From the NCBI GenBank assembly GCA_036397915.1, contig DASWIB010000203.1, positions 1 through 45,232 on the forward strand: DNA of 45,232 nucleotides, written 5' to 3'. Under the pieces are notes generated by a model that saw nothing but the letters and a program-made list of their open reading frames with translations, was not told the DNA's origin and did no database searches. Source of the DNA: Thermoanaerobaculia bacterium. GTDB taxonomy: Bacteria > Acidobacteriota > Thermoanaerobaculia > UBA5066 > Gp7-AA6. Of the stretch, positions 1 to 45,232 are shown piece after piece; the first letter of the stretch is position 1, and every line of letters starts with the position of its first letter. The position numbers were made by a program, and so were the translations under genes.

Positions 1-213
1 CAGGCGAGGGCTTTCACACACGCGTATCAGCTCTTCGGCGTGATTCGGTGCCGGCTTGTGCTCGAGCGCATGCGTGCGCAGGGTCCGCTTGCCCTGTCGC
101 GCGTCTGCGAGCGCGGTTACCCCTTCGCTCAACTCATCGAACAGGTCGCGCCCGGCGGGGCGTTTCGGTTTTGCTCTGCTGGTCTTCCTCATACGCTTCC
201 TCAAGCTGAGCAT
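1..213 (-). CDS. XRE/HigA2-type helix-turn-helix (antitoxin-like) protein, N-terminal part only; the ORF runs off the window start
   Basis: Hand translation of the reverse strand from ATG at 213 (alternative ATG at 192) gives MLSLRKRMRKTSRAKPKRPAGRDLFDELSEGVTALADARQGKRTLRTHALEHKPAPNHAEELIRVCESPRL, open to position 1. The RDLFxELxEGVxxLxxxRxGKxTLRTH leader resembles, from memory, the N-terminus of COG2944-type HTH antitoxins. The HTH itself would lie outside the window. Confidence 0.45.
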   Translation of the reverse strand, partial: MLSLRKRMRKTSRAKPKRPAGRDLFDELSEGVTALADARQGKRTLRTHALEHKPAPNHAEELIRVCESPRL

Positions 214-244
214 ACGCAAGCTACTCGGCGGGTTTCGCTGGAAG

Positions 245-1771
<1,527 letters not shown>

Positions 1772-1777
<6 letters not shown>

Positions 1778-1834
1778 AAGAGAAATCTATTCCAGTGCCG
1801 CCGTGACAGAAGAGGAATCTACTCCAGTGCCGCC
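1772..1834. repeat. 31-bp tandem duplication (2 mismatches) that includes the last codons and stop of atpG
   Basis: tgacagaagagaaatctattccagtgccgcc (1772-1802) and tgacagaagaggaatctactccagtgccgcc (1804-1834). The second copy contains the atpG stop (cta at 1819-1821). Confidence 0.85.
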
Positions 1835-2700
1835 GCGCCCGAAACGATCTCGATCAGCTCCTTCGTGATCCGCGCCTGGCGGGCGCGGTTGTACGTCAGG
1901 GTCAGCGAGTCGATCATCTCGCCGGCATTTTTCGTCGCCGACTCCATCGCGGTCATCCGGGCGCCGTGCTCCGCGGCGGCCGACTCGAGCAGCATGCGGA
2001 AGATCGCGAACTCGAGGTGGCGCGGCAGAAGACGGGCCAGGATCGTCGCCGGGTCCGGCTCGTAGATGTATTCGATCGCCGGGGCGCCCGGGGCAGCCGC
2101 CTCCGCAAGAGCGGTCTCCGAACGGGAGATCGGAAGGATCCGGTCGCGGCGCACGATCTGCGTCATCACGGACTTGAACTCGTTGTACACGACGTAGGCG
2201 GCGTCGATCCGCCCCTCCACGAACTCGGCGCTCAGGTAGTCGGCGATCTCCTTCGCGTGAGCGTACTCGACGCGCGCGAAGATACCGGGATACGTCTTCG
2301 GGGCGAGCGGCGTCCGGCGGCGCTTCCAGTAGTCGAATGCGCGTTTGCCGATCGGCAGAATGACGACCGACTCCCAGTCCTTCCTTTCGGCGAGCAGCGC
2401 CGCGACGGCGCGGTTGATGTTCGCGTTGAAGGCGCCGGCAAGACCCTTGTCGCCTTCGACGACGAGAAGGATGACCCGCTTCTCCTCACGGCTCGCGAGG
2501 AGCGGATGCTGCGCCTCCTGGACGCTCGAAGACACCGAGGCGAGGACCTCGCGCAGCGCCTTCGCGTAGGGGCGCGCCGCGATGACCCGGTCCTGCGCCC
2601 GCCGCAGCTTGGCCGCCGAGACCATCTTCATGGCCCGCGTGATCTGCTGCGTGTTCTTCACCGACTTCAGGCGCCGGCGGATGTCGATCAGGGAAGCCAT
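1819..2700 (-). CDS. atpG: F1 ATP synthase gamma subunit
   Basis: 293 aa. The N-terminus IRRRLKSVKNTQQITRAMKMVSAAKLRRAQ and C-terminus ITKELIEIVSGAAALE are gamma-subunit hallmarks. The gene sits between atpA and atpD. Confidence 0.95.
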   Translation of the reverse strand: MASLIDIRRRLKSVKNTQQITRAMKMVSAAKLRRAQDRVIAARPYAKALREVLASVSSSVQEAQHPLLASREEKRVILLVVEGDKGLAGAFNANINRAVAALLAERKDWESVVILPIGKRAFDYWKRRRTPLAPKTYPGIFARVEYAHAKEIADYLSAEFVEGRIDAAYVVYNEFKSVMTQIVRRDRILPISRSETALAEAAAPGAPAIEYIYEPDPATILARLLPRHLEFAIFRMLLESAAAEHGARMTAMESATKNAGEMIDSLTLTYNRARQARITKELIEIVSGAAALE

Positions 2701-2750
2701 CGGCCGTCAGTTCTCAGCTCTCAGCTTCGATTCCGATTTCCGACCCCGAC

Positions 2751-4283
<1,533 letters not shown>

Positions 4284-4305
4284 CTCTCTCTCCCGTCAGA
4301 TTGTC

Positions 4306-4842
4306 TCAGACGCCGCCGGCTTCGCCGTGGAACCTCTCGATGGCACCCGTCGCGGAGGCGTCGAAGAGCTCGCTGCCGACTCTCGCCACGAAACCGGCGA
4401 GAATCTTCGGATCCACGTCGACTTTCATCCGCACCCGGCGCCGGAGGTGCCGGGCGAGGGCCTCCTGGATCAGGACTTTCTCCGCCTCGTCGAGCGGGGC
4501 GGCCACGGTGACCAGCGCTTCGACGACGCCGGCGGCTCGATCGCGGGCCTGGCGGATCGCCGAGAGAATCTCGGCGAGAAAGAGCATCCGGCGGTTCTCG
4601 AGGACGAGAGCCAGGAAGCGCCGGCCGATCTCGTCCACGCCCGCCCGCCCCGTGAGGTCGTCGAGAACGCGGCGCTTCGCGTCGAACGGAACGGAGGGAG
4701 CGGTGAGGAAGTTTTTCAGGCGCGAGTCCTGCGCGATCGCGCGCCGGATCGATCCGGCGCCGGCGAGAAACTCCTCGACGTCGTAACCGGCTGGAACGGT
4801 CTCGAGAAATGCCTGCGCGTAAGGGCGGGCGAAGCGGCTCAC
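4306..4842 (-). CDS. atpH: ATP synthase delta (OSCP) subunit
   Basis: 178 aa. The N-terminus RPYAQAF and the C-terminal GFVARVGSELFDASATG match the OSCP pattern. The gene lies between atpF and atpA. Confidence 0.9.
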   Translation of the reverse strand: MSRFARPYAQAFLETVPAGYDVEEFLAGAGSIRRAIAQDSRLKNFLTAPSVPFDAKRRVLDDLTGRAGVDEIGRRFLALVLENRRMLFLAEILSAIRQARDRAAGVVEALVTVAAPLDEAEKVLIQEALARHLRRRVRMKVDVDPKILAGFVARVGSELFDASATGAIERFHGEAGGV

Positions 4843-5459
4843 GATCCGGCGTCCCCCGCCCGGTTCTCCCCGAGGCGCGCAACGCTCTCCTCGAGAAGCC
4901 GACGACGGTCCTCATCGTTGATCTGCGCGGCGAGCACCTCGCGCGCCACACCCGCGGTCAGATCCGCGGCGGTGCGGCGCAATTCCTGCTTCGCGGCCGC
5001 CAGTCGGCGTCCGATCTCCTCGTCCGCCTCCCGGCGCACGCGCTCGACCTCCCGATCTCCCTTCTCCGAAAGCGTCGCGCGCTCGGTCTCCCCCTCCGCC
5101 AGGCCGCGGGCGCGGATCTCCGCGATCTCCTGGTCGAGCCGCGCCATCCGTTCGTGCACTTCCGCCTCGAGTCTCGCCGCCTCCGCCCGGAGAGCCTTCG
5201 CTTCGCGCAACCGCTCCTCGACGGCGAGCTGGCGGTTGCGAAACATTGCGGCGAGCGGCCGCGCGACGAAGTACAGGAGAGCAGCGAGGAAGAGGGCGAG
5301 GTTGACGAGCTGCCACAACCAGAGCGGCAGACCGAGAAAGGTCGACGCGTGCTCCTCGGCCTCTTGCGCGAGGAGAGTGAGAGGAAGAACGGCGAGCAGT
5401 CGCCGGCCGGTCGAACGCGCCCCCGCGTCCGAAGCGACTCTCGGCCCGCGGCAGATCAC
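4839..5459 (-). CDS. atpF: Fo ATP synthase b subunit
   Basis: 206 aa with a single N-terminal TM helix (LWLWQLVNLALFLAALLYF) followed by a long charged coiled-coil. A GTG start overlaps the atpF' stop (GTGA). The exact start is uncertain. Confidence 0.8.
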   Translation of the reverse strand: MICRGPRVASDAGARSTGRRLLAVLPLTLLAQEAEEHASTFLGLPLWLWQLVNLALFLAALLYFVARPLAAMFRNRQLAVEERLREAKALRAEAARLEAEVHERMARLDQEIAEIRARGLAEGETERATLSEKGDREVERVRREADEEIGRRLAAAKQELRRTAADLTAGVAREVLAAQINDEDRRRLLEESVARLGENRAGDAGS

Positions 5460-5890
5460 GCGGCGAGCTTCCGGCCGAGGATTTTCTCAGCCAGCTCGAT
5501 GGCAAGGTCGCGCGAGCGTCCCGGAAGCTCCGCGGCCGCCCCCCGGGCTTCCGTCTCGATCGTCCGGCTGGCCGCCTCCACCGAGACCGACGCGGCCTGC
5601 CGCGCCCCCCCGAGCTCCCGCTCGAATCGCGCGAGCCCCTCGGCGCGGAGCGTCTCGCGTTCCTTGAGCGCTTCGCGACGCGCCAGCGCGAGCCGCGCCT
5701 CGCCCTCGGCGATGGCGCGCTGGAGCTCTCGCACGCTTTCGCCGTGGATTTTCGCGGCCGCGCGCTCTTCCTCCTCGCGTTGCTCCAGGATCGCGCCGAG
5801 CGGACGAAAGAGAAACCTGTTCAGCACCGCGTACGACACGACGAACGCAAAAATCACGTAGAGGAACGTCACATCGGGCGCTTTGATCAT
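5456..5890 (-). CDS. atpF2: Fo ATP synthase b' (second b-type) subunit
   Basis: 144 aa with a TM helix (FLYVIFAFVVSYAVLNRFLF), the RPLGAILEQREE motif and a charged helix. It lies directly upstream of atpF. Confidence 0.75.
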   Translation of the reverse strand: MIKAPDVTFLYVIFAFVVSYAVLNRFLFRPLGAILEQREEEERAAAKIHGESVRELQRAIAEGEARLALARREALKERETLRAEGLARFERELGGARQAASVSVEAASRTIETEARGAAAELPGRSRDLAIELAEKILGRKLAA

Positions 5891-6072
5891 GGATCTGCCG
5901 GGCTTTCCTCACGATTCGAGCGAGAGGCCGCACCGCCTCGCGCCGGGCCGGAACGCGGATGAATAGCACACGGCTGGAGGGGGGTCAAACCCGCTCCGAC
6001 TCGATGCCCCGGGGGTGAGGTCTTTCCCCCAATCCTCCCGGATATGACTCTAAGTAATTTACTTTCAGTAGT

Positions 6073-6465
6073 TTAGCTGTGACGCTCCGCCGCCGGGGCG
6101 GGCATTCCAACGACGTTCGACGGAGCCTCCTGCCCCATTTTGCACGAGCCCTGAAAGAGGGCGCCATCCTCGATCGAAAGCGCCGGTGTCGTCAGATCGG
6201 CGAGCACCCGCGCCTTCGGATGAAGCTCGATTCGTTCCGAAGCGACCACGTTTCCCCGGAGGGAGCCGTTCACCGACAGCCTTTCGACGTGGATCTCCGC
6301 CTCGACATCCGCCGTCTCGCCGAGCACGAGCTCGGTTCCCGAGGAGATCTTCCCCTCGAACTTCCCGTCGATCCGGAACCCCACCTCGAACTTGAGATCA
6401 CCCGCGAAGTGGCTGCCGCGATCCAGAAACCCGTTCAGCGTCGCTTCCTCCGTCTTTCCTCTCAT
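6073..6465 (-). CDS. Bactofilin (polymer-forming cytoskeletal protein, DUF583 fold)
   Basis: 130 aa with repeated beta-helix windings (F.G.L.F......IDGKFEGKI, ...VEAEIHVERLSVNGSLRGNV, ...IELHPKARVLADL...SIEDGALFQG) typical of bactofilins. An RBS-like AGGAAGG precedes the ATG. Confidence 0.8.
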   Translation of the reverse strand: MRGKTEEATLNGFLDRGSHFAGDLKFEVGFRIDGKFEGKISSGTELVLGETADVEAEIHVERLSVNGSLRGNVVASERIELHPKARVLADLTTPALSIEDGALFQGSCKMGQEAPSNVVGMPAPAAERHS

Positions 6466-6543
6466 GACCTTCCTTCCTGGTTCGATTCGCCTCGATTACG
6501 TAAGGAGGTCTGATCCCCGAGGGGCCAGATCCCTATCCTCTCG

Positions 6544-6602
6544 CTAGGAATGTGTCCGAGTAATTTCTTGCGGGGGACCTTGCGGTCCCCCGAACCCCCT
6601 AG
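6544..6602 (-). repeat. Family-A 59-nt repeat, copy A1 (hairpin GGGGGACC-loop-GGTCCCCC with CTAG termini)
   Basis: ctaggaatgtgtccgagtaatttcttgcgggggaccttgcggtcccccgaaccccctag. The terminal CTAG contains the parB stop codon (6599-6601). Confidence 0.9.
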
Positions 6603-7447
6603 GCCCGTGCGAGCCGCTCGTAGAGGCCGATCAACTCCTCCTCCGACCCGAACGCGATCTCGACTCTCCCGCCGCGCCGGCGCCGAACGATCCGCACGCG
6701 TGTCTTCAGGCGCCGCGAAAGCTTCTCCTCCGCATCACGGGTCAACGGGTCACGGCGGTGTTCTCTCGTTAGCTTACCCGCGGAACCGGTGTTCGCCACC
6801 CGTTTTTCCGTCTGCCGCACGGAAAGTGCGCGTCTCACGATCTCCTCGGCGAGCCGCTCCTGGTCGTCCGGAGAGGCCAGGGACGCCAGGGCCCGCGCGT
6901 GTCCGGCCGAGAGCTGCCCCGAGCGGATTCGGTCACGAACGCCCGATGGAAGCTTCAGGAGCCGCAGAGTATTCGTGACGGTCGTGCGGTCTTTCCCGAC
7001 CCGCTCCGCGATCTTCTCGTGTGAGAGCCGGAACTCCTCCTTCAGGCGCGCGTACGCTTCCGCGGCGTCGAGCGGATTCAGGTCTTCGCGCTGGAGGTTT
7101 TCGACCAGGGCGACTTCGAGCAGGTCGCTCTCCGATTGCCTCTCCCGCCAGACGACCGGAACACGGGTGAGGCCGGCCATCGCGGCCGCCCGCCACCGTC
7201 TCTCGCCGGCGACGATCTCGAGTTTCTCTCCTTGCGAGGTGACCACGATCGGTTGGACGACCCCGTGCTCGCGAATCGAGGCCGCGAGCTCCGCGAGCGC
7301 GGCATCGGAGAATTCCCGGCGCGGTTGAAAGCGGTTGGGGACGAGCCGGCCGATTTCGACTTCCCTTGCGCCTGTTTCCCGTGGAACCTCTTCTCGCCCC
7401 GGGAGGAGCGCCGACAGACCGCGGCCGAGGGCCTGTTTCTGGGTCAT
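6599..7447 (-). CDS. parB: Chromosome partitioning protein ParB/Spo0J
   Basis: 282 aa with the GRGLSALL N-terminal motif, the ParB box (IVAGERRWRAA) and the HTH region (SHEKIAERVGKDRTTVTNTLRLLKLP). Confidence 0.95.
   Translation of the reverse strand: MTQKQALGRGLSALLPGREEVPRETGAREVEIGRLVPNRFQPRREFSDAALAELAASIREHGVVQPIVVTSQGEKLEIVAGERRWRAAAMAGLTRVPVVWRERQSESDLLEVALVENLQREDLNPLDAAEAYARLKEEFRLSHEKIAERVGKDRTTVTNTLRLLKLPSGVRDRIRSGQLSAGHARALASLASPDDQERLAEEIVRRALSVRQTEKRVANTGSAGKLTREHRRDPLTRDAEEKLSRRLKTRVRIVRRRRGGRVEIAFGSEEELIGLYERLARA
7373..7388. promoter_or_regulatory. parS-like site (TGTTTCCCGTGGAACC) inside the 5' part of parB
   Basis: 13/16 match to the remembered parS consensus TGTTTCACGTGAAACA. 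It shares the core CCCGTGGAAC with the site at 8367-8382. Confidence 0.35.
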
Positions 7448-8208
7448 TGAGTCTCCCTATTCAGAAGTTCTTTTCCAAGAGCGAGATAGGCCTCCGCCCC
7501 CCGCGACTTGATGTCGTAAGCCAACACCGGCTTGCCGAACGATGGGGCCTCCCCGAGCCGGACGTTGCGGGGGATCACCGTCTCGTACACGAGCCTTCCG
7601 AAGTGTCTCCGGATGTCCTCGACGACCTGCTTGCCGAGGTTGGTCCGGTCGTCGTACATCGTGAGGAGAATCCCCTCGATCTGCAGGTCCGGATTGAACG
7701 CGTTCCGTACCCGTTCCACCGACTCCAGCAGCTCGGTCACGCCCTCCAGGGCGAAGTACTCCGTCTGGAGCGGAATCAGAAGCGAGTCCGCGGCCGTCAA
7801 CCCGTTGACGGTCAGAAGAGAGAGCGAGGGCGGGCAATCGATGAACATGAAATCGAAATCTTCTCGCACGCGGTCGACTGCCTCCCGCAGGCGGCGCTCG
7901 CGCCCCTTCTGGTCGACGAGCTCGATCTCGGCTCCCACGAGGTCGCGACCCGAGGGAAGCAGCCAGAGGTTGGGAAAGGCAGTGGGCTGGAGCGCCTCGC
8001 GAGGATCCGCTCCCAGGAGCACGTCGTAGGCGTTGGCGCCGTTCTTCTGCCGCGAGAACCCGAGACCCGAAGTGGCGTTCGCCTGGGGATCGAAATCGAC
8101 GATCGCGATCTTGCGGTCGAACGCGGCGAGGGCGGCCGCGAGGTTGATGGCGGTCGTGGTCTTTCCCACGCCCCCTTTCTGGTTGGCGATCGCCACGACT
8201 CGACTCAC
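7444..8208 (-). CDS. parA: Chromosome partitioning ATPase ParA/Soj
   Basis: Deviant Walker A in (M)SRVVAIANQKGGVGKTTT. The track ORF extends to 8895, but that extension is Arg/Pro-rich non-coding read-through. A GTG at 8208 (alternative GTG at 8232) gives a normal ~254-aa ParA. The gene overlaps the parB start by 4 nt. Confidence 0.92.
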   Translation of the reverse strand: MSRVVAIANQKGGVGKTTTAINLAAALAAFDRKIAIVDFDPQANATSGLGFSRQKNGANAYDVLLGADPREALQPTAFPNLWLLPSGRDLVGAEIELVDQKGRERRLREAVDRVREDFDFMFIDCPPSLSLLTVNGLTAADSLLIPLQTEYFALEGVTELLESVERVRNAFNPDLQIEGILLTMYDDRTNLGKQVVEDIRRHFGRLVYETVIPRNVRLGEAPSFGKPVLAYDIKSRGAEAYLALGKELLNRETQ

Positions 8209-8366
8209 TTTTCGAACATTCTGGAGCTTCACCGGCCAAATGGAAAGAGCGAAGACAGGAACTCCAAAGAGATGCGGGTGACGAGCCCTCCCCGGCAGCC
8301 GCCTCCAGTCAGGCCCGGGTCGTGGGCCCCCCCCACCCAACAGTTGTCTCGAGAGGTAGCGGGACA

Positions 8367-8382
8367 TGTTCCCCGTGGAACA
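8367..8382. promoter_or_regulatory. parS-like near-palindrome TGTTCCCCGTGGAACA upstream of parA
   Basis: The 16-mer is palindromic except for one position. It differs from the consensus parS by a symmetric T5>C/A12>G pair plus one mismatch. Its location (rsmG-parA spacer) is typical for parS. Confidence 0.45.
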
Positions 8383-8390
8383 TCCGGGAA

Positions 8391-9029
8391 TCAGAGCCTG
8401 CGGAAGACCCCGATCGCGCGGCGACTTGTCCCGGGGATCGGAAGGACCTCTTCGAGCTCGAGTCCGCCGGATGCGAGCATCGGCTTCAGCCGATCGGGCG
8501 AGGTGGTCCAGAGCAGGAGCACCCCGCCGCGGCGAAGGAACTCCGCCTTTCCGATGGCTTTTGCGTCGACCCGGACCGCCCGCGAAGTTCCCGAGTCGAA
8601 GCTTCCGGGCGGCAGGCTCTCCAGCCTCCCGGCGAGTACGGCGGCGTTTCCGACCGGGACGGCCCGAGCGATGTGCCTCAGAAAGGCCGCGCGCTTTTCC
8701 CGCGGCTCGAGCCACGTCACCTGTAGGTCCGGCCGCGCGATCGCAATCGGAACTCCCGGAAAACCGCCGCCCGTTCCGACGTCGACCACTCTGGCGGAAG
8801 GCGGCAGGAACTGCTCGCCGAGAACCGATTCGAGCGCGTGCGAGACGAGCTCGATTGGACCGAGCTTCCCGGTGAGGTTCACTTTCCGACGCCACCGGTC
8901 GAGCTCTGCCAGGAACGCGGCAATCCGATCGACTGTCTCGCGGGAAAGCGAAAGGCCGAAGTCGGGGATGCCTTCCGCGAGGAGGGTGCGAAACCCCTCA
9001 GGGCGAAGGGGTTCGATCGCGACCGACAT
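8391..9029 (-). CDS. rsmG: 16S rRNA (guanine527-N7)-methyltransferase RsmG (GidB)
   Basis: 212 aa with the SAM motif VVDVGTGGGFPGVPIAI. It is in the conserved position downstream of mnmG and overlaps the mnmG 3' end. Confidence 0.9.
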   Translation of the reverse strand: MSVAIEPLRPEGFRTLLAEGIPDFGLSLSRETVDRIAAFLAELDRWRRKVNLTGKLGPIELVSHALESVLGEQFLPPSARVVDVGTGGGFPGVPIAIARPDLQVTWLEPREKRAAFLRHIARAVPVGNAAVLAGRLESLPPGSFDSGTSRAVRVDAKAIGKAEFLRRGGVLLLWTTSPDRLKPMLASGGLELEEVLPIPGTSRRAIGVFRRL

Positions 9030-10878
9030 GCGCGCAGATTATCGCGACGGCCGCTGGTGTCACCCCGGGAATGCGAGCCGCCTCTCCAATCGTGCGCGGG
9101 CGCCTCCTTGCGCACTTCTCCACGACCTCGCGAGAGAGGCCGGGAACGCCGTCGTAGAGGAAATCCGCAGGGATCCGGCGGCTCTCCAGGGGTTTCAGCC
9201 GTTCGACCCGATCCCGCTCGCGCCGGATGTATCCTTCGTAGCGCACCCGGCTCTCCAGGACGGCGCGCTCCTCGCGGTCGAGGCTCGACAGAATCTCCGG
9301 AGCCCAGCGAGCGAGGGCATCTGACGATAAATCCTGTCTTTTCAGTAGGTTACGAAGGCTGGACGGCCGGTCGAGCCGGATTCCGAGCACTCTCTCGATT
9401 TCGGCGCTCGTCTCCCGGTCCGGCCGGATCTCCGTCGAAGCCAGCTCGGCCTCCGCCCGACGGAGCCGCTCCTCCGATCTCATGGCGAGCGAGTAGTCCT
9501 CGGAGGAGACGAGGCCGAACCGCCGCGCGTACGGCAGAAGGCGCGGGAGGACCGAATCGACGCCGAGCAGAAGGCGGTACTCGGCGCGCGAGGTGAAGAG
9601 ACGGTACGGTTCCTCCAGTCCTTTGGTCGTCAGGTCGTCGACCAGGACCGCGGCGTACGCTTCCGAGCGGTCGAGCACGAAAGGCTCTTCGCCGCGCACC
9701 GCGAGCGCCGCGTTGATCCCCGCCCAGATCCCCTGCGCCGCGGCCTCTTCGTAGCCCGAAGTTCCGTTGATCTGGCCGGCGAAGAAAACCCGGGGAACTT
9801 CCCGCGCTTCCAGAGAGGAGCGGAGCTGCTCGGGGAACGAGAAGTCGTATTCGACCGCGTACCCCGGACGGATCATCCTCGCGCGCGCGAGCCCCGGGAT
9901 CTCGCGGAGGATCGCCCGCTGAACGTCTTCGGGAAGGGAAGTCGAGAGGCCGTTGATGTAGATCTCCTCCGCATCCCAGCCGTCCGGCTCCAGAAAGATC
10001 GAGTGGCGCGGCTTGTCGGCGAACTTGACGACCTTGTCCTCGACGGACGGGCAATAGCGCGGACCGATGCCGATGATTCGGCCCGAGTACATCGGGCTCG
10101 CGTGGAGGTTGTCGCGGATGAGCGCGTGAACGCGCTCGTTCGTCGCCGTCAGCCAGCAGAGCGCCTGCTCCCGGGAAAGGCTCTCCGTGCGGAACGAGAA
10201 GGGAACCGGCGGATCGTCGCCGCGCTGCGGCTCGCACAAATCGTAATCGACGGTGTCGCGGTGCACGCGCGGGGGCGTGCCGGTCTTGAAGCGGCCGAGT
10301 CGCAGTCCGAGCCTCGCGAGCGCGGCCGAAAGTCCGACGGCGGCCGGCTCTCCCACCCGCCCGCCCTCGGTCCGTTTCTCGCCCGTGTGCATGAGGCCGC
10401 GCAGAAACGTGCCGGTGGTCACGACGACGGCCGAGGCTTCGATGCGCTGGCCGGTGGCTGTGACGATTCCGGTGACGCGTCCGCCCTGGACGGTGAAGTC
10501 CTCCACCATGCCCTCGATGAGCCGAAGGTTCTCCGTCTCGGAGAGAGCCTGCGCGGCGATGCGCGAGTAGAGCGCCCGGTCGCATTGCGCGCGCGGCCCC
10601 CACACCGCCGGGCCGCGGGAGCGATTGAGGATCTTGAACTGGATTCCCGCCCGGTCCGCCAGGCGACCCATCAACCCGCCGAGCGCGTCGATTTCCCGGA
10701 CGAGCTGCCCTTTCGCGAGACCGCCGATCGCGGGGTTGCAGGACATCCGCGCGATCGCGCGGAGATCGCCGGTGACGAGCGCCGTCGCCAGACCCATCCG
10801 GGCCGCGGCATGGCTCGCTTCGCACCCGGCGTGGCCTGCCCCGATGACGACGACGTCGAACTTCTCCACGTCGCTCAT
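8998..10878 (-). CDS. mnmG: tRNA uridine 5-carboxymethylaminomethyl modification enzyme MnmG (GidA)
   Basis: 626 aa with the FAD motif [14 protein letters not shown], plus [19 protein letters not shown]. Confidence 0.97.
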
Positions 10879-12302
10879 TTTCCGATGCAGAAGGCCGAGA
10901 AGATCCGCTCGAGAACGTCTTCCGACGTCGTCTCGCCGAAGACGTCCGCGAGCGCGGCCAGAGCCGAATCAACGTGGGTCGCCGCGTACTCCGGCGAGAC
11001 GCCGCGCCCGAGTGCGCCCAGCGCTTCGTCCGTCGCCCCACGGGCGCGCTCGACCAGGTCGCGCTGGCGCACCGACCCGAGCACCTCCGAAGCGGAGTCG
11101 CTCGTCACGTCCGATGCGATGGTCTGCTCGAGCAGCGCGCGCAGCTTCGCACCGGCGTCGGAGGCGAGCCCGCGCAAGGCCAGTGCTCGGGGCGGTCCGC
11201 TCGCAGTGCGCACCGGCGATCCGTCCAGGGGGTTCGGGGGACCGCAAGGTCCCCCGCTGAGATTACTCGGACAAACTCCCAGGAGGTCGATCTTGTTCGC
11301 GACGAAAACGACCGGCTTTCCGTCGAGCCCCTCGACCGCCTCCCGGTCCTCCTCGATCCATCCCGCCGCGGCGTCGAAGACGTACAGGATCGCCGCGGCC
11401 CTTTGCCCCTCGTCGCGGGCGCGCTCGACTCCGATCCGCTCGATGCGGTCGTCGGTATCGCGGAGGCCCGCGGTGTCCACGAGCTCGACGGGGATCCCCC
11501 GCACGTCGAGCGTCGCGTGGAGGGTGTCGCGCGTCGTGCCGGGAACGTCCGTGACGATCGCCCGCTCCGTCCCGAGGAGCGCGTTGAAGAGCGTCGATTT
11601 GCCCGCGTTGGGACGGCCGAGGATCGCGACGCGGCAGCCACTGGAGAGAAGGCGCCCCGTGTCCCAGCTCGCCGCCAGGCGGGCGAAGCAATCGCGCGCG
11701 GCGGCGAGACGCTCGGGGACGGATGGGTCCACGTCTTCGCCGACGTCCTCGGCGAAGTCGATCGTCGCGGCGAGGCTCGCCGCCGCGGCCAGGAGGTCCT
11801 CACGCGCCCGACCGAGGCGCGAAGAGAGCCCTCCCTGGAGCCTCGCAGACGAGACGCGAGCGGCGGCCTCGGTCCGGGACTCGATCAAGTCCCGGATCGC
11901 CTCGGCTTCGACGAGATCCAGCTTGCCCGAGCGGAACGCTCTCTCCGTGAACTCGCCGGGACGAGCGGCGCGCGCGCCCGCCGCGGCGAGGAGACGGAGA
12001 AGCCTCTCGACGACGATCGGGCTCCCGTGCACGGAGAGCTCCGCCACGTCCTCGCCCGTATACGACGCCGGAGCGGCGAAGAGCGTCGCGAGCCCGCGGT
12101 CGATCGCCTCGCCCTCGAGATCGCAGAGCGAAACGAGGTACGGCCGGCGCGGTTCGATCCGCTCCCGCAGCTCCGGCGCGACCCGCGCGAGGATCTCGCG
12201 CGTGCGGTCGCCCGAAAGGCGCACGATCGCGACGGCGGAGCGGCCGAGGGGCGTCGCCAGAGCGGCGATCGTGTCGAGAAGCGAGTCGGAAGCGGGACGC
12301 AT
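10875..12302 (-). CDS. mnmE: tRNA modification GTPase MnmE (TrmE), carrying an in-frame repeat insertion
   Basis: 475 aa with an N-terminal [20 protein letters not shown]1 [10 protein letters not shown]3 DTAG, G4 NKID and a C-terminal FCIGK. Repeat copy A2 lies between G4 and the G5-like LASDAG. Confidence 0.93.
11225..11283 (+). repeat. Family-A repeat, copy A2, located inside the mnmE ORF
   Basis: ccagggggttcgggggaccgcaaggtcccccgctgagattactcggacaaactcccagg. On the mnmE strand it reads [20 protein letters not shown] with no stop or frameshift. Confidence 0.9.
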
Positions 12303-12391
12303 GTCAGAACGGTGTCCTATACAGCTGCGGTGGTGAGGTCAGCTTCCTCACGCCCGTCCCCGTCTTCCGGGGACCCCGGGGTGCCGACCTC

Positions 12392-13135
12392 TCAGCGCGA
12401 TTTGAGCTTGACGGCGACGCGCTTTAGGAACCCGTCGCCCTCGCTTTCGGTCTCCACCTCGGGATCCTCTGCGAGCGCGAGGTGAACGAGTCGCCGTTCG
12501 CCCGGCGAGAGCGGCGGGAGGAGTTGCGCCCGGCGCGTGCGTTTGGCCTCCGCGGCAGATCGGTGCGCGAGCTCCTCGAGCGACTCGCGCTGGTGCGCGC
12601 GAAAGCCTTCTGCGTCGAGGCGAGGGTAGACCGGCCGGCCGAGGCGGTGGCTCGCGATCCGGCCCGTCAAGACCTCGAGGCCGTTCAACCCCTCACCCTT
12701 GTTCGCGAGGAGCGGCTCGACATCGTCGCCGATCAGCTCGATCACCATTTCCTCTCCGGAAGTCTGCCTCCGGGTCTCGAGCAGGAACCCCGCCGCCGAC
12801 AGGAGCTCGGACAGCGTCGACTCGACGGCGCCGAACGCCTCTTCGTCCAGGACGGGAGCGGGCGAGCGTCGCGCGCCCTCCGCGGCGGCGGTCGTCTCCC
12901 GCTCGAGCGCCGCGGGAGGTTGATCGAGCGCCGTCTGCGCGACCGCCGAGGTCGGCTCCGCCGGCGGCACGGGCTTCTCGTTTCGCGCCTCCTCCACTTC
13001 GATCTCGACGATCCGGCCACCCCAGAAGGACTTCTCGTCCCGCACGACCCGATACTTCACTTCGGCGGCGGAACGCCCGAGCACGTGGGCGGCTCGTGCC
13101 ACCGCGTCCGCTTCGGTCTTCGCTTCGAACCTCAT
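12392..13135 (-). CDS. jag: Jag/KhpB-type RNA-binding protein (Jag_N + KH + R3H)
   Basis: The Jag_N-like start is MRFEAKTEADAVARAAHVLG..., and the C-terminal R3H is ERRLVHLALAEDPEVETESEGDGFLKRVAV. The first 21 codons of the track ORF (MCPNNLFAGDLAAPEPP...) are read-through of repeat A3, so the start is placed at the ATG at 13135. Confidence 0.85.
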   Translation of the reverse strand: MRFEAKTEADAVARAAHVLGRSAAEVKYRVVRDEKSFWGGRIVEIEVEEARNEKPVPPAEPTSAVAQTALDQPPAALERETTAAAEGARRSPAPVLDEEAFGAVESTLSELLSAAGFLLETRRQTSGEEMVIELIGDDVEPLLANKGEGLNGLEVLTGRIASHRLGRPVYPRLDAEGFRAHQRESLEELAHRSAAEAKRTRRAQLLPPLSPGERRLVHLALAEDPEVETESEGDGFLKRVAVKLKSR

Positions 13136-13145
13136 CGTCCGTCTC

Positions 13146-13204
13146 CTCGGGGGTTCGGGGGCCGCAAGGTCTCCCGCAAAAAGATTATTCGGACACACTC
13201 CTGG
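13146..13204 (+). repeat. Family-A repeat, copy A3 (yidC-jag spacer)
   Basis: ctcgggggttcgggggccgcaaggtctcccgcaaaaagattattcggacacactcctgg. The hairpin has one compensated change (GGGGGCC/GGTCTCCC). Confidence 0.85.
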
Positions 13205-13207
13205 CGA

Positions 13208-14836
13208 TTACGCGCGCGCCGGCTTGAGCTTGGCCGGCTTGGCCGTCTTGCCCGGCCCCCCGTCGTCGCGCCCCATTCGATTGATCAGCATCTGCTGGAG
13301 GATCGTCAGCACGTTCGAGAACAGCCAGTAGAGGACGAGGCCCGACGGCATGTTCTTCAGCATGAATCCCCACAGGAGAGGCATCGCCATGAAGATCTTC
13401 TTCTGCATCGGGTCGATCGTCGACGGCGTCATCGCCTGCTGGATGTACATCGTGACGATCATGAGGATCACGAGCACGTAGCTGCCGTCCATCGCCGAGA
13501 GGTCGCGAATCCACAGCAGGAACGGCGCGTGCCTCAGCTCGACGGCGCGAGACAACACGTTGTAGAACGCGACGAGGATCGGGAGCTGCAGGATGACGGG
13601 GAAGCATCCGCTCATCGGGTTGTACCCCTCCGCCTGGTAGAGCGCCATGAGCTCCTGGTTCATCTTCTGGCGCTGGGCGGCATCCGTCTTCGACTTCTTG
13701 TACTTGTCGCGGATCGCGTTCATCTTCGGCGCGAGCTTTTGCATCTTCTTCATGGACGCGTAGCTCTTGTGCATGAGCGGGAACAGAAGGATCCGGATCA
13801 GGAGCGTCACGAGCAGGATCGCGAGCCCGTAGTTCCCCAACCAGGAGTAGGTCTTCCTCAGGAGCCACAACAGCGGGCGGGCGAGGATTCCGAACCATCC
13901 GAAATCCACCGTCCGCTCGAGGCCGAGACCGGTGGCCTCCAGGATGTCGACGTCCTTCGGCCCGAAGAAGGCGCGGAGGTCCAGGACCCCGCTCGAAGAC
14001 ACGCCCGCCGAGACGAGCGCCTCTCCCTTGGCCGCCGCGTCGCCGGCGGGAGGAGAGTGTGTGAACGGAACGAGTCGCGCCGACGCCGGCTGCCGCGGAG
14101 CGAGCACGGTCAGGAAGTAGTTGTCCTCGAGCCCGACGAAGCCGTTCGGTGGGAGAGGCCAGCTCTGTTCGGCTTTCAGCTTCTCTGCGGCGATCACCTC
14201 GATCCCCCCGCCGGAGGATGCCACCGCGGTCGGCGGCATGACGTAGCTCGACGCGCGCTCCTTCTCCGTCAGATTGCGCAGGCCGGTGCCCGCGAGAAGC
14301 GTGAAGGGCGGGCCGGCGACGGAGACCTTGACGTCGAAGACGTATCCCTCGCCGAGCCGGACCTCCTTCGTCACCGAGAGCTGCTCGCCCCCGTACCGAA
14401 AGCGGACCGAGCGGCCCGGCCCGGTTTCGATCGCGTAGAGGGCGCTCGAAGCCAGACGCGTCAACTCCGGATTCCCTGGAAAAACGAGCGCGAGCGGCTT
14501 CGCGGCGGGATCGGCAAGCGCGCGGATCAGCTCGAGCGGCCGCTTCTGATCGTCGAGATGACGGCGTAGAACGAACGAGGTGAGAACGGCGCCGCGATTC
14601 GAGAAGGTCGCGCGGGCGACTCCATTCTCGAGCGTCGACAAACCTTCCTGGGTCCCGACGATTCGCTCGCCTCCGGGAAGCGGAGTCGGAGCCGGCAACG
14701 CGGCGGTGGGGAGGGCGGACGCGGCGCGGGTCGGCACGGATGGGGCCGGGCGTCGCGGCCGTTTCGGGCCCATCCACTCCCAGAGGAGCAGAATGCCGAG
14801 CGAAAGAAGGGCCGCGATCAAGAGCCGCTTCTCCAT
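13208..14836 (-). CDS. yidC: Membrane protein insertase YidC
   Basis: 542 aa with an N-terminal TM helix, a large periplasmic domain, and a C-terminal 60-kDa IMP core (LLIRILLFPL...KMQKLAPKM...GCFPVILQLPILVAFY). Confidence 0.95.
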   Translation of the reverse strand: MEKRLLIAALLSLGILLLWEWMGPKRPRRPAPSVPTRAASALPTAALPAPTPLPGGERIVGTQEGLSTLENGVARATFSNRGAVLTSFVLRRHLDDQKRPLELIRALADPAAKPLALVFPGNPELTRLASSALYAIETGPGRSVRFRYGGEQLSVTKEVRLGEGYVFDVKVSVAGPPFTLLAGTGLRNLTEKERASSYVMPPTAVASSGGGIEVIAAEKLKAEQSWPLPPNGFVGLEDNYFLTVLAPRQPASARLVPFTHSPPAGDAAAKGEALVSAGVSSSGVLDLRAFFGPKDVDILEATGLGLERTVDFGWFGILARPLLWLLRKTYSWLGNYGLAILLVTLLIRILLFPLMHKSYASMKKMQKLAPKMNAIRDKYKKSKTDAAQRQKMNQELMALYQAEGYNPMSGCFPVILQLPILVAFYNVLSRAVELRHAPFLLWIRDLSAMDGSYVLVILMIVTMYIQQAMTPSTIDPMQKKIFMAMPLLWGFMLKNMPSGLVLYWLFSNVLTILQQMLINRMGRDDGGPGKTAKPAKLKPARA

Positions 14837-14862
14837 TGCGCTTCAGGCTCCCGTCGAACGCG

Positions 14863-14920
14863 CCAGGGGGTTCGGGGGACCGCAAGGTCCCCCGCTGAGA
14901 TTACTCGGACACACTGCTTG
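14863..14920 (+). repeat. Family-A repeat, copy A4 (yidD-yidC spacer)
   Basis: ccagggggttcgggggaccgcaaggtcccccgctgagattactcggacacactgcttg. Confidence 0.9.
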
Positions 14921-14931
14921 ACGTCTCGCGA

Positions 14932-15150
14932 TCATGGGACCGGGTCGAAGCCGCCCGGACGGAATGGGTGGCAGCGCAGAAGGCGCGCGATCGCGAGCCC
15001 CGTGCCCAGGCGGAGACCATACCGCTCGATCGCTTCGCGCGCATAGACCGAGCAAGTCGGCTCGTATCGGCAGGCGCGCGGCAGAAGCGGCGAGACCGCC
15101 GCCTTGTAAAACCTGAGAGCCGAGGAGGCGGCGCGGGCGAGGGAGCTCAT
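14932..15150 (-). CDS. yidD: Membrane protein insertion efficiency factor YidD
   Basis: 72-aa product [46 protein letters not shown]...CHPF..GGFDPVP, the classic YidD motif. The longer track ORF overlaps rnpA. The ATG at 15150 overlaps the rnpA stop. Confidence 0.88.
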
Positions 15151-15575
15151 CGAGAGCGCCTCTCCTCCGGCAGGCGCGCGAGGGTCTTCGCGAGAAGAGC
15201 GCGATACTCCTCGGCCAGCTCGGCGAAGGAGGCCTGGGAGGAGGACGAACGCGCGTTCACCACGAGGTCTGCCACTCGGCGGCCGAACACGTCGCGGTTC
15301 CGCCGGAAGATTTCGCGGAGCCGACGTCGGACGCGGTTGCGAGTCACGGCGCCGCCGACCCTTCTTCCGACCGAGAGCCCGAGCCGAGGGCGCGGCGGCC
15401 GATCCGGCCCCGCCGAAACGGCGCGCGAGGACGTCCCCGCCGGCAGGAGAAACAGCTGGAGATGGCGTCCGGAGACGCGCACTCCGGAGGCATAGCACTC
15501 TTCGAATTCCCGTCGTTTTCGAAGGCGGTCGTCGCGGGAGAACGTCTCCCGGCGACGATCCGGGCCTGAGCTCAC
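15147..15575 (-). CDS. rnpA: Ribonuclease P protein component
   Basis: 142 aa, basic, with an RNR-type motif ([15 protein letters not shown]). The GTG start overlaps the rpmH stop (GTGA). Gene order rpmH-rnpA-yidD-yidC is conserved. Confidence 0.88.
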
Positions 15576-15706
15576 ACCGAGAGTTTCTTGCGTCCTTTGC
15601 GCCGCCGCGCCGAGATCACCGCGCGGCCCGAACGGGTCCGCATGCGCACAAGGAACCCGTGGGTGCGCTTGCGCCGCCGATTGTGAGGCTGGTACGTCCG
15701 CTTCAT
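15572..15706 (-). CDS. rpmH: 50S ribosomal protein L34
   Basis: Hand translation gives [44 protein letters not shown] (44 aa), which is canonical L34. It is below the ORF-track size cutoff. Confidence 0.95.
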
Positions 15707-15770
15707 GAAAAACGCGCCATCCTAGGTGCGGCGTGGGCGGAAGTCAAGGCAACGAGCCTTCAGCCTGACG

Positions 15771-15830
15771 CCAGGGGGCTCGGGGGACCGCAAGGTCCCC
15801 CGCGAAAAGATCACTCGGACATACTCCTGG
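15771..15830 (+). repeat. Family-A repeat, copy A5 (rpmH-dnaA divergent spacer)
   Basis: ccagggggctcgggggaccgcaaggtcccccgcgaaaagatcactcggacatactcctgg, with CCAGG/CCTGG termini. Confidence 0.9.
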
Positions 15831-15888
15831 GACCCGATAGCTCTGGTCTCCCTGCTCCTGTATACTCCGCCGCCTTCTTCGAAAGAGG

Positions 15889-15920
15889 CTTTCCACAGCT
15901 GCGGAAAAACTTGCGGAAAA
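15889..15920. promoter_or_regulatory. Cluster of DnaA-box-like 9-mers immediately upstream of dnaA
   Basis: CTTTCCACA (15889-15897) and two copies of TGCGGAAAA (the reverse of TTTTCCGCA; 15900-15908 and 15912-15920). Each has 2 mismatches to TTATCCACA. The position fits dnaA autoregulation. Confidence 0.45.
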
Positions 15921-15932
15921 CCGGGGCCTGCC

Positions 15933-17249
15933 ATGAGCGAGATCTGGTCCTCCATCGTCAAGAATCTCGAGGGGAAGCTCGACCCGAAAGAGCTGAAGAC
16001 CTGGTTCGCGCCGACCCGCCAGGTCTCCTTCGACGCCCGAGGTGAGGCCGGGGCGCTCACGGTCGCGGTCCCGAGTCCCGTCTTTGCCGAATGGCTGGGT
16101 ATTCGACACGGAGCGCTTCTCGAACGCGAAGCCGCGGCCGCGGGATTCCCGGGTCTCGCCATCCAGTTCCTGCCGATCGAGACCGATGGTCCTTCGGCAG
16201 CGCCCGCTTCCGTCGCGCCGGCGGCCATGCGCGGGCTCGTCCTGAACCCGCGCTTCACGTTCGACACGTTCGTGGTGGGGTCCTCGAATCAGTTTGCCCA
16301 CGCCGCGGCGCGCGCCGTGGCGGAGTCCCCCTCCTGCTCGTACAACCCTCTGTTCCTTTACGGCGGAGTCGGCCTCGGCAAGACCCACCTCATGCACGCG
16401 ATCGCCCACGAGATCCTGCGGTGCTCGCCGGGGATGCGGGTGATGTATCTGTCGGCCGAGCGGTTCCTGAACGAGCTCATCAACGCTCTTCGGTTCGAGA
16501 AGATGCACGAGTTCAAGAGCCGCTACCGCGAGCTCGACGCGCTCCTCGTGGACGACGTGCAGTTCATCGCTGGCAAGGACTCGACTCAGGAGGAGTTCTT
16601 TCACACGTTCAACGCGCTGCACGACGCGCAGAAGCAGATCGTCGTCACCTCGGACGCTCTGCCGAAGGAGATTCCGACGCTCGAAGAGCGCCTGCGTTCC
16701 CGCTTCGAGTGGGGGCTGATCGCCGACATCCAGCCGCCGGATCTCGAGATGAAGGTCGCGATCGTCCGGAAAAAAGCCGCGGCGGAAAAGGCGGAGATCC
16801 CGGACGACGTTTCCCTCTTCATCGCCGGGACCGTCAAGTCGAACATCCGGGAGCTCGAGGGGAGGCTGAACCGCGTGCTCGCGTTCTCCTCGTTGACGGG
16901 TAAGCCCGTCTCCGTCGAGCTCGCCCGCGAGACCCTTCGCGACATCCTGGGACACGACGAAAACAGGGCGGTTCCTTCGGAGATATTGAAGACCGTTGCC
17001 ATGCACTACGGCCTTCGCGTCTCGGACCTCAAAGCGAAGACGAACGCGAAGCCCATCGCGTTTCCGCGTCAGGTCGCGATGTTCCTCTGTCGGCGATTGA
17101 CCGGCCTCTCGTACCCGGAGATCGGGCGACTCTTCAACGACAAGCACCATTCGACGGTGATGCACTCCGTCGAAAAGATCGAGAAGATGATCGAAGACGA
17201 TCCGGATTTCCGCAAAGTCATCGAGAGCTTCCAGCAGCCTTACCGCTGA
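15933..17249 (+). CDS. dnaA: Chromosomal replication initiator protein DnaA
   Basis: MSEIWSSIVKNLEGKL... start, AAA+ Walker A GGVGLGKTHL, and the C-terminal DNA-binding motif (RQVAMFLCRRLTGLSYPEIGRLFN.KHHSTVMHS). The upstream 69 codons of the track ORF run through repeat A5, so the start is placed at the ATG at 15933. Confidence 0.96.
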   Translation: MSEIWSSIVKNLEGKLDPKELKTWFAPTRQVSFDARGEAGALTVAVPSPVFAEWLGIRHGALLEREAAAAGFPGLAIQFLPIETDGPSAAPASVAPAAMRGLVLNPRFTFDTFVVGSSNQFAHAAARAVAESPSCSYNPLFLYGGVGLGKTHLMHAIAHEILRCSPGMRVMYLSAERFLNELINALRFEKMHEFKSRYRELDALLVDDVQFIAGKDSTQEEFFHTFNALHDAQKQIVVTSDALPKEIPTLEERLRSRFEWGLIADIQPPDLEMKVAIVRKKAAAEKAEIPDDVSLFIAGTVKSNIRELEGRLNRVLAFSSLTGKPVSVELARETLRDILGHDENRAVPSEILKTVAMHYGLRVSDLKAKTNAKPIAFPRQVAMFLCRRLTGLSYPEIGRLFNDKHHSTVMHSVEKIEKMIEDDPDFRKVIESFQQPYR

Positions 17250-17477
17250 TTCCCCGGTTCACGGCGCGGTTTTTCCGCGACGCGGTTTTCCGCACGGTGC
17301 CCGAGCATGTCGTTCGCTTCCCGGAAACACCTGTTTCCGCATCGCGCCGCAAATGGGTGATGAGGGTTTCAGCCCCGTTTTTGTTGACTTTTTTTGCGGT
17401 TGGTCCGTTCCTCCACAAGCCTATTAAGACAATTGAATGTGATAGACTTTTTATTCAATTCGGAGGTGGGTTCCCCA
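17250..17477. promoter_or_regulatory. oriC candidate: DnaA-box-like repeats plus an AT-rich unwinding stretch in the dnaA-dnaN spacer
   Basis: TTTTCCGCG (17271-17279), TTTTCCGCA (17286-17294), the inverted pair CGGAAACA-CC-TGTTTCCG (17322-17339) and TCCTCCACA (~17409-17417). These are followed by the lowest-GC stretch of the window (17376-17460: gtttttgttgactttttttgcgg...ctattaagacaattgaatgtgatagactttttattcaatt). Confidence 0.6.
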
Positions 17478-18590
17478 ATGGAATTGACGCTCAAGCGGGG
17501 CGATTTCCTGAACGAGCTCGCGCTCATGCAGGGCGTCGTCGAGCGGAAAAACACCATTCCGATCCTCTCCAACATCCTCCTCAAGGCTTCCGACGGTCAC
17601 CTCGATCTGACCTCGACGGATCTAGACCTGACCCTGCTCTCCCAGGCGGAGGCTCGAGTCTCTCGGCCGGGCAGCGTGACCGTGCCGGCGCGCAAGCTCT
17701 TCGATCTCATTCGCAATCTTCCCGAGGCGGACGTCCGCTTGAAGCTGATGGAGAACCACTACCTCGGTGTGACGTGCGAGCGATCGAGCTTTCGTCTCGT
17801 CGCGCAGCCCGCCGAGGACTATCCGACGGTCCCCAAAGTCGAGGGAAAGGGCGGGATGACGTTTCCGCTGGAACCCTGGAAACGGTTGACCCGCAAGGTG
17901 TTATACGCCGTCTCAGCCGAAGAGACCCGGTTCCAGCTGATGGGCGCGCTCTTCAAGGAGCGTGGCAGAGAGTTCGAGCTCGTGGCGACGGACGGTCACC
18001 GTCTGGCGCTGGTCAACTTCGCGCGGGAGGAGGGCCGCGGCACGCTGCCGAACGTCCTCATCCCGAAGAAGGCGCTCGGCGAGATCCTGAAGATGGACGG
18101 CGGCGGGGGGGGCGAGCTCGAGATCCGCCACTCCGAGAACCACCTCCTCTTCCGCGTCGGCAACCGCCAGCTGATCGCCCGGCTGCTCGACGTCAACTTT
18201 CCCGACTACGAGAAGATCCTCGGAAAAGGGAACGACAAAGTCGCGGTCGTTCCCCGCGTCGCCTGTCAGGCAGCGATCCGTCGCGTGGCGCTCTTCTCTC
18301 CCGAGCGCGCGCGGGGAGTGCGTCTCTCCTTCGAGAAGGACCTGCTGACGATCACTTCCGCGAGTCAGGAGCTCGGCGAAGGCAAAGAGAGCCTCGACAT
18401 ACGCTACGACGGCGAGCCGCTCGCGATCGGCCTGAACGCGCAATACCTGCTCGACTTCTTCGACGAGGCGGAGACGGAGAACGTACGCCTCGAGCTCAAG
18501 GACGAGAACACGCAGTGTGTCTGTCACCCCGAAGGGGGTATCGAGGGCGCGTCGCGCTATCTCTACGTCGTCATGCCGATGCGCCTGTGA
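17478..18590 (+). CDS. dnaN: DNA polymerase III beta sliding clamp
   Basis: 370 aa. MELTLKRGDFLNELALMQGVVERKNTIPILSNILLKA is a canonical DnaN N-terminus. An RBS GGAGGTGGG lies 8 nt upstream. The ATG at 17478 was chosen over the longer track ORF. Confidence 0.95.
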   Translation: MELTLKRGDFLNELALMQGVVERKNTIPILSNILLKASDGHLDLTSTDLDLTLLSQAEARVSRPGSVTVPARKLFDLIRNLPEADVRLKLMENHYLGVTCERSSFRLVAQPAEDYPTVPKVEGKGGMTFPLEPWKRLTRKVLYAVSAEETRFQLMGALFKERGREFELVATDGHRLALVNFAREEGRGTLPNVLIPKKALGEILKMDGGGGGELEIRHSENHLLFRVGNRQLIARLLDVNFPDYEKILGKGNDKVAVVPRVACQAAIRRVALFSPERARGVRLSFEKDLLTITSASQELGEGKESLDIRYDGEPLAIGLNAQYLLDFFDEAETENVRLELKDENTQCVCHPEGGIEGASRYLYVVMPMRL

Positions 18591-23918
<5,328 letters not shown>

Positions 23919-23932
23919 GGAGGCTTCCCCCC

Positions 23933-24160
23933 CTGTCATCCCGAGCGAAGCGAGGGATCTGGCCGCGTAGCGGTCATCCTGAGCGAAGCGAAGGATCTCT
24001 TGGCCAAATGGAGAGATCCTTCGTCGCTTCGCTCCTCAGGATGACAACTCGTCGCTTCGCTCCTCGGAATGACAACTCGTCGCTTCGTTCCTCAGGATGA
24101 CAACTCGTCGCTTCGCTCCTCAGGATGACAACTCGTCGCTTCGCTCCTCGGAATGACAGG
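23933..24160. repeat. Family-B repeat cluster in the gyrB-gyrA spacer: two forward half-sites plus five tandem 28-bp reverse half-sites
   Basis: Forward copies are ctgtcatcccgagcgaagcgagggatct (23933-23960) and ggtcatcctgagcgaagcgaaggatctct (from 23972). The reverse unit TCGTCGCTTCG(C/T)TCCTC(A/G)G(G/A)ATGACA(AC/GG) repeats head-to-tail 5 times at 24021-24160 with no spacers. Confidence 0.9.
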
Positions 24161-24171
24161 GTGATCCCGAC

Positions 24172-26820
24172 ATGAGCTCCAATCTCCTGACCCCCGAAGA
24201 AAAAGTCCCCGTCACGATCGAGGAGGAGGTCCGACGGTCCTACCTCGACTATGCGATGTCGGTCATCATCGGCCGCGCGCTCCCCGACGTGCGCGACGGT
24301 TTGAAGCCCGTGCATCGGCGCTCGCTCTTCGCGATGTGGGAGCAGGGGAACTTCCACAACAAGCCGTACAAGAAGTCCGCGCGCATCGTCGGAGACGTGC
24401 TCGGCAAGTACCACCCGCACAACCCCGACGCCGTGTACGACACGATCGTCCGGATGGCGCAGGACTTCTCGATGCGCTATCCGCTCGTCGACGGGCAGGG
24501 CAACTTCGGCTCGATCGATGGCGACAACGCCGCGGCGATGCGCTACACCGAGATCCGGCTCACCCGGCTCGCCTCGGAGCTGATCGGCGACGACATCGAC
24601 AAGGAAACGGTCGACTGGATTCCCAACTACGACGCGTCGCTGAAGGAGCCGACGGTCCTCCCCTGCAAGTTCCCGAACCTCCTGGTCAACGGCTCCTCGG
24701 GAATCGCCGTCGGCATGGCGACGAACATCCCTCCGCACAACCTGAATGAGGTCGTGGACGCAACCATCGAGATGATCCGGCGCCCCGACGCGACTCTCGC
24801 CCAGCTGATGCGCAAGCTCCCCGGCCCGGACTTCCCCACCGCGGCGTTCATTCACGGTGCCGAGGGGATCCGCGAGGCCTACAAGACCGGCCGCGGGATC
24901 GTCCAGGTCCGCGCCCGGGCGGTCATCGAGAAGGCGGCGCGCGGCGAAAAGGAGTCGATCGTCGTCACGGAGATTCCCTACCAGGTCAACAAGGCGAAGC
25001 TCGTCGAGCGGATCGCCGAGCTCGTCAACGACAAGAAGATCGAAGGGATCTCTGACCTCCGTGACGAGACGAGCCGCGAGGGAATCCGCGTCGTCGTGGA
25101 GTTGAAGCGCGGCGAGAACACGCAGGTCGTCCTGAACCAGCTCTACGCGTTGACGCCGATGCAGTCTACGTTCGGGATCATCTTCCTCGCGATCGTCGAC
25201 AACCAGCCGAAGATCCTGCCGCTGACGGACTTGCTGCGGCACTTCATCGACCACCGCAAGTCGGTCGTGATTCGGCGCACGCAGTTCGACCTGAAGAAGG
25301 CGGAGGAGCGCGCCCACCTCCTGCGCGGCCTCGCGCTCGCGCTCGCGAACATCGACCAGGTCATCAAGATCATCCGCGGGTCGAAGGACCCGAAAGAAGC
25401 GAAGGAGAGGTTGATTTCCGAGGTCTCGATGACGCGCGTCGGGCTCGAAAAGTTCACCGGCGTGAAGCTCGGCGACGCTCCCGCGAAGGGGAAGAAGGCC
25501 GAGGACATCGTTCGCCTCGACGAGATCCAGGCGCAGGCGATCCTCGAGATGCGCCTGCAGCGGCTGACCGGTCTCGAGCGCGAAAAGATCGTTGCCGAGT
25601 TCGTCGAGGTGCTCGCGCTCATCACGAAGCTGCGGGAGATCCTCGCCTCCGAAAAGCTCGTCCTCGACATCATCGTCGAGGAGCTCCAGGAGGTGAAGAA
25701 GCTGTTCGGCGATGAGCGGCGCACGGAGATTGTCGCGGAGGCGTCCGACATCGACATCGAGGACCTGATCGTCGAAGAGGACATGGTGATTACGGTGTCG
25801 CGCGGCGGCTACATCAAGCGCTCTCCCCTGTCGCTCTATCGCGCGCAGCGCCGCGGCGGCAAGGGGCGCATCGGTGCCACCACGAAGGAAGAGGACGTCG
25901 TCGAGCATCTGTTCGTCGCCTCGACCCACGCGTACATCCTCGCGTTCACGTCGAAGGGCCGGATGCACTGGATCAAGGTGTACGAGGTCCCGCAGCTCGG
26001 CCCCGCGACGCGCGGGAAGGCGATCGTGAACCTCCTGAGCCTCGACCCGAACGAACGGGTCGTCGCGATGGCGTCCACGAAGGACTTTCCCGAAGACCGC
26101 TTCCTCGTGTTCGCGACGAAACAGGGTCTCGTGAAGAAGACCGCGCTCTCCGCGTATTCAAACGTCCGCTCGGGCGGCATCATCGCGATCAACATCGAGG
26201 ACGGCGACGAGCTCCTCTCGGTGCACGTGACCGACGGCACCCGCCAGATCTTCATCGGGACGCACCTCGGCCAGGGCATCCGGTTCGCCGAGAGCGACGT
26301 GCGGCCGACCGGCCGTGACACCACGGGCGTCTGGGGCATCGCCCTGAAGAAAGACTCCGACTACGTCGTCGAGATGGACGTGGTCGAGGAGCACGGGCAC
26401 CTGCTGACGGTGACCGAAAAGGGTTACGGCAAGCGCTCGGAAGCATCGGAGTACCGGTTCCAGGGGCGCGGCGGGTCCGGCGTGATCAACATCCGGGTAA
26501 CGGACAAGAACGGCCCCGTCGCCGGCATCAAGTCGGTCACGGATGCCGACCAGCTGCTTCTCATCACCCAGAGCGGCATGCTGATCCGGATCAAGGTGAA
26601 GGACATCCGCGAGACCGGTCGCGCCGCACAGGGCGTCAAATTGATCGATCTGGACGAAGGCGACCGCGTCGTCGCCGTCGCGAAGCTCGCCGAGCCCGAG
26701 GATGGCGACGAGGAGCCGCAGGCGGTGTTGCCGGTGTCGCCGCCGACCGAGTCCAACGTTCAGGGTCCGAAGTCCAGGGGGACCGACGAAAAGACGCCGT
26801 TCCTCGACGACGAGGAGTAG
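24172..26820 (+). CDS. gyrA: DNA gyrase subunit A
   Basis: 882 aa with [28 protein letters not shown], the active-site region AAMRYTE, the GyrA-box-type QRRGGKG, C-terminal beta-pinwheel repeats and an acidic tail. Confidence 0.97.
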
Positions 26821-26832
26821 TTTCCCCAAGAC

Positions 26833-26946
26833 CTGTCATCCCGGGCCCCGAAGGTCCGAGGGATCCCTCGCGGCGGACCCCCCCGTCCGGAGCGGAAACC
26901 GTGGCTCGCCCGAGAGGAGGATCCCTCGCTTCGCTCGGGATGACAG
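26833..26946. repeat. Family-B palindromic element downstream of gyrA
   Basis: ctgtcatcccgg...gagggatccctcgcgg on the left and ggatccctcgcttcgctcgggatgacag on the right form inverted termini around a ~60-nt centre. Confidence 0.8.
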
Positions 26947-26955
26947 GGAGTAGCA

Positions 26956-27023
26956 GGGGACAGACCCAAATTCGTCTCTACGCGGGAGGCGAATCAAATT
27001 GAGTCAAATCGGGATCTGTCCCC
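26956..27023 (+). other. Candidate structured element (two-tier stem-loop) upstream of the transaldolase-like gene
   Basis: Outer stem GGGGACAGA(CCC) 26956-26967 pairs with (GGG)A-TCTGTCCCC 27011-27023. Inner stem TTCGTCTC 26971-26978 pairs with GAGGCGAA 26986-26993 (one G-U pair). An asymmetric loop carries a TCAAAT direct repeat. The sequence is not related to family A or B. Confidence 0.3.
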
Positions 27024-27044
27024 AGATAGAATTCCCCGCCACCC

Positions 27045-27671
27045 ATGCGGTTTTTCTTGGACAGCGCCGTCGCCGACGAGGCGAAGAAGGTCCGGGAGTG
27101 GGGCATTCTCGACGGCGTCTGGCTCTCCGGGGCCTCCGCCGGCCGGGCCGGCATCGACTATCGCCGCGCCGCGCGCGAGCTCGCAGCGATCACCGATGGG
27201 CCGGTATGCGTCGAACCGACTGCGACGGACGCAAAGGGCATGTACAAAGAGGCGCGCGAGCTCGCCAAGCTCGGCAAGGACATCGTGGTTCAGCTACCCG
27301 CTCAGCCCGAAGGCATGCGGGTCGCGAGGCTCCTCGCGCAGGACCAGATCGCGGTCTGCGCGTCGGGCTGCTATTCCGCGGCGCAGGCGCTGATCGCCGC
27401 GAAATCCAACGTCAGCTACGTCGCGCCCGCCGTCGGGCCGCTCGACGAGGTCGGATCGATCGGCATGGATCTCGTCGAGCAGATCATCCGCGTCTACGAC
27501 AACTACGGCTTCCAGACGCAGATCCTCGTCGCCGAGCTGCGCAACCCGATCCACGTGCTCGACGCGGCGCTCATGGGAGCGGACGTCGCCGCGATCTCGA
27601 CTTCGGTGATCGAGCAGCTCTTCCGGCACCCGTTGACCGACGAGCTCCTCGCGGGCCGAAACTCGAAGTGA
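27045..27671 (+). CDS. Transaldolase/fructose-6-phosphate-aldolase-fold protein with substituted catalytic residues (probable pseudoenzyme)
   Basis: 208 aa. It is colinear with TalC/FSA-type proteins (MRFFLDSA..., GMYKEARELAKLGKDIVV, YVAP, IYDNYGF-like VYDNYGFQTQILVA, FRHPLTD). However, the Schiff-base Lys position reads IVVQLP (Q), the TTNPS motif reads WLSGAS, and the PFVGR motif reads PAVGP. Confidence 0.7.
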   Translation: MRFFLDSAVADEAKKVREWGILDGVWLSGASAGRAGIDYRRAARELAAITDGPVCVEPTATDAKGMYKEARELAKLGKDIVVQLPAQPEGMRVARLLAQDQIAVCASGCYSAAQALIAAKSNVSYVAPAVGPLDEVGSIGMDLVEQIIRVYDNYGFQTQILVAELRNPIHVLDAALMGADVAAISTSVIEQLFRHPLTDELLAGRNSK

Positions 27672-27934
27672 AGCCCTCGCCCGACCGCGTGCTCTACCTG
27701 TCACGCGTGCTCGCGAAGAAGTTGAAGGACAACCTGAACCTGGTTCAGAAAGCGGACGACGAGACGGTGCGCCGCGCGATCGTCCGCGAGCTCACCGAGG
27801 CGTACCGGGACCTGGACGCGATGGAACAGAAGGTCCGTGAGCGGCTCGCGAAGCGGAAGAGCCCCTCCGCGCGCGATGAAGATTTTCTTTTCGCCAAAGG
27901 GCTGGACGAGGAGCTTCGAAAACACGGGGCGTAG
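27668..27934 (+). CDS. Small conserved hypothetical protein (DUF507-like)
   Basis: The GTG at 27668 overlaps the preceding stop (GTGA). The 88-aa product is (M)KPSPDRVLYLSRVLAKKLKDNLNLVQKADDETVRRAIVRELTEAYRDLDAMEQKVRERLAKRK..., charged and helical. It resembles DUF507 proteins from memory. Confidence 0.5.
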   Translation: MKPSPDRVLYLSRVLAKKLKDNLNLVQKADDETVRRAIVRELTEAYRDLDAMEQKVRERLAKRKSPSARDEDFLFAKGLDEELRKHGA

Positions 27935-28088
27935 AAGACGAGCTAATTCATTGATGGGTCGTGTAGTTATTCGAGAAACCCTCGGCCTGGCTGTCTCCTC
28001 TGACTAGAGTCGGATCTGGTCCTTTCCCATCAGTCAATTAACGAGAAAATGATCGTTCTTTTCTACATCTGGCGATACAATTGGTTCG

Positions 28089-29546
28089 ATGACAAGCCAA
28101 TTGGGTCAACTCAGTTCGATCGTTCTCGATCGAGCGTTGCGGGAACCGCTCTCCGAGCAGCTCTTTGCGGCGCTCGCCGCGCGCATCGAGACCGGTCTTT
28201 TTCCGGAGAGCTCGCGGCTTCCGACGACGCGCGAGCTCGCCACCGCGCTCGGAGTCAATCGCGGCAGCGTGCAGGCAGCCTACCGCCGCCTCCAGCAGGA
28301 AGGCCTCGCGACGACCCGCGTTGGAAGCGGGACGGTCGTGCGGGCTGGCGCGAGACGGGCGAAGCCGTTCGATTTTGCCGAGCTCGTGTCGCGCCGCGCG
28401 TCCGCGATCCCGGCGGCCGCTCCCCCGCTCGTCTCTCCCCCGCTCATCGCCGATTTCTCGCGGCTGACACCCGACGAACGCTTCTTCCCCCTCGAAGAGT
28501 TCACGCGGACGTTGACCGACGCCTGGAGTCGGCGGTCCGACCTCTGGCAGTACGCTCCCCCGCTCGGCCTGGAAGAGCTGCGCGTCGAGATCTCGGGGCG
28601 TCTCGCGGAGAGCGAGATCTTCCGCTCCCCCGACGAGATCCTCGTGACGAGCGGCGCTCAGCAGGGACTCGACCTCGTCTTCCGCACGTTCACCGATGCT
28701 CGCGATCCGGTCGCGATGGAGTCACCGACCTATCCCGGCGCGCTCGCGCTTGCTCGGTTCGCCGGCGTCGAAATCGTGCCGATGCCGATGACGCCGGACG
28801 GCCCGGACGTGTCTCTCCTGCGCGAAGGCCCCGTGAAGCTCGTGTACGTGATGCCGGAGCGGCAGAACCCGACGGGCGTCACCGCGTCCGACGCGAAGCG
28901 ACGCGAGATCCTGGAGGCGGCCGTGGATGCGGGCGCGCTCGTCGTCGAGGACGGCTACGAGGAGCCGGAATCGGGCGTCGCTCCGCTCGCCTCCCGTATT
29001 CCCGAGCGCGTCGTCTGGCTCGGCACTCTGTCGAAGGATCTCGTTCCCGGGTTCCGCATCGGCTGGCTCGCGGCGCCGCGCGGGGTCGTCGAGCGGCTCG
29101 CGCTCGTCAAGCGCACCGCGGACTTCCAGACGCCGCTTCCGCTGCAGGCGGCGATCGCGTCGTTCCTCCGCGCCGGCGCGGATCGCGAGGCCCGTCGGGC
29201 GCGCGCGCGAGAAGTCGAGGTCCGGCGAGAAGCGATGGCCGGGGCGCTCGTCCGGTACCTGCCCGAGGTGTCGTGGTGGGGCGGCGAGCCGGGAAGCGCG
29301 ATCTTCTGGCTGCACCTTCCGAAAGGCATTTCGGGACGGCGCGTCGCGGAAGCGGCGGCGGCGCGCGGGGTCGCGGTAGCGGCCGGAGCCGACTTCGATT
29401 CGGACGGAGAAGACCGGGGCAACCTCCGGCTCTCGGTCTCTCGCGTCGAACTGGAGGCGACCTCGCGGGGGATCGCGCTCCTGGCGGAAGCGGTGAAGGA
29501 AACGCGCGCGCGAGCTTCGGCAATCGAAGCCGCGCCGGTCGTATGA
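28089..29546 (+). CDS. pdxR: MocR/PdxR-type regulator (GntR wHTH fused to a fold-type-I aminotransferase domain)
   Basis: 485 aa. The N-terminal GntR HTH is LPTTRELATALGVNRGSVQAAYRRLQQEGL. The C-terminal aminotransferase domain has the PLP-lysine context LGTLSKDLVPGFRIGWL. The gene lies directly upstream of pdxS-pdxT. Confidence 0.8.
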   Translation: MTSQLGQLSSIVLDRALREPLSEQLFAALAARIETGLFPESSRLPTTRELATALGVNRGSVQAAYRRLQQEGLATTRVGSGTVVRAGARRAKPFDFAELVSRRASAIPAAAPPLVSPPLIADFSRLTPDERFFPLEEFTRTLTDAWSRRSDLWQYAPPLGLEELRVEISGRLAESEIFRSPDEILVTSGAQQGLDLVFRTFTDARDPVAMESPTYPGALALARFAGVEIVPMPMTPDGPDVSLLREGPVKLVYVMPERQNPTGVTASDAKRREILEAAVDAGALVVEDGYEEPESGVAPLASRIPERVVWLGTLSKDLVPGFRIGWLAAPRGVVERLALVKRTADFQTPLPLQAAIASFLRAGADREARRARAREVEVRREAMAGALVRYLPEVSWWGGEPGSAIFWLHLPKGISGRRVAEAAAARGVAVAAGADFDSDGEDRGNLRLSVSRVELEATSRGIALLAEAVKETRARASAIEAAPVV

Positions 29547-29600
29547 AGTCGCGGGGATAGGCCCCGCGGGCCTGCACCCGCACAGTTCAGAGGAGAAGCG

Positions 29601-30485
29601 ATGAAGAACGATGATTCCTTTCGCGTGAAGGTCGGCCTCGCGGAGATGCTGAAGGGCGGGGTCATCATGGACGTGGTCAACGCGGAGCACGCGCGCATCG
29701 CGGAGGCGGCGGGCGCGGCCGCGGTCATGGCGCTCGAGCGCGTGCCCGCGGACATCCGCCGCGACGGGGGTGTCGCTCGGATGTCGCCGGTGACCAAGAT
29801 CCGTGAGATCCAGGAGGCGGTCTCGATCCCGGTGATGGCGAAGTGCCGCATCGGTCACGTCGCCGAGGCGCGGATCCTGGAGGCGCTCGAAGTCGACTTC
29901 ATCGACGAGTCGGAGGTCCTGACGCCCGCCGACGAGGAGAACCACGTCTACAAGCACGACTTCGCGGTGCCGTTCGTCTGCGGCTGCCGTAACCTGGGCG
30001 AGGCGCTGCGGCGAGTCGGCGAGGGCGCGGCGATGATCCGCACGAAAGGGGAGGCGGGCACCGGCGACATCGTGCACGCGGTCAAGCACCTGCGCGACGT
30101 GTACCGGGACATCCGGAACCTGACGTTGATGAGCAAGGACGAGCGGATGAGTGAGGCCAAACGGCTCCAGGCGCCGTTCGAGCTCGTCGAGCAGGTCGCG
30201 GAGACGGGCCACCTGCCGGTCCCGAACTTCGCCGCGGGCGGAGTGGCGACTCCGGCCGACGCCGCGCTTTGCATGATGCTCGGCGCCGAGGCGATCTTCG
30301 TGGGCTCCGGGATCTTCAAGTCCGATGACCCGGAGCGCCGGGCGCGCGCGATCGTGAAGGCGACGACCCACTGGCAGGACCCGCAGGCGCTCGTCGAGGC
30401 GGAGGAGTCGCTCGGCTCCGGGATGAAGGGCATCGAGGCGTCGAGTCTTCCGGAGGAGGCGCGCCTGCAGGGGAGAGGGTGGTGA
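29601..30485 (+). CDS. pdxS: Pyridoxal 5'-phosphate synthase lyase subunit PdxS
   Basis: 294 aa with [45 protein letters not shown] and the catalytic K context (VMAKCRIGH). The sequence is highly canonical. Confidence 0.97.
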
Positions 30486-30491
30486 GCGCGT

Positions 30492-30620
30492 GCTGTCATT
30501 CCGACCGAAGTGTCTGTCATCCCGAGCGAAGCGAGGGATCTCGACCCTGCGTTCGACGAAAAGCAGATTCCTCGGGCCTTCGGCCCTCGGAATGACAGAG
30601 GGGGCGACCTCGGAATGACA
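30492..30620. repeat. Nested family-B hairpins filling the pdxS-pdxT spacer
   Basis: Left arms are ctgtcattccgaccgaag and ctgtcatcccgagcgaagcgagggatct. Right arms are cctcgggccttcggccctcggaatgacag and cgacctcggaatgacag. Confidence 0.85.
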
Positions 30621-30655
30621 GGGGGAGCAGAGGTGCGTCTGCGGGGGAGAGGCCG

Positions 30656-31240
30656 ATGAAAGGGATTGCGGTTCTCGCTCTCCAGGGCGACTTCGCGGCG
30701 CACGGGCGTCGGCTCGCGGAGATGGGGCTCGACTCTTTCGAGGCGAGGAAGCCCGACCAGATCCAGGGCGCCTCCGGCCTCGTTGTGCCTGGCGGCGAGT
30801 CGACGACGTTCTGGAAGTTCTTCGAGTCCGCGCCATGGGAGGAGGCCATCCGCGCTTTTGCCGGCACCGGGCGTCCGATCCTCGGAACCTGCGCCGGCGC
30901 GATCGTCCTCGCGCGCGAGGTCACGAACCCGGTCCAGCGGGGACTCGGCCTGATCGACATCGCCGTCGAGCGCAACGCGTATGGCCGCCAGGTGGACTCG
31001 TTCGTCGGCGAGGTCGACGCGCCCGAGCTCGGCGGCGCTCTTCCCGCCGTGTTCATCCGTGCGCCGAGGATCCGCCGCGTCGGACCCGAGGTCGAAGTCC
31101 TCGCGACGCGCGAGTCGGAGCCGGTGCTCGTTCAACAGGGGAACGTCATCGCCGCGACTTTTCACCCGGAGCTGACGCTCGACCCGGCCGTCCACGAGCT
31201 CGCCTTCGGACCGCGCCGTTTTGCGCGGAGGACCGCCTGA
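30656..31240 (+). CDS. pdxT: Pyridoxal 5'-phosphate synthase glutaminase subunit PdxT
   Basis: 194 aa with IAVLALQGDFAAH, GLVVPGGESTT, the catalytic Cys in ILGTCAGAI, and FHPELT at the C-terminus. Confidence 0.95.
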   Translation: MKGIAVLALQGDFAAHGRRLAEMGLDSFEARKPDQIQGASGLVVPGGESTTFWKFFESAPWEEAIRAFAGTGRPILGTCAGAIVLAREVTNPVQRGLGLIDIAVERNAYGRQVDSFVGEVDAPELGGALPAVFIRAPRIRRVGPEVEVLATRESEPVLVQQGNVIAATFHPELTLDPAVHELAFGPRRFARRTA

Positions 31241-31989
31241 GCCTCGTCCGCGTCGACACCCGCGAGGGCGGCGTCGCCCTCGTTGCTCTCGACCGGCCGC
31301 GCGCGAACGCGTTCAGCCCGGATCTCATCGCCGACCTCACCCGCGCGATCGCCGCCGCGGCGGACGCGCCCGCGCTCGTGCTCGCGTCGTCCCAGCCGCT
31401 CTTCTCGGCGGGATGGGATCTTCCGGCGGCGCGAGCGCTCGCCCGAGGGGACATGGCGCGCTTTCTCGCCGACTTCTGCGGCCTCGTGCGAGCGATCTTC
31501 GCGTTCGAGGCGCCCGTCGTCGCCGCGCTTCCCGGGCACGCGATCGCGGGCGGCCTGATCGTGGCTGCGGCCGCCGACGAGCGGATCGCGGCGGAGGGGA
31601 AGGGCGAGCTCGGTCTTTCCGAGGTCGCTCTCGGGGTCCCGATCCCGCGATCGTGTTACGAGGTCTTCCGCCACGTTCTCGGCGAGCGGGGAGCCGAGCG
31701 GCTCGCCGCGGCGGGCGACAACGTGTCGGTTGCCCGCGCGTTCGAGATCGGGCTCGTGGACCGGGTGGTCCCGGCGGCCGATCTCCTCGATGCGGCACTC
31801 GACCGGGCACGGCAGCTCGCGGGGCGCTCGCGAGCCGCCTACGCCGAGATCAAGCGCCGCGCGCGGGCGGCAGCGCTTGTGCGCTTCGACGCCGCCGCCG
31901 AAGCCGATCCCTTCCTCGACTTCTGGTTCTCGGCGGAAGCACAGCGTCGGATCCACGCGCTCGTCGAACGGTTGACGAAGAGAGCTTGA
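31237..31989 (+). CDS. Enoyl-CoA hydratase/isomerase (crotonase) family protein; start codon unresolved
   Basis: Crotonase pattern GGVALVALDRPRANAF...LFSAGWDL...PGHAIAGGLIVAAAADERIA...LGLSEVALGVPIP. The homologous region begins right at the pdxT stop. No ATG/GTG/TTG is in frame nearby, only CTG at 31237. Confidence 0.75.
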   Translation: MSLVRVDTREGGVALVALDRPRANAFSPDLIADLTRAIAAAADAPALVLASSQPLFSAGWDLPAARALARGDMARFLADFCGLVRAIFAFEAPVVAALPGHAIAGGLIVAAAADERIAAEGKGELGLSEVALGVPIPRSCYEVFRHVLGERGAERLAAAGDNVSVARAFEIGLVDRVVPAADLLDAALDRARQLAGRSRAAYAEIKRRARAAALVRFDAAAEADPFLDFWFSAEAQRRIHALVERLTKRA

Positions 31990-33233
31990 CTTCCGCGCCC
32001 CTCGACCTCGGGGACGTGCCGGCGGACGAGATCCTCGACGCCCTTGAGCTCGCACCCGAGGGGCCGTCGCTCGCGTTCCTGGAGAGGCTCTTCCACCGTT
32101 TCAACGCGCGCGTGCCGTTCGAGACGGCGTCCAAGATCATCCGGCACGCGGACGTACCCGACCCGGCGGAGAAGCCGCGCGTTCCAGAAGTCTTCTGGCG
32201 GGACTTCCTCGAATCCGGAACCGGCGGGACCTGCTACCCGCGGGTCGCGGCGTTCGACGCGCTCGTCTCCCGCCTGGGGTTCGCGACGCGGAAAGCGCTC
32301 GGGCGCGTCGAGAAGGACTTCGATCACGCCGCGCTCGTCGTGTCGCTTCCGGAACGCGAGTGGATTGCCGACATCGGGTTTCCGCTTCCGGCGCTGTTGC
32401 CGGCCGGTGGGGGAGACGTCGAGACGGAGACCGCCACGCTTTCGGCGAGCGAAAGCGGGCGCGGCCTGAGCGTGCGATTTCTCTCCGGCGTACCGGGCGG
32501 GCCGCGACGCCTCGAGATCTTCCGCGAGCCCGTCTCGGAGGACGAGTTTCTCGCGCTCTGGCGCAAGACCTTCCATCCCGATTCGAAGTTCCTGAAGAAC
32601 GTCTCGCTTTACCGAAGGGATGCCCACCGGGTGCTCACTTTTTCCCGGGGCGAGGCGCGCGTGGACGACCTCCACTCGCGCACGCGAATCCCGCTGGCAG
32701 TCGACCGAGCGCGCCGGCTCGCGGAGATCTTCGGGATCGCGGAGGAGGTCCTCGGCCGCGCGTTCTCGATCGCCGGGGATCCGGATCCCGAGATCGGCGA
32801 TGCGCGAATCACGGCGTATCTGTCCGTCGAGATCGAGCCCCGGCGCGCCTTCCAGGCGATCGCGACCGCGGAGGGCTGGCGCGAGCTCATGAGCGGCGTC
32901 ACCGACATCGTCGCGCTGCAGCGAACCGGCGCCGGCTGGCGCGCGCGGCTCGCGCCGCCCGGCGTGCCGGACGCGGGATTCGAAGAGGAAATCGCGCTCG
33001 ATTCCGATCGGCTCGCGCTTTCAATCGTGCGCCGCTACCCGGACGGGGCGGCGGCATCTTCCGGCTATCGTGTCGAGTCGAGCGAGGGAGAGACGTACCT
33101 GGTGCGCGAGGCGATCCTCTCCGGGCCGCGGGAGGATCTCCTCAAGAACGACTATGCGCGCGGCCGCCTCGCCGGAACGCTGGCGGTGGATCTGCTGGCC
33201 TGGGCGCGGCTCACGGGACTCGGGCCCGAATAG
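31986..33233 (+). CDS. Arylamine N-acetyltransferase (NAT)-fold domain fused to a C-terminal SRPBCC-like domain
   Basis: The TTG start overlaps the previous stop (TTGA). NAT triad contexts are GGTCYPRVAAFDALVSRLGF (Cys), DHAALVVSL (His) and WIADIGFP (Asp). The C-terminal ~165 aa (ITAYLSVEIEPRRAFQAIATAEGWRELM...) look START/SRPBCC-like, but this assignment is weak. Confidence 0.6.
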   Translation: MTSAPLDLGDVPADEILDALELAPEGPSLAFLERLFHRFNARVPFETASKIIRHADVPDPAEKPRVPEVFWRDFLESGTGGTCYPRVAAFDALVSRLGFATRKALGRVEKDFDHAALVVSLPEREWIADIGFPLPALLPAGGGDVETETATLSASESGRGLSVRFLSGVPGGPRRLEIFREPVSEDEFLALWRKTFHPDSKFLKNVSLYRRDAHRVLTFSRGEARVDDLHSRTRIPLAVDRARRLAEIFGIAEEVLGRAFSIAGDPDPEIGDARITAYLSVEIEPRRAFQAIATAEGWRELMSGVTDIVALQRTGAGWRARLAPPGVPDAGFEEEIALDSDRLALSIVRRYPDGAAASSGYRVESSEGETYLVREAILSGPREDLLKNDYARGRLAGTLAVDLLAWARLTGLGPE

Positions 33234-33235
33234 GT

Positions 33236-33351
33236 CCCGGGGGTGCGGGGGACCGCAAGGTCCGCCGCCAAAAGACTACTCGGACCCACTCCCCGGGGGT
33301 GCGGGGGACCGCAAGGTCTCCCGCCAAAAGACTACTCGGACCCACTCGTAG
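33236..33351 (+). repeat. Family-A repeats, copies A8 and A9 (head-to-tail pair, GGGGGTGCGGGGGACC variant)
   Basis: Two consecutive ~58-nt units, cc(c)gggggtgcgggggaccgcaaggtc(c/t)(g/c)ccgccaaaagactactcggacccact, lie between the convergent NAT-like and MBL genes. Confidence 0.9.
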
Positions 33352-33370
33352 TCCGGAGTGGACCCGATCC

Positions 33371-34186
33371 TCAAAACCGGAAGCTCCGCTCCGACTCGAG
33401 CAGCTTCAGACGCGGCTCCCGCAGTGCGGCAATTTCGCGGCGGATGCGCGCGAGCGACGGCGGCTTCATGTGGTACAGATACACGGGTACTCTCGGCGGC
33501 ATCTTCGCGAGCTCTTTCGCGACGAGGCGCGGCGTCATGTGCTTCGACTCGCGGGCAGCCTCCGCCTGAGTGTCCGAGAAGGAGACCTCGAGGAAGATCG
33601 CCTTCAAGTTCCGCACCCGCCGCGCCGCCTGCCAGAGCCGTTCGGTCGGGGCGGTGTCACCCGAGAAGACGACCGAGCGCCCCGGCTTCGCGACGATGTA
33701 TCCGTAGCCGGGAATGAGATGCGACACGGGCACCGGCGTGAGCGTCACCGAGCCCGCGCGGAACGGCCGCCCTTCGCTCATCGGCCGAAAACGAAGCGTG
33801 GGGCGCGCGGGCGAAGGCAGGCGCGTGAAGTCGGGCCACGTCACGTCGTTGAAAACGTGCTTTCGTAATGCGAAGAGAACTGGCTCGGGCGCGGCCACCT
33901 CCAGGGGAGCGGATTCGCGACCGACGAGGTTCGCGACCAGAAACGGGAGCGACGCGAAGTGGTCGAAGTGCGCGTGCGTGAGCACGACGCGCCGGACGCG
34001 GCGCTGCGCCCCGAATGGAAGCGTCTCGGTCAAGGAGCCGGCGTCGAGCGCCGTCTCGCCGTCGATCAGAAAGGTCGTCATCCGGTATCCGGGCGCGGAC
34101 CCACCGTAGGTTCCGAGGACCCGGATGGCCAGCGAGGTTCGCTGCGGCAAGGCGAAGCGATTGTACGACTCCAAGCCGCCTGTCAT
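33371..34186 (-). CDS. MBL-fold metallo-hydrolase (class-II cyclic-nucleotide-phosphodiesterase-like)
   Basis: 271 aa with the beta-lactamase-fold motif VVLTHAHFDHFASLPFLV and an N-terminal IRVLGTYGGSAPGYRMTTFLIDG pattern. The listed ATG lies inside a family-B repeat, so the exact start is uncertain. Confidence 0.7.
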   Translation of the reverse strand: MTGGLESYNRFALPQRTSLAIRVLGTYGGSAPGYRMTTFLIDGETALDAGSLTETLPFGAQRRVRRVVLTHAHFDHFASLPFLVANLVGRESAPLEVAAPEPVLFALRKHVFNDVTWPDFTRLPSPARPTLRFRPMSEGRPFRAGSVTLTPVPVSHLIPGYGYIVAKPGRSVVFSGDTAPTERLWQAARRVRNLKAIFLEVSFSDTQAEAARESKHMTPRLVAKELAKMPPRVPVYLYHMKPPSLARIRREIAALREPRLKLLESERSFRF

Positions 34187-34234
34187 CCCGAGGAGCGAAG
34201 CGACGAGGGATCCCGCGCGTCGCTCGGGATGACA
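34181..34234. repeat. Family-B palindromic element between the Omp85-fusion gene and the MBL gene
   Basis: tgtcatcccgaggagcgaagcgacgagggatcccgcgcgtcgctcgggatgaca. Its left arm supplies the candidate ATG of the MBL gene. Confidence 0.85.
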
Positions 34235-34244
34235 TTGAGTAGGG

Positions 34245-37142
34245 CTAGAACTGCGCCCCGATGTAGAACGACGTCTTCAATCCCGACAGAGTCTGCCTGA
34301 AGTCCCAGAGCTTTGCGAAGTCCCAGTGGAGCTGCAGGCCCAGAAGGCTGATCTGGAATCCGAAGCCGTAAGAGGCCCTCCCGTCTTTCAGCCGCCACTT
34401 GCCCTCTTCGTCCTCATCGGCGAATTGGAACGTCTGGTCCTTGAGCGCGGCGCCGCCGACGTCGACGAACACCTGACCGCGGATGTCGCGGAAGGCGCCG
34501 ATCGGAAAGGCAAGAATGTCGATGAGCGGAAACCGGTACTCGAGGTTCGCGTATCCGACGGTGTTGCCGATCTGCTCGCGGAAATCGAGGCCGCGGAGCG
34601 TGTCGAGGCCGCCGAAGTAGTAGACGTTCGGGAAGTTGCCCGTCGAGTGTGCACCGAAGAGCCGGACGGCGATGAGCGACCGCTCCGTAATTTTGAAATA
34701 GTGGCGCAGATCGACGGACACGTCCGACGAGAGCGTGTTCGAGTTCTCGATCCTGGTCGTGTTGGGGTCGTCCTCGGCCTTGAAGTCCGGCGCGTACGAG
34801 TAAGAGATCGAGAAGCGGCGTCCGGAAAGTGGTCCCCACGCGCGGTAGAGCACGGTGTCGCTCACCAGAGAAACCCCCGCGGTCGGATAGTTGTCCTCCC
34901 GCGCGGCGACCAGAAAGCCCTGGCTTCCGTCGGCGTTTCGGATCACGAACGGGAAGTCGAACTTTCGGGAGATGAAGCCGAGCTCGCCGTCGATCCGGTA
35001 ATAGCGCGAGAGCGGGTAGCTCGCGAGCAGGAGCCCGCCGGTCTGTCGGTAGACCCGGCGTCCGCGCTCGATCACCCCGCGTGATTGGTCGAAGCTCAGG
35101 AAAAAGGTCCGGTCGTCGAAGAGCGCGAAGCCGGTCTGGAGCCGGCGTCTCAGGTTGAAGTAAATGAAGTTGAAGTTGGTGAACGAGGACAGCGACTGGA
35201 ACTGCGCGATCAGGCGCCGGTCGCCGAGGTTGTCGCCGAAGATCAAGACGGTGCTCGACACGAAGGTCTGGTCGGTGTTGACCCCCGCGACGACCTGCGC
35301 GTCCTCGAGCTGCAGCTTATGGCTCGCGCGCGGCTTGACCTTCTCGGGATCGATCGAGACCTCGATCGCGGGCTGGAACGGCGCCTCGGACTCCGGCCCG
35401 GCCGGCGAGACGGCGGGTGCGAGCTCCGGCAGCCGGCGGACCGCCTTCTTCGAGTCCGCGATGTAGAGCGTGAAGCGCCGCTTGTAGTACGCGGCGAAAA
35501 CGAGCTTCTCGGTGTTGTCCCTGCCGATGAAGACCGTGGGGGTGAAGGCGCCGGCGACGACGTTCGTGTGGAGGTTCGTCTCGCCGGTCTCCAGGTTGAT
35601 CGAGTAGATGTTGTAGATGCCGCCGTCCCGGTCGGATGTGAAGAAGAGCCGCTTCCCGTCGGGCGTGAGCGCCGCGTCCTCGTCGTTCCACTCTCCGTAG
35701 GTGATCTGCTGGCGCGAACCGGGCGCGGCAGGATCGAAGCGGAAAATCTTCGCCTTCGTACCGCGGACGGAGGAGTAGTAAATCCACTTCCCGTCGAGCG
35801 AGTAGGTCGGAGCGAAGTCGAAAGCCTCGTCATCCGTCAGATTCATGACGTTCCTCGAGGTGAGCGAGTACGCCCAGATGTCGGCGCGCCCGCCTTTCAA
35901 GGCGCGGAAGACGACCGTGTTTCCGTCCGGCGAAAATGCGGGATTCAGCTGCTGATCGAGGTCGGGCATCTCGACGCGCTCGCGGATGCCGCCGTCCAGA
36001 GCGTTTAGAAGCAGCAACTCGCGGCCCCTCTCGCGCCTCGCGAACACAGCGACCGAGTTCCCGTCCGGCGAGACCGCGACGTCCACGCCCCCGAGTGGAG
36101 CCGTTGTCAGCCACTGGCTCGCGATGTACTCGTACCGGGTCGTGTAGCCCTTCGTCAGGTTGCGGTAGAGCTTTCGCTCCCGTGTCGAGAGCACGACGAC
36201 GTCGGCGTCGTCCTTCAGTGTCGAGATCGCCGCGATGAAGTCGCCCGAGGGATAGGCGCGGGGCGAGAGCTCGGCCGAGGGCTCCTCTTCGAGCTTGAAC
36301 CGCTCGCCGAAGTCGATCGGCTCGCCCTTCTCGGTCAGGATCTTCAGGTACTTCTGCCGCAGATAGCGCCGGAACTTGACGTCGAAGTCCTCCGCCGAGA
36401 GGTTGAAGGCCCGCCGGATGACCTTTTCGACGTTGCCGCCGATCTGGTTGCGGAACTCGAAGACGAAGTCGCGGACCGAGTCCTTCCCCCACTCCGCCTC
36501 GATGAAATCGAACACCGCGTGTCCGAACCGGTACGCGAAGAACCCGCCGACGCCCACCGCGGCAATCTCCGGGACCTGGTCCGCGAGCACCGCGTCGCGC
36601 AGGACCATCCGGTCCTTGTTGTCCTCGTCGTTGCCGAAATACGACGCCATCCCCTCCGTGAACCACTGGGGCGCGTTCGTCGTGGTAGCGCGGATGTAGT
36701 TGCCTCCGAACAGGATCTCGAACTGGAAGACGTGCGTGAGCTCGTGCGCGATGAGCTGCTGGAGCTTCTCGTCGGGAAGGTCGATCGGAAGCACCATCCG
36801 GTTGCGAGACGGCAGCGCGAACGCGCCGATCCCTTCGGGAATGAAGTTCAGGATCGTGTTCGTCTGCTCGAAGTCCGAATGGGTCGCGTAGTAGATCAGG
36901 TTGATCGGCTTGGGGATCTGGAAGTTGAGCGCACGCGAGATTTCGTCGTAGGCGCTCTCGGCATACGACGTGACTTTGGTGAGCGCAATCCGCTCCGTCT
37001 CGTAGAAGTAGATCGTGAAGTGGGTCGAGCGATAGATCTTCCAGTCGAACTTGTCGTAGGCGATCTTGTTCTTGCCGAATTGCGCGCCGGCGGGCGCCGC
37101 GGCACAAAGGAGGAGAGTGAGCGCGATCGCGATCTTCTTCAT
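34245..37142 (-). CDS. Outer-membrane multidomain protein: signal peptide + peptidase-MA-like (HExxH) + PD40/TolB-like beta-propeller + Omp85/surface-antigen beta-barrel
   Basis: 965 aa. The signal peptide is MKKIAIALTLLLCAAAPAGAQF. The gluzincin signature is HELTHVF ... WFTEGMASYFG. At least four PD40-type repeats are present (SPDGNSVAVF, FSPDGNTVVF, YSLDGKWIYYSS, LTPDGKRLFFTSDRDG). The C-terminal ~350 aa have alternating beta-strands ending ...SFYIGAQF, an aromatic OMP terminus. Confidence 0.8.
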   Translation of the reverse strand: MKKIAIALTLLLCAAAPAGAQFGKNKIAYDKFDWKIYRSTHFTIYFYETERIALTKVTSYAESAYDEISRALNFQIPKPINLIYYATHSDFEQTNTILNFIPEGIGAFALPSRNRMVLPIDLPDEKLQQLIAHELTHVFQFEILFGGNYIRATTTNAPQWFTEGMASYFGNDEDNKDRMVLRDAVLADQVPEIAAVGVGGFFAYRFGHAVFDFIEAEWGKDSVRDFVFEFRNQIGGNVEKVIRRAFNLSAEDFDVKFRRYLRQKYLKILTEKGEPIDFGERFKLEEEPSAELSPRAYPSGDFIAAISTLKDDADVVVLSTRERKLYRNLTKGYTTRYEYIASQWLTTAPLGGVDVAVSPDGNSVAVFARRERGRELLLLNALDGGIRERVEMPDLDQQLNPAFSPDGNTVVFRALKGGRADIWAYSLTSRNVMNLTDDEAFDFAPTYSLDGKWIYYSSVRGTKAKIFRFDPAAPGSRQQITYGEWNDEDAALTPDGKRLFFTSDRDGGIYNIYSINLETGETNLHTNVVAGAFTPTVFIGRDNTEKLVFAAYYKRRFTLYIADSKKAVRRLPELAPAVSPAGPESEAPFQPAIEVSIDPEKVKPRASHKLQLEDAQVVAGVNTDQTFVSSTVLIFGDNLGDRRLIAQFQSLSSFTNFNFIYFNLRRRLQTGFALFDDRTFFLSFDQSRGVIERGRRVYRQTGGLLLASYPLSRYYRIDGELGFISRKFDFPFVIRNADGSQGFLVAAREDNYPTAGVSLVSDTVLYRAWGPLSGRRFSISYSYAPDFKAEDDPNTTRIENSNTLSSDVSVDLRHYFKITERSLIAVRLFGAHSTGNFPNVYYFGGLDTLRGLDFREQIGNTVGYANLEYRFPLIDILAFPIGAFRDIRGQVFVDVGGAALKDQTFQFADEDEEGKWRLKDGRASYGFGFQISLLGLQLHWDFAKLWDFRQTLSGLKTSFYIGAQF

Positions 37143-37176
37143 GTCGAAGCCCTCCTCGGTGGCAACCCCTCCCCGA

Positions 37177-37260
37177 TGTCATCCCGAGCGAAGCGAGGGA
37201 TCCCTCGCGCCGTTGGCGTTCGGGATGACATTGAAGAGCGCCTTTGGCGCTCGGGATGAC
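37177..37260. repeat. Family-B palindromic element(s) upstream of the Omp85-fusion gene
   Basis: tgtcatcccgagcgaagcgagggatccctcgcgccgttggcgttcgggatgaca, plus an extra right arm gcgcctttggcgctcgggatgac. Confidence 0.85.
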
Positions 37261-37325
37261 GGCGAAAAGACTGCTCGCGGCCGTGAACGGGATGTCGGAT
37301 GGTCGGTGCCTCGGCTTCAGCCCGG

Positions 37326-38021
37326 TCAGTCGGTGAAGATGTACCGCTCTGCCTCGCGGTCGCGCGCTACGAAGAGGTTCAGGATCTGGTTCTCGAGCGA
37401 GAACAGGTTCTCGAAGAGGCCCTGCAGCTCGTCCGCCCGCCGCCCTCCGGTCTGCCGGAAGTCCTTGAACTCGTCCTGGAGGATCTTCTCGCCGGAGCGA
37501 CCGTCGAAGACGAGGAAGACGATGTCGAACAAGAAGCCGGTCTGCTCGACGTAGACCTGGCGGTAGTAGGTCCGTCCGTCGATGGGGGAGACGTACTCCT
37601 CGGTCTTGTAGCCGGAGCGGTCCTCGACGCGGAACTCGAGGCTTCCGGAGACGAGGATCTCCGCCCCCGTCTGCACACCGAGCGCGCGCCAGAATTCCGT
37701 CGAGCGGCCGAGCTCGGAGAGGTTCTGCGTCGGCAGCTTCAGGTCGGTCGGAAGCTCGACGACCTCGAGCTTCGTCTTTTTCTCGATCTGCTTCTTCAGA
37801 AATCGCTGGAACTCCGCCTGGAGGTCCACGTTCTGGAGTCGGCGGTCGCGCGCTTTCTCGGCCTCGGTCGCGATCACGAAAGGCACCAGCGCGATCTTCT
37901 CGTTTCCGCGCAGCGGCAGACGGGGTTTCAGGGGGAGCTTCAGGCGCACCTGGGTGACTCCGGCCAGGGCAGGGAGGGCAACGAACAGGGAAACGAGCCC
38001 GAGCGCGAGGATCCCTCTCAC
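37326..38021 (-). CDS. Secreted protein of unknown function
   Basis: The GTG at 38021 is preceded by GGAGGG. The product is (M)RGILALGLVSLFVALPALA/GV..., ~231 aa, with a clear signal peptide. No motif was recognised. The upstream part of the track ORF is Arg/Pro-rich and unlikely to be coding. Confidence 0.55.
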   Translation of the reverse strand: MRGILALGLVSLFVALPALAGVTQVRLKLPLKPRLPLRGNEKIALVPFVIATEAEKARDRRLQNVDLQAEFQRFLKKQIEKKTKLEVVELPTDLKLPTQNLSELGRSTEFWRALGVQTGAEILVSGSLEFRVEDRSGYKTEEYVSPIDGRTYYRQVYVEQTGFLFDIVFLVFDGRSGEKILQDEFKDFRQTGGRRADELQGLFENLFSLENQILNLFVARDREAERYIFTD

Positions 38022-38139
38022 CCCGACCCTCCGGCTGCTCGCTTTGGGAATGACCCGACCGGTCGCGGTCGGAGCCTTCCTGTCGGCGAGAGGCGTCCCG
38101 CCCTCGCGCTCTCCCGCCGAGGGGAAAGGGGACTCGCGG

Positions 38140-38505
38140 CTAGGACCCACCGGTCGCCTTTCCGGTCGTCCGGGTGTACGAGGTGTAGAACTCCGCGAAA
38201 CGGGCATAGTTGCGGCGAATGTGCGAGTCGTTCGGGTCGAGCTCGAGCGCGCGCTTGTACGCGGAGAGCGCCCGCGCGAACTCGCCGCTCGCCTCGAAAG
38301 CGACCGCGAGATTGTTGTGCGCCCGGGCGTTGTTCGGCTCCTTTTCGACGGCTCTTTCGAAGCGGAACGCGGCCTCTCGCCAGAGTCCTTTTCGGGCGAC
38401 TTCGCTTCCGAAGGAGATCTGGGTCTCCGCCTTGTCCGTGCGGGCGTAGGAGCCGCAGCTCACGGTCAGCAGGACGGCTCCGAGAGTCAGCGCAGCTTTC
38501 GTCAA
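38140..38505 (-). CDS. Small TPR-repeat lipoprotein
   Basis: 121 aa with lipobox LLTVSC and two TPR units (WREAAFRFERAVEKEPNNARAHNNLAVAFEASGEFARALSAYKRALELDPND). Confidence 0.75.
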   Translation of the reverse strand: MTKAALTLGAVLLTVSCGSYARTDKAETQISFGSEVARKGLWREAAFRFERAVEKEPNNARAHNNLAVAFEASGEFARALSAYKRALELDPNDSHIRRNYARFAEFYTSYTRTTGKATGGS

Positions 38506-38775
38506 TCCATCCTCGAGCTCCCCTCCCGGGGGCGGCTATTATAGGTAAGCCTTTTCGCGCTCGCGGAATTTCGCCGTTCCGATCGCGCGTCCCAACTCCT
38601 TCCGTCATTTCGGGGGCCGATCGCGAGCCCCCTCAGCCTGTCCCGAGCGGACGCGAAGGAGGGAGGTTCCGCGGGAGGACAGGAAGGTTAGGGAAACATG
38701 AAAGGCGCAACGTCCGATGGAGATCCCCGCGGAACCGGGTCCGGATCGGGTGCTGCCGAGAATAGTCTTCAGACG

Positions 38776-39885
38776 ATGTCGATCGCCTCGCTCTCGCGCC
38801 GGACGGCGCTCTCCTGGGCCCGGTCGCCGCATCTGACCCCGCAGCGGGTCTGGCCGGCGCTGCGGGATCGCGGCGGTCTCGAGGCCCTCCTCGCGAGTGG
38901 CGAGGCGGAGCTCGCCGAACGGCTGGGGTCGCGCGAACGCGCCCGGGCGGTCCTCGGGGGGCCCGAAGACGCCGCCGCCGACCGGTGGGGGGCCTCCATC
39001 GAGGGTTCCGGGATCCGCATCGTGACCGCGTTCGACGAGGAATATCCCGCCGCCCTCTCCGAGATCGCCGATCCGCCGTTCGTCCTCTTCGCGGTCGGGC
39101 GCCTCGAGAAGCTGAAGCTGCCGGCGGTCGCGGTCGTCGGTTCGAGGAACGCGACGCGCTACGGTCGCGACGTCGCGGCGCGGCTCGCCCGGGAGCTCTC
39201 CCAGGCGGGAGTCACGATCGTCTCCGGATTCGCGCGTGGCGTCGACGCGGCGGCGCACGAGGCGGCTCGCGAAGGCCCGGGCGGCACGATCGCGGTGCTC
39301 GGGTGCGGGCTCGACATCGACTATCCGCGCGAGCACGCGCGCCTGAAAGAGGCGATGTCGGAGAGCGACCTGCTCCTCTCGGAGTTTCCGCCCGGCGCGG
39401 AGCCGCGTCCGAGCAACTTCCCGATCCGCAACCGCATCATCGCGGGCGTCGCGGCCGGAGTCGTCGTCGTGGAGGCCTCGCGCCGAAGCGGTTCGCTCAT
39501 CACGGCGCGCCTGGCCGCCGACTCGGGCCGCGACGTCTTCGCCGTTCCGGGGAGCGTCTTCTCCGAGACCTCCGTCGGCTCACACGAGCTGCTTCGCGAT
39601 GGCGCCATCCTCTGCCGTAGCGCGGAAGACGTTCTCGCCGAGCTCTTCCCCTCCGTCGGTCCTTCGCGTCTCTCGATGACGGGTACGGCAAGAATCCCGG
39701 CGGACCTCTCGCCGGACGCCGCGCGTCTCTATGAGACGCTCGCGCGCGAGGAATCGCTTTCGGCCGAGGAGCTCGCGCAGATGCTCGACCTGCCGGCCGC
39801 GACGATCCTCGCCGCGCTTTTCGAGCTCGAGGGCGCCGGGCTCGCGGTCTCGGAAGCGGGACGCTACGCGACAATGAGACGTTAG
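38776..39885 (+). CDS. dprA: DNA-processing protein DprA (Smf)
   Basis: DprA Rossmann core VAVVGSRNATRYGRDVAARLARELSQAGVTIVSGFARGVDAAAHEAA...FPIRNRIIAG, plus a C-terminal winged-helix. The start is either the ATG at 38776 or the upstream ATG at 38698. Confidence 0.9.
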   Translation: MSIASLSRRTALSWARSPHLTPQRVWPALRDRGGLEALLASGEAELAERLGSRERARAVLGGPEDAAADRWGASIEGSGIRIVTAFDEEYPAALSEIADPPFVLFAVGRLEKLKLPAVAVVGSRNATRYGRDVAARLARELSQAGVTIVSGFARGVDAAAHEAAREGPGGTIAVLGCGLDIDYPREHARLKEAMSESDLLLSEFPPGAEPRPSNFPIRNRIIAGVAAGVVVVEASRRSGSLITARLAADSGRDVFAVPGSVFSETSVGSHELLRDGAILCRSAEDVLAELFPSVGPSRLSMTGTARIPADLSPDAARLYETLAREESLSAEELAQMLDLPAATILAALFELEGAGLAVSEAGRYATMRR

Positions 39886-40009
39886 AAGCCCCGAGTCCCA
39901 AATCGCTCAGGGCTCACGGGAATACGTCGTTGTTGTAGTCACCGGGACACGCCCCGGAAGAGGTGCTTCGCGGCGGATGGCACGCGACGGCGCTTCACGC
40001 TCCGCCCGG

Positions 40010-40067
40010 CTAGGGGGCTCGGGGGACCGCAAGGTCCCCCGCTGAGATTACTCGGACAGACTCCTAG
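40010..40067 (+). repeat. Family-A repeat, copy A6 (upstream of topA)
   Basis: ctagggggctcgggggaccgcaaggtcccccgctgagattactcggacagactcctag, with CTAG at both ends. Confidence 0.9.
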
Positions 40068-40110
40068 TTTGCGCTTTGCAGTCCGTTGTGGCAGCGTCCC
40101 GCACCCTGTC

Positions 40111-42732
40111 ATGCCGAGCATCGTCATCGTCGAGTCGCCTGCGAAGGCGCGCACCCTGGAGAAGTTCCTGGGCAAGGACTTCCGTGTGCTCGCCTCGTAC
40201 GGGCACGTGCGGGACCTTCCGAAGAAGGGCCTGGGCGTGGACCGCGAGAACTCCTACGAGCCGACGTACGAGGTCCTTCACGGCAAGGAGAAGACGCTCC
40301 TCGAGCTGAAACGGGCCACGGCGAAGGCCGACGCGGTCTATCTCGCCGCGGACCCCGACCGTGAGGGAGAGGCGATCTCCTGGCACCTGAAGGAAACGCT
40401 CGCGCCGTCGGCCGGGGGCAAGCCGTTCCGCCGGGTGCGGTTCAACGAGATCACGAAGAGGGCCGTGCTGGCCGCGATGGACCAGGCCGGGGAGATCGAC
40501 TCCCGGCTCGTGGACGCGCAGCAGGCGCGCCGGATCATCGACCGGCTCGTCGGCTACGAGGTCTCCGACCTGCTGTGGAAGAAGATCTGGCGCGGGCTGT
40601 CCGCCGGCCGCGTCCAGACGGTCGCGCTGCGGATCATCTGCGAGCGCGAGAAGGACATCGAGAGCTTCGTCCCGGTCGAATACTGGACGGTGGACGCGGA
40701 TCTCGAAGCGTCCACGCCGCCGCCGTTCACCGCGAAGCTCGTCTCGTTCGACGGGCAGAAGCTCAAGTTCGACGGGACCGACCCGCGGCTGGATTCGGAG
40801 ACCGCGGCGGAGCGGGTGCGCCAGGAAGTGGAGCGCGCGGCGTGGCGGGTCGCCAAGGTCGACACTTCCGAGCGGCGCAAGAACCCGCCGCCCCCCTTCA
40901 TCACCTCGCAGCTCCAGCAGGCGGCCGCGCGGCGGCTCTCCTTCCCGGTCCGCCGCACGATGCAGATCGCGCAGCGCCTCTATGAAGGCCGCGAGATCCC
41001 GGGCCGCGGCACCGTCGGCTTGATCACGTACATGCGCACCGACTCCACGCGCGTCTCCAACGATGCTCTGGGGGCGGTTCGCGAGCACATCGCGGCACGG
41101 TACGGATCGGGTTCGGACGTCCTGCCGGATTCGGCGCGGTTCTTCCGCGGCAAGCGCGGCGTCCAGGACGCGCACGAGGCGATCCGTCCGACCGACCTGT
41201 CTCTCCCGCCGGACGAAGTCGCCCGCCACCTCTCGTCGGAAGAGGCGAAGCTCTATCGGCTGATCTGGGAACGATTCGTCGCGTCGCAGATGGCACCGGC
41301 CGTCTACGACACGGTCGCCGCCGAGATCGAGGCGGGCCGGGCCCTCTACCGCGCCTCCGGCTCGACGTTGAAGACGCCCGGCTACCTCGCGGCGCACGGC
41401 GTCGCGGTGGAAGAGGACGAGGAGGCCGAAAAAGAGGGCGCGAAGCTGCCGCCACTGACGGCCGGCGAGACGCTGAAGCTCATTGCCGTCAAGGCCGAAC
41501 GGAAAGAGACGCAGCCGCCGCCGCGCTTCAACGAGGCGTCACTCGTGAAGTTCCTCGAGGAGAACGGAATCGGCCGACCGTCCACATACGTCGAGATCCT
41601 GCGAAAGCTCGAGGACCGCGAGTACGTCCGCAAGAAGGACCGGCGGTTCATCCCCACGGCGCTCGGGCGTACCGTCGTCGAGCTCCTGATCCCGTACTTC
41701 GACGATTTCTTCGAGACCGGCTATACCGCGAAGATGGAGGAGCGTCTCGACGAAGTCGAGGAGGGAAAGCTCTCCTGGCGCACGGCGCTCGCGGAGTTCG
41801 ACGAGAAGTTCACGCGAGACCGCAACCGCGCGCTGGAGAAGATGGTCTCGAGCAAGGCGGGGATCCCGGTCGCCGACGCGCGCCAGCTTCACCTTCCGGT
41901 CCCGGCGGATCTCGAGGAGAAATGTCCGCAGTGTGGCAAGAAGCTGAAGCTGCGAATGGGCAAGAACGGGCTCTTCGTCGCGTGCAGCGGGTATCCCGCG
42001 TGCACGTTCACGATGCACATCCCCGACCCGGACGAGGACGCGATCGATTCGGCCGAGCTCGAGTCGACGACGTGCGAGGAGTGCGGCTCTCCGATGAAGC
42101 TGCGGCAGAGCCGGACCGGGAAGGCGTTCCTCGGCTGCACGGCCTATCCCCGCTGCCGCAACATCGTCAACGTCGTGATGGCCGAGGGAAAGGCCGAGGC
42201 GCGGCCGGACGAGGCGACGGGGGAAAGCTGCCCGCAGTGCGGCAGCCCGCTCGTGCGCCGACACGGCCGCTACGGCGCGTACGTCTCGTGCTCGAACTAT
42301 CCCGCGTGCCGGTACAAGCCCCCGAAGCCGGTCCTGGACACGGGCGTCCGATGCCCGAAGGACGGTGGCGCGATCGTCGAACGACGCGGCCGGTTCAAGC
42401 CGTTCTACGGTTGCGTGAACTACCCGGCCTGTGACTTCTCGCTGAACGCGCGTCCGATTCCGGAAGCGTGTCCCAGCTGCGGAAACCCGTATCTCCTTCT
42501 GCGCGAGCGCAAGGGTGGGGCGGTGCTCGCCTGCGATCGTGCCGGCTGTGGCTTCGAGAAACCGGCTGGCGAGATCCCGTCGATGAGAGAGGTGCTCGTC
42601 GAGACCCGACCGACTCCGCGAGTCGTTGCGGGGAAGGAGAAGCCCGCGCCGGCCGGGAGAAGGCTCTCGCGAGCGCGCTCGGCCGAGTCGAAGGCGGCCG
42701 CGCCGCGGCGCCGCGCCAAACGCGCCAGCTAG
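40111..42732 (+). CDS. topA: DNA topoisomerase I (type IA) with five C-terminal zinc-ribbon modules
   Basis: MPSIVIVESPAKARTLEKFLG Toprim start, the active-site region ITYMRTDST, and five CxxC...C..C repeats (CPQCGKK..., CEECGSP..., CPQCGSP..., CPKDGGA..., CPSCGNP...). The start is placed at the ATG at 40111. Confidence 0.95.
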   Translation: MPSIVIVESPAKARTLEKFLGKDFRVLASYGHVRDLPKKGLGVDRENSYEPTYEVLHGKEKTLLELKRATAKADAVYLAADPDREGEAISWHLKETLAPSAGGKPFRRVRFNEITKRAVLAAMDQAGEIDSRLVDAQQARRIIDRLVGYEVSDLLWKKIWRGLSAGRVQTVALRIICEREKDIESFVPVEYWTVDADLEASTPPPFTAKLVSFDGQKLKFDGTDPRLDSETAAERVRQEVERAAWRVAKVDTSERRKNPPPPFITSQLQQAAARRLSFPVRRTMQIAQRLYEGREIPGRGTVGLITYMRTDSTRVSNDALGAVREHIAARYGSGSDVLPDSARFFRGKRGVQDAHEAIRPTDLSLPPDEVARHLSSEEAKLYRLIWERFVASQMAPAVYDTVAAEIEAGRALYRASGSTLKTPGYLAAHGVAVEEDEEAEKEGAKLPPLTAGETLKLIAVKAERKETQPPPRFNEASLVKFLEENGIGRPSTYVEILRKLEDREYVRKKDRRFIPTALGRTVVELLIPYFDDFFETGYTAKMEERLDEVEEGKLSWRTALAEFDEKFTRDRNRALEKMVSSKAGIPVADARQLHLPVPADLEEKCPQCGKKLKLRMGKNGLFVACSGYPACTFTMHIPDPDEDAIDSAELESTTCEECGSPMKLRQSRTGKAFLGCTAYPRCRNIVNVVMAEGKAEARPDEATGESCPQCGSPLVRRHGRYGAYVSCSNYPACRYKPPKPVLDTGVRCPKDGGAIVERRGRFKPFYGCVNYPACDFSLNARPIPEACPSCGNPYLLLRERKGGAVLACDRAGCGFEKPAGEIPSMREVLVETRPTPRVVAGKEKPAPAGRRLSRARSAESKAAAPRRRAKRAS

Positions 42733-42787
42733 GAATGTGTCCGAGTAATCTTTTCGCGGGGGACCTTGCGGTCCCCCGAACCCCCAG
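42729..42787 (-). repeat. Family-A repeat, copy A7 (contains the topA stop codon)
   Basis: ctaggaatgtgtccgagtaatcttttcgcgggggaccttgcggtcccccgaacccccag. The TAG at 42730-42732 is the topA stop. Confidence 0.9.
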
Positions 42788-43021
42788 CCCGCACTATTCA
42801 CGAACGACTCCGGCCGCCCCGCGGATCTTTTTCCGCCATGCGACGTCAGGCCTCCTCTGCGATGCGCCCCGGCATCGCCGTCGTCGGCCTTCCTTGCCTG
42901 GCGAAAGAATCTCTCGCGGGAACAAGATGTACCTGGACTCAGGGAAGTCATCGTGTCGCACGCCTCCCCGGCTCAGTCGCTTGCCCGTGTTTCGGCCGGG
43001 TGCTCATGAATAGTGCGGGCT
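42786..43021. repeat. 236-bp segment bounded by 15-bp perfect inverted repeats (AGCCCGCACTATTCA / TGAATAGTGCGGGCT)
   Basis: IR-L is at 42786-42800 and IR-R at 43007-43021. Similarity extends imperfectly about 5 nt further. The segment is sandwiched between family-A copies A7 and A10. No convincing ORF lies inside. Confidence 0.6.
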
Positions 43022-43079
43022 AGGCGAGAAGGTGTCCGAGTTTGTCGGCGGGGGGCTTTGCGGTGCCCCGCACCCCCTG
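43020..43079 (-). repeat. Family-A repeat, diverged copy A10
   Basis: ctaggcgagaaggtgtccgagtttgtcggcggggggctttgcggtgccccgcaccccctg. It has the same layout as A7, but the hairpin is degenerated. Confidence 0.65.
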
Positions 43080-43093
43080 ATTTCGGCCCGGCC

Positions 43094-44068
43094 ATGAGCG
43101 GGCCGGCGCCGGTCGTCGTCTCCGACCTCGTCCGAGTCTTCCGCGGGAAGACGGGGGAGATCCGCGCGGTCGACGGGCTCTCCTTCGAGGTGCCGCGCGG
43201 AACCCTTTTCGGTCTGCTCGGACCCAACGGCGCGGGTAAGACGACGACCCTGCGCATCCTGACGACTCTTCTCGCGCCGACTTCCGGGCTCGTGCGGGTG
43301 GCTGGCCACGATCCGGTCCGCGAAGGCTTCGCGGTGCGCCGGTCGATTGCCGCGGTGCTGCAGGACAACGCGTCCGAGCAGTTCCTTTCGGTTCGCGACA
43401 ACTTCCTGTGCTACGCGCGGCTCCACGGCCAGCCGCGGAAAGAAACCGATCGCCGCCTCTCCGAGGTCGCCGAGCGCTTCGGGTTGGCCGATGTACTCGC
43501 GGAGAAGGCGGCCGATCTGTCAGTCGGGATGAGGCGGCGCGTTCAGGTCGCCAAAGTGTTCCTGCTCGATTCGCCGATTCTGTTCCTGGACGAGGCGACG
43601 ACCGGCATGGACCCGCTCGTGAAGCGCGAGGTCCTGGACCGGATTCGCGAGGTCGCACGCGAGGGGCGCACGGTCGTGCTGACCACGCAGAACATGGACG
43701 AGGCGGAGCGGCTGTGCGACGAGATCCTGATCGTCGCCCGGGGCCGGGCAGTGGCTCGCGGGGACGTCGAGACAGTGAAGCGGCTGCACGCGCCGACGCT
43801 CGAGGTCCAGGTCTCCTTCGAGGAGCCGCCGCAGGATCTGACCGAGTTCCTCGCACCGTACCGTCCCCTGACGACGTCGTTCGAGGACGGCCGGCTGAAG
43901 GTATGCCTCGCCGGGTCGAGGCGCGACGCCGCGAACTTCCTCGCCGCGCTGGCCGCGCGCTATCGCGTCGCCGACTTCGAGGTCACTGCCGCGTCGCTCG
44001 AGGAGGCGTTCCTGGGGGCGATCGGAGGTCCGCAGCCCGCGGCCCGATCCGGCGAGGAGGAACGATGA
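43094..44068 (+). CDS. ABC transporter ATP-binding protein (ABC-2/DrrA-like)
   Basis: Walker A GPNGAGKTT, Q-loop, signature-like LSVGMRRR, and Walker B ILFLDEATTGMD. The start is placed at the ATG at 43094. Confidence 0.9.
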   Translation: MSGPAPVVVSDLVRVFRGKTGEIRAVDGLSFEVPRGTLFGLLGPNGAGKTTTLRILTTLLAPTSGLVRVAGHDPVREGFAVRRSIAAVLQDNASEQFLSVRDNFLCYARLHGQPRKETDRRLSEVAERFGLADVLAEKAADLSVGMRRRVQVAKVFLLDSPILFLDEATTGMDPLVKREVLDRIREVAREGRTVVLTTQNMDEAERLCDEILIVARGRAVARGDVETVKRLHAPTLEVQVSFEEPPQDLTEFLAPYRPLTTSFEDGRLKVCLAGSRRDAANFLAALAARYRVADFEVTAASLEEAFLGAIGGPQPAARSGEEER

Positions 44069-44841
44069 GCACGCCTTTCTTCCCGGCCTGGAGCCGACTG
44101 CTCGCGGTCGCGGGACGCGAGGTCCGATTCCGCTTCTCGAACTTCGGCTGGCTCTTCTGGGACCTCTGCTATCCGTCCGGATACCTGCTCGCCCTCGGGG
44201 CGGGCTTGTCGGGTCTCCTGGTCGGCGAGATCGCGGGAGGCTCGTACGCCGCGTTCCTCCTGCCGGGCATACTCGTCATGGCGGGGCAGACGCTCGCGGT
44301 CAACTCCTCCTGGGCGCTGTTCATGGACCGGGACAACGGGATCCTGTTCGAGCACCTGACCTACCCGCTCAAGCGCGCGGATTTCCTCGGGGGAAGACTT
44401 CTCTTCAACGTCGGGATGGCGGCGCTGCAGGCGATCATCCTGGTCGTTGCGGCGGCATTCGTTCTCGAGGTGCCGATCGGTCCGGGAAGCGCTGCCGCCC
44501 TCGTCCTCGGAGCCGTCGCGTCGGTTCCGTTCTGGTTCTTCGGTCTCTTTGCGGCGGCGATTCAGATTCGCCGAATCGACGCCTACAGCACGTTCCTGAA
44601 CGTCGTGTTCCTGGGCGCGCTGCTCCTCTCTCCGGTCTTCTATCCGCTCGACCAGATGCCCGGCTGGTTCCGGGCGATCGCGTGGGCAAACCCGCTGACG
44701 TGGTCGGTCGACGTGCTGCGCGCAGTCGCGTTCCGCGGCGCCAGCGGGGGGAGGGTCGCCTTGGAGGTGGCCGCCTACGCCCTCGCAACCGCGCTCGCGT
44801 TCGCGTGGGCGCTCAAGAGCCTCCGGACCGCGCTGCGATAG
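44065..44841 (+). CDS. ABC-2 type transporter permease
   Basis: The ATG overlaps the ATPase stop (ATGA). The product is 258 aa with about 6 hydrophobic helices and the ABC-2 layout. Confidence 0.8.
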   Translation: MSTPFFPAWSRLLAVAGREVRFRFSNFGWLFWDLCYPSGYLLALGAGLSGLLVGEIAGGSYAAFLLPGILVMAGQTLAVNSSWALFMDRDNGILFEHLTYPLKRADFLGGRLLFNVGMAALQAIILVVAAAFVLEVPIGPGSAAALVLGAVASVPFWFFGLFAAAIQIRRIDAYSTFLNVVFLGALLLSPVFYPLDQMPGWFRAIAWANPLTWSVDVLRAVAFRGASGGRVALEVAAYALATALAFAWALKSLRTALR

Positions 44842-44857
44842 GTTCGACGGAGCCGGG

Positions 44858-45199
44858 ATGATCGCACGGATCTGGCACGGGTGGACGATCCGCGAGAACG
44901 CGGCCGCCTACGAGGAGCTCCTGAAAGGCGAGATCCTGCCGGGGATCGCGAACCGGCACATCCATGGGCTCCGCGGCGCGCACCTTTTGAGGCGCGACGT
45001 GCCCGAGGGCGTCGAGTTCGTCACGATCCTGTGGTTCGACTCGCTCGATGCGGTGCGCGAACTCGCCGGCGAAGACTACGAGGCGGCCGTCGTGCCGGAG
45101 AAGGCGAGGCAGCTGCTCATCCGTTTCGACGCCCGCTCCGCGCACTACGAGACGGTGCTCTCGCCTTTCCAAACGACGAACCGACCATATTTATGGTAA
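44858..45199 (+). CDS. ABM/Dabb-fold (antibiotic biosynthesis monooxygenase-like) small protein
   Basis: 113 aa. MIARIWHGWT...AAYEELL...VEFVTILWFDSLDAVRELAG fits the ferredoxin-like ABM pattern. Confidence 0.5.
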   Translation: MIARIWHGWTIRENAAAYEELLKGEILPGIANRHIHGLRGAHLLRRDVPEGVEFVTILWFDSLDAVRELAGEDYEAAVVPEKARQLLIRFDARSAHYETVLSPFQTTNRPYLW

Positions 45200-45232
45200 T
45201 ATTCCTTTCCATATGAAGACCACGGTTGACCT

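Follow-up and report, generated by a model that had tools for sequence, protein, structure and literature searches.

The window, i.e., the whole 45-kb stretch of Thermoanaerobaculia DNA analyzed here (45,232 nt), carries parB, a bactofilin gene, mnmE, jag, yidC, yidD, rpmH, dnaA, dprA and topA, and among these genes ten copies of a repeat of 54-59 nt built on CGGGGGACC-GCAA-GGTCCCCCG, against a chance expectation of 0.01. A search with the hairpin query GGGGGACCGCAAGGTCCCCC, allowing up to three mismatches, gave matches at 6572-, 11236+, 13156+, 14874+, 15782+, 33247+, 33303+, 40021+, 42758- and 43050-, whereas none of 100 shuffles of the window gave ten. All the copies listed in an earlier sequence-only reading of this DNA were recovered by this search, and its consensus was reproduced by two alignments of the copies. 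The density is one copy per 4.5 kb, with nine of the ten copies intergenic and one intragenic.

Copy 1 (6543..6602, minus strand; 82.6 bits) occupies the spacer that separates parB from the bactofilin gene and is sense to both genes; the TAG at its 5' terminus serves as the parB stop codon (6599-6601). Copy 2 (11225..11283, plus strand) is an antisense, in-frame part of the mnmE ORF (10875-12302, minus strand) and encodes 18 residues just after the NKID (G4) motif of MnmE. Copy 3 (13146..13205, plus; 71.8 bits) is found in the yidC-jag spacer, its hairpin being marked by a G.T pair and the loss of 1 nt, and copy 4 (14863..14921, plus) in the yidD-yidC spacer, both antisense. Copy 5 (15771..15831, plus; 84.6 bits) falls between the divergent rpmH and dnaA, close upstream of the conserved TTGACT...TAGGAT promoter-like boxes of rpmH. 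The sequence-only description needs correction for the copy at 11225, which is in frame in mnmE and not intergenic.

Copy 6 (33236..33295, plus) begins 2 nt past the TAG that ends the gene at 31221-33233, to which it is sense, and forms a head-to-tail pair with copy 7 (33292..33352, plus; 78.5 bits), which has a G.T pair in its stem; their start-to-start spacing is 56 nt and they have the junction CCG in common. Copy 8 (40010..40068, plus) is located in the dprA-topA spacer, sense, directly upstream of a conserved TTGCGCTTTGCAG block preceding topA. Copy 9 (42728..42788, minus; 85 bits) is antisense to topA, and its 3' terminal TAG, read on the plus strand, is the topA stop codon (42730-42732). 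Copy 10 (43023..43080, minus; 54 bits) is degenerate and lies 15 nt upstream of the ATG of an ABC-ATPase gene. Besides the pair already recognized, copies 9 and 10 constitute a second head-to-tail pair, interrupted by an unrelated 236-nt MITE (42786-43023). This MITE has 17-nt terminal inverted repeats and sits at the same YAG/CTAG type of junction as the repeat copies.

Anatomy and flanks of the repeat

The 5' tag AGGGGGNNCGGGG is present in all ten copies and is followed by a hairpin for which the consensus of the alignment gives about -19 kcal/mol. The sequence-only reading had described a perfect stem of 8 bp with a GNRA-type loop in one orientation; the hairpin and the loop, which is GNRA on one strand only, stand as described, but the stem has 9 bp when the closing C-G pair is included. 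Its remark that hairpin variants keep pairing is true in the wobble sense only, since the variants in the window are G.T wobbles, a bulge or mismatches and RNAalifold, run on both strands of the window copies, found zero pairs altered on both sides. The 22-nt arm GATTACTCGGACACACTCCTAG accompanies eight of the ten copies at up to three mismatches (0 expected), and a looser 10-mer detects it at all ten.

The two ends have CTAGG(G/A)G(G/T) in common, with 5 perfect bp (6/8 matching; 5-8 bp overall), and the termini CTAGGGGG and ACTCCTAG are imperfect inverted repeats. All copies have YAG/YNG as left flank, and a stop codon lies within 11 nt of five of the ten. Identical triplets flank copies 1, 2, 6 and 8, i.e., 4/10; around the other six the two triplets differ by one to three bases, although the 51-nt cores differ by just zero to two. 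Neither GTAG nor CGTC was found beside the stem on either strand, the flanks being C-Y-A-GGGGG-YYC (5') and GC-Y (3'). After the stem, one strand reads GCTGAGATT or GCGAAAAGATT and the other GAACCCCCTAG. Only the GCAA strand is predicted to pair its termini, at -15.9 vs. -13.8 kcal/mol (long form) and -14.6 vs. -11.1 kcal/mol (short form).

As previously proposed, the copies take both orientations relative to transcription (four sense, five antisense and one in a divergent promoter region). With the presumed origin placed at rpmH/dnaA from the gene-strand switch and the GC-skew minimum, the GCAA strand falls on the lagging-strand template in 5 vs. 5 copies, a small sample. Within 8-kb loci no copies were found paired in inverted orientation, and those in the window stand alone or head to tail (33236/33292 and 43080/42788).

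Filled and empty sites

Comparison with related genomes shows that the repeat is an insertion and not an ancient orthologous site. In a contig with 94% DNA identity to the window over 7.1 kb (P0005/L064), mnmE is without exactly the 54 nt (18 codons) of copy 2, and the empty site reads GACCTCCTC joined directly to GACGGATCG. The net insert of 54 nt corresponds to the 51-nt core and 3 further nt, and CAG stands on either side. This single clean filled/empty pair allows for anything from 0 to 5 duplicated bp; a duplication of 3-5 bp, C(C/G)AGG, fits as well as duplication-free insertion. The yidD-yidC spacer, with one copy in the window, has two tandem copies with a 54-nt period in the conspecific contigs L069 and L070 and none in L065 and L067, which are genus-level relatives with the gene order of the window and no copies. 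All five sites around dnaA, that of copy 5 included, are empty in these two syntenic relatives, and their spacers are roughly 40-60 nt shorter. The site of copy 1 is filled also in the 94% identical L064 and in L070, the same spacer being empty in L065 and L067; the yidC-jag spacer measures 11 nt in L067, and at the TAG site of copy 3 L064 holds a different palindromic element.

A similar pattern was observed at topA, where copy 8 is present in two 99% identical contigs (L072 and L113) and absent from L073-L081, L152 and L153 (TopA identity 83-92%), and no copy was present in about 104 kb of sequence that is syntenic at topA and has TopA 83-88% identical. The covariance model R1, searched against 779 kb, found full-length copies only in the two 99%-identical contigs, the remaining matches being two weak ones (L095) and a marginal one (L103). 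The nearest relatives at the topA sites, L152 and L153 (TopA 90-92%), gave no clean second junction because they differ by a larger block of about 110 nt and in downstream gene content.

The ten repeats are genuine copies of one small mobile DNA element that forms a hairpin and has spread recently through the genome. The copies arrive as discrete units of 54-56 nt at YAG/YNG sites, often at or beside a stop codon, in either orientation and with head-to-tail stacking possible. The empty spacers of syntenic relatives, the exact 54-nt gap and the one or two copies among conspecifics speak against ancient, immobile orthologues, the contrary outcome named beforehand. Empty sites, copy-number variation and mixed orientation likewise support the earlier preference for a MITE/REP-like mobile element over a strand-specific riboregulator.

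The family beyond the window

The tag plus hairpin, 31 nt in length, is common to many species of the class and occurs at unrelated sites in many Thermoanaerobaculia/Acidobacteriota MAGs; a scan of viral contigs for it gave no matches. The unit conserved across the family consists of the 5' tag (S-Y-A-GGGGG-YYC; S = C/G), the hairpin and GC, with a sharp 5' edge of conservation at position -11 and a 3' side that decays fast and ends differently in each lineage. The arm that had been called conserved is thus conserved at the window copies but not family-wide, since the ACTCGGACA arm is lineage-specific and lies outside the common core. Shorter forms of 36-39 nt are found elsewhere, often as tandem arrays, and the array periods are 36, 39 or 54 nt. 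Stem variants on the GCAA strand are G.T/T.G in 13 cases vs. A.C/C.A in 2, a count that pools copies of several genomes and is suggestive only.

The earlier reader did not recognize the repeat as a named family, and neither did Rfam: no match, Acido-1 and Acido-Lenti-1 included, overlapped any window copy at the gathering score or at E<5. A functionally assigned Rfam family with strict orientation, the other contrary outcome, is likewise at odds with this result and with the mixed orientation. A near-match to the SAH riboswitch at 34184-34265 (32.5 bits vs. a threshold of 37) falls on another repeat family and was taken as chance. Our literature search returned general REP/RAYT work and no description of this repeat family.

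Many copies lie within genes and in frame, the proteins concerned being MnmE, DnaE (in its PHP domain), Sir2, oligopeptidase B, an alpha/beta hydrolase and a MacB-like protein. When compared to Pfam models, each of these proteins has extra residues at the repeat, four of them also when compared to solved structures, and the in-frame copies encode GGP(Q/C)GPP loops; in MnmE the gain is the 18 amino acids of copy 2. As the crude GC3-based gene caller over-called cases inside ORFs, the copies at extreme N-termini (L047, L008, L033, L039 and L095) were excluded as probable false start extensions. Inside genes, copies survive if they add a multiple of three nucleotides and are read in a frame that yields a Gly/Pro-rich loop.

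Proposed transposition and its alternatives

We propose, with a probability of about 0.75, that the repeats are a short non-autonomous mobile element of the REP/miniature-transposon kind, mobilized in trans and most likely by an HUH/Y1 transposase acting on a folded single strand. The functional core consists of the 5' tag (C/G-Y-A-GGGGG-Y-Y-C), the 9-bp G+C hairpin with its GCAA loop and GC, and in the lineage of the window it carries the 3' extension GATTACTCGGACA-N-ACTCC. The last bases of this extension are predicted to pair with the 5' G-run, so that one strand folds with both ends together. The tag and the hairpin would be recognized by a transposase of the RAYT- or IS200/IS605-like type encoded elsewhere in the genome, and effects on neighboring genes, such as hairpins at mRNA 3' ends or altered promoter spacing, would have arisen as a by-product and would not explain why the copies exist. 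The search for a transposase suggested by the sequence-only reading found none of any kind beside any copy in about 1.4 Mb by a six-frame scan for the HUH...Y motif, and tblastn with IS200 and IS608 TnpA sequences found nothing near any copy in the same DNA, a weak test because the searched DNA is a tiny and non-random sample of each genome. Since none was found, the enzyme is one that we infer. Two copies lying 4.65 kb apart in L029 were considered as an IS and rejected, as they are the ends of a 300-nt duplicated segment.

REP and REP-RAYT/REPIN systems have been described in Proteobacteria (Nunvar 2010, PMC2817692; Bertels & Rainey 2011, PMC3116915; Di Nocera 2013, PMC3733652), with REP superfamilies tagged by GTAG or CGTC (PMC3733652). 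Like REPs, the present repeat is a short, high-copy imperfect palindrome whose stem is flanked on one side by a conserved tag, lies mostly in short spacers after genes, where its termini supply TAG stops, includes some copies in frame within ORFs, replication genes among them, has G.T pairs in the stem and forms lineage-specific families with turnover between strains. It differs from them in its tag, YAGGGGG-YYC instead of GTAG/CGTC, in being single or head to tail where REPINs/BIMEs are inverted doublets, and in its Acidobacteriota host. No RAYT was found in about 1.4 Mb; in REP-RAYT systems this Y1 transposase is encoded by a single-copy gene with the repeats on its flanks. On the best reading, it belongs to the known kind of REP-like elements, while the family itself is new.

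A likeness to the IS200/IS605 ends and to PATEs may also exist. As in these elements, the conserved segment 5' of the hairpin could pair with bases 3' of it, for which the guide/cleavage-site pairing at the right end of IS608 offers a model, and there appear to be no long terminal inverted repeats and no clear target duplication, with apparent insertion beside a short preferred sequence (here YAG) and head-to-tail stacking. They have a hairpin at each end, whereas here it is single. IS200/IS605 elements show an orientation bias relative to replication; in contrast, the repeat has no lagging-strand-template bias (5 vs. 5), and no TnpA was found nearby in about 1.4 Mb.

Another possibility, which we regard as unlikely, is a classic MITE, i.e., an internally deleted IS derivative moved by an IS5-/IS630-like DDE transposase that recognizes CYAGG(G/A)G termini and duplicates 3-4 bp of YAG/CTAG. 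IS5-/IS630-like elements favor CTAG/TA targets, and the imperfect inverted repeats at the termini, the identical triplets around copies 1, 2, 6 and 8, the 51 + 3 nt insert in mnmE with CAG on both sides, the triplet common to head-to-tail neighbors and the genuine 236-nt MITE at a similar junction would all agree with such an origin. Against it, the inverted termini have 5 perfect bp (6/8), far below usual transposase-binding ends, conservation in the family is one-sided (5' tag and hairpin) with a lineage-variable 3' end, and no parent IS was seen. A DDE transposase that uses terminal inverted repeats and duplicates its target site is disfavored by inverted termini of 5-8 bp and by triplets matching in 4/10 copies despite near-identical cores. 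Bacterial MITEs such as Correia/NEMIS, RUP and Nezha resemble the repeat in being non-coding, dispersed and able to alter gene ends and promoters, with short inverted termini and preferred target flanks, but the repeat is much shorter, its flanking duplication is inconsistent and it has no known parent IS. In its short inverted termini and the lack of a consistent target-site duplication it resembles the tagged palindromes of the REP type more than a classic MITE.

A role as hairpins at mRNA 3' ends or in transcription is known for REPs of other bacteria (PMC3733652). A functional RNA or transcription element, such as an mRNA 3'-end stabilizer or a terminator without U-tract that spread through a benefit to expression, could account for the very stable hairpin, the GNRA loop on one strand only, the five copies at most 11 nt from a stop codon and the excess of G.U-type variants on the GCAA strand. 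We nevertheless judge it distinctly improbable. In half of the cases the copy runs antisense to the genes around it, and the strand transcribed there is not the one with the GNRA loop and the G.U pairs; no T-run follows the stem on either strand, as an intrinsic terminator would have; copies occur in frame inside ORFs and in the divergent promoter region; Rfam gave no match; and presence varies among near-identical strains. The lack of two-sided pair changes, together with the mixed orientation, led us to reject the RNA reading as the primary one. A recognition sequence for a host process (a DNA-uptake signal or a gyrase or nucleoid-protein site), accumulated by recombination and not by transposition, might fit a 31-nt unit common to many species that occurs in both orientations and inside genes, including replication genes, at one per 4.5 kb in a window encoding DprA, but it is scarcely credible, as the copies are discrete 54-nt indels and sharp-edged tandem units, not motifs built by point mutation, and close relatives with the same genes have zero copies.

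The transposed REP-like element that we favor also behaves in part like the Rickettsia palindromic elements (RPE), which are 100-150 bp long, A+T-rich and confined to Rickettsia. Both are palindromic and insert in frame into conserved genes, adding a tolerated surface peptide. The likeness is behavioral only. The repeat, with 36-59 nt, is G+C-rich, probably unrelated in sequence and mostly intergenic, which sets it apart from RPE as described. A bolder hypothesis, which we offer tentatively and hold to be somewhat doubtful, is that a so far undescribed, domesticated single-strand transposase (HUH/Y1 or other), inherited class-wide in Thermoanaerobaculia, uses the tag and hairpin in a REPIN-RAYT-like partnership with a new tag outside Proteobacteria, that it routinely remodels MnmE, DnaE, Sir2 and other proteins with GGP(Q/C)GPP loops, and that the same MnmE loop was colonized independently by two unrelated hairpin repeats.

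These findings provide a defined and searchable family, with the model R1 and the core C/G-Y-A-GGGGG-YYC-CGGGGGACC-GCAA-GGTCCCCCG-GC, for a poorly studied and uncultured soil lineage. Such repeats break short-read assemblies and mislead gene callers, producing false starts and extended ORFs in DNA of 66% G+C. They also alter genes, as the element supplies two stop codons in the window and changes conserved proteins, and they offer a clear case, beyond Rickettsia and Proteobacteria, of palindromic repeats inserting in frame into essential genes. Their presence or absence at the strain level could serve as a population marker and, if the transposase is found, the long-term association of element and host of the REP-RAYT type would reach another phylum.

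Anatomy of the repeat and its place in the origin region

A search of the 45.2-kb window with the 20-mer GGGGGACCGCAAGGTCCCCC, allowing up to three mismatches, gave ten matches against 0.01 in shuffled sequence, and recovered in place every copy listed by the sequence-only reading (numbered here 1 to 10 by position, from 6544 to 43079); alignment of the ten reproduced the consensus proposed there. Seven copies lie on the plus strand and three on the minus strand, at a density of one copy per 4.5 kb. The hairpin is preceded in every copy by (A)GGGGG-NN-C (the tag) and followed by GC, a spacer of 3-5 nt (TGA, GAAAA or CAAAA) and GATTACTCGGACA-N-ACTCC-YAG, with conservation ending abruptly on both sides of the element in the ten-copy alignment. 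RNAalifold predicted a 9-bp hairpin on both strands and, only on the strand showing the GNRA-type GCAA loop (the GCAA strand), a second, outer helix of 5 bp (GGGGG/ACTCC) that includes an invariant G.U; no pairs changed on both sides were found among the aligned copies. Neither strand has a T-run after the stem and, as read directly from the sequence, all six frames of the hairpin are free of stop codons.

The window covers the replication-origin region of a genome with 66% G+C, whose best protein matches carry the name Thermoanaerobaculia. According to Pfam assignments and genes called on conspecific and related contigs, the minus strand carries the ATP synthase genes, bactofilin, parB, parA, rsmG, mnmG, mnmE, jag, yidC, yidD, rnpA and rpmH, and the plus strand dnaA, dnaN, recF, gyrB and gyrA and, further along, dprA, topA and an ABC transporter. 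Nine of the ten copies are intergenic. Copies 1 and 9 provide the TAG stops of parB and topA, respectively, copies 3, 4 and 6 start 2-11 nt past a stop codon, copy 5 sits in the intergenic region from which rpmH and dnaA diverge, and copies 6 and 7 form a head-to-tail pair. A second such pair, copies 10 and 9, is interrupted exactly at its CTAG junction by a separate, unrelated 236-nt MITE (42786-43023) with terminal inverted repeats of ~17 nt (AGCCCGCACTATTCAYGA / TCATGAATAGTGCGGGCT). An unrelated Acidobacteriota MAG (L035) has two copies of this MITE at ~76% identity (2913-3151 and 5358-5597). Orientation is mixed relative to transcription (four sense, five antisense, one in a promoter region) and also relative to an origin placed at rpmH/dnaA (5 vs 5).

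Another dispersed repeat family, TGTCATCCCGAGCGAAGCGAGGGATC, frequently found as inverted pairs, occurs at 1722, 23934, 23971, 26833, 26920, 30515, 34181 and 37177, and 28-nt units derived from it form a tandem array between gyrB and gyrA (23993-24158). A SAH riboswitch candidate at 34184-34265 scored 32.5 bits (threshold 37), falls on a repeat of this family and is probably a chance match. The gyrB reading frame itself (18879-23918) spans 1679 aa, and the Pfam domains Intein_splicing and LAGLIDADG_3 in the conspecific gyrB of contig L069 indicate that an intein bearing a homing-endonuclease domain interrupts this gene.

Turnover among relatives and copies within genes

Copy 2 lies antisense within the mnmE reading frame, where it encodes 18 residues straight after the NKID (G4) motif. 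In an alignment of MnmE homologues, P0005 is 97% identical over the aligned residues and lacks exactly these 18. The contig encoding P0005, L064, matches the window at 94% identity across 7.1 kb and reads GACCTCCTC|GACGGATCG at the site where the window reads CTCCTG[54 nt]GAC. L064 also has copy 1, and in its yidC-jag spacer (258-310) copy 3 is replaced by a different palindromic element of ~50 nt, TAG-AGGGGTCAGGTTTAAGCCCGACCCCTCCTATGAACCCGACCCCTCT-TAG, with no second copy in the DNA searched. The yidD-yidC spacer, with a single copy in the window, holds a tandem pair spaced 54 nt apart in the conspecific contigs L069 and L070 (MnmE 100% identical). L065 and L067, with the same gene order and MnmE ~75% identical, are free of copies over 21 kb each, with spacers shorter by a corresponding amount at the sites occupied in the window. 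The ~104 kb of topA synteny (TopA 83-88% identical) also yielded none. Directly upstream of copy 8, the window also has ~51 extra nt (AGAGGTGCTTCGCGGCGGATGGCACGCGACGGCGCTTCACGCTCCGCCCGG; 39955-40009), absent from the dprA-topA spacer of L073 and L152 (TopA 88-92% identical). When 152 sequences were searched with R1, a covariance model built from the copies, full-length copies turned up solely in contigs conspecific with the window and in the long-read MAG CAWINF01; in a search of 779 kb they were confined to two 99%-identical contigs, the only further matches being two weak ones (L095) and a marginal one (L103). The element is therefore an insertion with quick turnover: the 54-nt gap in mnmE, the one versus two copies at yidD-yidC and the absence from syntenic relatives speak for the mobility suggested by the sequence-only reading, and not for ancient, immobile and orthologous copies.

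Intragenic copies were first flagged in number by a rough gene call, and the extra residues at the repeat were then checked by Pfam. They were found in MnmE, the DnaE PHP domain, a Sir2 deacylase (where ~20 residues align against a single residue of the solved chain 1m2n) and the propeller of oligopeptidase B, all four also aligned with solved structures, as well as in a MacB-like periplasmic domain and an alpha/beta hydrolase; in a PD40-amidohydrolase protein (L062) the copy is assigned to a linker by its position between Pfam domains. The hairpin is most commonly read as GGPQGPP (sense) or GGPCGPP (antisense). REPs of other phyla have already been documented to supply TAG stops and to sit within ORFs, replication genes among them (PMC3733652). 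The MnmE segment past NKxD varies in length among homologues, and in other Thermoanaerobaculia it is occupied by an unrelated hairpin repeat of 48 nt in one to three tandem units (GGTGCAGACCCCTTCGGGATCTGTCCCCGC; peptide DWTAAGADPFGICPRG), as in L065 (11060-11160, mnmE of GCA_036001245.1) and in P0006, P0022, P0023 and P0030. The loop is therefore permissive and was colonised independently by two unrelated repeats. The 48-nt repeat is also dispersed in L054, L073 and L074.

The wider family

An exact-match scan with one genome per species gave at least 63 loci. Among the matches listed, most belong to Thermoanaerobaculia or unclassified Acidobacteriota MAGs, and those from other phyla are plain hairpins without the tag, several followed by a T-run; scanned viral contigs gave no matches. 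The Acidobacteriota matches have flanks conserved on one side only, their information content rising steeply at position -11 (S-Y-A-GGGGG-Y-Y-C) and reaching background 3-8 nt past the stem. The core thus consists of tag, hairpin and GC, and the 3' ACTCGGACA arm is a lineage-specific addition to it. The arm is also found alone, as a palindrome, in other MAGs, and since it occurs there without the hairpin, the 59-nt window form seems to be a composite of two repeat modules. In L030 (~3918-3960) and L045 (5580-5622), this palindrome consists of two inverted arms (GAYTACTCGGACAC-ACTCCTAG). Shorter forms, YAG|GGGG-NNN-hairpin-GC-N3-6-CTCC|YAG, make up tandem arrays with a period of 36 or 39 nt.

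Probable mobilisation of the element

The element arrives as discrete units of 54-56 nt with a left flank of YAG/YNG, its head-to-tail copies have one triplet in common, copy orientation is without bias and close relatives lack it. We consider it REP-like and mobilised in trans, with a probability of roughly three in four. In behaviour it resembles REPs and, in its in-frame copies, Rickettsia palindromic elements, to which its sequence is unrelated. That the mobilising enzyme is of the Y1 type is a tentative proposal, in which a single-strand HUH/Y1 enzyme would recognise tag and hairpin and move the element in trans. The tag-plus-hairpin architecture argues for it, as do the preponderance of G.T over A.C among stem variants of the GCAA strand (13 vs 2, pooled from several genomes) and the prediction that only this strand brings both ends together. 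So does the layout of a 5' segment, the hairpin and a 3' segment complementary to the first, which resembles the arrangement of guide and cleavage site at the right end of IS608. Against a Y1 enzyme, a motif scan and tblastn over ~1.4 Mb of small, non-random genome samples found no Y1 gene, replication-strand bias is absent in a small sample (5 vs 5), and both the GTAG/CGTC tag and the inverted doublets that mark the described REP/REPIN systems are missing from the element.

A classic MITE, moved by a DDE transposase that duplicates 3-4 bp of target, would account for the flanking triplets being identical in copies 1, 2, 6 and 8; however, the triplets differ in the other six copies despite nearly identical cores, the inverted termini measure only 5-8 bp and conservation is one-sided, which makes this explanation unlikely. 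Rfam 15 gave no match for the ten copies at the gathering score, and none at E<5. As the sequence-only reading had supposed, the element is not a known RNA of strict orientation, and a primary function as RNA seems improbable. A host recognition sequence is more improbable still.

No description of this REP-like element was found in the literature searched. Its interest would rise if a cognate domesticated transposase were found, and it is useful for the annotation and genotyping of Thermoanaerobaculia.

Follow-up and report, generated by a model that had tools for sequence, protein, structure and literature searches.

In-frame copy of a small palindromic repeat in the MnmE GTPase of a Thermoanaerobaculia bacterium, a probable tolerated passenger

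Analysis of the window, the whole stretch of 45,232 nucleotides that was studied (DASWIB010000203.1, positions 1 to 45,232, forward strand; assembly GCA_036397915.1, Thermoanaerobaculia bacterium, Acidobacteriota), pointed to a small non-autonomous REP/MITE-like palindromic repeat, here called family A, which was recently inserted in mnmE and is very probably carried there as a tolerated passenger and not as a functional module. The element would have landed at the Leu341 codon, just past the NKID motif, and its 51 nt together with a probable 3-nt target duplication would have added 18 codons, with MnmE made with an extra Gly/Pro-rich peptide. Since 54 nt make 18 codons with no stop in the used frame, mnmE would survive the event, and the insert would be tolerated because its site is a length-variable, probably disordered surface loop and the catalytic motifs are untouched. 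Copies landing elsewhere or in closed frames would be purged by selection, and permissive loops would therefore accumulate repeat-derived sequence. We infer that the insert is neutral.

The mnmE gene (tRNA uridine-34 modification GTPase) at 10875..12302 on the minus strand encoded an intact protein of 475 aa according to the ORF list, the Pfam domains (TrmE_N, 1.5e-36; MnmE_helical, 7e-36; MMR_HSR1, 5e-27) and the PDB, where the top match was 1XZP (T. maritima MnmE, 6e-89). The G1 P-loop GRPNAGKS (residues 229-236; 11595..11618, minus strand) was intact and invariant in the ortholog alignment. The G4 motif NKID (residues 336-339; 11286..11297, minus strand) had invariant N336, K337 and D339, and the G5-like GLASDAG (residues 378-384; 11151..11171, minus strand), with G378, L379, A383 and G384 conserved, formed the downstream edge of a variable loop. 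With G1 to G5 all intact and a dN/dS of 0.19, mnmE by these measures stays under purifying selection.

The repeat core in mnmE (51 nt, GGGGGTTCGGGGGACCGCAAGGTCCCCCGCTGAGATTACTCGGACAAACTCC) was located at 11229..11279, with its forward form on the plus strand (nhmmer, E = 7e-18). This value was on par with the rest of the copies and bore out the initial annotation, made from the letters of the window, in which the mnmE copy was described as being as conserved as the intergenic ones; it differed at 2 positions from those at 14866 and 40013. Minus-strand translation of the core gave part of MnmE residues 342-358, and the complete inserted peptide of 18 aa corresponded to residues 342-359 (window 11226-11279), between G4 and G5. 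The predicted translation in frame between NKID and the G5-like motif, with the 475-aa ORF running on to the C-terminal FCIGK, was likewise found as first described, and the 18-aa Gly/Pro-rich insert would accordingly form part of MnmE as its reading frame stands. Four of the six frames of the insert were open, and the two open among the three in the translated orientation agreed with the earlier count.

The insertion site was the Leu341 codon, two residues past NKID. A CAG direct repeat flanked the 51-nt core. Its left copy (11226..11228, plus strand; Leu359 CTG on the mRNA) was delimited by alignment of the filled and empty alleles as a candidate 3-nt target-site duplication, and its right copy (11280..11282, plus strand; Leu341 CTG on the mRNA) was read from the sequence. 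The net gain of mnmE was thus 54 nt (51 + 3 nt), equal to 18 sense codons. The empty allele was that of L001, a contig from another metagenome whose mnmE protein is P0005, and it had a single CTC Leu codon at the insertion site, as against CTG on both sides when filled. The evidence for a 3-nt target duplication in mnmE is ambiguous, in that the empty allele reads CTC and YAG may be part of the element termini.

The L001 and window mnmE genes showed 96.6% DNA identity (47 mismatches in 1374 nt), and the sole indel between them was a gap of 54 nt (18 codons) exactly at the element, the clean indel that the initial annotation had expected from an alignment of relatives. Besides the 18 aa, the two proteins differ by ~15 substitutions. 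Synteny between the window and L001 extended over 7.1 kb at 95.3% identity, in which no coding indel came near the 54 nt of mnmE in size; the only other one, near the yidC 3' end, was 9 nt. The MnmE orthologs at ~75% identity were all without the 18-aa peptide, and orthologs without the family-A insert did not carry it, so the outcome named beforehand as speaking against an insertion was not seen. Six contigs, assembled from separate JGI samples, had the filled allele (samples with it include 3300037515, 3300037518, 3300033417, 3300037692 and 3300037483). They belonged to two sublineages ~4% apart that differed by 54-58 nt, with the insert identical save for one base in the 3' CTG. Within the reach of sequence comparison, these alleles demonstrate insertion into mnmE together with its polarity, recency, inheritance and frame compatibility.

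The three lineages (window, P0002 and P0005) were nearly equidistant (3.4-4.2%), and a single derived amino-acid site, the only informative site found, united the filled lineages (window and P0002) with P0005 outside. Such distances, and a grouping with one amino-acid site behind it, would also fit a precise excision in L001 of an element that all three lineages, ~4% diverged, had inherited from their common ancestor; precise excision is a property of IS200/IS605/RAYT-type transposases. This explanation is unlikely: an early branching of L001 is what the single informative site favours, and the empty site holds CTC where precise excision is expected to leave CTG. A primary empty site in L001 and precise excision were not firmly separable on one informative site, and the segment arose as an insertion under both because all outgroups lack it.

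An nhmmer profile run over the window gave 10 family-A copies, of which 9 were intergenic and 1 was in mnmE, in both orientations relative to neighbouring genes. A 52-nt family-A pattern, scanned at <=3 mismatches, had 3 matches in the window against 0 expected over 100 shuffles. On the plus strand, copies filled the yidC/jag spacer (13149..13204), where the L001 sequence differs, and occupied the intergenic regions yidC-yidD (14864..14920), rpmH-dnaA (15772..15830) and dprA-topA (40011..40068, flanks TAG/TAG), and two copies in direct tandem (33239 and 33294) were found in an intergenic region at 33239..33352. The copies at 14864..14920 and 40011..40068 were also matched by the pattern and belonged to the subfamily of the mnmE copy. 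On the minus strand, one intergenic copy lay 3' of parB (6543..6601, flanks TAG/TAG) and was found in the same place in L001, another lay directly 3' of topA (42728..42787), and a degenerate copy lay upstream of an ABC-transporter ATPase gene (43028..43079). Of the 9 full-length window copies, 4 had an identical trinucleotide on both sides (CAG, TAG, TAG and CCG).

The conserved module of family A comprised ~33 nt, GGGGGNNC-GGGGGACC-GCAA-GGTCCCCC-GC, with a stem of 8-9 bp and the loop GCAA, plus a lineage-specific right arm. The consensus started with (C)YAG-GGGGG and ended with ...CCCCCGC or ...ACTCC, and the terminal inverted repeat was ~7 nt and imperfect (CCAGGGG versus the reverse complement of CTCCTGG). 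The predicted fold of the element had an energy of -33.9 kcal/mol (z = -4.8) with paired termini (GGGGGUU with AACUCCC), and the insert segment of mnmE in mRNA orientation folded at -26.8 kcal/mol. Rfam gave no match in the whole window at gathering thresholds. With permissive E-values, two repeat copies returned only a frameshift-site hairpin (E = 0.46) whose 17 bits fell short of the gathering score, 34, and which is most likely a chance match; family A was rejected as a known RNA family since Rfam gave nothing beyond it. No tRNA or tmRNA genes were found in the window.

Transposase domains were absent from ten further window ORFs that were scanned. A phmmer search with one distant probe, E. 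coli TnpA-REP (identical to PDB 4ER8), detected no RAYT-like ORF among 5170 ORFs in 780 kb of related DNA, fragments of ~25 genomes, and neither the window nor these 780 kb yielded a transposase partner. Because no transposase or RAYT was found, only the dispersed copies and the filled/empty polymorphism point to mobility, and family A would presumably move by transposition.

The AF2 model of MnmE was built from a shallow 22-sequence alignment and was used solely for placement of secondary structure and disorder. Residues 343-367 were modelled as coil with pLDDT <50 (model mean pLDDT 67.7, pTM 0.40), a low confidence that is compatible with disorder and no proof of it. Alignment to the solved MnmE 1XZP opened a 15-residue gap inside the insert, which, with the low-confidence coil, matched the surface-loop location proposed for it. 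The G4-G5 loop measured 37 aa here, as compared with a baseline of 13-20 aa, 13-26 aa without repeats and up to 52 aa across orthologs, and the excess length that had been noted at first was upheld against relatives. The G4-G5 site is a naturally length-variable and probably disordered surface loop.

All 61 genome matches (61/61) of the family-A hairpin core were Acidobacteriota/Thermoanaerobaculia MAGs, with near-complete ones such as CAWINF01 and the 4.46-Mb contig CAWFHK010000001.1 among them, and the MnmE homologs in the database carried Thermoanaerobaculia names. Sampling of 69 family-A copies, with flagging only where an open frame spans the copy, gave 7 (~10%) that were genic and in frame, in six Pfam-verified genes besides the window mnmE. 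The genes with such copies included Sir2, DnaE, Met-zincin, a TPR protein and an amidohydrolase. The Sir2 repeat peptide lay within an insertion of 20 aa that falls, in the numbering of 1M2N, between residues 71 and 73; the alignment of DnaE with the PDB around its repeat was gapped and not clean. The frame around the L036 copy was long and looked coding but matched nothing in Pfam, and this copy was not counted among the verified ones, and L054 was dropped as a genic copy, its repeat lying upstream of the domains of greA. Tandem family-A clusters were seen in other genomes and consisted of direct repeats.

The survey of MnmE orthologs (the 120 closest cluster representatives) showed repeat-derived sequence in the G4-G5 loop of 26 (22%), of which 4 had family A, 16 had family B in forward and 6 had family B in reverse orientation, with 1-2 copies retained. 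Family B is a second REP-like family, unrelated to family A; 22 of the 120 orthologs had it in this MnmE loop, and both orientations occurred. Close lineages with the same left flank (RIAGDGGGAPR...) carried family B in opposite orientations, and footprints and partial copies such as DGWTCPRDF were also seen in the loop. A local tandem duplication had been considered for family B, with no other copy in the 21 kb of L002, and was rejected because intergenic copies were present in L053 and in 66 metagenome contigs. In a random set of 66 such contigs, the sole genic copy of family B was again in mnmE (L113). As read from the aligned sequences, repeats have recurred both in other genes and in the MnmE loop.

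The presence of two families in the same loop of 26/120 orthologs could mean targeting or selection and not mere tolerance. The repeat loop would then not be neutral, either with REP elements targeting the mnmE site or with the Gly/Pro-rich peptides being selected, and this has a low probability. It is favoured by the number of MnmE representatives with repeat-derived loop sequence, by the sole genic family-B copy among the 66 contigs being that of mnmE, and by the opposite orientations of family B in close lineages with the same flank. Tuning of G-domain dimerisation, GTPase cycling or partner binding, for example, could be the selected role. Peptides inserted by different families, or in different orientations, show no sequence relationship and hence no apparent common function, and the footprints and partial copies suggest decay over maintenance. 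The loop is hypervariable without repeats too (13-26 aa), a near-identical empty allele persists, and the insert is modelled as unstructured. It is similarly improbable that in Thermoanaerobaculia the G4-G5 loop of MnmE is a true hotspot whose content tolerance alone fails to explain, with preferential REP capture by target preference or by nesting beside earlier copies, and with translated hairpins as a renewable supply of loop sequence for selection; if so, protein loops in Thermoanaerobaculia would regularly evolve by repeat mobilisation. A tolerated passenger accounts better for these observations.

Absence of the insert from the mature protein, by ribosome bypass or RNA-level removal with the CTG codons as take-off and landing sites, is very unlikely. 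Identical CTG codons flank a 51-nt hairpin-bearing segment (-26.8 kcal/mol in mRNA orientation), as in bypass elements, and target-site duplication predicts the same arrangement equally; the sub-threshold Rfam frameshift hairpin (E = 0.46) would add to this if it were not most likely chance. Bypass is unnecessary because the insert is in frame, open and a multiple of 3. A stop codon after the take-off codon is the defining feature of bypass elements (T4 gene 60, mitochondrial byps), whereas the insert consists of 18 sense codons that keep the frame, with no stop past the putative take-off codon. All other genic copies were also open in their frame, which is partly ascertainment because the screen flagged a copy only where an open frame ran across it. 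Metagenome assemblies can be mis-joined at repeats, but an assembly artefact or a decaying mnmE pseudogene is effectively refuted already by an element shorter than a sequencing read, by identical junctions in six contigs from different samples and two diverged sublineages, and by an ORF that was intact in all six independent contigs with every motif conserved and dN/dS at 0.19, and the pseudogene outcome raised in the initial annotation was not seen.

The insertion had been likened at the outset to Rickettsia palindromic elements (RPEs), which are ~100-150 bp in length, add peptides of ~30-50 aa and in some families are nearly half genic (Ogata et al. 2000, summarised in PMC10969869 and PMC3733652). 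The comparison is apt for how the insertion works: both are small dispersed palindromes found in frame in unrelated conserved genes, with intergenic copies too, and both add short peptides at fold-compatible positions (PMC10969869, PMC3733652). Family A is not an RPE member, its host being free-living Thermoanaerobaculia and not Rickettsia/Rickettsiales (61/61 genome matches) and its length 51 nt (33-nt conserved core) with a 54-nt insertion and 18 aa. Only ~10% of the sampled family-A copies were genic, as against nearly half for some RPE families. Family A has its own consensus, homology to RPEs is not expected, and it is set apart by host, length and G+C; the core matched solely Acidobacteriota/Thermoanaerobaculia MAGs, in line with the original proposal of a different element family and host.

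GTAG- and CGTC-tagged REPs are stem-loops of 20-40 nt in which the stem has 8-9 bp and the loop 4-5 nt (Di Nocera et al. 2013, PMC3733652). They are mostly extragenic, in high copy and sometimes clustered, with a minority wholly inside the ORFs of known proteins, replication genes among them, and in Xanthomonas recB they occur at about one site across related species (PMC3733652). Family A resembles them as a ~33-nt imperfect palindrome that is abundant (10 copies in 45 kb), mostly intergenic (9 of these 10) and present in DnaE. Families A and B are without the GTAG or CGTC terminal tag that defines those REPs, and they differ also in that one MnmE loop was hit by two unrelated families in both orientations. 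Both families and the host class lie outside that REP survey, in which Acidobacteria are mentioned only for TIRYT transposases of other acidobacterial species (PMC3733652).

As in REPIN/RAYT systems, the repeats are short palindromes that are persistent and highly conserved across the species of a lineage (Bertels & Rainey 2011, PMC3116915; Nunvar et al. 2010, PMC2817692), and persistence across species suggests maintenance by a conserved host-encoded enzyme. Family-A copies are single or in direct tandem, unlike the inverted REP pairs of REPINs, and no RAYT-like gene was found in the window or the 780 kb, a small sample that was probed with one sequence. Likeness to bacterial MITEs that make in-frame fusions (ERIC, Nezha and others; PMC10969869) was seen in the non-coding and non-autonomous nature and the presence/absence polymorphism among close strains, and may extend to the short imperfect terminal inverted repeats and the matching 3-nt flanks at 4/9 full-length window copies. 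Family A differs from MITEs in that 51 nt is at or below the usual ~50-500 bp (PMC10969869) and the terminal repeats are only ~7 nt.

In-frame intragenic REPs are already catalogued in several phyla beyond Rickettsia (PMC3733652, PMC10969869), and the mnmE insertion is a kind of event already known that reveals no new mechanism. In-frame colonisation of conserved proteins by palindromic repeats, best known from RPEs of Rickettsia and some REP families, is extended by it to Acidobacteriota, which here are free-living and high in G+C, and to two repeat families with no earlier description. The effect of a repeat peptide on a well-understood, dimerisation-dependent GTPase is directly measurable because filled and empty alleles with 96.6% identity exist in nature, and the MnmE loop serves as a natural map of insertion tolerance, with two families, both orientations, tandem copies and 22% of the closest orthologs. 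Annotation and phylogenetics should treat Gly/Pro-rich loop 'motifs' such as DWTAAGAGPFGTCPR with caution, since these are hairpins of the DNA in translation and do not represent conserved features of the protein.

The mnmE gene of the window (10875-12302, minus strand) was a 475-codon ORF with the Pfam domains TrmE_N, MMR_HSR1 and MnmE_helical, and the top solved homolog of its product was T. maritima TrmE (1XZP, 6e-89). A 51-nt core copy of family A, a dispersed palindromic repeat, lay inside the gene (11229-11279) and scored on par with the other window copies (E = 7e-18). The repeat-derived peptide comprised 18 residues (342-359 of the translated ORF), beginning two residues past the G4 motif (NKID, 336-339) and ahead of the G5-region GLASDAG (378-384), and the ORF ran uninterrupted past it to the C-terminal FCIGK. 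The initial annotation had described a repeat copy in frame between NKID and a G5-like LASDAG, in an ORF continuing to FCIGK, and all of this was borne out; the finding was real and its interpretation as an in-frame repeat insertion was supported. The peptide, which is probably translated, had Gly or Pro at 9 of its 18 residues because it is the translation of the G5/C5 hairpin arms.

Of the nearest publicly available MnmE proteins, four (P0001-P0004) were 475 aa long with the peptide present, while a fifth (P0005, 457 aa) was ~97% identical over aligned positions and lacked exactly the 18 residues. Compared with the filled (insert-bearing) window gene, the empty allele encoding P0005, on the related contig L001, showed 47 substitutions across 1374 nt and a single gap, exactly 54 nt long, which is the clean indel coincident with the repeat that the initial annotation had anticipated from ortholog alignment. 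This gap was by far the largest coding indel in the 7.1-kb yidC-to-parB syntenic block (95.3% identity), the sole other being 9 nt near the yidC 3' end. The family-A copy 3' of parB was still present in L001, so that genome has family A. All orthologs at ~75% identity were without the peptide, and the polarity was therefore insertion, not deletion; no repeat-free ortholog carrying the same peptide was seen. The insertion into mnmE happened recently.

The filled junction read GAC CTC CTG-(51 nt)-CTG GAC and the empty junction GAC CTC CTC GAC, a net gain of 51 + 3 nt. This was consistent with a 3-nt target duplication, and identical 3-nt flanks occurred at three further window copies (TAG/TAG at two, CCG/CCG at one); it was not conclusive, because YAG could instead be part of the element's ends. 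The three ~4%-diverged mnmE lineages (two filled, L001 empty) were nearly equidistant, and one derived residue alone grouped both filled lineages. Because of this residue, the simplest history is one insertion after L001 had branched; precise excision of the element in the L001 lineage was considered improbable.

Besides the window, contigs L065-L067, L068 and L069 had the filled allele, making six contigs in all, from different JGI samples; they formed two sublineages 54-58 nt apart across mnmE, and the insert was the same in all six bar one base of the 3' CTG. An assembly artefact was ruled out by this distribution over contigs, samples and sublineages. The possibility that mnmE is a pseudogene, raised in the initial annotation, was ruled out by the filled versus empty comparison (dS 0.087, dN 0.016, dN/dS 0.19) and by conservation of all G motifs and the catalytic C-terminal motif in the ortholog alignment.

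The G4-G5 loop was the most variable stretch of the MnmE alignment, with 13-20 aa in most relatives versus 37 aa in the window protein, and the phmmer alignment with 1XZP opened a 15-residue gap within the insert. An AlphaFold2 model of only moderate overall quality (pLDDT 67.7, pTM 0.40) showed the expected G-domain secondary structure, with residues 343-367 modelled as coil (pLDDT below 50) after the G4 strand (331-336) and ahead of the short strand preceding G5. Together with the Gly/Pro content of the peptide, these observations fit an insert in a flexible surface loop, as had been suggested.

A 52-nt pattern occurred three times in the window at ≤3 mismatches (0 expected), and the profile search recovered ten family-A copies in 45 kb. 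The nine besides mnmE were all intergenic by codon-position G+C content and ORF inspection: parB 3', yidC/jag, yidC/yidD, rpmH/dnaA, dprA/topA, topA 3', a direct tandem pair at 33.2 kb, and one upstream of an ABC-transporter ATPase gene. Some copies ran with the adjacent genes and others against them, which speaks against a strand-specific RNA role. No match to Rfam was obtained.

The 51-nt unit folded with paired termini (GGGGGUU with AACUCCC) enclosing a 9-bp GCAA-capped hairpin and a small second hairpin (-33.9 kcal/mol, z = -4.8), and four of its six frames were open. A hairpin-core scan of one genome per species gave at least 61 matching stretches, and all those listed were from Acidobacteriota/Thermoanaerobaculia MAGs. 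The unit conserved in these MAGs was a ~33-nt module, (YAG)GGGGNNC-GGGGGACC-GCAA-GGTCCCCC-GC, commonly in direct tandem clusters, and the right arm as found in the window was confined to close relatives. In one copy (L043:5542-5620) the right arm was enlarged into its own palindrome, GGAGTGTGTCCGAATAGGATTAGTCGGACATACTCC, so the window right arm, ACTCGGACACACTCC, may represent one half of another hairpin module, and family A may be modular.

Family A is called REP/MITE-like because it was without the GTAG or CGTC tag defining the two large REP super-families (PMC3733652), its copies were without the inverted-pair arrangement of REPINs, the window yielded no transposase, and a search with E. coli TnpA-REP (verified identical to PDB 4ER8) recovered no RAYT-like ORF from 780 kb of related DNA. 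In-frame palindromic-repeat insertions are a hallmark of Rickettsia RPEs (PMC10969869). Di Nocera et al. listed GTAG and CGTC REPs lying within genes in several phyla, with many in genes for replication and repair and with REPs at roughly one recB position in two Xanthomonas species, and argued that such inserts sit in tolerant linkers or loops (PMC3733652). The likeness to Rickettsia elements proposed earlier, in a different family and host, was supported as to mode of action, which tagged REPs also share; family A differs from RPEs in their defining host and size and from tagged REPs in the defining tag.

Seven of 69 family-A copies at sampled MAG loci lay in frame within six Pfam-verified genes: DnaE (PHP domain), a Sir2 deacetylase, a DUF4953 Met-zincin, a PD40/amidohydrolase protein, and an orthologous TPR membrane protein in two genomes, with two copies in one. 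Frames and orientations differed, giving differing peptides (e.g. GSGDRKVP), and the Sir2 peptide fell within a 20-residue insertion between 1M2N residues 71 and 73. The mnmE insertion belongs to a pattern seen across the lineage. In the TPR orthologs the hairpin copies (two in L025, 6844-6911; one in L038, 1373-1405) were at a matching position; they may stem from an older insertion common to both genomes, followed by local duplication, or mark a second recurrent site.

Orthologs at ~74% identity had one or two copies of DWTAAGAGPFGTCPRDF in the G4-G5 loop, encoded in L002, a related genome, by a 48-nt tandem pair (L002:11063-11158). This forward family-B repeat had as core GGTGCAGACCCCTTCGGGATCTGTCCCC, an imperfect palindrome (GCGGGTGCAGACCCC-TTCG-GGATCTGTCCCCGC) unrelated to family A. 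Family B formed intergenic clusters adjoining a tRNA gene in another MAG (L053:5807-5925), and an exact 28-mer occurred in 66 metagenome contigs (L070-L135, a random sample of family-B contigs), usually in intergenic clusters. The sole genic copy in that sample was again in mnmE (L113:10659-10703), in reverse orientation, reading SPRGQIPKGSAPAAVH. Repeat-derived sequence was present in the loop of 26 (22%) of the 120 nearest MnmE cluster representatives: family A in 4, family B forward in 16 (including apparent deletion footprints such as DGWTCPRDF) and family B reverse in 6, so that 22 had family B in either orientation. The loop was therefore shaped by three or more independent events. The recurrence is most simply explained by a loop that is extremely permissive; target preference or selection is considered unlikely. 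In L089 a family-A-like hairpin, GGGGGGCCGCAAGGTCCC (~1009-1048), was directly upstream of a family-B copy (1049-1076); families A and B therefore co-occur, nesting side by side in the same genomes.

The literature yielded no description of these repeat families, or of in-frame insertion, in Thermoanaerobaculia. The repeat families, the host class, the clean filled/empty pair and the notable recurrent landing site are new; the mnmE insertion does not represent a novel mechanism.

The window was origin-proximal (atp-parBA-gidB-mnmG-mnmE-jag-yidC-rnpA-rpmH, then dnaA-dnaN-...-gyrB-gyrA). The rpmH-dnaA region usually contains or adjoins oriC, and a family-A copy (15772-15830) lay in this spacer. 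In the window a family-A copy occupied the yidC/jag spacer (13149-13204); in the 95%-identical L001 (262-320) the spacer had another short sequence resembling a repeat, GTTTAAGCCCGACCCCT...GAACCCGACCCCTC. Closely related strains therefore show turnover of their intergenic repeats. An intein interrupted gyrB (portion of 18591-23918, plus strand): matches to Pfam Intein_splicing and LAGLIDADG_3 fell between the Toprim and GyrB insert/C-terminal domains, at ~residues 954-1474 of the stop-to-stop frame, and the 806-aa GyrB of L002 had no intein. The window thus has two unrelated kinds of in-frame mobile insertion in conserved genes, the repeat in mnmE and the intein in gyrB. A ~five-unit 28-nt tandem array occupied the gyrB-gyrA spacer (23993-24158). 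A third palindromic repeat, family C (TGTCATCCCGAGCGAAGCGAGGGATC), had at least seven intergenic copies (1723, 23934, 23972, 26920 on the minus strand, 30515, 34209 on the minus strand, and 37177), and families A and C together filled most intergenic spacers of the origin-proximal region.
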